Shown here: in pieces, positions 1 to 64,000 of the stretch
Numbering within the stretch: position 1 is the stretch's first letter
Layout: each line of letters starts with the position of its first letter
From: Octopus sinensis
Lineage: Eukaryota
DNA: 64,000 nucleotides
NCBI RefSeq assembly: GCF_006345805.1
Contig: NC_043007.1
Location: 60,512,001-60,576,000 of the forward strand
Reading direction: 5' to 3'
Program-made: the position numbers and the translations under genes
Notes under the pieces: model-generated
The model's database searches: none
Seen by the model: only the letters and a program-made list of their open reading frames with translations
Told to the model about the DNA's origin: nothing

Positions 1-74
1 GAAGAAATCCTATATTGTAGATTTCTATAAGAGACAAAGGGAGGCAAATGAAATCTGCCTTTTATAATAAGAGA
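1..74 (-). mobile_element. 5' terminus of non-autonomous Helitron-like repeat (A^TCTCTTATTATAAAAGGCAG...)
   Basis: The reverse complement starts with TC after A and matches the repeat at 2897-2990. Confidence 0.5.
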
Positions 75-159
75 TTGTTTTGAATTAGTCATGCATTATC
101 TTATTGTATTAAAATTTCAATGATGTACTTGCTTATTTTTAGTATGACATTGTAGGGTA

Positions 160-1010
160 AGTGTGAGAGGCTGAATATGGCCAGTCTGTACATAAAAAAG
201 GTATAACATTAAAGAGAAGTAATTACAGAGGTATTAAATTATTGGATAAGGTCATGAAAATTATGGAATCAGTTTATAGCTCAAGTCATTAGGAAGAGAA
301 TTAGATTACATAAGATGTAGTTTGGTTTTGTACCAGAAAGAAGCATTACTGATACTCTTTTCTTGGTGAGGCAACTGCCTTGTACTCGGCATTTGATGAC
401 TAGGAGAAAGTTTTCAGCAGAGTCCCTTGCTCTATGATCTAATGGTCACTGTGGAAGCTAAGCATAAACAGAAATGAGAGTTAGCAATGATAATAGTGAT
501 TAATGCAGTATGCAGTAGAAGTTCAGCAGGGATCAGTCCTTAGTCCCTTTTTATTCATCATAACAGGGGAACTTAAAATCAGATCCCCATGGGAACTGTT
601 GTATGTTGATGACCTCATTTTCATGGCTGAATCCATAATAGAATTAGAAATAAAATTTCAGGTGTAGAAGCAAAACATAGAATCAAAAAGCCACAAAGTT
701 AACTTAGCAAGGACCAAAATTTTAATAAGTAGGAAAACAGACAGGACTCTTCCATTATGGAAATGATCTTGCTCAATGTGTAAAAAAGGATGTAGGTAGA
801 CATTTCATACAGTGTACCCAGTGCAAACTATGAATACACAAGAGCTGCAGTGGTACCAGAGGCATCAACAGAGAAAGTAGACTTTGTATGTGGCAGATGC
901 ACAGGAGCAATAAACATTAAGAGCAAATGGGAAATATAATTTCTCAAATGCCCAGGTTTCCTAGAAGTAGTAAGTAACTTTTATTATCTAGATGGCCAAA
1001 TTAGCAAATC
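160..1010 (+). mobile_element. Decayed RTE-clade LINE, RT and PHD region
   Basis: Remnants NYRGIKLLDKVMK, QFGF, GSVLSPFLF, PWELLYVDDL, CTQCKL.IHK.CS are homologous to the RTE at 21147-24673. Many stops. Confidence 0.85.
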
Positions 1011-1084
1011 TTTATTTGGTCAGCTTTTTTGTGGCTAAAATCTTTTTATCTTTTACATAATTCATAATTCAGTCATTGGACTGT

Positions 1085-1520
1085 GGCCTTGAGATATTAA
1101 GGAATTTTTTTGTTCCCACTGCTTTCATAGATTCCCATGACTCTCTTTTGCCATCCAAATCCATTATTATGAATTTGAATTGGGAGCTTGAGTCATAGTG
1201 AGTCTTTCATCAGCTGATTACACAACCATGGATGCCACCCCTATGGATGTATTGCAGGTCAATCTATTGACAGAACTTGGTGGTCCTAATCGTTGATCTT
1301 CTAGGATTCCTTTGTTCAGCATCAATGTAAGAAGCACCATTGCTTCAGGTGAGCTCTCCACTACCTCTTCACAAGTCACTATGCTGCAGTCCCATGACTT
1401 CACCATATCCCTGGCAGGGTAGCTGAATAGGTGCTATGTCTTGTCAAAGGGCAGCCCTTAACTATGCAGGGCACGGTTATCCACTCCATGAGGTATTTTC
1501 AAAATACTTACATACCCAAA
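1085..1520. repeat. Unclassified dispersed repeat, copy A
   Basis: Clearly homologous to 63370-63740 (gaatttgaattgggag..tgagtcatagtga...cagtcccatgacttcac...atccctgg). Confidence 0.7.
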
Positions 1521-1799
1521 TATTAAGAATAATTTTGATAATAATATTGCTAATTATCAAAATATAAGGTAATTAGAAGAGAGAAAATATGACCTTGGCT
1601 GATGGCAATACCAATTGCAAAAATAAAATAACCAGTCTGAATTAGAGGAACATTTGATGTTGCAAATATAGAGATGTTGATTAAAGAAAAGAATAGAAAA
1701 TTGCCAATCAAGCTTAAAATATGGCTGGCTCTAAATGTCTGCTGTAACCCAAATAATGAAAATGTTTCTCTTAAACAAATCAACTCCAATACTTTTTTA

Positions 1800-2035
1800 A
1801 AAACCTAGTTCTTATTCTGTGGGTCTCTTTTTGTCAAACCACTAAGTTAGTGGGATGTAAACAAACCAAGAATGGGTATCAAATGGTGGTGAGGGACAAA
1901 CAAAAACATGGTGATATTCACACACACAAATATATATATAAATAAATACATATACATACATATATATATATATTCATTTATTCTTCTACTTGTTTCAACC
2001 ATGTGGCTGCGGTCATGCTAGAGGACCACCATGGT
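1800..2035. repeat. Short interspersed repeat segments with (CA)/(TA) tail
   Basis: The motif ttttgtcaaaccactaagtta...gtaaacaaacc recurs near 10440, 31860, 32390 and 58450. Confidence 0.6.
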
Positions 2036-2039
2036 TTTC

Positions 2040-2735
2040 CACCATTACTTATGATTATCCTTCGATTGATTTCCTCTGGGTGCGGGTTCACATCACTACT
2101 TCTGCATGTGCCTTTGTCCCAGCAGTTGACCCATTTTGTGCATGAGGGAGTTTGACTTTGCTACCCTCATTTGTATCTCATGCTAGGCCATCGGTTCATC
2201 TAGCATTGTGGAGAGAAGGATGTCTAGTTCCTTTTTGAAGACATCTATGTCCACATTATGTAGATCTTTTAATTTTTGTGACAGGGTATTGAAGAGCTGT
2301 GGGCCTTTGAACCCTAGGCTATTGCAGTACTTGGTCCCAAATTTAGATGGAGAAGATAGTATCTTTTGTACAATACAACAGCATCCAATTCTGGCATTTG
2401 TATAACACTCAATGCTGAACTTAGGTACTTGGCTTTCTCAAGTTTTCTATATGTAGATTATTACATATCTGTTGTACCTTTGCTCCACAGAGTAGAGTCG
2501 TAGTTATTTTCAGCCTCTCCCTGTAACTCATCTGCTGCACTTTACAATCTTTTTTAGTGTAGCGATGTTGGACTGCTTCAAGTTCTATGTGATGACCATA
2601 GCTGAGAGCAGTAGTTCAGGTGGCTGAGAACAAAGGTCCTCTACAGGATCAACATAACTTCTTGGTTTCTTGTCTTGAAGAACCTTAGTATCCATCCTGC
2701 CAGTTGTCCACACTTTGTTGCCATCTTGGTAATGT
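2040..2735 (-). mobile_element. CR1/L2-group LINE 3' fragment (post-RT region)
   Basis: The minus strand gives the remnant WERLK.LRLYS...KYCNSLGFKGPQLFNTL...VDIDVFKKELDILL. Confidence 0.7.
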
Positions 2736-2815
2736 GCATATGTATATATATATATATATTGCCCATATTTATAAATACATGCACACACACACATATATAT
2801 GCACATGAATATACA

Positions 2816-2855
<40 letters not shown>

Positions 2856-2896
2856 CATACACACACACACACATATATGCATATCTTCTCTTCTTA

Positions 2897-3440
2897 TCTC
2901 TTATGATTTCTTATGATAAAAGGCAGATTTTCTCTGCCCGTTCCCATGTTCCTTTTTAATACAATTCTACAATATAGAATTTCTTCAATTGGAATTTACC
3001 TACGATTTTTACAAGTAGATTCGATTGGGTCATGGCATATAAAGTTTTTTCAATTTGACCCCCAATTAAGCAAAAATTCGAGAAAAGTAAATATTTTATG
3101 ATTTGCCTCTCTAATTTCAACTACTTCACTCATGCTATTACCATAATTTCTCCTACTTTCTCTTTGCAAGTGTACCTTAAACCACTACTCAAAAAAAATA
3201 CAGAGCAAACAGAAACAAATAACTACATAACGATTTACTCCTCACACAATTTCTTCAATTGGAGTTTACCTATGATTTTTCCAAGTACATTCCATTCAGT
3301 CATGGCATATCAATTTCTTTCAATTTCACCCCCAATTAAGCAAAAATTTGAGAAAACTCAATATCTTACGATTTCCCTCTCTCACTTCAAAGGCTTTACT
3401 CCGCCTATTACCACACTTACTCCCACTTTCTCTTTACACA
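2897..3440 (+). mobile_element. Helitron-like 5' end with internal ~270-bp-period direct repeat (2981-3165 / 3251-3435)
   Basis: A^TC start at 2897. Two diverged copies of ttcttcaattgga...ccccaattaagcaaaaatt...actttctcttt, offset 270 bp. Confidence 0.55.
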
Positions 3441-3500
3441 CATAGACACGCAAACATACATATATGACAGTGTCAATTGTTGAAAGAAAATTGTAAGCTA

Positions 3501-3535
<35 letters not shown>

Positions 3536-4332
3536 TGTGTGTCTGTGTGTGTGTGTGTGTGTATCTGTGTGTGTGTAACAGGGATGAGCCATTAATACTG
3601 GTCATCCTTTTTGCTAGAGGAAGATCCGCTATGGTCTTTATATGCTACACCACTGGTTTTCAATTCATATTAATCAAATTAATATTAAATTTTTCACCCT
3701 TATTATGTGTGTGTGTGTGTGTGTATTAGCAATTCGTATAAAATTGCATCAATGACTTGAATTTGAATAAGTGGTTTCACATAAATGGGGATAAATTAAA
3801 AAGGTTTGTTGTTATTATTATTACTGTTTGACTATTGTAATCACGTTTGTTGGTTCCTCGTCAGGGAAACGTTGTTGTGTTGCATTTGTTAAATAATTGT
3901 AAACCGTAACCCTCCTCCTTTCGGAGAAGGGGCTTTGGTTATTGTTTAAAAATTTAATTGTGTCCCTGTTTGGGGAAATTGACAATATTTTCACCGTTTT
4001 TACAGGAGCATTTTTGTTAAAATGCCTTCGATAGAAGAAAGTCCAAAAATGAATTTTGCTGCAGCCGTACACAAGAGGGAGGACAAGATCCAATTCATTG
4101 AAATTGCAAGAGACGGGCCTACAATTCCAGTCTGGTATATATTTTGAGTATTGTTATCACTAGCGATATCAAGATATAACTTTGTATTTTGTATTTTGTG
4201 TAGATGTATATATATAGATGTACATGTAATATGTACACATATATATACAAATATATACATGCATAATATATCTACCCATACACACACACGCACACACACA
4301 TACATAGGGGCAGATGTGGCTGTGTGGTAACA

Positions 4333-6692
4333 AACTACGTTTGAAGATACTGTACTTGATATGGGCGGTAGTGCCTTGCCGGTCTATGGCCTACCTTCAA
4401 CAAACCGGGAAGGCACAAACACTCTGTCTTCACATTTGCTGCGTGAGACATGTTTTAATGTTGACGAGCTTGCCGGGTACATAGCTGACAATGAGCCAAA
4501 GCTCCTTCCAGAACAGAAGTTCGCTTACAACTGCGTTGTTAATTCAGTCCGGGCCAAAGCTGGGGGGATTTTTTTCCTGGACGCTCCTGGGGGCACTGGG
4601 AAAACTTTTGTCAATAAATAATATTGGCTGAGATTAGGCGAACACAAGGCATTGCCCTAGCTGTGGCATCATCTGGAATTGCGGCTACTTTGTTGCCAGG
4701 CGGCAGGACAGCTCACTCCACTTTCAAGCTCCCGCTTGACTTAGCGAAGACTGAGACACCAACTTGCAACATCAGTAACAGCTCCGATCAGGCAGAAGTC
4801 TTCAGACGATGCAAGCTTATCGTTTGGGATGAATGCACGATGGCCCACAGAGGTGCTCTTGAGGCACTAGATAGATCTCTCAGACATCAAACACTCTTCA
4901 GCTTCCATGGGAGGCATAACACTTCTTCTTTCAGGGGACTTCCGACAAACACTTCCCGTTATTCCCAAAGGGACTACAGCTGATGCAGTAAGTGCGTGTC
5001 TTAAGTCATCCACATTGTGGCCACTGGTGAAGACTCTCAAACTTCACACCAATATGCGTGCTCATATGCGACGTGATATCACATCAGCAGCATTTTCTCA
5101 CACCCTCCTTGCACTTGGCGAAGGCAAAATACCAGGGGATGAAAATGGTAATATTGCCATCGATTCCATTTGTACCATTCTTAAAATGCCTTCTGATCTC
5201 AGAGATGCAGTGTTCCCAGATCTACAAGCTAATTATCAGAATATGGATTGGATTGGCCAAAGGGCTATTCTGGCCCCGAGGAATAAAACTGTTCACCATA
5301 TTAATGATGAAATGCTAAAACTCATTCCTGGGGATGTCTATGTATATAAGTCTATCGATACAACTCCTGACCCAGAGGACGTCATCAACTATCCAATAGA
5401 GGTACTCAATTCCTTTGAGCCCCCCGGACTACCACCACACATTCTCAAACTTAAAGTTGGTGCCCCTATAATGCTCATTAGAAATTTGGTTCCCCCAAAA
5501 CAATGCAATGGCACACATTTGATCGTTAAGTCCTTATCTCCCAATCTGATTGAGGCCACCATTATCACAGAGTGCGGTCGAGACAACGTTGTGCTCATAC
5601 CTAGGATGCATCTTTTCCCATCAGGAGCAGACCTACCTTTCATATTTCAGAGGTCCCGGTTCCCAGTAAGGCCATGCTTAGCAATGTCAATTAACAAAGC
5701 GCAGGGTCAAACACTGTCTGTGGCGGGAATACATTTGGGAGAGCCATGTTTCTCTCATGGTCAGCTTTATGTTGCCTGCTCGCGTGTTGGCAGCAACAGT
5801 GATGCTTTCGCATTCATTCCATAACGAAAAACAAAAAACATTGTGTACAAGGAGGTTTTATAGGATTACTACGTTTCATCATTTTCGAACACGTTAGTAT
5901 TTCACTTACATACGACTCTCTTTTATGATGGCATTTACATTTCATGACATTAATTCACACTTAACCAACACCTGTCCTTCGCTCACCTCTATTTCTATCC
6001 ATTCATCATCAAACCACCAGCCTCATCTTCTATATCCAACGTACATGACACATCTACCCCCTACATCTACACTCTCACTGTTAAAGTTTACATAAGCGAC
6101 AACACGATCGCAACATACATTTTGGAAACTAAGCAACAGATCATTTTATACGACAAATTTAATCATAACGCCCATCAATGAAAACATCTCCACCACTGTG
6201 TTGTGATTCATCTAATCAGCACCACTACAGTCTTGCCGATATGACATATGGTGAGTAGATGCTATTGTTCTATATTTTATAAATTACCCATATTTACTTA
6301 CCCATGCTTCATTCCCCTCTTGCCTACATAGGGCATCCATTCTCTTTTAACACAGCATGAAGTTTTGTAACAGCACATCCGCTGCCGTTCATGGAAAAAC
6401 GAAGAGACCCTATTCACCTGCGAACGTTTTACACCACCTTCCACGACTATCAAATTCTTACAATTATGAGAACAATAACATCGCTCTTTTCAAGGCAACC
6501 TCGCATTCAATTCTTACACCATTCTACGAGGGGGTAGGAACCCCTTTACACGGCTTTCTATACACTTACAAATACATTCATTCACCGTAAACTTATACCA
6601 ATATTTGCCTGAATAATCATCATAATTCAGTGCAATCATTAACAGTACTTTCAAGCAATTCAGCCCTGAGTATCGCCGGGCAATTCTGCTAG
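4333..6692 (+). mobile_element. Helitron remnant: Pif1-type helicase C-terminal half and canonical 3' terminus
   Basis: Motifs FFLDAPGGTGKTF, LLPGGRTAHSTFKLP, LIVWDE, GDFRQTLPV, AMSINKAQGQTL, FSHGQLYVACSRV and KNIVYKEVL. The 3' hairpin gccc...gggc (6663-6681) is followed by CTAG (6689-6692) and T. Confidence 0.92.
4361..5861 (+). pseudogene. Helitron Rep/Hel helicase pseudo-ORF split by stop and frameshift (ORFs 4361-4621, 4624-4983, 4907-5824)
   Basis: SF1B helicase motifs are spread over three ORF pieces, and the Rep/HUH domain is absent. Confidence 0.88.
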
Positions 6693-6984
6693 TACATAAT
6701 AAAAATATATTTATACTCATATATGGAGTGTGTGTGTATATATATATATATATATAAGAAGAGGAACCATGGCCAATGAGGTGTATCCAAGGCATGGTTA
6801 TTGCTAGTTGCTGGTTGATGACATATACTAGAACATTTTAGAGACAAACTTTAGAAACACCAAATGTGTTGGTATTTTATAAACAAGAAAGTAAATTTCA
6901 AAAGTGGTATAGCTGCAAAAACAGCAGAGAAAGATTGAAGAAAACAGCAGAAGACAGAAAAAAATTGCCAGCACGAAAGTATGG

Positions 6985-7052
6985 GAATTTACACCCTGTA
7001 CCCCTCAGAAACTGGCTGAGTGCTCTAGCCATTAAGCTAAGTGGCCCCTAAC
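6985..7052 (-). mobile_element. tRNA-derived SINE head
   Basis: The reverse complement GGGGCCACTTAGCTTAATGGCTAGAGCACTC...GGTGTAAATTCC has an A box (TAGCTTAATGG) and a degenerate B box. Confidence 0.5.
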
Positions 7053-7149
7053 AACAATTACTGTCAATTTTAATGTTAAAGACACATACATGCACACACA
7101 CATATATGTATACATACACACATATGCATACATACACACACACATAAAT

Positions 7150-7310
7150 GATGAGCTTCTTTCAGTTTCTGTCTATCAATTACACTCAAAGGGCTTTGGT
7201 TAGCCCAGGGCTATATAGTAGAAGACACTTGCCCAAGGTGCCACACAGTAGGATTGAACCTGGAACCATGTAGTTGGGAAGCAAACTTCTTACCACATAG
7301 CCATGCCTGG
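7150..7310 (-). mobile_element. tRNA-related SINE (family starting ggcatggctgtgtggtaagaag...)
   Basis: Other copies lie at about 8915-9040 (+), 31645-31815 (+), 43520-43690 (-), 58560-58710 (-) and 59095-59215 (+), usually ending in microsatellite. Confidence 0.75.
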
Positions 7311-7579
7311 ATGTATTTCTTTCAGAGAGCATTGCAATGTTGGTAAGTATATAACCTCCTGTTCCTATCCTGGAGGTGGGCAACGTCAGTGAACATGTTG
7401 GCTAATGTTCATACGACTTCTCATTTGCTTTGATTTTGTAACATCTACATATTTTTCAGTAAATGATGTATGCCTCTGCCCTGTTATGCCTGTGGTTGTA
7501 TGTGGTCTTTGCTAGCTCCCATCATCTGGAGATAATGTGATTGATTTTTCTCCAAATTTTCCATAGATTGTGCATTACC

Positions 7580-8110
7580 TTATCACTGTACGTTTTCTGT
7601 AGTTGAAACTGTCGCCTCGTATTCCATAAACAAATGCCATCACCAAGAAGGCGCCAACCTATTTGATGGACTTGGTCAACATGCAAATACAAGGCCCCGG
7701 ATGTTAAATGAGTAAAACGAAAACGAGGCTTTCAACCGGCAAATTCAGTTTACGAAATGCTTTCGTCGCCCATTTTTAACTTTAACGGAAGGAATTCGAT
7801 ATGTATTTATTGAGATACACATATATATATCTATGTACATATCGATAAATATGTATTTATTTACTTCATGTACACGGCTTATTCCTTTTCAAAGCTTCCC
7901 TGGCTGTTTTATTTCTTTTATGCTCACGTATATAGTTATATATATATATTAATAAAAGATATAAATAGTCACAGAAGTATGAGGTGTACCTGAATTGTAA
8001 AATTCTCTTTCTCTCTCTCGCTTTCTCGTCCACATATATATATCCTTTCGTTAAAAAAAAAAAGACTTGTGCGATACTAAAGCGAATTTGCCTGTGAAAA
8101 TTTCTCATTT
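7580..8110. promoter_or_regulatory. CpG-enriched, non-repetitive segment; candidate promoter / non-coding first-exon region
   Basis: Many CpGs compared with CpG-depleted flanks. Lies about 6.5 kb upstream of the ATG exon, which itself has a splice acceptor and so needs an upstream exon. Confidence 0.35.
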
Positions 8111-8434
8111 CGTAGTAATATTTCGTATTCTTATCAACAAACGGAAACTTCATATTCTAAGTTGATAAAATAAGTAGCAGCCAAATTCTGTGATCAATTT
8201 AATCGATTAATCTCACTCCCAAGATTGAGACTTTGTGCCTATGTTAAAAACCAGGTAATTGTGCTGTTTACATATAGAAAATAACATGTTTGACTTTAAA
8301 TTTGGATTGGTCTTAAAAACTTATAATTTTGCAAACATTTTCATCTTTTTTCTTGCATATGATACTCATTAACACCTGGATTTTCACAAAAAAATGGTAA
8401 TAGTGCGCCCTAACATGAACGGACTAAGTATGTC

Positions 8435-8468
<34 letters not shown>

Positions 8469-8508
8469 TTATGCGCAACTCCATTGTCTCCCGAGACAAA
8501 AAGGATGC

Positions 8509-8553
<45 letters not shown>

Positions 8554-8652
8554 ATCAAAAAAGGGGGGTCGAATTAATTAATTATTAATAAATTCGACCA
8601 AGCAGTATTCGGTATGTAAAGACCATTTACGGTTATATATATATATATATTA

Positions 8653-8782
8653 TTTACTGGAGAATCGTTTTTGGGATTACCTGGGTTTCCCGTCCATAAA
8701 ATGTTTAACTTTATGGCGTAGGTTAAACCCTTTACGGACGGGAAACTCAGGGTAACCCCATAAACCGCCCTTCCCCAGTAAA
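8653..8782. mobile_element. Fold-back MITE-like hairpin (~58-bp imperfect arms)
   Basis: tttactgg...ctgggtttcccgtccataaaatgtttaac is inverted relative to gttaaaccctttacggacgggaaactcag...ccagtaaa. Confidence 0.7.
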
Positions 8783-9107
8783 AAAAAAATGACTGCTCTA
8801 CTTCTTGGAGTGTGCTTTTTCTCCGGATTTATGTTTTCTAAAAACGATCCTTTTATATATAAATAAACGCTGCATTACGTTTTTTATTCATTTGTTACAC
8901 CCCATTCTGAAGTAGCTGACACCCGGTTTCTGCCCCACTGCGTGGCACCTTGGGAAAGTGTCTTCTTCTGTAGTATCAGGCCGACCAAAGATTTGTGAGT
9001 GGATTTGGTAGACAGAAACTGGAAAAAGCCGTCGGATATATATAGATTTTCATAATCCAGTCTGCCTTCTAGTGTAACTTCTATACAGAGTAGTAGGGCT
9101 CCAAAAG

Positions 9108-9222
9108 ATCATTTTACCCCGGTTACTAATTTTGACATCCCTGCTATATGTACATGTATATATATGTATGTGTGTGTGTACATAGAGCAAGGATGTCAAA
9201 ATCAGTAACCGGGGTAAAATGA
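9108..9222. repeat. 36-bp inverted repeat pair resembling hAT-type termini (CAGGGATGTCAAAAT), facing outward
   Basis: cattttaccccggttactaattttgacatccctgct versus agcaaggatgtcaaaatcagtaaccggggtaaaatg: 2 mismatches, (TA/TG) spacer. Confidence 0.7.
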
Positions 9223-9750
9223 GTAATTTCTTGATATTGTTTCTCTACCTGTTTGAAATCATTACATTGCAAGCATTGCATCATCTTTAGGAGTAAGAAT
9301 TAGTCAGTATAGCTGATGTTTGGAACATAATCAGGTGACAGGTACCTTTTTTTTTTCAAGAAATTTTTCCTCAAATTTTACCTGGTTGTAATTGAGGTTG
9401 CTAATAAAATATCTGGATAATTTTTTTTTGTTTAGCAATCAGTATTCCTTTCTCTGTTGGATTCCAAGTCATTTTTCCCTGCACTAATGTCTAATTTAAT
9501 GATTTTCACTTTTCAAAAAAATTATGTCTTAAGTGGGGTAAAATGAGCCATGAATAATTTCAATAATTTGTTCTCTTTAACTGCATGGTATGTAAATATA
9601 TCAGGAAGAGAGCCACTCCAGCAGATCGTGCAATGGAGAACATTTCGTGTCAAGTCTTTTGTCTTTTATTTAGTTGACTTCCGTTAATTTCATATCATGT
9701 GCCATTTTCCCCTGAGCCTCTTTCATTTAACCTAGATATTTTCAATTTTT

Positions 9751-9882
9751 ATTGCATTTCTGATCTTTCCTTAGGATGGGTATTGAATTTGTCATCTTTC
9801 CTTAGGATGGGTATTGAATTTCTCATCTTTCCTTTGGATGGGTATTGCATTTCTCATCTTTCCTTAGGATGGGTATTGAATC
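9751..9882. repeat. 31-bp minisatellite, 4 units plus a partial unit
   Basis: Unit attg(c/a)atttctcatctttccttaggatgggt, repeated head to tail with no spacers. Confidence 0.95.
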
Positions 9883-10132
9883 TGTTTCCAAATGTAATTC
9901 TGGAGAATTGAAGAGGCAAACTTACCTTATCTTGGTTGACACATTTTGCCCCAGCCAAATTTGTCTTGTATGCTCAAAGAGAATGGCAATAATTTTTTGA
10001 AATTATGATTAGGTCATGTTATAATGCTTTTAACGCATTTAGAGAAGGTCATTTGCTTAGCTGATATAGTTTTTGTAAGGTTGTGAACATTTGTAGAAAA
10101 TATATTTCTTCTCAAAAGTCAAAAATGCTGTT

Positions 10133-10310
10133 CATGTGACTTTGTGCAGGTAGCCAAAGACAGATGTGGTTGGGCATTGTCCTAGTGGAACACAATCCCT
10201 TTCCTGTTGGAGAGCACTAGCCTCAATTCCTTGATCTTTTCATTCAAATTTGCTAGCTGACGGCAGTACACATAAGAATTGATGATCTCAATGCCTTTGA
10301 AATTTTACCA
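10133..10310 (-). mobile_element. Mariner transposase fragment (DNA.PH region), near-copy of 11795-12000 with an internal deletion
   Basis: ttcatgtgactttgtgcaggtagccaaagacagatgtgg... is shared with the inverted arm at 11795. Confidence 0.8.
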
Positions 10311-10794
10311 GATACTAAGCACCTTATATATGTGTGTGTGTATCATTCTGTCTGTGTGCCCACCCCCACCCACCTTATATATGTGTGTGTGTCGTTCTGT
10401 CTGTGTCCCCCACCACCACTTGATACTTGGTGTTAGTGTGTTTACATCCCCATAACTTAACAGTTCCACAAAAGAGCCTGATAGAATAAGTACCAGGCTT
10501 AAAAAAAAGTATTGGGGCCATTTGACTAAAATTCTTCAAGGTGGTGCCCCAGCATGGCCACAGTCTAATAACTAAAACAAGTAAAAGGTAAAGAGATTAA
10601 ATATATAGTGTAGAAATTGTGTGTGCAAATAGATGTATGACTGCTATTGTTATGTTTTTTGAGGTCCATTAGATTTTCATAATCCAGTCTGCCTTCTATA
10701 CAAAGTAGTAGGGCTCCAAAAGTTCATAATCATGAAATGCATGTAGGAACTATTATATAAACATGTGTTTATCCTTATTTCTCATATATATATA

Positions 10795-12098
10795 TCAAGT
10801 TGTCCAGAAAGTTCTGAGCTATTTCAGGATTTGTGTCTAAGCCCTTCATGCAATAATTCTAATCTCAGTATGACTCGGATTTCAGAATTGTTTGCAGTAT
10901 CACCTTAGTTCCATGTTAAAAATCAGCATATATTTTACTCCTTTCAGCCCTAATTCCCATTTGAAATGGATAACCAAACGTTGCATATTCGCCACATAAT
11001 GCTTTTCTTCTTAAAAAAATGGTGAAAATATTGCAGAAATGTATAAAATTATTTGTAGTTTATGGTGAAGATGATGATATTTTGAAGGTAACCATTGCAA
11101 AAAACTTGAATATTACAACTATAGAAGTTGGAAATTTCCAAAAGTTCCATTCATGAATACTTAGTGAAAATTGGGTATGTTTCTCTCTATAATGTTTGGC
11201 TACCTCACAAACTGTCAGAACAAAACTGCATGGACCAGTATTCCATTTGTGATATGCTTCTGAAACACAATGAAAATAAGCCTTTCCTGAAAGAACTGGT
11301 AACTGGAGATGAAAAATGGATTGTTTATATTGTGAGAAAAAGATCTTGGAGATTGTGTGAGGATCCTCAAAAACAGCTTCCAAAGCAGAATATTCATTCA
11401 AAAAAATGTCATGTCTGGTAAGATTTCAAAGGCATTATTTACTATGAACTATTCCTACAAAATGAGATCATCAATTCTTAAGTGTACATATATATCAGGC
11501 TGTCCTGTTTTTTAAGCGCAATAAATTATAAGAAATTTTAAACATACTCTCATCTTTATTCATTAAAGTAATTTCCATTGTTTTCTATGACCTTAATCCA
11601 CCTAGCAGGCAATTTAAATATTCTATCAGCATAAAACTCAGTTACTTTTAAGTCATCTAAGTGGATTTTGACACCATCTAAATCATTAAATGATTTTCCT
11701 TTTGGAGAGTTCTGCAGAGACAAAAACAAATGATAGTCAATTGGTGCAACGTCAGGGGAGTACAGTGGATGAGGCAAGAGATTCCACCCAAGTTCATGTG
11801 ACTTTGTGCAGGTAGCCAAAGACAGATGTGGTTGGGCATTGTCCTAGTGGAACACAACCCCTTTCCTGTTGATGAGCACTGGCCTCAATTCCTTGATCTT
11901 TTGATTCAAATTTGCTAGCTGATGGCAGTACACTTAAGAATTGATGATCTCATTTTGTAGGAATAGTTCATAGTAAATAATGCCTTTGAAATCTTACCAG
12001 ACATGACATTTTTTTGAATGAATATTCTGCTTTGGAAGCTGTTTTTGAGGATCCTCACACAATCTCCAAGATCTTTTTCTCACAATATAAACAATCCA
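10795..12098. mobile_element. Rearranged mariner: N-terminal half on + (10795-11487), C-terminal half and 3' TIR inverted (11495-12098)
   Basis: Plus strand: MDNQTLHIRHIMLFF and LVTGDEKW. Minus strand: HPLYSPDVAPIDYHLFLSLQN. TIR-like TCAAGTTGTCC (10795) and TCAGGCTGTCC (11495) are now in direct orientation. Confidence 0.88.
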
Positions 12099-12221
12099 GA
12101 TGTGTTCAAACATGAGCAACAGCATTTCATTTAACCCTTTTGCAATCGGATTATTTTGTCAAATGTAATGCTTCTTTATTCACATTGGTGTAAAAAAGGT
12201 GTTTCAGTGAAACATGATGAT

Positions 12222-12881
12222 AGGTAGTCCATCAGTGTCCAATGACAACAAAGTCTGTTCTCAGTGATGAGAGTGCATTGTGAATCCAAAGTCCAAAGCT
12301 GGAAGCACACAGGCACCCACAGATGTCATAGCAATAGTCTGTCGACTGGGTTTAGGCAGATGATACTCTGTGACATCTTTCTCTTGCAGCATTGAGACGC
12401 AGTTGCCAGTCCTCTTCATAGGCAGCTGCTGCTCAAGAGGTAAGAGACCTCCACATTGTTCTGTCCAAAATCCACAAGGCCAGCCAAGCACTTGGAAAAC
12501 TGAAAGTGAAAGCCCTCCAGCAGAAAGGAATCAGACTATCAACAAAGCTCAAGATCTACAAGGCTGTATTTGTTTCTGCACTACACTAAGGATATCAAAC
12601 ATGGACCCCATACTGTCAGCACATCAAACAGCTGGAACAGATTCACATATGAGCACTGTGCAGGACCATGGGCATTCACTGGCAGGACAGTGTGACAAAC
12701 CAAGAAGTGCTGGACTGGCCATGTCATCAGAATGATTAACAACCATGTACTCAGACAGCCGTTGTACAGCAAGCTCACACATACAAGGAAGACTTAAACA
12801 GGTACAAAGACACTCTGATAAAAAACCTCAAATAGAGCAGCATTAGCCCATGCAAACTTGAAACCTCTGCAGCAGACAGAA
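12222..12881 (-). mobile_element. 5'-truncated RTE-type LINE with inverted 5' segment
   Basis: Minus 12465-12222 reads DRTMWRSL...CDICG.LC.S.FGL..H (C-terminal zinc finger and tail). Plus 12466-12881 reads KIHKASQALGKL...GIRLSTKLKIYKAV...LETSAADR. Confidence 0.75.
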
Positions 12882-14447
12882 AATATTTTAGGTAAATTAG
12901 AAAATAGAAATATTTTTTTTAAATATGTAGAAATAAATTTAAGACAGTTTACAACTGTCTAGTAATTGTCTTGTGTTCTCTGTCTTAAGATACTCTATCT
13001 TTTATGAAACTTGCATAGTCAAAGTGAAAGTATTTTTTTTAATCTAATGCACTTATTGACAAACTTGTGTAGTTGTCACTTATTTACTGGCAATTCATAA
13101 ATTCCTTTCAAATTGATATTAGTTTGGGGACCAGCAAGGAGAATGTTTTGTGAGGCCTATTATTGTATGTCACACTTGTGGATTATGATTAAGGTCTTTG
13201 AGAAAAATTTTATAAGTAAGAATGATGTTGCTTTGGGACCCTACCTTGAAATGGATGGGATCTCCTCCTCATTAGAAATTCTCAGGGACCCCTCTTGGAT
13301 ATCCAGCCCTCAGACTGATGTACTTGTTGGATCCCCACCCTTTGTAAGTCCTTCTGATGGATGCAGGAATAGTCAAATGATCCAAAGTTTGATATTACTC
13401 TTCTACATCTTGGCAAACATAGCAGTGAGTTGTTCTAAGCTGTTTAAATGAAAATGAACAGATTAGAACTGTATGTCTTGTTTAAACTGTTGTCTTGTTT
13501 CACACTAACACCTGGTCCTTAGGCTCCTTTAATGGAGTCCACTCTGTTGCAAGCATTCAGACCAGGTCCTTGTTTTGAGAATAAAGAGTTGTGGTTTCTT
13601 CCTCCATAGTCATCACTACAATTTCTTTAACTAAACCATAAAAAGGAAATAATTGTAATATATATAAATAAAAAGGTCATATTGTTCTTGACTTCAGCAA
13701 ACTTTTTGACTGTCCATTTCAAAAATCTGCTTTAAAAGATGCTTAACAGAACATTCCCCTAACAAAATGTGCTAATAGAATCCTCTCTAACTTTTATTTT
13801 ACCAATTTAGATATGTGTGGCAAGGCACAGTCATCTCTGTTTTCTTTATTTGCATCAACAATAATTTACTCTACTCTCACACTCCACTCAGTGATCCCAG
13901 CGTTCAGTTTTTGACTAATTCAGTTGTCAAAGGTCACTAAATATTAACAAACTAATCAGGCCTGATCCAAAATGCAACTGGAAACAATTTACTTTTGAGC
14001 CAGAACCTATACTCACCCAAGTCTTCAACCTCTATCTCTCTACAGAGATTTAAAAAATGGATGTATGCAATTGTATGTCTCCATCCTGTAATCAACTTAG
14101 TAATCTCCCATTCAACACATCTAATATGATTGAATCACTTGTAAACTATCCCTTACTACACTACTTTAAATCTCTCTTCCCACCTCACTCTCATTTACAA
14201 CCACCTCAAAGGGTTACATCAATTCAGATCCATAAAAGACCATCCCATATATTTTAATGTAGCCTCTTTCTGTTGAGAACTTCAGCAAAAAAAAAAAAAA
14301 GAGAAAGAAACAATGTTGCCTTTGTTGAATGTGTGAATTTTGCTGTCCTATCTAATTATAATCCTTAAAAGAGTCAATGGTTTACTACTGTTTATATTAA
14401 AATAGTAAATTTCCTTCTGAATTTTGTTTACTTCTTTAGAATACCAA

Positions 14448-14483
14448 ATGGATCTCAGCAAGAAAGCTGTATTAATCCAATGG
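14448..14483 (+). CDS. NUMA1: NuMA-like first coding exon (exon 14440-14483, ATG 14448): MDLSKKAVLIQW
   Basis: Acceptor cttctttag at 14431-14439, donor gtgagt at 14484, phase 0. Ends in the Trp typical of CH/Hook helix 1. Confidence 0.85.
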
Positions 14484-14739
14484 GTGAGTAAGATGTATGA
14501 TTATACTTATTTTAATCCCCATCTAGTGAAAAGTTGTAGTAGCTTAGTAAGAATTCTAGGCTCAATTTTCTTGTATTTCAAATATTCTTCTCTAAATGAC
14601 ACGCGTTTCTGTTTCATATATTCTTCTTAAATACACCATCTTACCTGTTTATCTACTTGGATGAGATATTGAATCGCTAAGCTATACATGGTCATTTTCC
14701 CCAAGCCTCACCCCACATTCCCTTCCCTGTTTTCAGAGT

Positions 14740-16090
14740 TGGCACTATCATTGTAGGCAAGTCTTGTGAAATTGTAGAGATGCTTGAAAGGAGACAGGTT
14801 GATGTATGCTGCATACAAAAGTTGGCACACTGAAAGGTAGATCTAGTGAGATTGCAGAGATGCTTGAAAGGAGATGGGTTGATGTATGCTGCATACAAGA
14901 GGTAAGATGGAGAGGAACTTCAGCTAGGGTCCTCAAAGGCAAGGCACATAGGTATAAAGTCTTCTGGCAAGATAACATGGATGGAGTAAGGGGGTGTAGG
15001 CATACTCCTTGCAGAGAAATGGGTGGATAAGGTCATAGAGGTTGTCAGGGTATGCGATAGAGTGCTTAAGCTCAGGCTAGTCCTGCAGAACAGCACAGCT
15101 ACAATTATCTCTGTCTACGCCCGACAAGCAGGGCTACCAAATGATCAGAAGTCCATTTTTATGATACCCTTCTACAGGTTACTTCAAAGACGAGTGGCAA
15201 TGACCTCATCTTTGTGGCTGGAGATTTTAATGGGCATGTTGGGCGGAAATCCAGTATCTTTACTGGTGTACATGGGGGCCATGGTATTGGTTCCCGGAAC
15301 GATGAGGGAACTAGGTCACTGCAGTTCTGTGATGCATGTAACCTTTTAATCTGCAACACTAACTTCAGGAAGCTAAACAGCCACCTGATAACCTGTCAGT
15401 CAGGGGTCTCTGCTAGCCAGCGGGACGCAGGGTTGCTCTCAAAATACAAATCCCTCCCAGGTAAGGAATGCACCCCCAGCATAGACTAATCATTAGTGAC
15501 TTTTGACTCGAGACCAGGAGGATACTAAGAAGCAGACCAATCCAGTACTCTTCCAGACCTAGAGTAATGTGGTGGTGGAATAATAAGGTAGACAAAGCTA
15601 TCAGAGCAAAGAAACAGGCCTGGAAGGGCGGGGGTAGCAGTGAACTATACCAGATAGCCAAAAGAGAGGCTGGGCGACAGGTATACATAGCTAAGGGCGA
15701 AGCAGAAAGAAGTTTGCCAATGTCCAGCGACATGAGGACCAAAGAACTGAAGTATTCCAGATTGCAAGACAGTGTGTGAGAGGAAATTGTGATATCACAG
15801 GAGAGAAATGTGTCCACATGGATGATGGTGCACTTGCTTTGAATGGTTTGGAAAAGAAAGAGGCTTGGAGGAGCCATTATGAAAGAATGCTGAACATGGA
15901 GAATGAATGGGAGGAGGAGAGCCTGCCAAATGTTGATCCAGTAGAGGAACGAGCTATCCGAATAGACAACACCCTGGTAGATAAAGCAATTAAGGATATG
16001 AAGCCAGAAAAGCCCCTGGCCCATCAGGAATCACTGCTGAGTTGCTTAAAACATCTGGTGGTGTGGGCTATGGCCTAGTCACCCGTATTG
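14740..16090 (+). mobile_element. Decayed RTE LINE, endonuclease to start of RT
   Basis: Remnants VDVCCIQEVRWRG, DKVIEVVRVCDRVLKLRL, AGDFNGHVG, MWWWNNKVDKAI and KAIKDMK, with many frameshifts. About 80 bp is duplicated at its 5' end. Confidence 0.9.
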
Positions 16091-16124
16091 TAAACCAAAA
16101 CAGTCCAAAAAGCAAAATTCATTA

Positions 16125-16665
16125 AAAGAAGCTGATGGTGTGTGTTTGGTGATCTAGCGTAGGTGTGATCCATTTTGATTTCATTAAACCTGGCTCATCA
16201 GTCACGGCCAAAGTATACTGCAGCCAATTGGACCATATGATGCAGAAACTTACAAAAAAACAACTTAGATTAGTCAACAGATCCACTCCTATTTTATTGC
16301 AAGGCAACGTCAGACCACACATTGCAAAAATGACATTGGTGAAACTACAGGAGTTGGAATTGGAAGTTCTCCATCATCTACCATACTCACCTGATCTTGA
16401 CCCCACTAACGACCATCTTCCAGAATTTGGATAACCTTTTGATAGGAAAAAAATTTAATTCCATTGATGCTGTAAAACAGGTCTTCCAAGATTTTATTGA
16501 CTCTAGATTGCCAGACTTTTACAGTTCTGGACTGGACAAGCTACCGCTGAAATGGCAAAAGTATATTGACAATACGGGTGCATGTTTTGATGAATAAAAC
16601 TATTCTTTGTATTTATAAAACATTAGCAAACTTTTTTTTCTTTTCTACAAATTTCATACCTAATA
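16125..16665 (+). mobile_element. Mariner 3' half
   Basis: Remnants ILLQGNVRPH, LHHLPYSPDLDPTNDHL and GLDKLPLKWQKYIDN.G.CFDE. Confidence 0.85.
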
Positions 16666-16730
16666 TATTGTAAAAGGAAATCAGTCTCACATAAGTTATT
16701 AAAGTATTTTCTTTCATTCTTCCTTTCCAG

Positions 16731-16816
16731 TTGAACAAATTAAATCCTCACCTTGTCATAGAATCGCTCTCTGATTTGAGAGAAGGAGAGCAGTTTATTG
16801 CTTTATTGAACAAAAT
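16731..16816 (+). CDS. NUMA1: NuMA-like coding exon 2: LNKLNPHLVIESLSDLREGEQFIALLNK(I)
   Basis: Acceptor tcctttccag, donor gtaagt at 16817, 86 nt, phase 0 to 2. Carries the CH-domain motif I.SL.DL..G..FI.LL. Confidence 0.9.
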
Positions 16817-16841
16817 GTAAGTATATTTTGTTAACAATGAA

Positions 16842-17107
16842 ATGTAGTGGCCTGGATCTGTAAGATCAAGGTAGTGGCCAGGCTCCAAGGCATCGATAAT
16901 GTAGCAGATCTCATGGCCCTCTACCTGGAGGGAAGCGCACTGGCACTGTACTTCAAGATGGATGAGGAAGATCAAGTGGCACTGGAGGGAAGTCTATATG
17001 GAGGGAACATACACCATGTTTGCTAAACTGGGAATGGTCAAGGGGACAGAGGAACAGGTCGATGAGTATGCCATGGAGGTTCAGAGACTGGCTATGCTAT
17101 CTAGTTT
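16842..17107 (+). repeat. 266-bp near-identical duplicate of Gypsy gag segment 17516-17781
   Basis: Offset 674 bp, only two mismatches seen. Confidence 0.92.
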
Positions 17108-20100
17108 GTATTGTATGTTCATGAGATGAGCCAGAAGGAAAGGGCTATGATGTCAATAGTCCTGACCAGAAGAGGAAGAGAGGAAGTGAGAGAAGCAGGA
17201 GCAGGGTCATCCTCTTTTGGCTTGGTGCAGTCACCATGAATGGATGTCAGCAGAGTGAGCTAGCGGGATTGGTAGTAGCAGCTGCTAACATTAGGTGCGA
17301 TGGGTAGAGCACATGTTTTGGACTTAGTATAGTTGGACAGCCAACAAGTAGATGGGTGAACTGTAACTTATTTCCCCACATCACAATTCCCTCATACAGC
17401 AAGTTTTTTTCAGTACGTGTGTATAAATATATTTCTCCATTGTTATTGCCCCCTTCCTTGGCAGCGAAGATAAGGATCACCAGCGATGCTGTCAGACCTT
17501 TCTATAGTGAAGGAGATGTAGTGGCCTGGATCTGTAAGATCAAGGTAGTGGCCAGGCTCCAAGGCATCGATAATGTAGCAGATCTCATGGCCCTCTACCT
17601 GGAGGGAAGCGCACTGGCACTGTACTTCAAGATGGATGAGGAAGATCAAGTGGCACTGGAGGGAAGTCTATATGGAGGGAACATACACCATGTTTGCTAA
17701 GCTGGGAATGGTCAAGGGGACAGAGGAACAGGTCGATGAGTATGCCATGGAGGTTCAGAGACTGGCCATGCTATCTAGTTTTCGCAGAGAGGGTCTCGAA
17801 AAGGCAGCACATCTGGCCTTCATAAATGGCTTTCCTGGTGACATTGGTGCAACTGCTGGGCAACGAGAAAATAGCGATGAGTGAGCTCATCACTCAAGCA
17901 GGTGGAAGGCAGTAGTGATAGCAGCTGCAGAAGCCTGCAACATAGTGCAACAACCAGTAAAGAACGAAGAGGAGAAAACTGCCATGAAGTGACAGTGACC
18001 ATTCATGGGTGGGTGCTTCAAGTGTCAGGGATTGCACATGGCAAGGGACTGCACAGAGATGAAGCCCAGACCCATTTGCTACTGGTACAGGCAGGCTGGG
18101 CATATCACTCAAAATTGCAGCCAGAGAAAAGGCCACAGGGAAGTTGCTGCCTCTCAAACTTCCCCGTGTTCGAGTACAGATGCTTGTGCAGTTGCTGCCC
18201 GTAGTTGAAGTCTTGGTTGGGGAAAAGGCATTCAAAGCCCTTGTAGATATGGGCTGCGTGACATCTCTCATGACCCTAAGGGTGACAACAAAAATGGAAG
18301 GAGACAAGTAGTGTTTGGACCGTCATTGCCAGCAAAATTGGATGTAAGGGTAGCAGTGGTGGGCATAACATTGAGGCTGTGGGCGCTTGTGATTGACCAT
18401 GTGGTAGACAGAATTGATGTGGTAATGGGGTGTCAGTGTTGGTGGAGATATGGTTCCATTTGGTGGTTCAGAGGTTTCATATGCAACATGAGAGGGAGCA
18501 GAGCTCTGTGATGGGTTGTACTGCTTACACCAGTGAGGACAGAGATTTTCAGGTGGTGTTCAATGGTCAGTGGTGGATGGTAGAGTGTTGCTGGAATAGA
18601 GAGCCCTTGATGCCGAAGAACAGGCTGAGCTGCTACCAGCATACCTTGAAAGGACATACCAGGAGTGAGTTTGAAGGAAAGGTAGAGAGGTAGATTAAGG
18701 AGGGTGTCCTTATCCTGTGGAAGGAGGAGGTGGTGAGCAGAGTGCTACTACTAATGACAGCAGTGCAGCTAACAAAGGGCAATGTCAGTCCGGTACTGGA
18801 CTTTTGGGAGATGAATTGCCACATATTGTACCACACGGGTGGTGAAGTGACTGACATCTGCAGTGAGACGTTGCATGAATGGAGACAGATGACAAGGGCA
18901 GTGACGATTGTTGACTTGAAGTCAGCATATTTGCAGCTCCATGTGAGCAAGAAACTGTGATAATATCAGCTGGTGCAATATAAGGGCCAGATGTACTATT
19001 TAACTAGACTGGGTTTCAGGCTAAATTCTGTGCCAAAGATCATGGCGACAGTGCTCAAATCTATCCTGGGAAAGGTGGACAGGATCAGAAGGGCCACCAG
19101 TTCCAATATAGATGACATCTTGGAAGACGAGACTGTAGTGCCTGCCACAGAGGTTATAAGTCATCTAAAGAAGTTCGGGCTAATTGCAAAGTTCCTGGAG
19201 TCAATGGTTAGAAGAGCTGCACTGGGGCTCAAGCTTCAAAGAGATAAAACAGGCCCATTGGTGTTTTGGAAGGGGAATGAGATCCCGGAACTGGGTACCT
19301 GCATCAGCAGGAGAGAACTAGTGGGTCACTACCCAATCACAAGGTGGTTACAAACAGCATGCAGCTACATTTAGACTAGCAGATGGGGCAAACTGGGGAG
19401 ACAAAGTGGGATAGGAGACAATGGCAATGATGTGGGAGATCCTAGAGAGGACCCAGTAAGACCCAGTAAGAAAAAACTAGTATGTGCCCAAATTGGAGAA
19501 TGGGACTGTATGGTGTGATGCTAGCAGCATAGTGAGAGGTGTTTTACTGGAAATCAGAGGTGTCGAAGTGGAGGATGCGGCCTGAATTGGTGCTGAAGTG
19601 GGTAAATCTGACACTGAAATGGGGGCTGCACTCAATCAAAATCTTACTGGATGGGTAGGATCAGTGATCACTAATGAAAAGAGTATTTGAACCAAAGGGG
19701 GTTGCAGAGATGTTAGCAAAGCATTACCTAGGGTTTCTAAGAGAGCTGGCTGCCAAATTTTACTTGATGCTGAAAGGAAGGAGGCAGACATTTTGATCAA
19801 GGTGAAAAGGCCTGGTTGGCAGAGCTGGAAGATCCGAAGCAGGGAATAGCTGCAGTATGTTGGTTAAGTAACTCGGAACTAAGGACACTTCATACCATGC
19901 ATCATATGGTCATGGGTAGGACCCTGCATCTTGCCAGGAGGGTTGACACCAACGTTACTAGACAGAGCATTCAAAAGGTGGTCAGGAACTGTGACAGGTG
20001 TCAATCCAGTAACCCTGCTCTGGGTGTGCATGAGCAGGGAAACATTTCAGTAGAGCACAACTGGAAATAATTGTCAGTGAGTGTGACACACTATTGGCAG

Positions 20101-20885
20101 GGGACATATCTCTCGATGGTTGACTGTGGGCCAGGTTGGATGGCCATTTGGAGAGAAATGAAGACAGACAGTGCAGACAAGATTGCTTGTGTCCTGAACA
20201 AGATATTCCTGGAGCGGGACCCTGTGGATGAATTACTGATAGACAACACACTGCATTTCGTTTGGAGATACTGTAAGAGATACTTGATAAGTGGAGCATG
20301 TGCTGCTTCTTCAGAGTGACATACAGGCTGAGTGGAAATGGGATCATGGAAAGACATCAATGAACGATCAAGATCATGGTGGAGAGGGAGCACATCTCAC
20401 CGCTAGAAGCAGTATTCAGGTGCAATATATCACCCTAGTCAGGACAGGCCAAAGAATCTGGGTCACACAAAGTGATATTCAGATATGAATGGTGGCATCC
20501 AAGTAAGCCATCAGAATGCCCTGCAGAAGAGAGAAGGACTGTCTTCGTGAAGGTGGGAGATGAAGACTGGGTCAAGCCCCGAAGGCATGATGTACATCTC
20601 AGTGGAAAAGAGGAACAGTGATGGCTGTTGATTCCAAAACTAACATTTCTGTGGATGGAATACTGCATCATGTCTTGGATGTTCACAGAATTGTTGCTTC
20701 GCTGGAGGAGAGGAAGAGAACAAAGCTCCCTTCCTACAGAGGTCACAGTGTGGGAGGCGTCCACCCAGGTGGATGGCAGATTTTGACATAGAGCAAAGTA
20801 TGGAGGTGATCTTTGAGATCCAGGAGGTGTGTGGGGATGAGATGAGCCAGAAAGAAAGGGCTATGACATCAACAGTCAAGCCTTT
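17108..20885 (+). mobile_element. Decayed Ty3/Gypsy LTR retrotransposon
   Basis: LTR-derived match between 17121-17160 and 20837-20877, PBS-like TGGCAGCGAAGA at 17459, two zinc knuckles (CFKCQGLHMARDC, CYWYRQAGHITQNC), protease ALVDMGC, RT YYLTRLGF...NIDDIL, RNase H VWCDASS, integrase HHCC (H..HHMVM...CDRC). Confidence 0.88.
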
Positions 20886-21146
20886 GATGACGAGTAATTG
20901 GAGAAAGGGATTCAAAAAGAATGAATGTCTGAGAAGGAGGAGGAATTTGAGAAAGTAAGTGTTTGGAATGAGATAATGGGATAATGCAATTTGGAAAGGA
21001 AACAATGATGAAAGAAAGATCAGAAATGGGTATTAGTGAGGTGGGAATAGGAAAGTAAATGTACACATAGAGAGTACTCAACAAATTAGAGCATATACAT
21101 TTGCAAAGGTAACTGAAGAGGGAAACTGGAAAGATAGGAAAGCACT

Positions 21147-24100
21147 ATCATCATCATCATCATCGTTTAACGTCTGTTCTCCATGCTAGCATGGGTTGGA
21201 CGGTTCGACCAGGGATCTGGGAAGCCAGAAGGCTGCACCAGGCTCCGGTCTTATCTGGCAATGTTTCTACAGCTGAATGCCCTTCCTAACGCCAACCACT
21301 CCGTGAGTGTGGTGGGTGCTTTTTACGTGCCACCTGCACTGGAGCCAGGCAAGGCTGGTATTGGCCACGGTCGGATTGGTGCATTTTACGTGCCACCTGC
21401 ACGGAAGCCAGTCGAGGAGGCACTGGCTTCGGCCACGAATTCGGATGGTGCTTTTTACGTGCCACCGACACGGAAGCCAGTCGAGGCGGCACTGGCATCG
21501 GCCACGATTCGGATAGTGCTTTTTACGTATCTCCAGTCCAGGGGTCCTGGCATCTGCCAGGTGCCAGTCATAGGATTGGTTCAATTTCGATTCCGATTTC
21601 GATTTCACTTGCCCCAACAGGTCTTCACAAGCAAAGGGGGGTAGGCATAGGTGCCTTCACCGGATGAGGTTCGATATCGACTTCGCTTGCCTCAACAGGT
21701 CTTTGTGTGTCCAAGGGAGGAAAGGCATGCATAAGTGGGCTGGACTCACTTGTCCTGCCTGGTCTTTTCACGCACAGCATATTTCCAAAGGTCTCGGTCG
21801 CAGGTCATTTCCTCAGTGAGACCTAAAGTTCGAAGGTCGTGCTTCACCACCTCAGCCCAAGTTTTCCTGGGTCTACCTCTTCCACGGGTTCCCTCCACTG
21901 CTAGGGATTGGCATTTTTTCACACACCTATCTTCATCCATTCTCGCCACATGACCATACCAGCACAATCGTCTCTCTTGCACACCACATCTGATGCTCCT
22001 TAAGTCCAACATTTCTCTCAGGGTACTAACGCTCTGTTGAGCATGCACACTGACATTACACATCCATCGGAGCATACTGGCTTCATTTCTCGCAAGCTTA
22101 CGCATGTCCTCAGCAGTCACGGCCCATGTTTCACTGCCATGTAGCATGGCTGTTCGTACACATGCATCATACAGTCTGCCTTTTACTCTGAGCGAGAGGC
22201 CTTTAGTCACCAGCAGAGGTAAGAGCTCCCTAAACTTTGCCCAGGCTATTCTTACTCTAGCCGTTACACTTTCACCACACCCACCCCCACAACTGACTTG
22301 GTCACCAAGATAACGGAAGCTATCAACTACTTCTAGTTTTTTCCCCTGGAAAGTGACGGAAGTTGTTTTCTGCAGATTTTCAGAGGTTAATGCTCCCGAG
22401 CATCTGCCACATACAAAACTATCTTCCCAGTTAGCCTTCCTTTGACATTGCTGCACCTCTTATGTGTCCATAGCTTACACTGGGTACATCTTATAGAGTT
22501 TCTACCTACACCTTTTCTACAGATCGAGCAGGGCCATCTTCCTGAAGACATTTGTGGATTGTCTACCTTCCTACTTATTAGTACTTTGGTTTTAGCTAGG
22601 TTGACTCTAAGGCCCCTCGATTCTAGACCCTCCTTCCACACCTGGAACTTCTCCTCCAGTTCTGATAGTGACTCAGCAATTATAGCAAGGTCGTCAGCAT
22701 ATAGGAGCTCCCAGGGGCAACCTGTCTTGAATTCCTCCGTAATTGCCTGGAGGACTATGATAAATAGGAGGGGACTGAGTACTGAACCCTGGTGGACCCC
22801 AATCTCTACTTTGAATTCTTCTGTGTACATGTTGCCAACCCTAACCTTACTTACGGCATCCCTGTACATGGCTTGCACAGCTCTCACCAGCCATTCATCT
22901 ATCCCTAGTTTCCTCATTGACCACCAGATAAGGGATCGGAGGACCCTGTCAAAGGCTTTCTCCATGTCAACGAAAGCCAGGTACAGGGGCTTATCTTTGG
23001 CTAGGTATTTCTCCTGCAGCTGTCTCATCAGAAATATGGCATCAGTGCTGCTTTTCCCTGCCATGAAACCAAACTGCATCTCGTCCAAGTTGACTCTCTC
23101 CCTAATCAGTTGGGCTATGACCCTCTCTGTAACCTTCATTACCTGATCCAACAGCTTGATACCTCTGTAATTATTTGTATCTAGGGCATCTCCTTTACCT
23201 TTGTAGCAGTTGACTAGTATGCTGCTACACCAGTCATTGGGTATGACTCCTTCGTGTATCACCTGGTTAACTATACGGGTGACTAGGTTATAGCCGACAC
23301 TGCCAGATATTTTGAGCATCTCTGCAGTAATTCCTGATGGGCCTGGGGCTTTCCCTGTCTTCATGCTTCTAATTGCCTTAACTACCTTGGAACTTTCAAC
23401 TTGGATGGCTGGTCCCTCTGTTGGGTTGACATTTGGCAGACTCTCTTTATCCCATTCATTTTCTTTATTCAGCAACCTTTCATAGTGGCATCTCCAAACC
23501 TCTCTCTTTGCATCCTCATTTAGCGCAAGTGAACCATCATCCATGCGGACACATTTCTCTCCTACCACATCACGATTCTCTTTCACACACTGTCTTGCAA
23601 CACGAAATACCTCAAGTCTTTCATCCTCACGGCGCAGAACATTGGCAAATTTTTTCTTTTCCGCTTCCCCTCTGCCTAAATACACCTGTCTCCTAGCTTC
23701 CCTTCTGGCTGTCTGATACAATTCCCTGCTACCACCGTTCTTCCAGTCCCTCCAAGCCTGTTTCTTTTGTGTAATAGCCCTGTCAACCACCTTGTTCCAC
23801 CACCACATTACTCTGGGTCGAGATGGGACTTTGCTCCATCCACAGATCTGGTCAGTGGCTGTCAGCAGATTGTCCCGTAGAAATCTCCAGTTGTCTTCCA
23901 CATTAAGTGAAGCTATATCCCGTTCTATTTCGTCAAAGGCTTCGAGTAGTATGTCTCTAAATCTCTGTCCATTTGCAGGATCTTTAAGCTTCCAGACCCT
24001 TCTCCTCCAAGCTGGTCTTCTTCTGGGCAACCATTTAGCTCTGATCTTGATGTCGCTAACTACTAATCTATGTTGAGGAGTACATTCTTCGCCTGGAAAG

Positions 24101-24673
24101 GTTTTGGCATTTATAAGCAGCCCTCTTTCCCTCTTTCTGGCGAGGATGTAGTCAATCTGACTAGTGTGTCTGCCAGAACGGTAGGTGAGAGGTGGGTTTC
24201 CTGAAGTTGGTATTGCAAACCATAAGGTCATTTGCATCGCAGAACTCCAGCAGCCTGGTTCCCTCCTCATTTCGGGAGCCAAAACCGTAGCCTCCATGAA
24301 CGCCATGGAAGCCCCCGACATGCCGTCCAACATGTCCATTGAAATCACCTGCCACAAAGAGAAGGTCACTGTCATTTGTCAACAAGGTAGTCTGCAATAG
24401 GGTGTCGTAGAATTGGTCTTTCTGCGTTTCCGGTAGCCCTGCTTGAGGGGCATATGCCGAGATGATGGTAGCTGACCTATGGTGAAGCACTAATCTAATC
24501 TTAAGTACTCTATCACTTACTCTGACTACCTCGATTACCTTATCTACCCATTTCTCCGCAAGAAGTATACCCACGCCCCCGACCCCGTCAGTGTTCCCTG
24601 CCCAGAAAATCTTGTACCTGTGTTCCTTGCCTGCGAGGAGCCTAGCAGAACCTCCTCTCCACCTTACTTCAAA
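21147..24673 (-). mobile_element. Young, slightly 5'-truncated RTE LINE (APE + RT + PHD finger + 3' UTR with (GAT)n tail), two frameshifts
   Basis: ORF pieces 24161-24685, 22387-24375 and 21746-22456 carry APE motifs (ISAYAPQ, AGDFNGH, QIDYIL), RT motifs (QGSVLSPLLF, LYADD) and a C4HC3 finger. The (CAT)n run at 21147-21163 on + is the tail. Confidence 0.95.
21314..21528. repeat. ~67-bp tandem repeat in the RTE 3' UTR (3 units plus a partial unit)
   Basis: Units begin ggtgc(t/a)ttttacgtgccacc at about 21315, 21378, 21447 and 21515. Confidence 0.85.
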
Positions 24674-24824
24674 TGACTGAAACAAGTAAAAGATAAAGAA
24701 TATATTAAATTCCTTTAGTCAGTTATAGTTTTCAGAAGAGTTCAAATTTTAATGAAAGTATAGACAAGGTATCAGTGGTTTTCTAAAATATAATCTGTAA
24801 CAGTTATTCATTTGTTTTATTTAG

Positions 24825-24892
24825 AAAAGCTACTTCTTATGATGTGAATACAAAGAAAGAACGCTTTGAAATTATACAGAAGTTTATTGAGG
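24825..24892 (+). CDS. NUMA1: NuMA-like coding exon 3: (I)KATSYDVNTKKERFEIIQKFIE(D)
   Basis: Acceptor tttgttttatttag, donor gtatgt at 24893, 68 nt, phase 2 to 1. Confidence 0.85.
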
Positions 24893-25399
24893 GTATGTTG
24901 TTTTACTATATTCTTTATTGTTGTAGTTTTTTGACTCAGTTATTTTGTGATTGTTTCAGTTTGATAAGTATTGTTAGACTATTTTATAGAGATCATGTAT
25001 CCCAGGGAAGGAAACTAAATGAAAAGGTGACACTGGGGAGTGTTCAGATGTTCAGTTTAAAGTCACATAAATACCTCCAGTTCACAAAAAAGCATTGAAC
25101 TATATCCTTTAAGGAACATAAATTTTGCTTACTTTGTCCTTCTACATTATGAATGCATAACAACTGCTTTTTGATAGTTGCTCCTTTAGGGAAATCAGCA
25201 GATCACCACTCTCCTTTTGCAATCTCAGGAAGTCACCCACTCAACCTCTCCAGTCACTGGCCTGCTCACTGTCACTTTTCTCTATGTCTCACTCTCCACT
25301 GAGGCAGTCATGTTTCCCTAGAATGCAAGATTCCTTTATCTGTCTCTCAAGCCTACTCCCACCTCAGTTGAGGGGGTTTTGTCTTGCAAGTTACTTTGT

Positions 25400-26010
25400 G
25401 ATCTAACTGTTGCTGGTGCCACATAAAAATCACACAGTGCACTCTGTAAAGTGGTTGATGTTAGGAAAGACATCTAGCTATAGAAACCATGCCAAAGCAG
25501 ACAGCAGGAATTGGTGACTTGCCAATTTCTGTGGATCCATTCAATCCATGCCAGAATGGAAAACAGATGTTGAATGATGATGGACATATAATACTATTCA
25601 TATTTTTAAAAAATTTGTTGGCCTCACAGAGGTGAAGTGGCTGAGTGCCTTTCAAGTGTTAGACCTCACAGCGGCAGTGACTGAGACCTTTGACATTATA
25701 TTGTGCTTTAGCACAATCGCAGTCAAGCTGAGCAAAATCGCAATCGTAGCACATACCGGTGTCACACAAATTGGCACCCATGCCAGTGGCACATAAACGC
25801 ACCCCAGTGTCATACAAATGGCACCTGTGCCAGTAGCACATAAAAGCACCCATTACACTTTCAGAGTGATTGGCGTTAGGAAGGGCATCCAGCCATAGAA
25901 AACCATGCCAAATTAGACTGGAGTCTGGTGCAGTCTTCCAGTGTGCCAGCCCAGTCAGACCGACCAACACATGCCAGCATGGATAATGGACATTAAATGA
26001 TGATGATGAA
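25400..26010 (+). mobile_element. Two short RTE-tail elements (truncated RTE or RTE-mobilised SINE)
   Basis: ggaagggcatccagccatagaaaaccatgcc...catgccagcatgga...aatgatgatgatg matches the 3' end of the 21147 RTE. Confidence 0.75.
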
Positions 26011-26334
26011 GAAGTATCATATTTACTACCATAGATAAAAATGAATGTAATGAGATCAAAACACCTTTTTAATATTGATATCAAATTTTGGCACAAGGCC
26101 AGTAATTTCGGGGAAGTGGGTTAAGTTGATTACATCAATCCCAGTACTCAACTGGTTCTTATTTTATCAACCCCGAAAGAATGAAAAGCAAAGTCAACCT
26201 TGGCAGAATTTGAACTCAGAATGTGAAGATGGATGAATGTCTTTAGTTAATACTAATCCTAGATGATGATCTTCTAATTTTACTCCTTGTTCTTGCTGGC
26301 ATGACTAACTGAGAAACAATGTCTTCGTTTCTAG

Positions 26335-26402
26335 ATAAATATGATTATAAACTTGTTGAGCAAGTAAATTTTGACAAAGATAATGAACTGGATTTTGCCA
26401 AG
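26335..26402 (+). CDS. NUMA1: NuMA-like coding exon 4: (D)KYDYKLVEQVNFDKDNELDFAK
   Basis: Acceptor cttcgtttctag, donor gtaagc at 26403, 68 nt, phase 1 to 0. Confidence 0.88.
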
Positions 26403-26410
26403 GTAAGCTA

Positions 26411-27083
26411 TGTAAGGATATCATTGGTCTATATACCGTTTGTATCCACATATTTATGTACAAGTGTTATTTTAAATGCTCAACCAGCAACTAGCACAGG
26501 TTCCAACATAGCACTATTCATGAATTACTTCACTATGCTTAACAGCGAATACACATCCTGTGAGAACTCCTGTACAAGTAACCCAGGCAGCAGCATTGCA
26601 GCTACAACTTCGTATGGCACGTACCACAACTGTCTCTGCATCAACACCACAACTTCTTGATACAGCATTTCTATTATCATGTACAATTAACTACAAACTG
26701 GTAGTTCTCATTCTTGTGTCTATGAACATTCGTTTAACTTCTCGTTACAGACTCTCTCACTGTTTCTTCCTCATTGTTATTCTTATATGTACTTAACGCA
26801 CATGCATACATCCATGTCTATGCACTTAGTTCTCATGACAGCCTGTCTATTATTCTCTATACATGACTCACACACAGACACGCAGGTTGACATATCAAAT
26901 AAAACTTCTCTAAAACATTCTATTCTGTTGTGTCTCTCTCTTTCCCCACTGGCATATATGCATTATTCCAGCCTTCTGAACGGAGTTGTTATTAGATGGT
27001 TTCACTACCTGAGACCACAACCTCTCTATAATGGTAAACCCAACATTCTAGATCATCATTCCTTCTAAAATGGTGACTCTACA
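26411..27083. mobile_element. Candidate solo LTR (TGTA...TACA)
   Basis: Begins tgtaagg and ends ctctaca. Composition resembles the LTR at 39083-39473. No TSD found. Confidence 0.4.
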
Positions 27084-27143
27084 TAGAACATGCACCACCG
27101 ACCATCTAATGTATTGTTGCTGTATATATACATAATGTGAAGA

Positions 27144-27410
27144 TGCATGGCCTAGTGGTTAAGGTGTTGCATTCATAATTGTAAGATCATAGTTTTAATT
27201 CCCAGGTCAGGCAATGTGTTGTGTTCTTGAGCAAAAAGCTTCATTTCACATTGGTCCTGTCCACTCAGCAGTAAATGAGTCCCATCAATAGCTGGGAAGT
27301 TAACTCTGCAAAGAAACGGTGTCCCATTCAATGGAGAATGATGTAATCTTTATCGCATATATACCATGGAAACCACATTAAGCTCCAGCCTTATGAGTCT
27401 TAGGATTCAA
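27144..27410 (+). mobile_element. tRNA-derived SINE (second family)
   Basis: Head gcatggcctagtggttaaggtgttg (A box) ... gttttaattccc (B-box-like), followed by body ttcttgagcaa...ccactcagc. Confidence 0.65.
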
Positions 27411-27499
27411 CCTCATTGAGGAGATGACGAGAAACTGAGACTTATGGTATTGTGTTGTGCTTGAGAAGCTAAGTAAAACTGTGGCCATCCATGCATACA

Positions 27500-27879
27500 G
27501 GCATGTCCTTTACAACCTGTGCTAGCACAATGTAAAAAGCACCCATGCTGGTGCCGCATAAAAAGCACTTAGTCATGTAAAATGCACTTGTGCCAGTGCC
27601 ACATAATAAGTACTTGTGCTGATGCCACATAAATAGCACTCATGCCAGCACCAAGTGTAAAGAACACATGTTGGCACCATGTAAGAGTACCCATGCTGGT
27701 GCTATGCAAAAGCACCCAGCAGACTCTGTAAAGTAGTTGTCATTAGGAAGGGTGTCCAGCCATAGAAAACATGCCAAAACTGACAAATCATGTATGGGCA
27801 ACTCTCCAACTGGCCAGCTCCTGTCAAACCGTCCAACCCATGCCAGCATGGAAAACTGACATTAAATGATGATGATGAT
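27500..27879 (+). mobile_element. RTE-tail element ending ~70 nt upstream of exon 5 acceptor
   Basis: Repeated aaaagcac units, then ttaggaagggtgtccagccatagaaaacatgcc...attaaatgatgatgatg. Confidence 0.8.
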
Positions 27880-27951
27880 ATATTACTAGCTTGCAGTGAA
27901 TGTTTTTGTTAAATCAAAAGTTGATTGTATTCTGTAATTGGATTATTTCAG

Positions 27952-28126
27952 ATTGCTGTTCTTGTGTTGGCAGCTGGGGTAAAAGGGGGACCTCAGGAAG
28001 AATTCATGAAGGCAGCACTCTCATTGAATGAGCAGTCACAATTAGAGATAATGAGCATCTTAAAGCAAGCCTTAAATCTTCCTTTATATAATTTTCAACT
28101 AGATAATCTCTTCACCCATAAACATT
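27952..28126 (+). CDS. NUMA1: NuMA-like coding exon 5: IAVLVLAAGVKGGPQEEFMKAALSLNEQSQLEIMSILKQALNLPLYNFQLDNLFTHKH(L)
   Basis: Acceptor attatttcag, donor gtgagt at 28127, 175 nt, phase 0 to 1. Encodes the C-terminal helices of the Hook domain. Confidence 0.9.
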
Positions 28127-28621
28127 GTGAGTAATTTTTATGTCTTTTTCATTTTTGGCTCAATTTCCATCTATAGATATATTTTCCATCATATCATTTC
28201 TTCACATAGTGGGAAGGGCATGAACTTAGAAAGGATTTCTATGACTGTATAATAAGAAAAAATAATGAATATTTGTAGATATCTAATTCCCAACAGATTT
28301 ATCAGTTTCATTAAGCTTCTATATAGCTAAGTTTTTTGATGAACACTTCATAAAACATGAAAATATATGTGAATAATCATGGCATAATCATTAGCAACAC
28401 AATTATTTTGTGTGAATTCTTACTGCAAGCACTAGGAATTAAAAAACTATATGTCCTCATTGGAACCTCAAAGCAGTCTCTTACTCCACTTAAAAATAAC
28501 AACTATATCTCCCTCAAATCCAGCCAACTGCCTAAAAAACAAAAAAAAACAAAAAAAAAACATTAATAATGTAATTCAAAACACATTATACTTAACAAAC
28601 AGATTGATCTTGGCTTCAATA

Positions 28622-29825
28622 TGAGGATGGGTTGAAAAGTTCATAGGCTGACTATGAAGAAGTGATGCTAAAGCTGTGATATCTTGCATGCATTAATTTC
28701 AACTCTCTTATTAATAACTGTATTGTTTCTTTCCAGGTAAACTGACATCTCACTATTCAAAGAAGACTTCAGAAGTAACTAGTAGTGACTTCTCTTAAAA
28801 ATCAACAAAATTTGGCACCATGGTGTTATCAAGCAGAAAAAGGCATTTAACTCCCAAAGAGATTCATACTGACATGGTTGCTACATTAGGGGATGACACA
28901 GGGAAACAGGGAGTCTTGAAAATGACCTGTAACTACCATCCTGTAACTACCATCACCAAGGAAAACATTGTTCATGTTCACTACATGGTGATTAACTATA
29001 AATCAAATAGCCAATGCTATTAGCATATCCCATGAGAGGGTTGAGAATGTGCTGCGCAATGAACTTGGCATGATGAAGGTTTCTATTTGGTGAGTGCCGT
29101 GTCTTCTGACACCTGATCAAAAGTGCACCAGGCTGATGACATCACAAGAAAATCTGAGACATTGTTTGAGACAGATCCAGCTGGTTTCCACAAACATTTC
29201 CTAACCCAGGATGAGTGTTGTGTTCATGACTTTGAACCAGAGACAAAGAGACAATGTATTCAGTGGAAACACCTCTCCTGCTCCAAAGAAAGCCAAGATT
29301 GTTTCACCCACAGGGTAGGTGATGGTCTCAGTTTTTTGGGATGCAAAGGGCATTGTGTTTATTGTCTATTTTCAAAAGAGTCAATAGAGAATACTCTGCC
29401 AAGTTGCCAAAGAAGTTATGAAAGGTTATCAAGACCAAATGTCCAGGAAAACTGCAGAAAGGATCTTGTTTCCTCATGACAATGCTCCAGCATTGATTTC
29501 AATGGTTCTTGTGCATGACTGTGGCTTTGAACTGGCTTATCACCCTCCTTATTCTTCTGAATTGGTGCCATCTGTGTATCATCTGTTCCTCAACATGAAA
29601 AATCACTTGGCTGGAAACCAGTATCGCAGTGATGATGACATCATCTGTTGATAACTTTTTTGAGCAACTGGATGAAAGCTACTTCACTAAAGGGATCCAA
29701 GCACTGTAGCACTGATGGAAGAAGGGTGTGAAGTGCAAGGGGAACTATATTTAAAGATAAATCTCATTTGGTCACATTCCATGAGAGTATCTTAGTCAGC
29801 CTATGAACTTTTCAGCCGATTCTTG
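28622..29825 (+). mobile_element. Full-span decayed mariner with TIRs and TA flanks
   Basis: 5' TGAGGATGGGTTGAAAAGTTCATAGGCTGAC and 3' GTCAGCCTATGAACTTTTCAGCCGATTCTTG. Remnants FLTQDECCVH, FPHDNAPA and HPPYSSELVPSVYHLF. Confidence 0.9.
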
Positions 29826-30064
29826 TACCTGATTATAGATCTGACTGATCAGTACTCCAACTTCTATCAAAGATGTAATTTTATTAATTTTATACCAAAA
29901 GCAAATCTATATGAGCAAAATCTATTCTTGTGTTCTTGACCAACATTGTGTATACTTAAATCAGATGACTTTTAGTTGAGATAAAAACTATCTATTGGTG
30001 ATATAGAGTTACATCATTACATCTCATGATTTCTGTATTAATCTGTCATTTTATAATTTTCCAG

Positions 30065-30100
30065 TGGAAATCTTTGACTCAGAGAATAATGAACATTCAG
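30065..30100 (+). CDS. NUMA1: NuMA-like coding exon 6 (36-nt micro-exon): (L)EIFDSENNEHS(E)
   Basis: Acceptor ttataattttccag, donor gtcagt at 30101, phase 1 to 1, open frame. Confidence 0.72.
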
Positions 30101-30136
30101 GTCAGTTTATTGCCTATATTAGAATCTAATTATATT

Positions 30137-31012
30137 ATCATCATCAGCAGCAGCATCATTTAACTTCCATTGGATGGTTTGACTAGGGCTGGTAAGCTAA
30201 AGGGCTGCACCAGACTCCAGTCTGATTTGGCATGGTTTCTATGGCTGGATACCCTTCCTAACACCAACCACTCCGATGTGTAAAGGGTGCTTTTAACATG
30301 TCACTGGCATGGGTGCTAGTTGTGTGACACCAGCATTTATCTTTGTCACTATGAGGCCCAATGCTCAATAAGTGCTTTTTACGTGCCACCAGCACAAGAG
30401 TTAGTTACATGACTCCGGCATCAGTCACATTGCCTTCATGAGTCCCAATGCTCGAAAGGTGCTTTTCATGTGCCACCAGCATGGGTGCTATCAACCACAA
30501 CTACAATTTCACTTGGCTTGATGGATCTTCTCAAGCATGGCATATCACCAAATGTCTCAGTCATTAGTCATTACCGCCATAAGGCCCAACATTCAAAGAT
30601 CATGCTTCACCACCTTGTCCCATGTCTTGGATCTACCTCTTTCACAGGTTCCCTCCACAGTTAGAGATCAGCACTTCTTTACACAGCTGTCCTCGTCCAC
30701 ACATATCACATGACCATATCAGCACAGTCATCTCTTGCACACCACATCAGATGCCTCTTATGCCCAACTTTTTTCTCAAGATGCTCATACTCTATCATAC
30801 ATGCACACTGACATTGCACATCCAACAAAGATGCTAGCTTCATTTCTTACAAACCTATGCATGTCCTCAGCAGTCACAGCCCATGTTTCACTGCCATATA
30901 GCATAGTTGTACATACACGGGCATCATACAATCTGCCTTTCACTCTGAGTGAGAGGTCCTTTGTTGCCAAGAGGTAGAAGCTCTTTGAACTTTGCCCAGT
31001 TTATTTCTGTGA
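30137..31012 (-). mobile_element. 5'-truncated decayed RTE (C-terminus and tail) starting ~36 nt after exon 6 donor
   Basis: KDLSLRVKGRLYDA...LYGSETWAVTAEDM matches the 21746-22456 ORF. Confidence 0.88.
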
Positions 31013-32481
31013 AATATTAGAAATCTTTTGAACTGTTATTTGTCATGATTTATTAACAAATCAAAGGACTATTAGGAAAATTCTTGAAACATGTGCTACT
31101 ACTGGGCAAGATGATGTCCATTAAAGAAAACTTTTAATCTCAACTTGCAGTCACAATATGGAAAATTATAACCATACTGCAATAATCAATGTGTACTCTT
31201 AATAATAACCAAGTCAATATAAGAAATCATAGCTGAACTGTTATAATTATGATCAATGTATGTTCCAATAATAACTTTTTAAATCAGGTGAGAACTGAAA
31301 ATAAAGCAAATTTGTTTGTCCCATCTTTCATGGTATGAAAATGTCATGTAAATGGAATGGCCAACTATGACAGAAAAGAAGAGTGTGATTGACTTGAAAC
31401 ATAGGGAAATAAAAACTGATGAGGCCAACTTCATATATATATATATATATATATATATAGGTGATGAGATAGAAAACAGGATTGAGAGGAATGATAACAT
31501 ACTGTACTGAAAACCTGTCTAACACCAAATAGCAGTTGCTAAAATGTTAAAATGACGATTATGATGAGGTATAAATACTATATTTATGTGTGTGTATACA
31601 AGAAAATAAGTTTTTCTTTCTTTTTTTTTTTCACACTATATGTAGGCACAGGCATGGCTGTGTGGTAAGAAGCTTGCTTCCCAATCATGTGGTTTTGTGT
31701 TCAGACCCACTGTGCAGCACCTTGGGCAAGTGTCTTCCACTATAGCCCCAGGCCAACCAAAGCTTTGTGACTGAGTCTGGTAGATGGAAACTGAAAGAAG
31801 CCTGTTATATATATAGATGTTTGCTCATCACTATCACTTGACAATTGGTTTTGGCTTGTTTATGTCCCCATAACTTAGCAATTCAGCAAAAACAGACTGA
31901 TATGATATGGGCTTAAAAATAAGCATTGGGGTTGATTTATTCAACTAAACCCTTAGAGAATCATCAGCTTCAAATGAATAAATTCTCCCACCTATATTGA
32001 GTACATTTTCCACTATTTGTACAACCAAACCCTTCTCTGTCTTTATATATGTATAAATATGTATATGTATGACGAGTATATAGGGATAAATTATCCAGGT
32101 GGATACTGTAAGAGCTCTCAGGTATAGTCCAGGTTCTGGCTAGTCACAGCAAGTAGTAAGAAGCATCAAGGATTGTTTAGTAAGAGCAATCCCACTGTAA
32201 TTCTTCTGATGGGTAAATCAAGGTTCACTTTGCTAGATTATGAATGTTTTCAGGAGTGTATATCCAAATCAATTACAAAGAATACAGTGACTGGTACATC
32301 GTCAAACTTTTCTTTTAATTTAACAGTTAATTGTACAGCATAATTAGTTAAACTAACTAATTAACTAATTATCAATCTCTTGTACCAAACTGCTAAGTTA
32401 CAAGGACATAAACCAACACCAGTTGTATAGCAGTGGTGGAGGACAAATACATACACACACACACATGCATATATATATATA

Positions 32482-33904
32482 TTGAGTCATCCCATAAATA
32501 ATGCAGTTTTTTCAATTGCATGAACTAAAAGTTGGAGAGGAACGGGATAAACTACCTGCATCAACTTGCTATAAAAGCAGTTATTTAATTTTACATTGTT
32601 CTTATTCTTAATGTAAGTTTTGAAGAGTGCAGTTCGATTTTAACAGTTAGTTTTTCAAAACTATAATGGAAGTGACAAAGGAGCATATTCAGCATATTTT
32701 GCTTTATAAGTTCAGTAATGGCAACAATGCACCAGAGAGTGTTAAGAATATTAATGCAGTATTTGGAGGTCGGACAATAAGCGTAAGCCAGTTTCAATAG
32801 TGGTTCCAAAAATTCTGAACCGGAAACTACAGCCTAGAAGATGAGTCTCATCCTGGAAGATCTGTACAGCTCTACGAAGATGTCCTGCAAACCCTGGTGG
32901 AACAAAATTGCATCATAACTGTTGAGGAACTAGCAGAGAAGCTTGGATTTGGTCGATCAACCATTCATCGACACCTGTGTACCATTGGAAAAGTCAGCAA
33001 ATTGGGTTCCTCACAAACTTTCCGAGTCTAATCATATGCAGAGAGTGAATGTGTGCTCTTCTTTGCTGTCATGTCTCATGAATGAATCTTTTTTGGACCA
33101 AATAGTGACTGGTGATGAGAAATGGTTTCTATATAAAAATGTCAAGCACCGAAAACAGTGGATGGGGAAAGGAGAAACACCAGCACCCCTGGCTAAAGGT
33201 TTTCGCCCATGTAAGGTGTTATCTGTTTGGTGGGATATGAAAGGTTTAGTCTACTTTGAACTTTTAAACTCAAATCAAATGATATCAAAGGAGATCTACT
33301 GTGAGCAGCTTGAGAAGCTTAAGTGAGTGCTAGAAGATGGACGATCATCTTTAGTTTCAAGACAAAAGGTGTTCTTTTATTAGGATAATGCTCGGCCACA
33401 TACAGCGACGATGATATTCCAAAGGCTGGAGCAGTTTGAAAGAGAAACGATGCCCCACCCACCATATTCACCGGACATTGCCCCATCTGATTATCATTTA
33501 TTCCATAGTCTTCAAAATCATTTGGATGAAAAAAAAACATGAATTCTGTAGTACCTCATGGACAATTAAATTTTGGAAGAGGGACCTTGCAAATCTACCA
33601 GATAGATGGAAGAGCATTGTAGCAAATGAAGGAGAGTATACTTTAGATTAAGAAAGAACTTTGTTTATCTTATTTTGTTTTGGATTTGGTTTGCAAGATT
33701 CTTTATGTGAGTTTGTGTGTTGAAGCATATTCTGTTGTGTCTGGGGAGTCATTTTCTTTTTGTGTCTTATAATTTAACACACTCACCAGTAAAATTATAA
33801 GGCACAAAAAAAATGACTCTCCCCAGACACAACAGAATTTGTTTATCTTAATTTTGAAAAATAAAGAATTATAAAAAAACTTCATTATTTATGGGATGAC
33901 CCAA
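32482..33904 (+). mobile_element. Mariner element, family X copy 1
   Basis: TIRs TTGAGTCATCCCATAAATAATG / CATTATTTATGGGATGACCCAA. Remnants IVTGDEKW, DNARPH and HPPYSPDIAPSDYHLF. Confidence 0.92.
33729..33838. repeat. ~47-bp-arm hairpin inserted near the mariner 3' end
   Basis: attctgttgtgtctggggagtcatttt...ttataattt is inverted to aaattataaggcac...gactctccccagacacaacagaat. Confidence 0.85.
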
Positions 33905-34491
33905 TGCACACACACACACACATATATTTGAAAGAATGAATAGAAATGGCTTTTCTGATAATTTTTCCACTTTAATAATTAGATGTTTCTAAGTTTACAA
34001 ATGTGACTCTGATGGTCCCATGTTCTTGTGTGTGTATTTGTGTATATGTATGTGTACATCTCTCTCTCTATTTGTGCTTATGTAAAGGTATATGTATATG
34101 TGTGTGTGTTGGTGTTTGTATATGTGTATGCTTGTAATTAAACACTTTCTATTTAAGCAGTATATAAACTCTAACTTATCAGTTTGAAGACTGCTTTTAA
34201 GCAAGAAACTCCCATCAAAGTCATTTATAAACATCTAATTATTAAAGAGGAAAACTATCAGAAAATTCATTTCTATTCATTTTTTTCAAATATGTAATAC
34301 TGTACCAAGGACATTTTGTTTCTTATTCTACTACACACACGCACATACATGCACTAGCGTGGTGCATAATCACACAATAGGCTTCCAGAACCATGTGATT
34401 AGGAAGCAAACTTCTGACCACACAGTCATGTCTACATTTATTATATTTTATGTATATCTGTAAATTGTTTTTCATCTACCTTCTATTGTAG

Positions 34492-34550
34492 AGATGCCTT
34501 GTCATGACACTTCATGGTCATCAGACAAAAGTGCAATTCATGCAAACTAT
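34492..34550 (+). CDS. NUMA1: NuMA-like coding exon 7: (E)MPCHDTSWSSDKSAIHANY
   Basis: Acceptor ccttctattgtag, donor gtaagt at 34551, 59 nt, phase 1 to 0. Sits in the linker, so it has little sequence-similarity support. Confidence 0.65.
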
Positions 34551-37500
34551 GTAAGTCTTTCAATAATTCTGATTATTTTTGTTTATTCTTTTTTTGTATA
34601 CATTCATTGAAAATGTTTCTACAATAAAGATTATTTTTAAATGCACTTTAAAAAATACTATTGTTAATTGTTATATTAGGAATATGAATGTTGTGTATGT
34701 GTGTAGATATATTGAAATTCACTAGACTATAAAGACACATTAGAAGACTTCTATAGTCACATGGAAAATATCTTTTCAATCTACACTTAGAATATGAGTT
34801 GAGCACTAGTTCTTTTTTTTTATTGCTGTTTTTGCAGATTCTCATGCTTCTCTGTCACCATACTTAAAAACTGGACACTAACCACATTTCTTTTTATCCA
34901 ACAATTGTTTTATATATTTTCCTTTTTTTTCCTTTTCCATCCAGGTTTTCCCTCTAAAATATTTCTCTGGGCCTCTCTCTCTCTATCTATTTATCTCTTC
35001 CTTCTCTTCCTTCTCATTTGCTTCCTTACTATCTTACCTCATCAGCCCATTAGTTCTTACAATACAAGAAGATGACAAGAGAAATAACTCCCCCTGCAAC
35101 CTTCACTCCATCCACAAACAAACAAAAAAAACAGCAGTACATCCCTTTTCGCTGTGGTAAAAACAATAAATGATATATTATCTAACTTTAAATTTCTTGA
35201 CTATATATACTCTGAATGAAGTGGTAGGGAAATGGTTTTTAGCAAGTTGTAATGACAGATATTTCACAACCATGCTGTCAACTTTGGAAACATAAAAAAA
35301 TGGAAAACAACAAAGCTTTTGAGCAATGTCTGGTAGTAGAAAGAAAATGGGACAGTGTTTGACATCAGCTGAAACGTCCTTGAGAATCTAGACCCTTTGC
35401 ATCCAAACCACCTCCCTCCTCACTGATTCATCCTAAACAATATCCCTTGTTCTTTTTCCCCAGAACATCATTCTCTGGAATCTCTTTCCTGCTTAGGTCT
35501 TTTCCATATGTGTTGCCCTACAACAGCTTAAACAGAACATTAATAGCATTAAATTCACTGGTCTCATGATGCCCACAAAGGTCATAGATACTGCCCCTTT
35601 CTCTAGACTTAGTAAGAAAAAAAAATCAGTCAGATCCACTTTAAAGAGAAACCTCACAAAGAAATGTGGTTAGGATTAGGGTTAACTACAGATCTTTCCA
35701 GCTCATTCTTCCTAATTTTTAAAACCGAGAAGCTAAAATTAAAAGTTTTATATTTCTGTTTTTAACTTATGTCTTGGTGGAATATTGGTAACCATATAAA
35801 GCACACACTATTATATTCCCATTTTACTTAGTAGTGCTGTTTTGCCTCTCATCTTTTTGAAATAAGTACCAGTCAAGTACTGGGATTGATGTAGCCCCTT
35901 CCCTTAAAATTTCAGGCCTTGTGGTTAAAATAGAAAGGATTGTTATTAGTCTTATCCATCATTCTCATCTTACTAACCTTCCCTCATAACTCTGCCTAGA
36001 TTCTTCACCTACTCTCCCTCCTATTCTCCTTCAGTTTTAGGGGCCACTTTAGGCTCTTAGTCTTGCAAGTTATAAGGTAATTTTCACTAGTGTTGGTACC
36101 AATGAAAAAAGTGACACTCTGTAAAATGGTTGACATTAAGAAGGGCATCCAGCTGTTGACACCATACCAAAGCAGACATTGTCCTCTCACTTGTCAAATC
36201 CTGTCAACATCATCATCATTATTATTATTATTTCTTCAAATCTTTTCTGTTTGGCTGCCACTTTTCAATTTCTTTAATTTTTGTTCCACTTGATTTCATA
36301 TTTGGTGTATTGGTGTAGTTTTGTATGGTAATCATTGACATGAAATTCATTTTCACCATAAATCAATAAATAAAGAGTTAATAGCTTTTAAAGTTTGCAA
36401 ATTTTGAGTAATTTCCATAGTAACAAGCCAAGCTGCTTACCCTTCTATTGCTGTACTATCAAGGCGCATGGTTATTTTTCACTTTTTAAATGCTTAAAAC
36501 ACAAGTTATAAGGTGGTTATGAGATGTGCTAAAAATAACAGCTAAATTAGGCCTTAAATCACACACCATAATTTTTTTTTGTTTTTGCATAATTGTATGA
36601 ATTCCTGTGTGTAGAATACAAATTTGCAAAAGTTTTTCTGAAAATTCCAAAAAATAAAAGAGTTATGAAGGGTTATATGCCGTGTATAAATCAAAATTCC
36701 ACCAGTATTTCATTTGTTTAGTTTCATATTAAAACATGCTATTTTCACAATTTTGACAACTTGTGCAATCACACACAGAATGACAGCTTCCAAATCCTGT
36801 TTTCCGACTAGGTAAAAATGATCTGTAACTTTTTTTTTAAATTTTGGGGCAAAAAGTGAATTAGCCCCTGAGATTCAGCATGGAAAATTATATCAGAAAA
36901 CCAAATTTTAAAATTTTCACTAAACTCTAAAATTTCCACAGGTGCAGCCAAACAGAAAAGATCCATAATTTCTCCTTATATTTACAGCCAGGTCACAGGC
37001 GTGTTGTTTAACTGATATAGTGGAATAGTATGCCAGTAAACCAAGATTGTAATGTGATTTTAATAACTAGTGAAGCTATTTCATCTTGTTCCTCCAAAAC
37101 TAAGTGATTAATAAATTTGGAACATTATAGCATTCTACTTCTTTTCTGTTTAGTTGAAAAAAAAATTTTAATGGGCAGTTGAGAGGCAAAAATATAGCAA
37201 CTGACTAAGTTACCTTAATCATATAGCATTTAAACTGGCCATACCCAGCTTCTCACATCTACCCTACAATTTCATTCCTGTTGTGACCAGCCTGTTATTT
37301 TTTTTTTAAATCATAGTGTCAGCAGTACAACATTATCCTTTCTTTTTGAAGACAATAAGTTATGATTTGTGGAAAATTTACCTAGTGTTTCTTGCATTTT
37401 GAGAGACTATATTGAGACTTCCTTGTTGGCTTTAGTTGAAATGTTAAATGTTGTCAGCAGCTCTGGTTCTGATAAAATTAATGCTTTGCAACATTGCTAT

Positions 37501-38010
37501 GATAAAAATGAGTTTTTTAAAACATTCTAACAATTTGTTAACTAAAGGTACCACGAAATACAACAGTGTGTTTAAAAAGTGTTTTAAAAATATAATCAAA
37601 CAATAATCAAAATATTTTGATAAAGACTTTGATTTTGAATCAGTACTGAGAGAAAATTTCCAACATCTGTAGAAAAATCATTTTAGCTACCATATTCACT
37701 AGCACACAGTTGTTCACTAACACACAGTTGTTCACTTCTCTCTGTCTGTCTCATTTTTTTTCTTTCTCTCTTTCTTTCATCTTTCCTTCCTTTCCCCCCC
37801 CTCTCACTGAGCCAGTCAGTTGACATAATGGTACCTAGTTAGAGTGGATTACAGAAAGTGAAAATATTTCTGTTGCACATAGCTCAGTGATAAAATATAA
37901 ACCATTGCTATGTTTGTCAGTATGCCAACATACTTGACTCCATTGTCATTTGTGCACACTCAAGAAAATGTTTGTAAAATTACTTATTGTACAACTTTTA
38001 CATGTATTAG

Positions 38011-38131
38011 GAAATTAAAGAGAAAAATATACTTCTCAAGAAGTTGGACCATGAACTGGAATATGAACGACATCATTGCTTTGAATTGGAATGTAATCTC
38101 AAAGTAAACAAGAAGATTATTTCTTCAAAAG
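38011..38131 (+). CDS. NUMA1: NuMA-like coding exon 8: EIKEKNILLKKLDHELEYERHHCFELECNLKVNKKIISSK(D)
   Basis: Acceptor catgtattag, donor gtaatg at 38132, 121 nt, phase 0 to 1. Resembles the first coiled-coil segment of NuMA. Confidence 0.85.
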
Positions 38132-38619
38132 GTAATGTAACACAGCTATCCTTTCTAGATGTTCATTAGTGGCTGGCACTTCATATCATCATCATCATCG
38201 TCATCATCATTTATTACCTTCTTTTACATGCTTGCATTGTCACGGTAGATTTTCTACAGCCTGATGCCCTTCCTGTCACCAATCCTCACTTGTTTCCAAG
38301 CAAAGTAATATTTCCTAATTGCCAGACATGTTTTTTTCATGGAAGACTCAAACAACATCACATGTTGTTGAATAATTTAGATATTGATTCAATTAGTTAC
38401 TTCTAATATTAATAACTCAAATAGGAAGACGGAGTGAATCCTATTGTTTTTTTTAGGCAATCAAAACTATGCAGAGTTAGATATCTTGTTTCAGGACACA
38501 TTTTTAAATTCACAATTTTATATTTTCCATAAGTTGGTGGCTTTTACCTAGTTTAATAAAAATATTCAAATTTTTGTGTTTTTGTTGATTCTCGTGATGA
38601 GAATTCCAGTTCTTTGATC

Positions 38620-38870
38620 AGAGGAATTATTTACTAATGGTGTCACATAAAAAGCACTGGTGATGATACCATGTAAATAGCACTGGTGATGGTGCCACAT
38701 AAGCCCCCAGTACACTCTGTGGAGTGGTTGGCATTAGGAAGCCATAGAAACCAAACCAAAGCAGACTATGGAGCCTGGTGTGGCCTCTGGCCTTACCAGT
38801 TCCTATCAAGCTGTCCAGCTCATGCCAGCATGGAAAAATAGACATTAAATATTGATGATGATGATGAAAT
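38620..38870 (+). mobile_element. RTE-tail element upstream of exon 9
   Basis: aaaagcac repeats, catgccagcatggaaaa and a (GAT)n tail. Confidence 0.75.
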
Positions 38871-38961
38871 AAGTGAAAGTAGCTGAATATATTCACTTTA
38901 TTTTTCCTAGTTCTATATCTTTGTTTTTTTTTTCTTCTGTTCTATTTTTTGGATTCTTTAG

Positions 38962-39079
38962 ATGACAAGATCCAAGAACTGAACAACCAAATTCGAGATT
39001 TGAAGAAGTTGCAAGATCAGTTAGATGACTACCACAATCTCAAAGATGAATATGACAAACTAGAGGCTACTGCTACAAG
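38962..39079 (+). CDS. NUMA1: NuMA-like coding exon 9: (D)DKIQELNNQIRDLKKLQDQLDDYHNLKDEYDKLEATAT(R)
   Basis: Long polypyrimidine acceptor, donor gtatgt at 39080, 118 nt, phase 1 to 2, heptad pattern. Confidence 0.9.
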
Positions 39080-39082
39080 GTA

Positions 39083-40870
39083 TGTGAAATCAGTTCATTT
39101 GGCGGTGGCTACTGCTGCTGTGGCAGTGGTGGCAGCAGCATTTGTTTCAGCTACTTGCATTCTGAGTTCAAGTTTCATTGTGGTTGTCTTTGGCACTGTA
39201 ATATTCTTGTCACCACTATTATTAGTGGCGGTATTCCACATCTTATTATCTTTGACTTGTCTGTTGTGCTATTGCTGATAGCTCTGCAAGACAACTACTT
39301 TGTTATGTCTACATTGATGGTAACTCAAACTTGTATATATCATGTAACTGACACTGACTCCAACTGAGAACTTGTACAATGACTCTACTACTACTCACCT
39401 CCTACAATGACTGACTTTATAGTGGTTGAATCATCCCACTTTGTCATGTGAGGAATGTACCATTTTCACTACATCTTCCCTTTTAGTTTTTTTTGGGGGG
39501 AAGCAAGTAATTTTATTTTACTTCATTCTCTCCTCGTCCCTTTTTAGCATTTTTTTTTTTCAACTGTAATGTTGTTGGTACTTGGAATGTATCATACAGC
39601 CATTCCATAGATTCTTCTAATCTGTCTAGTTCATTTTCTATGAATCTTTTCTTCAATTGGTTTCTGAGTTTTTTTCAATATCTTTTCTGCTTTTAATTTC
39701 ATATATCATTTTTCCTTTGTACTTTATAATTTTTCCTTCTTCCCAGTATTGTTTTCCATTTTTATATGATCTTATGTACACCTTATCTCCAGTATTGAAA
39801 AATTTGGGATTGTGTTTCCTGGTACTTTTTCTTTCCTCGCCAGGTAAAACTGATTTCACCCTCCTCATGAACATCAGTTCAGCTGGTGAGCTTCCTGCTG
39901 GTGTATTGAGGTTTGGAATCACCCTGTATACCGTTGGGAATTACCGCAGAGTAACTTCATCTGTGGCTTCCTTATTTGCTTTTCTCAAAGCTCTTTTAAA
40001 AGTGTCCACAAAATGCTCTGCCTGTCCATTTGATCTGGGATGGTAAGGTACTATTGTTTTATGTTCTACTATGAACATTTTGCAGAATTTTCTAAATTCA
40101 CTGGACACAAATTGTGTTCCATTATCAGTTGCAATCACATCTGGAATGCCAAATTTTGTGAATAATTCGTGCAAAAAATTTATTACAATTGAAGCAGTTG
40201 GTCTTTTACACTTTGCAATTTCCAGCCATTTTGTAAAACTTTCAACTACTACTAAGTAGTAGTAACCATTTAACGGACCCACAAAATCGATATGTAGTCT
40301 TGACTGTAGAATTTTTACTTCTGGTCAAGGCTCCCATACATCAGTATGCCATCACATGTTGAATATGTTTACATCTTGTTTTTTCTTACTGAACCTTTTT
40401 TTTTGTTGTTTTCTTTCACTGACCATAGAGATTTTTTTATGTTCATTAATGAACTTTTCTTTTGACATGTGTCACTTTATTTCCTCCAGAGTTATTGGTA
40501 ATTCTCATACATCGTTCCAAATTATGTGTTTAATTTCCCCTTCAGCTCTTAGGGCTGCTATTACTGTGTCCTCAAATAGTTCACCATTTCTAGGTATCAA
40601 CCTGGATAGACTGTCAGCATATCCTAGCTTTTTCAAAGGTAAATATTCCATAGTATAGTTGTAGCTTAGTAGTATAGTGCCCCATCTCTGCAACCTGTTT
40701 ACTGTATGGGATTCTTTTCTTGGATCCATAAATCATTAACAATGGGTGATGGTCTGTTTGCGAAAATTTTGGACTATGTTTCCTTCCTGTTCTGTTGGAT
40801 GGCTTCTGTAAGTATAACATGGAGTTTGAAATAAACTTAGGGATGGGACTCTCTGTCTGTTTTTCTGCCA
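39083..40870 (-). mobile_element. Ty3/Gypsy 3' remnant: RNase H end, integrase, PPT and 3' LTR (~39473 to ~39083)
   Basis: Remnants QTDHHPLL, NRLQRWGTILLSYNY, FGIPDVIATDNGTQF and PYHPRSNGQAE. The minus-strand PPT AAAAGGGAAGA is immediately followed by TGTAGTG at 39473. Confidence 0.88.
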
Positions 40871-40956
40871 TTTGATTTAGATGATAATGATTACTATTTT
40901 AAATAAAATAGTATATACCACCACACATCAACATTTTCAACTTGGATTGGTTGTGA

Positions 40957-43100
40957 CCAGTTCTGCCAAATGTATTTTGATGAAAGTACGAGATTTAGCA
41001 AATAAAAGTACCACATTTTGCTCAAAAAGTACCAAAATTTCAATTTGTAATATTTTGCCTATAAATCAACTGAAATGCATAATATATATTATTTATAATA
41101 TACATGGTTTTATTTTAAAGTGACCTACACATATTCAATGTACTTACTTTATAATTAGAAGATTGCATCATCAACAGGGTGAGGTTCCTCTTTGTACCAA
41201 TGTCCTTGCCCTTCTTTTAATTTAGCACAAAGCTCTGCATTGGGTGCATAGGTTGTGCAGTTTACATCATGAAAAAGACTTTTTGAATGTAGCCAAGCAT
41301 TAATTGTTTGGGTATGCAGTTTAGACCTATACTTGACTTTAATGTTATTTAGGACTGAAAATATTCTCTTGGCAGCAGTTGAAGAATGTGGTAATGATAG
41401 GAGCTGAAACATAAAGCATTATAGGACCACATAACAAGCTTCATCTCGAGATTTTTCCTTAGAAATTTCATACCAATAATCTTCTGGTTTGGTACCTTCA
41501 GTTTTGTCATTGTTATCTTGAAGTTTAAGTTCACTCCATTCTTTATTAAGAGTTTCAATCTGACTCTCCTGAACAACATTTGGAAATTTGCATGCCAGAG
41601 GAACAATTGAACTTGGACCATTATTATCATGAATACTAACTGGGTCTAGTGCCTCTTATGGAAGAAATCATGTGCAAAGAAGTGCTGAAAAATTTCCTTT
41701 ACAAGGCGCACATAAAGATTTAATGTTTTCACATGAAATTGTTTAAATTCAGTTGTACTAATAGATGAAGTTTTTCTATAAATGCTTTCAACTTTTGCTC
41801 CTCTATAAATTTCAATTATGCGAAGATACACTGATGGATCATTGATGTTAATTTCAGGTAGCTCTTTATTTTTAACAATTTCTTTTTTAACAAAATTGCC
41901 AAGTATTCATTTAACAGTACATGTGATAGAATTGTGCAGTTTGTGCATTCTGTAGCTTTCTGATTGGAAATCTAAGTTCAACTTAATAATATCTGGCAAA
42001 ATATATGCTAAAAATGCATAATACATTTCTGTGATTGGATTTGTTAATGAGTTCACATTTGAAGCTGCACCGTTATCTTCAGTAGTAGCAGTAGTAAAGA
42101 ATAACACTAGAGCAGGCCACTGTTCTAGTATTCTTTTGACAACTTGTTCTAAAGAGAGTCACCTTGTACAACTTACATGTAATAATTTATGAGGATTTGT
42201 TTGAGTAAATGCCTGAAATTCTTCATATTCCTGCAGTCTCTTTGGGCTATTTAAAAGGAATGAATATATGCTCATAGCAAGTTCTAAGCATGAAGTTAAT
42301 TCTGAACATGCCTTTGATGCACAGATATGCATAGAGTGACAGACACAAGCCTGAATAAAGAGAGAGGGAACTTTGTTCTTCAGTAATACCTGCACACTTC
42401 CCTTCTGTTCTATCATTACACTAGCATTGTCACTGGCAAATCCTCTCAAATTTGCAAAGGGAATGTTATGTAAGGTGAAGACTCTTTCAATAGAGGGGAA
42501 AATTCCATTAGCAGAGCAATCCTTGGCTTCTGAAAGAATCAAATAGCTATCAATAATTTTTTTGATTGCTACAATCATAAAATCTAGCTAACAGAACAAG
42601 CTGGGTTTTTTTTTTTTGTACTTACATCAGTAGTTTCATCAACAATTAATAAAAACTTGCACTCTTTTAACTGTTTAATGAGGTTTTCAAAGTAATAAGC
42701 GCCTAAAACATTTTTATATATTTGAGTATCTTAGGTTCTTGCACATTTGATATCTTTAGCTATTTTGGAATCAGGACATACATTTTGCATTAGTTCAGGT
42801 AAATGATCCATAAGTCTCACTGGTAAGTTATGTTTTGCAGTGAACAAACAAAGCTTAAACTCTACAGCTGCTACATTCGTAATATGAACAGAAGTTATAC
42901 ACTGCAAAAAGTCGGTCGGTCGGTTTTCGACTTTTAATTTCTAAATTAACATTTTTAATATGCTGTTGTGTTTGAAGAGAGTCATTCTCTTTTAGTGCTC
43001 TACAGTGCTTCAACACACAAACTCACATAAAGAATTTTGCAAATCAAATCCAAAAACGAAGTTTTTAATATGTTAAAATAAAAATACATATAAGGAAAAC
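40957..43100 (-). mobile_element. Decayed hAT DNA transposon
   Basis: Remnants DETTD, GFASDNASVM, CVCHSMH and the C-terminal dimerisation motif LLSLPHSSTAAKRIFS. TIR-like cagttctgccaaatgt at 40957. Confidence 0.82.
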
Positions 43101-43138
43101 CCTATCTTTATCGTAGAATTCACCTTATAAAGTCACCA

Positions 43139-43200
43139 ATTGGATAAATATATAATTTCTATTGGATAAATATATAATTTCTATTGGATAAATATATAGA
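43139..43200. repeat. 22-bp tandem repeat (attggataaatatataatttct), ~2.8 units
   Basis: Read directly from the sequence. Confidence 0.85.
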
Positions 43201-44191
43201 GATACAAAAATTATATTTGGATCTACTTGTTATACATGAGGAATTACCTTGGATGTGTATTCTACTTACATTTACTGGTGTCTGGTTGTTGGATATAGTT
43301 AACCAAATTTGTTTAAAGCTGAGTGCTCTGAATTTTTTAATCTCTTTTTTTTCTTTTTTTTACACACACGCACGCGCACACACACCATGGTTAGACATGT
43401 TTTTCACAGATTAGAAACAAACAACAGTACCTGCATGACAGTGATGTATGTTTACAATCATCAAGTGACATCAAGACAAGAGTACACATAAACACACACA
43501 ATGCATACATGTGTATGTATGTGTGTGTGTTAGTCAGGCTTCTTTCAGTTTTCCTCTTCCAAATCCACTCACAAGGCTTTGGTCAGCTGAAAGCTATAGT
43601 AGAAGGCATTTTCCCAAGATGTTGCACAGTAGAACTGAACCCAAGACCACACAGCTGGGAAGCAATTTTCTTAACCACACAGCCATGCCTACCCCTATCT
43701 CTGAAATACACGTCTTTCAACTATTGAAACCATAGTGATTTATTTGGTACACAAAATATTAAGTGAGCAGGGATTATAATTATCTGAAATATTTAATGAA
43801 ATTAACACCTTGTCTCTTCCACAAAATTTCAGATACTAGTGTGCCTAAAATGTATAATACTGGGTAGTAAAGAAATAAGAGTATTGAAAGTTGTGTATTT
43901 GGCTTAGTTAAGTAAAATCTATTTCAAGTACACTGGTAATTTATGAAATCCACAAGGGAGTTGAGAAAATGATTGGACATCAAGGGTACTGACTACTATG
44001 GGTGTGTAATGTGAAAAAAATGTGGTTAATGAATGACAATTTAAAGCTCTAGATTAAAATTAAAACCTCAGAAAATAGTCAAAATCCACTTGGTAATATG
44101 GAGTCTCATGAATAAGAAGATACAGGCACAAAGCTCTGTGTAAAATGTTGTGTTGTACACCTATCTATATTTGATTGTTTTCTATCACCAG

Positions 44192-44297
44192 GGTGAAAAG
44201 TCAGAGTGATGAACTAAAATCATTGAAATCAGAAAATACTTTGTTAATAAATGAGAATACCAAGTTATATGAAGAACTGAATAAAATGAAGGAGATG
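44192..44297 (+). CDS. NUMA1: NuMA-like coding exon 10: (R)VKSQSDELKSLKSENTLLINENTKLYEELNKMKEM
   Basis: Acceptor ttttctatcaccag, donor gtatgt at 44298, 106 nt, phase 2 to 0, coiled coil. Confidence 0.85.
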
Positions 44298-44698
44298 GTA
44301 TGTAAAAAGTTGAGGGAGAGAAAGTGATAATTGGATGGTACATACACTGACATTTCAATTTAAATATCATCATCACTTATTATTTTTCTCTGGCTTTCTC
44401 TATTTCTCTGTCTATTTTTTCTCCCATTCATCATTGATCCCACTATTTCTGCATCTCCCTTTTTCCTCTCCCCCACTCAAACCCTGTTAGTTTCTCTCTT
44501 GCTGCATTTCACTAGCTTTTCTCTCCCTCCTCCTCCTCATCCTTCTAAACTGATGTTGCCACTTCTACTATAATTATAAGTACCAACTGTTTCTTTATTT
44601 TACTCTGAACTTCTTCCTTTAGCATGACACAAGAGGCAGGTGGATAGGTACTACTTTATTAATAATAGATATGTTTATATAATATATATATACACACA

Positions 44699-45558
44699 CA
44701 GGGTGCAGTAAATAAACTGTTGTCTAAATTACGCAAAAATGAAAATAACACTGACAACTCATTTTAACAGATATATTTACCAAAATACTTAAAAATATCT
44801 TGAAATACTAAAGAGTAAATTTATTCAATAAAATTGTCATTTGCTTCAACCATGGCCTCCAGAGGATTTTGGAATCTCCTGCAACTCTTCTGGACGGTCT
44901 CCTTGTTTAAGTTGGTAAATGTTGCCATAATCCTTGCCTTTAGTTCCTCTTTCGTGTTACAAGGAGTTTTGTTGGTCTCTTGCTCAACTACACCTGACAC
45001 ATAATAATCAAGGGGGTTGCAGTCTGGGGAGTCAGGTGGCCAGATGTTAGGAGTGATGTGATCGCAGAAATTGTCTGACAGCTATGACTGGGTTCTCCTC
45101 CTTGTGTGGTATTGTACAGAGTCCTGTTGCTAGACACAGGATCTTCCAGCAGGCACCCTTTTGACTCAAGGCAGCACTACCTCTTCCAAGCACTTGATGT
45201 AGACCTCCATGTTGAGTATGAGACCATGTGGGAAGATGAATGAAGGCATAATGTCACCATCACTAGTCATCACTCCAAACACCATGATGTCGACTAGTTG
45301 TTTGATTCTTATCACTCTCAGTACATGTCCTCAGATTGATGTGCAAACACTCTGAAATGATTATATTGGAGCTTCTGGCTCAAATACCAAGCAGTACAGC
45401 ATGTTGTTTCCAAATTTCTGGCAGAGTGAATTGCCTCATGGTGCTGTTTTTCTCACAGATGGTGCCCAACTTCTATACTGTGTAGTCCACAAAATCAAAA
45501 ACAATGTGCATGCATGAAATTAAAAACATAAAATGGTGCCAATTTACCCATCACACCC

Positions 45559-45561
<3 letters not shown>
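44699..45561 (-). mobile_element. Internally deleted Tc1/mariner-superfamily element (maT/DD37D-like)
   Basis: Termini CAGGGTG.../...CACCCTG. Minus strand reads WPPDSPDCNPLDYYV.GVVEQETNK. Confidence 0.75.
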
Positions 45562-45599
<38 letters not shown>

Positions 45600-45628
45600 A
45601 TATATTTGTGTGTATGCATATATATATA

Positions 45629-46873
45629 TTGAGTCATCCCATAAATAATGTTTTTTTTTATACTTCTTTTATTTTTCAAATTTATGATAAACAAAGTTCT
45701 TTTTTAATCTAAAATATACTCTCCTTCATTTTCTGCAATGCTTTTCCATCTATCTGGTAGATTTGCAAGGTCCCTCTTTCAAAATTCACTTGTCCGTAGT
45801 GAAAAATATTTCTCCAGTACTGTTCTGACCTCATCTACAGAATTCATATTTTGTCTGTCCAAATGATTTTGAAGACTGCAGAATAAATGATAATCAGATG
45901 GAGTAACGTCTGACAAATATGGTGGGTGGGGCATCGTTTTCCATTCAAACTACTCCAGCCTTTAGAATGTCATCCTAGCTACATGTGGCCAAGCATTATC
46001 TTGATGGAAGAACACCTTTTGTCTTGAAAGATGGTCGTTTTTCTTCTAGCGCTCACTTAAGTTGCTCAAGCTGCTCACAGTAGATCTCCTTTGTTATTGT
46101 TTGGTTTGGGTTTAAAAGTTCAAAGTGGACTAAACCTTTCATATCCCACCAAACAGATAACAACACCTTATGTGGGTGAAGATCTTTTTTAGCCTGGGGT
46201 GCTGGTCTTTCTCCTTTCCCTACCTACTGTTTATGGCACTTGACATTTTTATAGAGAAAGCATTTCTCATCACCAGTAACTATTCAGTCCAAAAAAGGTT
46301 CAGCAAAAAAGAGCACATGTTCAATCTGTGCATGCAATTAGACAGGAACCCATTGACCCTATTTGCTAACTTTTCAGATGGCACGCAGGTATCGATGAAT
46401 GGTTGAATGCCCAAATCCAAACTTCTCTGCTAGTTCCTAACTGTTATGTTGTGAATTTGTTCCACCAGAGTTTGCAGGATGTTGTCATCGAGCTCTACAG
46501 ATGTCTCAGGATGAGGCTTGTCTTCTAGGCTGTAGTCTCCAGCTCAGAATTTCTGGAACCCTCATTGACACCTGCTTACGCTTATTGTCCAATCCCCATA
46601 TCCTGCATTAATATCCTTTGCACATTCCATTGCATCGTTGCCTTTATTGAACCCATAAAGCAAAATATGCTGAATATACTCCTTTGTCTCTTCCATTATA
46701 GCTTTGAGAAAATAACTGTTAAAATAGAACTACACTCTTCAAAACTTATACTAAGAATAAGGTAAAATTACTACCTGCTTTTATAGCAAACTGATGCAGG
46801 TAATTTATCCCATCCCACTCTGACTTTTAGTTCATGATATGGAAAAAATTGCGTTATTTATAGGATGACCCAA
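45629..46873 (-). mobile_element. Mariner element, family X copy 2 (inverted relative to 32482-33904)
   Basis: Same TIR, TTGAGTCATCCCATAAATAATG. The internal sequence is the diverged reverse complement of copy 1. Confidence 0.9.
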
Positions 46874-47047
46874 TATATATATATATATATAGTCAGCTGA
46901 TGAGATCCAGAGATTCTCAGTATAGAAGGCAGTAGCGCTCTAGACTCTGATGCCTTTGCAGGAGATCAATTCCACAGGGTAAATGGCTATAAGAGGGATC
47001 AAGTTGAGCAAATATGGAGGCAAATATGCAGATAAATAAATGAAATA

Positions 47048-48136
47048 TCTATATATATAAAACTCAACTTGTGTGTCTGTGTGTGTATCTATGTGTGTGT
47101 CTGTGTGTTTAACTTCCCGTCGCATCTCCTCCTAGCCAAAAAATCGTAGAACCACCAAAAATGGGTCACTTAAAGTTTAGGCGAATGAAAATTGAACTGC
47201 GCTATTTCTGTTCCGAAATTCATCTCACAAGTGCAAAAATCGATAATGTGTTTGTTTAGGCCTTATCCCATACATTGAATAGTGAACTTTACTCAGTCAG
47301 CTGTTTGACGTGAACTGCGTTCACCTCACGTGCAAGCATGCGTAAATTGCACGAAAAATAAAAAATCAAGATATAAAAACGAATCGCCGTAAACATTGTA
47401 GAAATTCGGCAAGGAAATGAATTTTCGAGATGTAGCCTGGAGGGTTTTTTCGTATTAATCGTTTGGACTTTGTGAATACATACCAATTCTTTTCATAACA
47501 TTTTTAATGCTTTGAATTAAATGTGACCATTTTGCATTGAGTCTGCAGTTTGAATCACTTTAACCAAATGTTAGCAGGCCGGATTTTTGATCATCACGAT
47601 ACATCGCCAGCGACTCCCTGAAATCCCCGTTGAGAAATCTATATATATAAAACTCAACTTGTGTGTCTGTGTGTGTATCTGTATGTTTAACTTTTGGATC
47701 TACCAAGTTTCATTATTAAGGATGGAAAGTAGTGTGTAGCAAATTTAAATATATAAAGCTGAAGTTGTCTGTGTGTGGCAGGTTTGGTAGCCTTCAACTA
47801 ACACTATCTCCTTCGAGACCCTGCAGCGCAAGTTGACCAAAATTGAGAGTATGATAGAAGAAGGCTTGCTCTTCATTTTGTAGAAGATAAAATTCAAATC
47901 AGACCATGTTAACACCAAAAATTATTTACATCAAAAAGGTGCTTTTTTTCTATGAAAATCCCTATTTTTTATGATTTTTGACTGCTGTGTCACCATTTTT
48001 CAGTGTATTTCAACCGGAAAAATGTTCACTTGAAGAGAATAAATAACAAGTTGCATAATGCAAAATTTTTACTTTTCAAAAATTCCAATTCTAAAGGGTC
48101 GAAACAAACCCAAACAACACCGGGTGATACCGCTAG
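47048..48136 (+). mobile_element. Stack of non-autonomous Helitron-like elements (5' ends at 47048, 47638, ~47747; single 3' CTAG at 48133-48136)
   Basis: A^TCTATATATATAAAACTCAACTTG occurs twice. The 3' end is ...aacaccgggtgataccgCTAG^T. Confidence 0.7.
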
Positions 48137-48261
48137 TATTAAATATAACTGCTTGGGTATGAAATACAAAATATGTATATATGTATACATGTGAAACAAG
48201 AGAAAGCAAAGAGTGAAGACTTTCAGACAATGAATATTTAAGTATAAATGTATAGATATTT

Positions 48262-51200
48262 GGTTCTAGGTAATTGGACTCCTGGTAATTTCACTCCTGA
48301 TATTTTGGCTCCAGTAATTTGACCACTAGTAATTTGACTGCCAGTCAGTTTCACTCCTAATATTAGAAAAAAAAATGAATAAAACATTGAAATTCATTAT
48401 TATTGTTATTATTATTGTTGTTGTTGATGATGATGATTTACAGCAGGGGTTTCCAACCTGGTCCATGTGGACCACTAGGTGGTCCACAGGAAAATTCAAA
48501 TGGTCTGTGGAAAATTTTCTGTGGCCCATCTGAAGAATTTAAATTTTTCCGTACACACACGTCATACAAACAAAATATGCCTCATTGCATATGCGTAAGC
48601 ACATATGAATGTACTTATTGCCTATTGGATGATTAGCTGTCCAATCATACACGGACGTGTACCAGAGAGGTACAGACACATACAATCGGATCCACATTTG
48701 CACACAAAAAGTTGTGTTCTCAGACAGTCAACATGATCGTGTTTTCTACCTTACTTTTGAATTAAGGATTACTAATGAAATCACAGTGCTTACAGCTTAC
48801 CTAACATATCATATTATCTCTCCAGGTATGTACATTTTCATGCAAGTGTTAGTCTAATTGTAATCTGTAGAAATTTTGCTGTCAGTGATATGGAAAAAAA
48901 CATTCCCTTAATTCTCCGTCCACTGACTCAGAAAAAAGATTCTGTAGACAACATCATGAAGATTATATCAAATATGGTTTTGTATCCAGTATAGAAGAAG
49001 TTTTTTGCCACAGTGTATTATCTGCTCAAAAGTATTAACTAATGACTCAATGAAACCCTTGAAATCGTATCATCTACAAAAAAATCCATCCTGGTTTATT
49101 TGGCAAGCTAAAGGAGTACTTTGAAGAATACCATCGCAAAAAAAATGTCTCATCTTCATCGCTCAAAAGTTTCCTTGTTTATACTAACAACCATTCAGGT
49201 CTGGCAGGCGTCCTATAACATTTCGCTCATGATAGCAAAATGGGGTCGTCCACATACCATTGCTGAAGGTCTGATTAGGGCCTCCATACTTAAAGCATAT
49301 AAAGTTGCTAATGTGCCAAATGCTGCCTCAGTTTTAGCAAGTATTCCACTTTCAAACAACACTGTATTTTCCTGCACTTGTGAAATGGCCGAAGATGTCA
49401 AATCCGTAGTTGTAGAAGACTTGCGACACTGCAGATTCTTGCTGACGGTGGATGACAGCACTTTTAACAACAAATATGTTGTCTGTGCCTTTGCTCACTT
49501 GTGAAAGGTACCACAGTTTGTGAAGACCTACTCTTTATGAAAACCATTCTGAAAAACATGGGAGAGATGATCTACCATGCAATTATGGATTATCTTACTA
49601 AAAATGGCATTGATCCCCTCAACCTCATATCAATATGCACTGACGGAATACCATCTATGATTGGCAAATCCCAAGGTTTTGTTGCCAGGTGGATAGAATT
49701 TAACCCTGTCTTCACAATTCATTGCATTCTCCATCAAGAAGACCTGATAGTAAAAAGAACAAAAAATAATATATTTTCTGAAACCCTAGACTTAATTACT
49801 TCCGCAATAAAAAAAATCAAAAGATCTGCTCATCAAAACAGATATTTTCAAGAAGCTTGTACAGATGAAACGTTCTACCGTCTGTTGTAGTTAACAGATA
49901 AACACTGTCTATCAATGGGAAGTTGTCTCGGATGTTTTGTGGCACTTTTCGATAAAATCATAGAGTTTCTTCAACAGACTGATTCAACTATGACAGCATC
50001 ACTTTCTCAGAAAAAAAGCCTGTAACTTTTTATTTACATGAAATCTTTCAAAAACTTAATAATCTTAATATTTCTTTACAAAAGCAAAACATCAACATTG
50101 TATGAGCCAGACACTTGATAAGGGCATTTGTGAATAAACTCATTCTTTGGAAATTTCAAATTGAAGATCATAACTTTCTGCAGTTCACAAACTTAAAAAC
50201 TGTTGTGGTAGATAATGACTTGCACAAATATATAATTGGGCATCTATCTTTCCTTCACGAAAACTTCAATATTCGTTTTGAAGATCTTTTGGTTTTAAAT
50301 ATCCCAATTTTTGTGGACTCTCTTCACACAATGTCTATGAACAATATACTTGTTCAACCAGAATGTGTTCAGATGGAGCTATGTGAGGCGATGGTAGATG
50401 ATAATCTGCACAAATCATCTGAAAACAACTGGGTTGAGGCTTGGTTGAATCATTCTCATGAATATCCAAAGCTGTTTGAACAAGTTGAACCTTTTATTAT
50501 AAATCTCCTGACATCTTACTTGGCTGAAAAGGGATTTTCCCTTGTCCTCCACTCATTCACGAAGTAGCAGAGGCTTTTGAACCTTGATAACAATGCTGAT
50601 TTAAGAATTCACTTGAGCAAAAAAGAGCCAATGATTTCACAGCTTTTGGATAAAAAGCAAGCCCAAAGGTCTCGCTGAAGGTTTGTTGACATTTTTCCCG
50701 ATAACTTGTCGCTGACATTTTTAAGTTAATTCAATTTGTTATATTCCCCTCAAACATTTACACAATCTTTTGTATTGATCCCAACTTCACTCCTCACATT
50801 TTTTTAATTTACCCTTCACATTGTTATATTTTAACTATACAGCTTTTTTTCTGAATAAAAGCGGGTGTTTTCCACGACTTAGTAACCTTTTCTATTCGAT
50901 TCTATCAAATAAAGCTTTCTTGAGAATCATGTGCATTTGCAAATTGGCTTTGTTTTGGTGTTCTCAGTTATTTGTTCTCTGTGATGTCCCTTACAAGAAC
51001 GAAAAAGGAACTTTCCTTGCAAAGTGAAAATGATACTAATATTTATGAGTAGTTCTTTTATAATAAATTTAAAATTTGAGGTGGTCCACAGGAAAAAATT
51101 ACTTATTTTGGTGGTCCACAATGAAAAAAGGTTGGGAACTCCTGATTTACAGGATAATTCAGTTAACTGAAAGCATCATTTCAGTCACCTATTTGGTTGT

Positions 51201-53072
51201 TTATTTACAGAGTAATTTAGTTAACTGAAAGTACTTTTTCTTTCATCCATTCAAGTGTTTTATTTAAATAAGTTACAGGTTTACCCATGATCCATCCCTG
51301 CCTCATTCGTTACTGTTGTGGAAGGATTCTGACCACCCCCATATGATTAAAAGTGGACTGTCAAATTTACTATAAATAAAGAACTGATGAGTTATTAGGA
51401 GTTGATAGGTAAGCAGCTCACTGTGAGTTATGTAACCTCATGTAACAGTAAGCCTCATGCATTCATTTAAATACTTTGTTAAATTATTTATCCAGCTTAC
51501 AAGGATATAAAAGTTACTTAAAAAGGAAATATACATATACCATGCCTCATATTTTGAACAATATCTGCAGAAGGAATAAACTTGTGGATGACATGAATTA
51601 CATATATGAAGTACAAAAACGAAATGCCAATGGATCTAAGACTTACTGGAAATGCAAAATTAAGCCTTGTAAAGCTCAAGTCCACACCATGACACATGAT
51701 GAAGGTTATACCATAATTAAGCACATTGGTGAACATCAACATAGTTCATGTGCTTCAAAACCCAAAGTTTATGAAACTTTAGCAGACCTAAAGGCACAGT
51801 AGCTGCTTCCCAGGAATCTTCTTGTTCATTAAATGTGACTGCTTATGAAAAGCTTGATGAAAATGAAATGGCTCATATGCCCTCCTCTTTGTGTGTAAGT
51901 CACAATATAAAGAAATGGCATCAAGCAAAAGTAAGTGCCCCTCCAATTCCTCAAAGTCAATTTGGTTATGAGATACCTGATGAATACAAGTTCCTTGATA
52001 GTGGCAAACTTTTCTTGCAGTTTGATAGTGGTGAAACCGATGTAGACAGATTACTTGTGTTTGCAACTTATAAAGGGCATGACTTAGTGAATGTAAAACA
52101 CTGGGTAGGTGATGGAACTTTTAAGTGCTCCCCAACTGTATTTCATGTGTTGTACAAGTGGGTTCATTCAGTGTTCTGCAATTGTTTGCATTACTTCCAA
52201 ACAAAAATCAAGAAACTTACACCTGCCTTTTTAATAAGCTAATTGAATTACATTAAGGACTGAGCCCTGAAAACATCATGATGTATTTTGAAAAAGCTCA
52301 CATTAATAGAATTTTATCTGTTTCCTAGTGCTGCTATCTCATGTTGTCTTTTTCATCTATCTCAGAACATATACAAAGAAAGTATGTGAATTTGGCTTTA
52401 AGGAAAGATACCATCATATTAATGATCTTAGCATTAAAATCAGATGTTTTTCAGCACGGGCTTTTCTTCCTCTCGATGATGTGATTGACAGATTTGAAGA
52501 TCTTGTAGAAGATGACAATCTTCCTCAAGAACTTGTGTCCTACTTTGAATTATCATGTATAGGATGCATGCAAGGTAGAGGAATTAGACAATGAAGAACT
52601 TCTTTGCTTCCTATTGATAGTTGGAATGTCTGCTTTCGAACAGAATCAGATATGCCTTGCACTAATAACCATTTAGAGGTATCATAATGCCCTACAAAGT
52701 TCTTTAACTTACACATTTTTTTAATTACTGCATTGAGAAAGGAAGAACACTTGGCGCAGCTACGAAAGGTTGAATTTGATCAAAGTGAGATTTGTGAGAC
52801 CCAAAAAAAGTATAAAGAGATAAACAAATGGCTGCAGATAATTATTGAACAATATAGTCCCGAAAATAAGATGGATTTTTTATAAGCAATAGCTCATAAC
52901 CTTCATCATTATTGAAGCTTTTAGTAATATATTTATTTTTTACTGTATTTTATATTTTATCTTTATCCAACATTTTATCAGAAGTGAAATTACCAGGAGT
53001 TACATTGACTGGCAGTCAAATTACTGGAGAATATTGGGAGTGAAATTACCAAGAGTCAAATTACTGGTTACC
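48262..53072 (+). mobile_element. MULE (Mutator-like) element with FLYWCH-type domain and decayed DDE transposase; 8-bp TSD AGATATTT
   Basis: GG...CC termini with ~100-bp subrepeat-rich TIRs (48262-48365 / 52980-53072). AGATATTT at 48254-48261 and 53073-53080. Remnants YWKCKIKPCKA...EHQH, WVGDGTFK and TNNHLE. Confidence 0.9.
48444..51144 (+). mobile_element. hAT Buster/Charlie-type element nested in the MULE; 8-bp TSD ATTTACAG
   Basis: TIRs CAGGGGTTTCCAACC / GGTTGGGAACTCCTG. ATTTACAG at 48436-48443 and 51145-51152 (central TA, as for Buster elements). Remnants ICTDGIPSM.GK, HCILHQEDL and SYLAEKGFS. Confidence 0.93.
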
Positions 53073-53449
53073 AGATATTTATATTAATACGAGATCCTGT
53101 GTAGATCCAACTTACACAGTATAAGGAACAGACAAAATTAAAGGGGAGGAAGTAAGGTGTTATAAGTCCAATAGCTGTTTCTGGGGGCTTGATGAACCAT
53201 CATAATGTTGGTAGGTGTAATTCATCTCAATATGCAAGCCGTAATGGAAGCAATCAACATTGGATAAGTTGAGCTTCTGTCATCAGGCTAGAAAAGATCT
53301 TACATTTCAAATCTTGATGTAGAGAACTTTAAAGGTGGAATATATTTAATTTGTTTATCTGCTTAATTGCCTCTCTCTCTCTCTCTCTCTCCCTATATAT
53401 ATATATATATATATACTTGTATACACATATATACACATACACACACACA

Positions 53450-53880
53450 TCATCATCATTTAACATCCATTTTCCATGCTAGCATGGGTAGGGTGGTTCG
53501 ACCGGGGTCTGGTAAGACATGGAAGCTGCACCAGGCTCTGGTCTGATTTGGCAGTGTTTCTACAGCTGGATGCCCTTCCTAACGCCAACCACTCCGTGAG
53601 TGTAATGGGTGTTTTTTATGTGCCACCGGCACAGGGGCCAGAGAAGGCTGGCAAACGGCCACGATCGGTTGGTGCTTTTACGTGTCACTGACATGGACGC
53701 CAGTCAGGCGGCGCTGGCATCTGCCATGTTCGGATGGTGCTTTTTACGTGTTACCGGCATGGGTGTCTTAACTACAATTTCCATTTGATTTTTATCTTGA
53801 TGTTGACGTACTTGACTCAGTAGATCTCCTCAAGAACAGCGGGTCACTCTACGATCCAAGGTTAGCACAGCGGCCGTCCT
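53450..53880 (-). mobile_element. RTE-tail element
   Basis: Closely matches 21147-21720. Further copies lie at about 56330-56640, 60770-60890, 62990-63170 and 63880-63960. Confidence 0.8.
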
Positions 53881-53954
53881 GCGAGCCATGAACTCACTTC
53901 ATTGTATATATATATATACACATATGTACAGACATATATATACACACACACACA

Positions 53955-54243
53955 CAGTGATGGACTGGCCAGGTTGCCAGCTTGCCTGATGGCAAGTGGG
54001 CCCCTGTGCCATTAGAATACATCAATGGGGACCCGTGTTAGTATCTAAGGGGTCCATCCCCTCAAGTTTGAGAATTTTTTATTCACTCCTGAAAGAATGC
54101 ATTAATTATTTCAGCCTGGCTGTGTTTGTAGACAGTTGGAACAAATACTTTTAACAAAAATAAATTAAATGATAGCATTGTAGTCGCAGGTGGGCCCCCT
54201 TAGTCTCCTGGCAACCAATATTTTTAGACCCAGTCCACCACTG
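53955..54243. mobile_element. 289-bp MITE with hAT-like TIRs
   Basis: CAGTGATGGACTGG ... CCAGTCCACCACTG. The TSD is obscured by (CA)n. Confidence 0.75.
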
Positions 54244-54246
54244 TTT

Positions 54247-54279
<33 letters not shown>

Positions 54280-54329
54280 CAAATACACACACACACACAC
54301 ACATACATATATACACACACAATCCGAAT

Positions 54330-56150
54330 TTTATAGTATTAAGTATCCATCACAGCTGGTCTTACCGATCAGTTTTGCGTAAAGAATACAATGGAGTGTT
54401 AGGTAACAATCCAATTATATAACCCTATGCTCATTAGAGATAGCCAATATGGAAGGGAATATGGCAACTGCTTTCTATTGTCGGAGGTGGATAAGCACAA
54501 CTGGTCAGAGGCTGTTGTGACAAAAGTAGTGAACTGAAAAAGGGTGCAGGAGATTGAGCTAGGAGTTATGTCCCTTGGTTGGGTATGCTGTGAAGCTGGC
54601 AAGAGTTATCTTGAAGTGGGGAGAAGTGCATATTATTAATGTGGTGTCCCTGTGGGGAAGGGGCGTGTGGTATGTGTAGCAGTGTCATATGTATAATTTT
54701 TTCCGGGGGGGGGGGGTGTTAGTCTGTTTTCTTTCTGTAAACAATAAAGTCGTGGGAGGGGGGATATTAGCATGTGGTATATGTGTGTCTGATCTGTTTA
54801 TGTGTGGGATTACAATTTGCATGAGGAGGTATGTGTTGGGGGGAGTGGGGTATAGTTATTTGTAGGGTGTTGTCTGCCTTATATGGGTGTGCATGTATGT
54901 ACATGGGTACATTGGTGTGTGCCTTGGTCAAACTCTTTTTACTGGGCTCAAGGGCATTTGTGGAAGGTCAAGGCAGGGGACCTGTGGTTGCAGTCATGGT
55001 GGGGTGTGCAGGTACAATAGAATGTATCTCCATTCTTGCGGGTAAGGATTAAACACCTCACTCCTGCATTTTAGGTAAACATCCAAGCATTGGGTACCTT
55101 TTAAAATTGCTCTCTTCTCAACCAGGCATAATCTGCTGCTACTGAAGGATCTTTCTAGGATCTTCCACTTTATTTTGTACTTTATGGCACTTTCTTTCAA
55201 AGCCCAGACGTGCTTGACTAAGGATTGTGGTTTACATCTCACTGGGATGTTGAATGAGGACTTGTGGTTATTATTGCAGATTCTGAAGGTGCCTTCCATT
55301 GCCCCTACATATTTCCACACATTCAGTTGTCTATTGGGTCCTGTTGCTGTTATTTCTGCCTCATGATCAACTGTTTCTGTATTGCAGTGGCCACTTAGTG
55401 GACAAGTTATGTTACCTCTGCATGAGCATTCTGCCTCAGTCTCAGGTATGGGCTTACCTACTAAAATCTTTTTTACACTAGGTGACAGGTAAAGGATAAT
55501 CTCAGGGTATGTCTATTAAATATTTTATTGAATCTATTGGTACAAGAGAAGTATCTATCAAATAAATTAAGGAAGATCATACCTACTCTGGTCCTAGCGT
55601 TTAAAGAGAATAGCAGTGTGAACCACAGTACTTTCTCTTGGTGAGACTAGGGTCTGTAACTAATACTATCCTTGAAACCGCTAGTAGCCAGTGGCTGGTT
55701 GTAGTATGGGGCAGCAGCATCAAAGATTTCTTTGCTTGAAGACAAGCTGGAGATTCTCCTGCTGACGTCCTTAACCAGGATCTTGAACACTATGGCTGTA
55801 TTGCAGGAATCTGTATTAATGTAAGACAACTTCTCATTTGCTTTCCTAAAGGGCCTTTAGACACCTGATTCCAGGTCCAGGGTCATGTCAAGGAAATCTA
55901 CTGTTTTCAGGTTGGTCTCTATAGTGACCTTCAGTCTAAGGGAGTTCATGGTGCCTGTGAGGTCTTTTCTGAGCCTATCTAGCATGTGGCCGTTAGCCTC
56001 TCTTGATATTGATAAAGCTAGTTGAAGGAAATTTCTTTTTTAGTATGTCTAGGATGAAGCCAACTAGAGGCTCTTTCAGTTGCATCTCTCATCCTGAACA
56101 CAGCCACTCTGCTCCTTTCTTCTTATTCCAATGGCTATAAGCATCCTCCT
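54330..56150 (-). mobile_element. Penelope-like element remnant (RT C-terminus and GIY-YIG endonuclease)
   Basis: Remnants NLKTVDFLDMTLDL, YINTDSCN...VSRRISSLSSSKEIFDAAAPYYNQPL..SGF and KYVGAMEGTF...HKSSF...HVWALKE..IKYKIKWKIL...RLCLVEK. Confidence 0.85.
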
Positions 56151-56819
56151 TGCCAACTAGGCAAGGAACCTCCTACAGCCAACCTCAACTAGGAAAAGCC
56201 ATAACTGCAAACTCTTCTCCCTGTAATCTTGCAGAAGGCTCTCTTACTTGTCATTCTTCAACTCATGAAACTGTGTGCATGTGTGTGTATACACACACAC
56301 ACATATATTTTCACACATATATATGTATATCATCATCATCATCATCATCATTATCATCATTTAACGTCCTCCTTCCATGCTGGCATGGGTTGGACAGTCT
56401 GACAGAAGCTGGCAAAGCAGAAGATTGCATCCTACTTCCATGCCTGTTTTAGCATAGTTTTTATGGCTGAATGCCCTTCCTATCACTAGCCACCCCACAG
56501 AGCAGGCTGAGTGCATTTTACATGGGCAAGATCAGTTTTGGCATGATTTTTACAGCTGGATGCCCTTCCAAATGCCAACCACTTTACAGGTGTGGACTGG
56601 GTGCTTTTAAGTGGCACTAGCACTGGCAGGGTCACTAAGTAACTTTACAAGACAAGGAATCATTGAGAGGGGATGAAGCATTGGAGGAAGTGTGCTTGTG
56701 TCAGATGATGAAGGGTTAGAGTATGACAATGATCACACTCGTATAGTACTCTTAGCGCTCCACTAGCACAGACGCCAGTCTTCGAATTTGAATTCGATTT
56801 CTATATGTATGTATGTATA

Positions 56820-56856
<37 letters not shown>

Positions 56857-56914
56857 GATAGATAGATAGATGTAGAAGTAATGGCTATTGCCTGTTAAAC
56901 ATGATTTTTCCATA

Positions 56915-57455
56915 GGAACTGACATTACTACCATTTTAACCCTAGTGTATATTGGGTGCAGATATAACCAGTTGGAGGAGGCATCCTCCTGGGGTTAAAA
57001 TGGTAGTAACATCGGTTCCTACTGAGCAGTCATGTTTAAGGGATGATAACCATTACTTCTCAGTATAGTTACTACTTTCATCTCTTATAGATATTTCCTA
57101 ACTAGCTTGTTGCAAGATCAGTGACTAGGTGTCACTTATTTTCTATATATTGTGAGCTGGAGTAAACTACTGTTATCTCTAGCAGACAAGTGTCCACCAC
57201 CAAGATTGAGCATAAAGAGCTCAAAACTGTACAGTCTGCCAGTCTAGAGGCTGAAGATTGTAGGGGTTCACTCCCCTGCTTGCAATATAAATCAGGTGCA
57301 GATTGCATCAAATAACCAGCTGGAGGAGGTGTCATCCTGGGGTTAAAATGGTAGCAACATCAGTTCCTACTGAACAGCCATGTTTAAGTAGCGATAACCA
57401 TTACTTCTCTGTATAGTTAATGATTTCATCTCTTATAGAGATTTTCTAACTAGCT
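56915..57455. repeat. Diverged 143-bp direct repeat (56963-57105 / 57312-57454) plus a 30-bp inverted arm at 56915-56943
   Basis: ataaccag.tggaggagg...ggggttaaaatggtag...aactagct occurs twice, offset 349 bp. taggaactgacattactaccattttaaccc is inverted to its core. Confidence 0.8.
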
Positions 57456-57480
57456 AATTAAATATATATATATATATATA

Positions 57481-57787
57481 AATTAGAAAAAAAACACCTT
57501 TTATCAATTCAATAATGAAAAATTAAATCATAGCATTTAGAAAATTTACATATTATAGAAAGATTAAATATAAGATAAAACATATAACAATGATTAAGTA
57601 ATGTGCAAAATAATAAATAAAACGTATATATTTGGTATATATATGATGTTTTATTTATTATTTTGCACATTACTTAATCATTGTTATATGTTTTATCTTA
57701 TATTTAATCTTTCTATTATATGTAAATTTTCTAAATGCTATAATTTAATTTTTCATTATTGAATTGATAAAAGGTGGTCTTTTTCTA

Positions 57788-57790
<3 letters not shown>
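57481..57790. mobile_element. 310-bp near-perfect palindrome (~143-bp arms) embedded in (TA)n; fold-back MITE
   Basis: The left arm 57481-57623 is the reverse complement of 57648-57790 with about 4 differences. Confidence 0.9.
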
Positions 57791-57848
<58 letters not shown>

Positions 57849-57997
57849 TTCGTGAAATTTGATTTAGTATTTCTAAATTGAATTTTTCCCTGTAAGTTTG
57901 GAATAATTTCCCCTCATATTATTATTATTATTATATATATATAGTGCAGTCAGTTATGGTTATATGTTATATAATTTTTTCAAATGTATGTCTCAAG

Positions 57998-58180
57998 ATT
58001 TCAAATAAGCAGCATATTATTGAGAAGCTGACAGAAGATGCTGAACCCTTTTATGCAAAAGAATCATATTGGGAACAGACTGAAGCAAGATACAATTCAG
58101 AACTACAACAGCAAGTAAAGACTAATCCAATACACGTAGAACTTTCTAATGTAAGAATTGAGCTGGCATTAATATTGAAG
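57998..58180 (+). CDS. NUMA1: NuMA-like coding exon 11: ISNKQHIIEKLTEDAEPFYAKESYWEQTEARYNSELQQQVKTNPIHVELSN(VRIELALILK)
   Basis: Acceptor tgtctcaag, phase 0. Donor is gtcagt at 58181 or the alternative gtaaga at 58151 (both phase 0). Extra exons between 44298 and 57997 cannot be excluded. Confidence 0.72.
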
Positions 58181-59261
58181 GTCAGTGAGTTTAGGCAGGT
58201 GGATTTTTGAAAGCAAAATGTGTATTTTATTTTACAATGATTGTATTATTGAGACAAAAAATATTACTTGTGATATGTGATGGCAGCATGGAAGATATAA
58301 GCTAGCCGTTCAGAACTGCATTAAGATTATCAGCTTCACTTAAACATTTTTTTTTTGTTGGTTTACTTGTTTCGGTCATTTGACTGCAGCCAGTTGAATA
58401 AATTGACCCCAGAACTCTTTTTTTTAAAGCCTAGTACTTATACTATCACTCTGTTTTGCTGAACTGCTAAGTTACAGGGATGTAAACACACTAACACCAG
58501 TTGTCAAGCAGTGGAGTGGGGAACATGCAAACACACACACACACACACATATACATACACATGACAGGGTTCTTTCAGTTTCTGTCTACCAAATCACAAG
58601 GCTTTGGTCAGCCTGAGGTTATAGTAGAAGACATTTGCCCAAGTTGCTACACAGTGGGACTGAACCCAGAATCATGTGATTGGAAAGCAACTTTCTTACC
58701 ACACAGCCAAATCTGTGCCTATTTGTAATATGGTTTCAAAATTTTCATTACTTGTAACTGTGACTGGAAATTCTACTGCATATCATATTTTTGATTTATT
58801 TTCTTCAAAGTCTTATCATGTAATGATTCCCTTCTAACATATATTTAACCCTTTAGTATTCAGATTGCTCTGTCAAATGTAATGCTTATTTATTCATATT
58901 GTTTTTAATTAATCATGCATTATCCTATAGCTTTGTGATTTGGATGATATGAATGTTATTTTCAGAAAGTCATTGTAGGATGGGTGTAAGAGGCTGCGTC
59001 TGACCTGTTTGGACTTAAAACAGGTAGAAAATTTTGGCCAATTTAAATACTAAAGGGTTAATAGATATGAAAATGTATTTGTATGATTGTCATAGATGTG
59101 GCTGTGTGGTCAAGAAGGTTGCTCCCCAACCACCTGATATCAGATTCAGTTCCACCTTGTGGTATCTTGGGCAAGTGTCTTCTATTTCTAGGCCAACTGA
59201 AGCCTTGGAAGAGAATTAAGTAGCTGGTAACTGAAATAAGACTGTCGTGTGTGAATATACG

Positions 59262-59415
59262 TGTGTGTGTGTGTGTATGTATACATACATACACATACAC
59301 ATATGGATGTATGTGTGTGTGTGTGTATGTATACATACATACACATACACATATGGATGTATGTGTTTGTGTATGTATACATACATACATACACATACAC
59401 ACACATATGTATGTG
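59262..59415. repeat. Compound minisatellite (~46-bp unit x3) built from (TG)/(CA) microsatellite
   Basis: Unit gtgtgtatgtatacatacatacacatacacatatggatgtat. Confidence 0.8.
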
Positions 59416-59894
59416 TGTGTGTGTGTTTACATTTGTGTTCTAAAAGTTACAAGCTACAAATGGTGTTGCTGTCACTGCTCTTGTCAACAAATCATTGATT
59501 TGTTTCATTTCTCCATAGACATGTGAAATAAAAAAATCCATTACTTAAAAACAAAAAAAAGAAAAGTTTGGATTAGTGATAGGGGAGGCATCCAGGATCC
59601 AATAATATATTCAACTCACTCATGCTAGCATGAAAAATAGATGTAAAAGTGAAAGGACAAATAACATACTCAAGCCAATATTGTATGGCTGGATACATAT
59701 ATTTTTGCTACTCTTCGAGTTCTCCCATTTTAAAAATTTAACAAGCAGACAGTTGTGTGTCTTATATAAGAGTAAATATTATGTTTATACCAAAATTTGA
59801 TTCTATTTCTCTCTAGTAAAGTATCCCAGTCATAGACATCAACAATTATTTAATGCTAACTTATAATGATTTTCTTTTTCTTTTTTTTTTTAAG

Positions 59895-60501
59895 AAAATG
59901 GTTAATTTTGCACAGAACTTGGAAAGGAATAAAAAAACTCAGAATAAGATGTTTGGCTCTGAAATATCTACTCTGAGACAAAAAGCTAAAAGTTATATTG
60001 AAATGAAATCAGAAAAAGAAAAATTTTCTATAAAACTACCAAAACAAGAAGAGATGCTGCTAGATTATGAAAATAGTTTGCTTAAAAAACAAGAGTTGGA
60101 ATACCAACTTGAAAGTGAACAAAGGCTTTGTAAAAACTTGAGAGAAAAGATAAAAGTGGGGTCTGAAGAAAATCAATCGCTTATGAAACAATTAAAACAA
60201 CTCCAAAACCTTTATAATAGTTTGCAAAAGCGAAATGATATGCTAAACAACAAGTGCATCAAAACACAGAACCAGCTTAGTTTGAAAGAGAAGAAATGTA
60301 CTGAATTTGAAAAGAAGCTTGCCAGAATGGCAGTAGAAAAATTGACTATGGAAAAACGGTATGTAAATGAATTGGAGCAACCTCGACAAACTTTGTCTCA
60401 AAAGTTGAAAGAAAATATTGATCCATTTGAAAAACAAAATAAAGGAATAAAAGCTGACCAAGATGACAATGAGATGAAAAGAGACTTCACTTGCATAAAT
60501 G
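59895..60501 (+). CDS. NUMA1: NuMA-like coding exon 12: 202-codon coiled-coil exon (KMVNFAQNLERNKK...DFTCIN(G))
   Basis: T-rich acceptor ending taag at 59894, inside ORF 59853-60515, donor gtaatt at 60502, E/K/L/Q-rich heptads. Confidence 0.88.
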
Positions 60502-61139
60502 GTAATTTTAGTTAAACTTTTTTAAATTAGGTTTTTTTGTATATTACACCTTTAACCCTTTTGTTACCATATTTCTGTCGAAATACACTGTCTCTATTTC
60601 ATTAATTTTGAAATAATGAGAAATTTAGTTAAATAATTTTGTCATTGTTAAACTGATGTTTGGGACATAACTTAACATGAAATTTTGATGAAAGGTTTCA
60701 ATTTAAGTTACTTTAAAACTGGAATTTTGTATCACAGAACCAGGGGTGTGACCTCATGTAGGTTGATCATCATCACCATCATTGTTTAACGTCCACTTTC
60801 CATGCTGGCATGGGTTGGATGACCAACTGAAAGCTGGTAAGCCATGGGGCTGCACCTGGTTCTAGTCCGATTTGGCAAGGTTTCTACGGAATGGAAAAAA
60901 TTAAGAGGACCTATTTAAGTAAAAAAGAATTTGCATTTTTATAGCATTCATAGTTTAGCTTTCTTTTAATATTCATTTCCTCATGTCTCCATCTGTATTG
61001 TCTTTTTCTCCTTTTTATTATATCTTCTCACTGTTCCGTGCTCTATATCCGCGCATTCTTTTACGGTCAGCTTGCAACCATGTTGCTTGTGAATCCAGAG
61101 TTTAGGCTAAATTAACCCTTATAAACAAATATTAATTTT

Positions 61140-62448
61140 ATAAGCAAGCAGACGATAATAATTGCACTTATGCACATACAATGGTTGTTATAAAAAAATT
61201 AGTTAAATAAAAAAATTATTTTTCAATATCAACACACCACCACCACCGCTATCTGCCTCTCTCTCTCTCTCAATATAACTGCCTTCCCTGTCCATCTCTC
61301 TCTATCTACCTTTCCCTTCAGCTAACTTTTTAACTACATAAGAAGTAGTCCTTCTCCACCCTACCACACTTCTATCACTTCTCTCGTTCTTTGCCTCTAC
61401 CTTCAGCTGACCACATGACTATTTGGCCTAAAATATTAATATTAATCACCTTTCTCTACTTCTTCCTCTCTTCTTTCTTCACTTCTCCCTCTCTCTCTCT
61501 CTCTCTCTCTCTCACACTCTAACTCCACCTCTCACTCACTCCCCCTCCACCTCTCTAACTAATGTATAACAGGTGAACAAACAAGCAGATTATTATATAG
61601 ACTAGTGGGACCCATGGAAATTCCACAGAATGAAAACAAGATTAAGAGAAGCTATTTAAGAGAGAAAGGATGAATTTTATTTTTATATTGCTATGTTATT
61701 TCACTTCCAGTCACAATAATATGTAATATCATTTTAAAAATTTCCCTCTGCCAAGCACTTTATATTTCTCTCTTTCTCCTTACCTCTTCAACAAACTTTT
61801 TGGCCATGTAATTCCTCTCTTCATGTCTTTAGCATTTCTTTCTTTTCACCTCTCACTAACCACATGAGTGACAGCATAATACATCAACTGGCTACAGGCT
61901 TTCTCACTCACTTTCACATTTCCTCTTCTGCTCTCTCACAAATTAAAGCATAAAGTGTGAACAAACAGGCAGAAGAATAATATAAATTTAATTCAATAAA
62001 AAAAAAACTTTTCAGTACTACCACCACCAACAACACCACCACTCTACTCTGACAATACAAACATTATCTGCCTCTCTCTCTCAGTATAACTACCTCTTGT
62101 GTCTAGCTCTTTCTATTTGCTTTTCTTTAACCTCACCACCAAAACATCTCACTCTGCTAAATATTGTATCCTAAACATATCTCTTTCCCTTTACCTCCCC
62201 ACCTTACAGCACATTAACACTTCTCTCTCCCTCTTTTCTCTCACTGTCTTTTTCTTTTGCTCTTCACTTCTCCCTTCAACTAACCACGTGACACATTTGG
62301 CCTTATCATACATCTTTCTCTACTTCTTCACTTTCTTCTATACTCATATTCCTTCTCTCAATTTTACTCCACCTCTCATTCACTCCATTCCAACCCTCTA
62401 ACTAGTTAAAGTATAATAGACAAACAAACAAGCAGATTATTATATAGA
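61140..62448 (-). mobile_element. Head-to-tail pair of non-autonomous Helitron-like elements (62448-61602 complete; 61601 to ~61140 3'-truncated)
   Basis: Minus strand: A^TCTATATAATAATCTGCTTG at 62448, then hairpin CTGTGGAATTTCCATGGG, TCCCA, CTAG (61605-61602), directly followed by TCTATATAATAATCTGCTTG. Confidence 0.8.
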
Positions 62449-63369
62449 TGTTGATAGGGTTTTTTAACATCGATATTTCCATGTTAGTATTAGCTGGATG
62501 GTCTAGTAACTTGTCATAAATTAGTGTGAATAGAAAGGGTATGAGTCTATGGGCTTCCTATACCTTTTGAAACTGGAATATCTTCACAACTGAGATTAAT
62601 GTCTAATTTGGAATCTCAAAGTTTAGTGTTTCAAAGGAAAACATAGACAAGAAGAGAGTTTTAGTAGGGTATGGTCTAGGAGAAGGATTTAAATGATATC
62701 TGTTGATGTGACATGGTGGAAGTTATAAAAGAATTGGATATATTAAATGGGTTTAAGTGGGGAATATTTTAGAGTTGGTAACTTCAATCTGTTAGAGTTC
62801 CAGAAAAATTAAAACTGCGATTCATCAGTGAGCCTAAAATTCATAAGCAAATGTTGACTTTTTGAGGGTTTTTTTTTCCATTTATAAAATATGATCCTGG
62901 ATGTATCTATGTATGCAAGAGCACCTGAAGTGTATGAGTAGTATACTAGGCTAGTGAATGGAATTATTAAAGCATGGATTTTACTCATCGTCATCATCAT
63001 CATCATCATCATTTAATGTTTATCTTCTATGCTGGCATAAGTTAGATGGTTTGACAAAATCCAACGGGTTTGAGGACTGCATCATGCTCCGAAGGTAGTT
63101 TTGGCATGGTTTTTATGGCTGAATGCCTTTCCTAATGCCAACCAGTTTACATAGTGTATTAAATGCTTTTCTTACGGTAACAGTACTAGTGAGGTTGCCA
63201 TGCAGCCTGCAAGACAAAGACTCCCTTCAAATGAATGGAATTCCAGTATAAGATGGCTTTATGTTAAGAAATGAGAGGTTAAATCATGGGAGCCTCTTTA
63301 TTCACTGAACTGAATTTAGTAAATAGAGACTGCACAAAAATTTATCACACTTTTTTTTTATTTTGGCTG

Positions 63370-63740
63370 CTTTCATGAATCCCCATGACTTGTCACCATC
63401 CAATTCCATTTTTATGAATTTGAATTGGGAGTTTGAGTCATAGTGAATATTTCATTAACTGATTGCACAACCATGGACATCACCTCCATAGATGCATTGC
63501 AGTTGCTTTCTTGGTAGAGCTTGGTGATCCTGACCATTGATCTTCTAGAATTCCTTCATGCAGCATCAATGTAAGTTGAACTACCTCTTCACAATCTGCT
63601 GTACTACAGTCCCATGACTTCACTGTATCCCTGGAAAAGGTGACTGAATGGGTGCTATGCCTTGCCAAAAAGCAGCCTGTAGCTATGCAGGGCATGGTTG
63701 TCACTTTATGAAATATTTTCAAAATACCCACATACTCATT
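63370..63740. repeat. Unclassified dispersed repeat, copy B (same orientation as 1085-1520)
   Basis: The minus-strand ORFs of both copies share VKSWDCS..CEEVV...LTLML..GILEDQ..G.PSS. Confidence 0.7.
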
Positions 63741-64000
63741 TATACACATATATACATGTGTTTATATATACATATCCACGAGTGTATAGATCTGTGCTGG
63801 TGTATATCTGTTTGATCTGACACTGCTAATTAAAACCAAGTAGTGGTGCATCAAAATAGTGAGTTAAATGATCTATAAAACATCATCATCATCACAAAAT
63901 GAACCATCCAACCCATGCCAGCATGAGTTGGATGGTTGAACAGGAGCTGGCAAGCCAGCTTGTGTCATGACTTAAACTTTTACCTATGCTGTGGGTTCTT

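Follow-up and report, generated by a model that had tools for sequence, protein, structure and literature searches.

Hook-domain proteins and the octopus locus

NuMA connects the dynein motor with the mitotic spindle. Its functional counterparts in spindle positioning are Mud in Drosophila and LIN-5 in C. elegans. LIN-5 is a short protein that is not known to have a recognisable Hook domain. The HOOK1-3 and CCDC88A-C proteins share a Hook (CH-like) fold in front of a dimeric coiled coil and activate dynein-dynactin by means of the latter, but they form a separate Hook subfamily (Pfam PF19047), below whose cut-off the octopus protein described here scores. A dynein-dynactin-NuMA complex has been reported (bioRxiv 10.1101/2024.11.26.625568). 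InterPro places a Hook domain at the start of Mud (PMC12505299), and the view of fly Mud as very divergent, which formed part of the original prediction, was therefore overstated.

The window analysed is a 64,000-nt stretch of Octopus sinensis DNA. Judging from its sequence, we put the probability at roughly 87% that bases 14440-60501 carry the 5′ part of a NuMA/Mud orthologue, with 554 codons in its first 12 coding exons. The locus would then be an ordinary conserved gene of a known family. It is hard to spot because the exons make up less than 4% (3.6%) of a 46-kb stretch packed with mobile elements. The introns contain a non-LTR retrotransposon, mariner-type transposase remnants, an integrase fragment and a FLYWCH zinc-finger ORF, in agreement with their earlier description as filled with transposable elements. 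There are also hAT-like ORFs, which were judged by eye and have no Pfam transposase match.

Exon chain

Rebuilding the gene from the sequence gave a 12-exon, 554-aa model identical to the one first proposed, in which small exons with matching phases splice into a single frame. All 11 introns are GT-AG, and the exon end phases (0,2,1,0,1,1,0,1,2,0,0,1) are all compatible. The spliced coding sequence of 1663 nt corresponds to 554 codons plus one base without a stop, the frame remaining open up to 60501. As far as sequence can establish it, the twelve small exons are confirmed as real.

All exons lie on the forward strand. In the first coding exon (14440..14483), the ATG lies at 14448 and the encoded peptide is MDLSKKAVLIQW; this exon, whose end phase is 0, has acceptor ttag/AATACC and donor TGG/gtgagt (slashes mark splice junctions). 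Because an acceptor precedes this ATG, there should be at least one 5′ UTR exon further upstream. The Hook domain continues through exon 2 (16731..16816, 86 nt, phase 0 to 2; LNKLNPHLVIESLSDLREGEQFIALLNK) and exon 3 (24825..24892, 68 nt, phase 2 to 1; KATSYDVNTKKERFEIIQKFIE). Exon 4 (26335..26402, 68 nt, phase 1 to 0) has ...NELDFAK as its last residues, and exon 5 (27952..28126, 175 nt, phase 0 to 1) supplies the final Hook helices (IAVLVLAAGVKGGPQEEF...SILKQAL...FTHKH).

Beyond a linker, the coiled coil begins in exon 8 (38011..38131, 121 nt, phase 0 to 1; LLKKLDHELEYERHHCFELECNLKVNKKIISSK) and runs through exon 9 (38962..39079, 118 nt, phase 1 to 2) and exon 10 (44192..44297, 106 nt, phase 2 to 0). 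Exon 11 (57998..58180, 183 nt, phase 0 to 0), which has a weak acceptor (ctcaag/), completes the first coiled-coil block and then carries a two-proline break. A second block occupies exon 12 (59895..60501, 607 nt, phase 0 to 1). This exon terminates at an open and usable donor, ATG/gtaatt, and the end of the model is thus a donor rather than a stop.

Hook domain and family assignment

Four splice junctions fall within the sequence that encodes residues 1-144. These residues match the Pfam family HOOK_N_NuMA (PF21670) at 42.1 bits (E=9.4e-11), 15 bits above its cut-off of 27, which bears out the CH/Hook-fold pattern previously noted in the first ~144 aa. This match is lost when the entire 554-aa product is scanned. 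Against a profile of 18 NuMA proteins from which the octopus sequence was left out, the same residues score 58-63 bits, and shuffling them never gives more than 5 bits. The octopus total with this profile is 91.2 bits (Hook 62.8, coiled coil 41.6). An hhalign comparison with a 16-sequence amniote NuMA alignment is collinear over aa 5-234, with a probability of 93% and E=3.1e-7. Identity to vertebrate NuMA is ~25% over 223 aligned columns. Three motifs that had suggested NuMA also find their partners in these alignments. ELDFAK aligns with NuMA ELELAK, the ILK.AL motif (octopus SILKQAL) with VILKFVL, and the ER...ELE..L..NKK...KD motif (octopus ERHHCFELECNLKVNKKIISSKD) with ERSNRDELELELAENRKLLTEKD.

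Membership in the HOOK or CCDC88 (Girdin/Daple) family, whose proteins likewise combine an N-terminal Hook domain with a coiled coil, is disfavoured and would be extremely surprising. The fold is common to both groups, but the HOOK/CCDC88-type Pfam family HOOK_N gives only a partial match (aa 80-123) of 15.2 bits, below its cut-off of 23.5. A profile of the octopus and four invertebrate Hook domains retrieves human NuMA from the PDB (6QJA, the vertebrate Hook-domain reference structure) at 71.8 bits; HOOK1 and HOOK3 come second at ~41.5 bits, 30 bits worse, and alpha-actinin CH domains follow at ~22 bits. With the octopus sequence alone, NuMA (E=0.39) and HOOK3 (E=1.1) are barely separated. 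The octopus segment LVLAAGVKGG resembles the LGCAV motif of HOOK and Girdin; the invertebrate NuMA-like proteins discussed below have LLLCAAVQ where octopus has LVLAAGVK. However, no match to the HOOK coiled-coil family was found in the octopus product, and the nearest relatives bear NuMA tails. The alignment of the coiled coil is specific to NuMA CC1 and extends to an intron at K/D and a 118-nt exon. The earlier assignment to NuMA rather than to HOOK or CCDC88 therefore stands, and the twelve exons encode the front third of octopus NuMA.

Coiled coil and proposed function

As in vertebrate NuMA, a NuMA-type Hook domain is followed by a linker and then by a coiled coil, as had been predicted for the remainder of the protein. 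The heptad a/d hydrophobic contrast of residues 177-554 is 0.44, compared with 0.275 +/- 0.024 (maximum 0.355) in 200 shuffles, which is ~6.8 sd above them, and the heptad register is continuous over the exon 8/9 and 10/11 junctions. The coiled coil scores ~39-41.6 bits with the NuMA profile, whereas 300 composition-matched shuffles have a mean of -25.8 and do not exceed -10.3. Reversing the sequence gives -3.2.

Exon 8 aligns with the HBS1/acidic-patch region of NuMA. The coiled coil opens with the pattern (L)KK.L..ER...ELE..L...[KR]K.....KD..I that is also present in vertebrates (human RRLKKQLADERSNRDELELELAENRKLLTEKDAQI). Exon 10 falls within the 39-bit profile match, as do the first ~40 residues of exon 11, including an aligned Trp (SYWEQ with QEWLE). 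Vertebrate NuMA also has a proline-containing break ahead of its second coiled coil. Exon 12 aligns approximately with human residues 385-560 rather than with the giant coiled-coil exon of vertebrates. Its G373 occupies the position of the G conserved in the GE[SV][LM]G motif of NuMA orthologues, and it contains a degenerate candidate Spindly-like site, MFGSEISTLRQ, in which octopus GSEISTL stands against GEVLGDVL in vertebrate NuMA.

By homology, the presumably expressed gene would produce a dimeric protein that recruits and activates dynein-dynactin via its N-terminal module. The Hook domain (aa 1 to ~144), whose human counterpart binds the dynein light intermediate chain, would be joined by a short, poorly conserved linker to a first coiled coil that aligns with HBS1/CC1a-CC1b, the part of human NuMA that runs along dynactin and touches the dynein heavy chain. 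After the proline break, the second coiled coil starts near the Spindly-like site. A C-terminal tail encoded outside the window would anchor the protein to the minus ends of microtubules and, at the cortex, to the LGN/Pins complex.

Tentative linker exons

Exon 6 (30065..30100, 36 nt, phase 1 to 1; EIFDSENNEHS) and exon 7 (34492..34550, 59 nt, phase 1 to 0; MPCHDTSWSSDKSAIHANY) are tentative. The phases of exons 5 and 8 demand at least one intervening phase 1-to-0 exon. Exon 7 is the top-scoring candidate of this kind between them, and exons 6 and 7 are the top-scoring splice-compatible pair. Exon 6 has good splice signals (ttttccag/ ... CAG/gtcagt), a compatible phase and at most a faint EEHSP-like hhalign match. 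Comparison with NuMA revealed no homology support for either exon, and splice signals are the sole basis for predicting them. Absent from the octopus linker model is the SP...SP...[ST]P motif, which occurs in all other NuMA linkers compared, as an SP..SP..TP cluster in vertebrates and as SP...SP...SP in the invertebrate proteins.

Another candidate on the forward strand (36942..36991, 50 nt, phase 1 to 0; AAKQKRSIISPYIYSQ) could replace exon 7, as the two are mutually exclusive in frame. At the position of a conserved proline that marks where the coiled coil begins, its SPYIYSQ is similar to SPYMVSK of the urchin. This resemblance is at chance level (rank 9 of 5452 windows, with ~0.6 such windows with a following GT expected), and its donor, CAG/gtcaca, is weak.

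Invertebrate relatives and the 3′ end of the gene

The best matches among 193 retrieved proteins (E ~1e-13) are from the crinoid Anneissia japonica (XP_033127150.1, 1645 aa, 39.5 bits), annotated as 'nuclear mitotic apparatus protein 1-like', and the horseshoe crab Tachypleus tridentatus (XP_076344891.1, 743 aa, 38.5 bits). Together with invertebrate NuMA-like proteins from the urchin Lytechinus pictus (XP_054755212.1, 1781 aa, named 'trichohyalin-like') and the hemichordate Ptychodera flava (XP_070553993.1, 1325 aa), they are the closest sequences found, with 21-30% Hook-domain identity to octopus. They share with octopus a G-centred motif that opens the second coiled coil and an extension of ~11 residues before the KKL block, which vertebrates lack. 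Querying a protein collection of 5.8 billion clusters with the octopus protein gave no match, and the model is therefore unconfirmed by any close relative.

The three deuterostome proteins have an NLM-type tail with the NuMA motifs DW.RI.EL..RN..C.PHL and RRES.A[FY]S[IV], the latter aligning with human RRQSMAFSI. The octopus window does not include the tail region or the >1000-aa central coiled coil of vertebrate NuMA. No NuMA tail was found on either strand of the whole 64-kb window (best E=4), and no convincing further exon was seen in 60502-64000.

This raises the unlikely alternative that the gene encodes a tail-less Hook and coiled-coil adaptor of ~554-558 aa, either a NuMA-derived paralogue or a short isoform, which ends at or just after exon 12 and engages dynein-dynactin without its own microtubule or LGN anchor. 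Reading through the exon 12 donor would add the four residues GNFS before a stop codon at 60513-60515, and AATAAA signals are present at 61206 and 61995. The horseshoe-crab relative is also annotated as ending inside the coiled coil, and flies have tip-less Mud isoforms (PMC12505299). However, the exon 12 donor is usable, the nearest poly(A) signal is ~700 nt beyond the stop, the crinoid, urchin and hemichordate orthologues of 1325-1781 aa retain the tail, and collinearity with human NuMA extends to just ~residue 560 of 2115. Because introns in this gene reach 13.7 kb, a next exon past base 64000 would be unremarkable. The gene most likely continues beyond this base, with tail exons predicted further downstream. 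The earlier suggestion of a shorter spindle adaptor, drawn from the length of the 607-nt exon, is not supported.

Intron positions

The NUMA1 exons of two birds and a mammal were mapped on genomic DNA. Six intron positions are shared with octopus, five of them exactly (introns 1, 2, 3, 4 and 8, with the alignment column and phase of bird and/or mammal NUMA1), and intron 5 lies 1-2 columns off a vertebrate intron of identical phase. Intron 1 (after W) matches bird intron 1, and intron 2 (phase 2, in an Ile codon) has the same column in birds, with which the mammalian read-through ORF P0051 agrees. Bird and mammal both share intron 3 (phase 1, column 72), intron 4 (phase 0, after ...AK, column 101) and intron 8 (phase 1, in the Asp codon following K, column 265). 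In Calcarius and in a mammalian scaffold (L003), the homologue of exon 9 likewise measures exactly 118 nt and runs from phase 1 to phase 2, and this length is identical in all three vertebrates mapped. The NUMA1 structure given in the original prediction was accurate: genomic DNA gives 0,2,1,0 as the first four phases, an intron directly after ...LAK (octopus FAK), a phase-1 intron in the D codon following K, and a 118-nt, phase 1-to-2 exon after it.

A further alternative is that the locus is decaying or not expressed, as a pseudogene or a partial duplicate would be, or that splice sites chosen to fit a frame make part of the model artefactual. The lack of any identical or closely related protein among the 5.8 billion clusters is consistent with this, and independent support for exons 6, 7 and 11 is weak or none. 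Even so, we consider it very improbable. The reading frame is open in all 12 exons, their splice sites are canonical, and the retained introns mean that this is no processed copy. Profile matches and conserved intron positions cannot arise from frame-fitting, and nine exons are therefore validated.

The octopus gene also departs from the vertebrate structure. Vertebrate introns 5, 7 and 12 are missing, and octopus introns 6, 7 and 11 are unique, the one 3′ of exon 11 being absent from vertebrates. Exon 5 corresponds to fused vertebrate exons 5 and 6 (81+85 or 81+88 nt, likewise phase 0 to 1). The counterpart of the 106-nt exon 10 is 118 nt with identical phases, and the 607-nt exon 12 is represented, at least at its 5′ end, by small vertebrate exons (bird exon 12 is 123 nt).

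Gene model

There are twelve exons in the octopus gene model, and all of them lie on the + strand, where open stretches were searched for and a simple splice-site score was then applied. They are located at 14440-14483 (exon 1, with the ATG at 14448), 16731-16816 (exon 2), 24825-24892 (exon 3), 26335-26402 (exon 4), 27952-28126 (exon 5), 30065-30100 (exon 6), 34492-34550 (exon 7), 38011-38131 (exon 8), 38962-39079 (exon 9), 44192-44297 (exon 10), 57998-58180 (exon 11) and 59895-60501 (exon 12), and they end in phases 0, 2, 1, 0, 1, 1, 0, 1, 2, 0, 0 and 1, respectively. The chain had been proposed from the sequence alone, and the twelve rebuilt exons match that proposal exactly. Every intron is of the GT-AG type, and the spliced frame runs through 554 codons without a stop, leaving a single extra base ahead of the final donor.

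Exonic sequence accounts for 3.6% of the 46 kb covered by the model, the introns range from 830 to 13,700 nt, and the surrounding window is AT-rich (GC 33-48%) with abundant mobile-element ORFs. For nine of the twelve exons the chain amounts to more than the fitting together of reading frames. We consider the 554-residue product to be the 5' part of a NuMA/Mud orthologue, and we assign this reading a probability of roughly 0.87.

Hook domain

Residues 1-144, which are encoded by exons 1-5 across four junctions, match the NuMA-type Hook family PF21670 with E=9.4e-11 and 42.1 bits (curated cut-off 27), wherein aa 5-124 align to profile positions 3-130 of 152. This is the best Pfam family in the forward direction, and the domain scores 58-63 bits against our own NuMA profile. 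A Hook profile built from the octopus and four invertebrate sequences was also compared with the PDB. The human NuMA Hook structure 6QJA (71.8 bits) and the NuMA construct 9HHL (68.4 bits) rank well above HOOK1/HOOK3 (~41.5 bits) and the CH domains of alpha-actinin (~22 bits).

One possibility is that the product instead belongs to the HOOK or CCDC88 proteins. The corresponding N-terminal model, PF19047, reaches only 15.2 bits (cut-off 23.5) with a match confined to aa 80-123, the HOOK coiled-coil region PF05622 is unmatched, and HOOK1/3 fall 30 bits under NuMA in the PDB profile search. Thus, HOOK and CCDC88 are rejected because the profile, PDB and Pfam family tests all favour NuMA, as the original prediction had proposed.

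A Pfam scan of the whole 554-aa product reports no Hook-domain match, unlike the scan of aa 1-144 alone, and none is reported for the NuMA orthologues of urchin and hemichordate at full length. We suspect that the long coiled coil triggers the bias correction of HMMER and thereby hides the Hook match. The urchin and hemichordate proteins carry the RefSeq names 'trichohyalin-like' or 'uncharacterized', and Pfam misses on full-length sequences may lie behind these names.

Assignment to the NuMA family

A query comprising human NuMA residues 1-268, which agrees with the 6QJA alignment, retrieved 53 N-terminal NuMA fragments from amniotes. When a profile of 16 amniote fragments was compared with 1.84 billion representatives, there were 231 matches, and the best 150 of these include full-length NuMA from fishes, sharks and lampreys along with four invertebrate proteins. 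Among the matches listed, these four are from a crinoid (XP_033127150, named 'nuclear mitotic apparatus protein 1-like'), a horseshoe crab (XP_076344891), a sea urchin (XP_054755212) and a hemichordate (XP_070553993). Among the 193 proteins listed as matches to NuMA queries, the octopus product is nearest to those of the crinoid (39.5 bits) and the horseshoe crab (38.5 bits), with domain E values of ~1e-13.

The three proteins from deuterostome invertebrates carry a NuMA tail that includes the NLM-type motif DW.RI.EL..RN..C.PHL and, at the terminus, RRES.A[FY]S[IV]. The crinoid, urchin and hemichordate proteins are true NuMA orthologues because these tail motifs are present.

An 18-sequence NuMA profile, from which the octopus sequence and the human query sequence were left out, gives the octopus product 91.2 bits, the Hook domain alone 62.8 and the coiled coil alone 41.6. 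In control searches of the coiled coil with the same profile, 300 composition-preserving shuffles score -25.8 on average and -10.3 at most, and the reversed sequence scores -3.2. The strong scores needed the added invertebrate sequences, as an amniote-only profile yields just ~12 bits per octopus region. Because MAFFT misplaced the octopus exons when they were entered as single rows in a NuMA alignment, the search of the representatives used an amniote-only alignment. Against the amniote alignment, hhalign gives 93% probability and E=3.1e-7 over aa 5-234.

Intron positions shared with NUMA1

Intron positions in octopus, bird and mammal were placed on an independent NuMA profile, in a comparison that covers NUMA1 genes only. 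The bird structure was obtained by mapping annotated NuMA fragments on genomic contigs of Todus and Calcarius, and exons 3-11 of the mammalian gene were rebuilt on a mammalian scaffold from a metagenome. The coding exons of Calcarius measure 42, 89, 80, 83, 81, 85, 127, 176, 118, 118 and 141 nt with end phases 0, 2, 1, 0, 0, 1, 2, 1, 2, 0 and 0, and those of the mammal measure 80, 83, 81, 88, 121, 158, 118, 118 and 141 nt with the same phases.

Octopus introns 1, 2, 3, 4 and 8 share both the exact column and the phase with vertebrate introns. For octopus intron 5, the nearest equivalent is vertebrate intron 6, which has the same phase and is offset by 1-2 columns, and octopus exon 5 (175 nt) corresponds to vertebrate exons 5 and 6 together (166-169 nt). 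In octopus and in all three vertebrates, exon 9 measures 118 nt and runs from phase 1 to phase 2. Exon 10 has equal phases and measures 106 nt in octopus versus 118 nt, a difference that is taken up by a 4-residue gap, and the phases of exon 11 also equal those of its vertebrate counterpart. Introns 5, 7 and 12 of vertebrate NUMA1 are not matched in octopus, and introns 6, 7 and 11 of the octopus gene are not matched in vertebrates.

Four features of NUMA1 had been cited in support of the gene model, and all four are correct. The phases 0, 2, 1, 0 proved correct in the bird genomic mapping, the introns after ...AK and inside K-D were recovered in the NUMA1 genomic mapping, and the 118-nt phase 1-to-2 exon is present in two birds and the mammal. 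The K-D intron and this exon both belong to the coiled-coil part, whose alignment is specific to NuMA.

Intron positions are also visible in retrieved 'proteins' that are ORFs reading through mammalian NUMA1 introns. In a mammalian NuMA transcript (Logan contig DRR415793_7213), an intron is retained after ...FEYKIQ and serves as an intron marker, wherein a 160-aa ORF is followed by a 1716-aa NuMA ORF.

Linker

Exons 6 and 7 encode a tentative linker of 32 residues, and the whole basis for their inclusion is the presence of good splice signals and the need for a phase 1-to-0 exon between exons 5 and 8. In every other NuMA there is an SP...SP...[ST]P cluster that ends at the proline opening the coiled coil (P212 in human), whereas the modelled octopus linker contains no SP or TP. 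The introns that separate exons 5 to 8 were scanned for the motif with a profile and by 10-mer similarity, and neither scan rose above chance level. An alternative exon of 50 nt at 36942-36991 (..SIISPYIYSQ, followed by gt) resembles the urchin sequence ..LINSPYMVSK and would contribute one SP, but it is statistically indistinguishable from chance. Most likely, the missing SP/TP cluster reflects an uncertain exon model and not the protein itself.

Coiled coil and candidate Spindly-type site

The heptad pattern of aa 177-554 has a best-register a/d hydrophobic contrast of 0.44, versus 0.275 +/- 0.024 in 200 shuffles (maximum 0.355), and its register carries on from exon 8 into exon 9 and from exon 10 into exon 11. 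The heptads are interrupted at about aa 300-336, a stretch with two prolines. The NuMA profile matches aa 185-332 (39.4 bits, E=1.4e-14), which takes in exons 8-10 and exon 11 for the initial two-thirds of its length. Located directly after the linker, this coiled coil is collinear with NuMA CC1a/CC1b (the HBS1 and acidic-patch region), and the hhalign match to the amniote NuMA alignment spans the same CC1 block. When the octopus coiled coil was compared with the PDB, NuMA was not among the matches.

In the multiple alignment, MFGSEISTLRQ is located opposite the GE[SV][LM]G.[ILV] of all orthologues (the human Spindly-type residues E407, L409 and L413). The octopus site is degenerate: it retains the G and two hydrophobic positions, has its E displaced by one and has lost the second G.

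In human NuMA, the start of the coiled coil touches the dynein heavy chain through the conserved P212/Q215 and an acidic patch at 231-240, and a fragment comprising residues 1-505 is enough to recruit dynein to the cortex of human cells (PMC8047419; bioRxiv 10.1101/2024.11.26.625568). The 554 octopus residues correspond to approximately 1-560 of human NuMA and cover the equivalent of 1-505. By analogy, the octopus sequence LLKKLDHELEYERHHCFELECNL at the start of the coiled coil would contact the dynein heavy chain, and the coiled coil would extend along dynactin. Perhaps, past the break, the candidate Spindly-type site contacts the pointed end.

The 3' end of the gene

No exon candidates were found in the 3.5 kb past exon 12 (60502-64000), and a profile of 20 NuMA C-termini run against the six frames of the window has a best E of 4 and reveals no tail (NLM, LGN/Pins-binding or microtubule-binding). 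Reading through the last donor adds GNFS before a stop at 60513-60515, and the nearest AATAAA is ~700 nt beyond. These features would suit the idea, raised in the original prediction, that the locus encodes a shorter spindle adaptor. This idea is unlikely and is not supported. Introns of up to 13.7 kb occur in this gene, and orthologues from other invertebrates are 1325-1781 aa long, so the octopus gene most probably continues past the window.

Ancestry and annotation of the NuMA module

The NuMA/Mud/LIN-5 proteins connect cortical polarity cues to spindle-pulling dynein, and in spiralians, molluscs among them, the body plan arises through stereotyped oriented cleavages. A literature search for molluscan NuMA returned no paper mentioning molluscs. 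If current gene sets do miss or truncate this NuMA orthologue, as considered below, it would be the first defined NuMA for spiralian embryology. Its N-terminal module offers a cephalopod starting point for raising antibodies, designing in-situ probes and assaying dynein in vitro.

On the same condition, the dynein-activating Hook-HBS1-Spindly module would be shown to have been present, with most of its intron positions, in the ancestor of bilaterians. That the module is ancient is not in itself new, as a Hook domain is already documented in fly Mud (PMC12505299). Public protein sets of echinoderms, hemichordates and one chelicerate already include NuMA orthologues with a Hook domain, and the octopus gene is a newly added member of this known family. 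The comparison adds to the existing evidence that bilaterians inherited the Hook domain, the beginning of the coiled coil and most 5' intron positions from their common ancestor.

Queries of a 5.8-billion-cluster protein collection, which contains echinoderm, hemichordate and chelicerate proteins from RefSeq, gave no matches with either the octopus coiled coil or the Hook domain. This result, along with the silence of Pfam on full-length sequences, causes us to raise an annotation gap as a tentative idea, one we would not favour, in which the NuMA orthologue is missed or truncated in current cephalopod, and possibly all molluscan, gene sets. Exons of 36-183 nt are readily overlooked when they are dispersed among mobile elements across 46 kb, and full-length scans of coiled-coil proteins can leave a Hook domain unreported.

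Mobile elements and repeats

Intron 2 contains a non-LTR retrotransposon at 21746-24685 (-), with an open reverse-transcriptase ORF of 662 aa (RVT_1, E=1e-29) and a fragment of an endonuclease-type ORF. Older, diverged non-LTR copies that are 68-76% identical are found in intron 1 (14899-16097), in intron 6 (30509-31005) and upstream of the gene (217-913). Also in intron 2 is a GC-rich block at 17356-19374 (+) with a GC content of 0.43-0.48 and several ORFs, one of which (18973-19374) resembles, by eye, a polymerase fragment of an LTR retroelement. An integrase core fragment of an LTR-type element (rve, E=1e-15) is located in intron 9 at 39941-40282 (-).

Upstream of the NuMA gene, two overlapping ORFs at 4624-5824 (+) match a PIF1-like helicase and Pif1 2B (E=2e-17 and 4e-13), and this region looks like a Helitron-type element. 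A mariner-type transposase remnant occupies 32651-33540 (+) in intron 6 (Transposase_1, E=4e-17 at 32934-33323), and a second, judged by eye, lies in intron 5 at 28799-29650 (+). A run of ORFs in intron 10, at 49121-50567 (+) and 51476-52242 (+), resembles a hAT-type transposase by eye. Its only Pfam match, Gtr1_RagA at 23.7 bits, is marginal and probably spurious, and an ORF beside the run carries a FLYWCH zinc finger (E=4.5e-6).

There are at least six copies of an interspersed repeat of ~120 bp, in both orientations and with 73-89% identity, located at ~60766-60890, 21147-21270, 25900-26012, 27832-27879, 38742-38867 and 56341-56394. Its translation, ...PCWHGLD...LPNANHS..., recurs in the list of ORFs.
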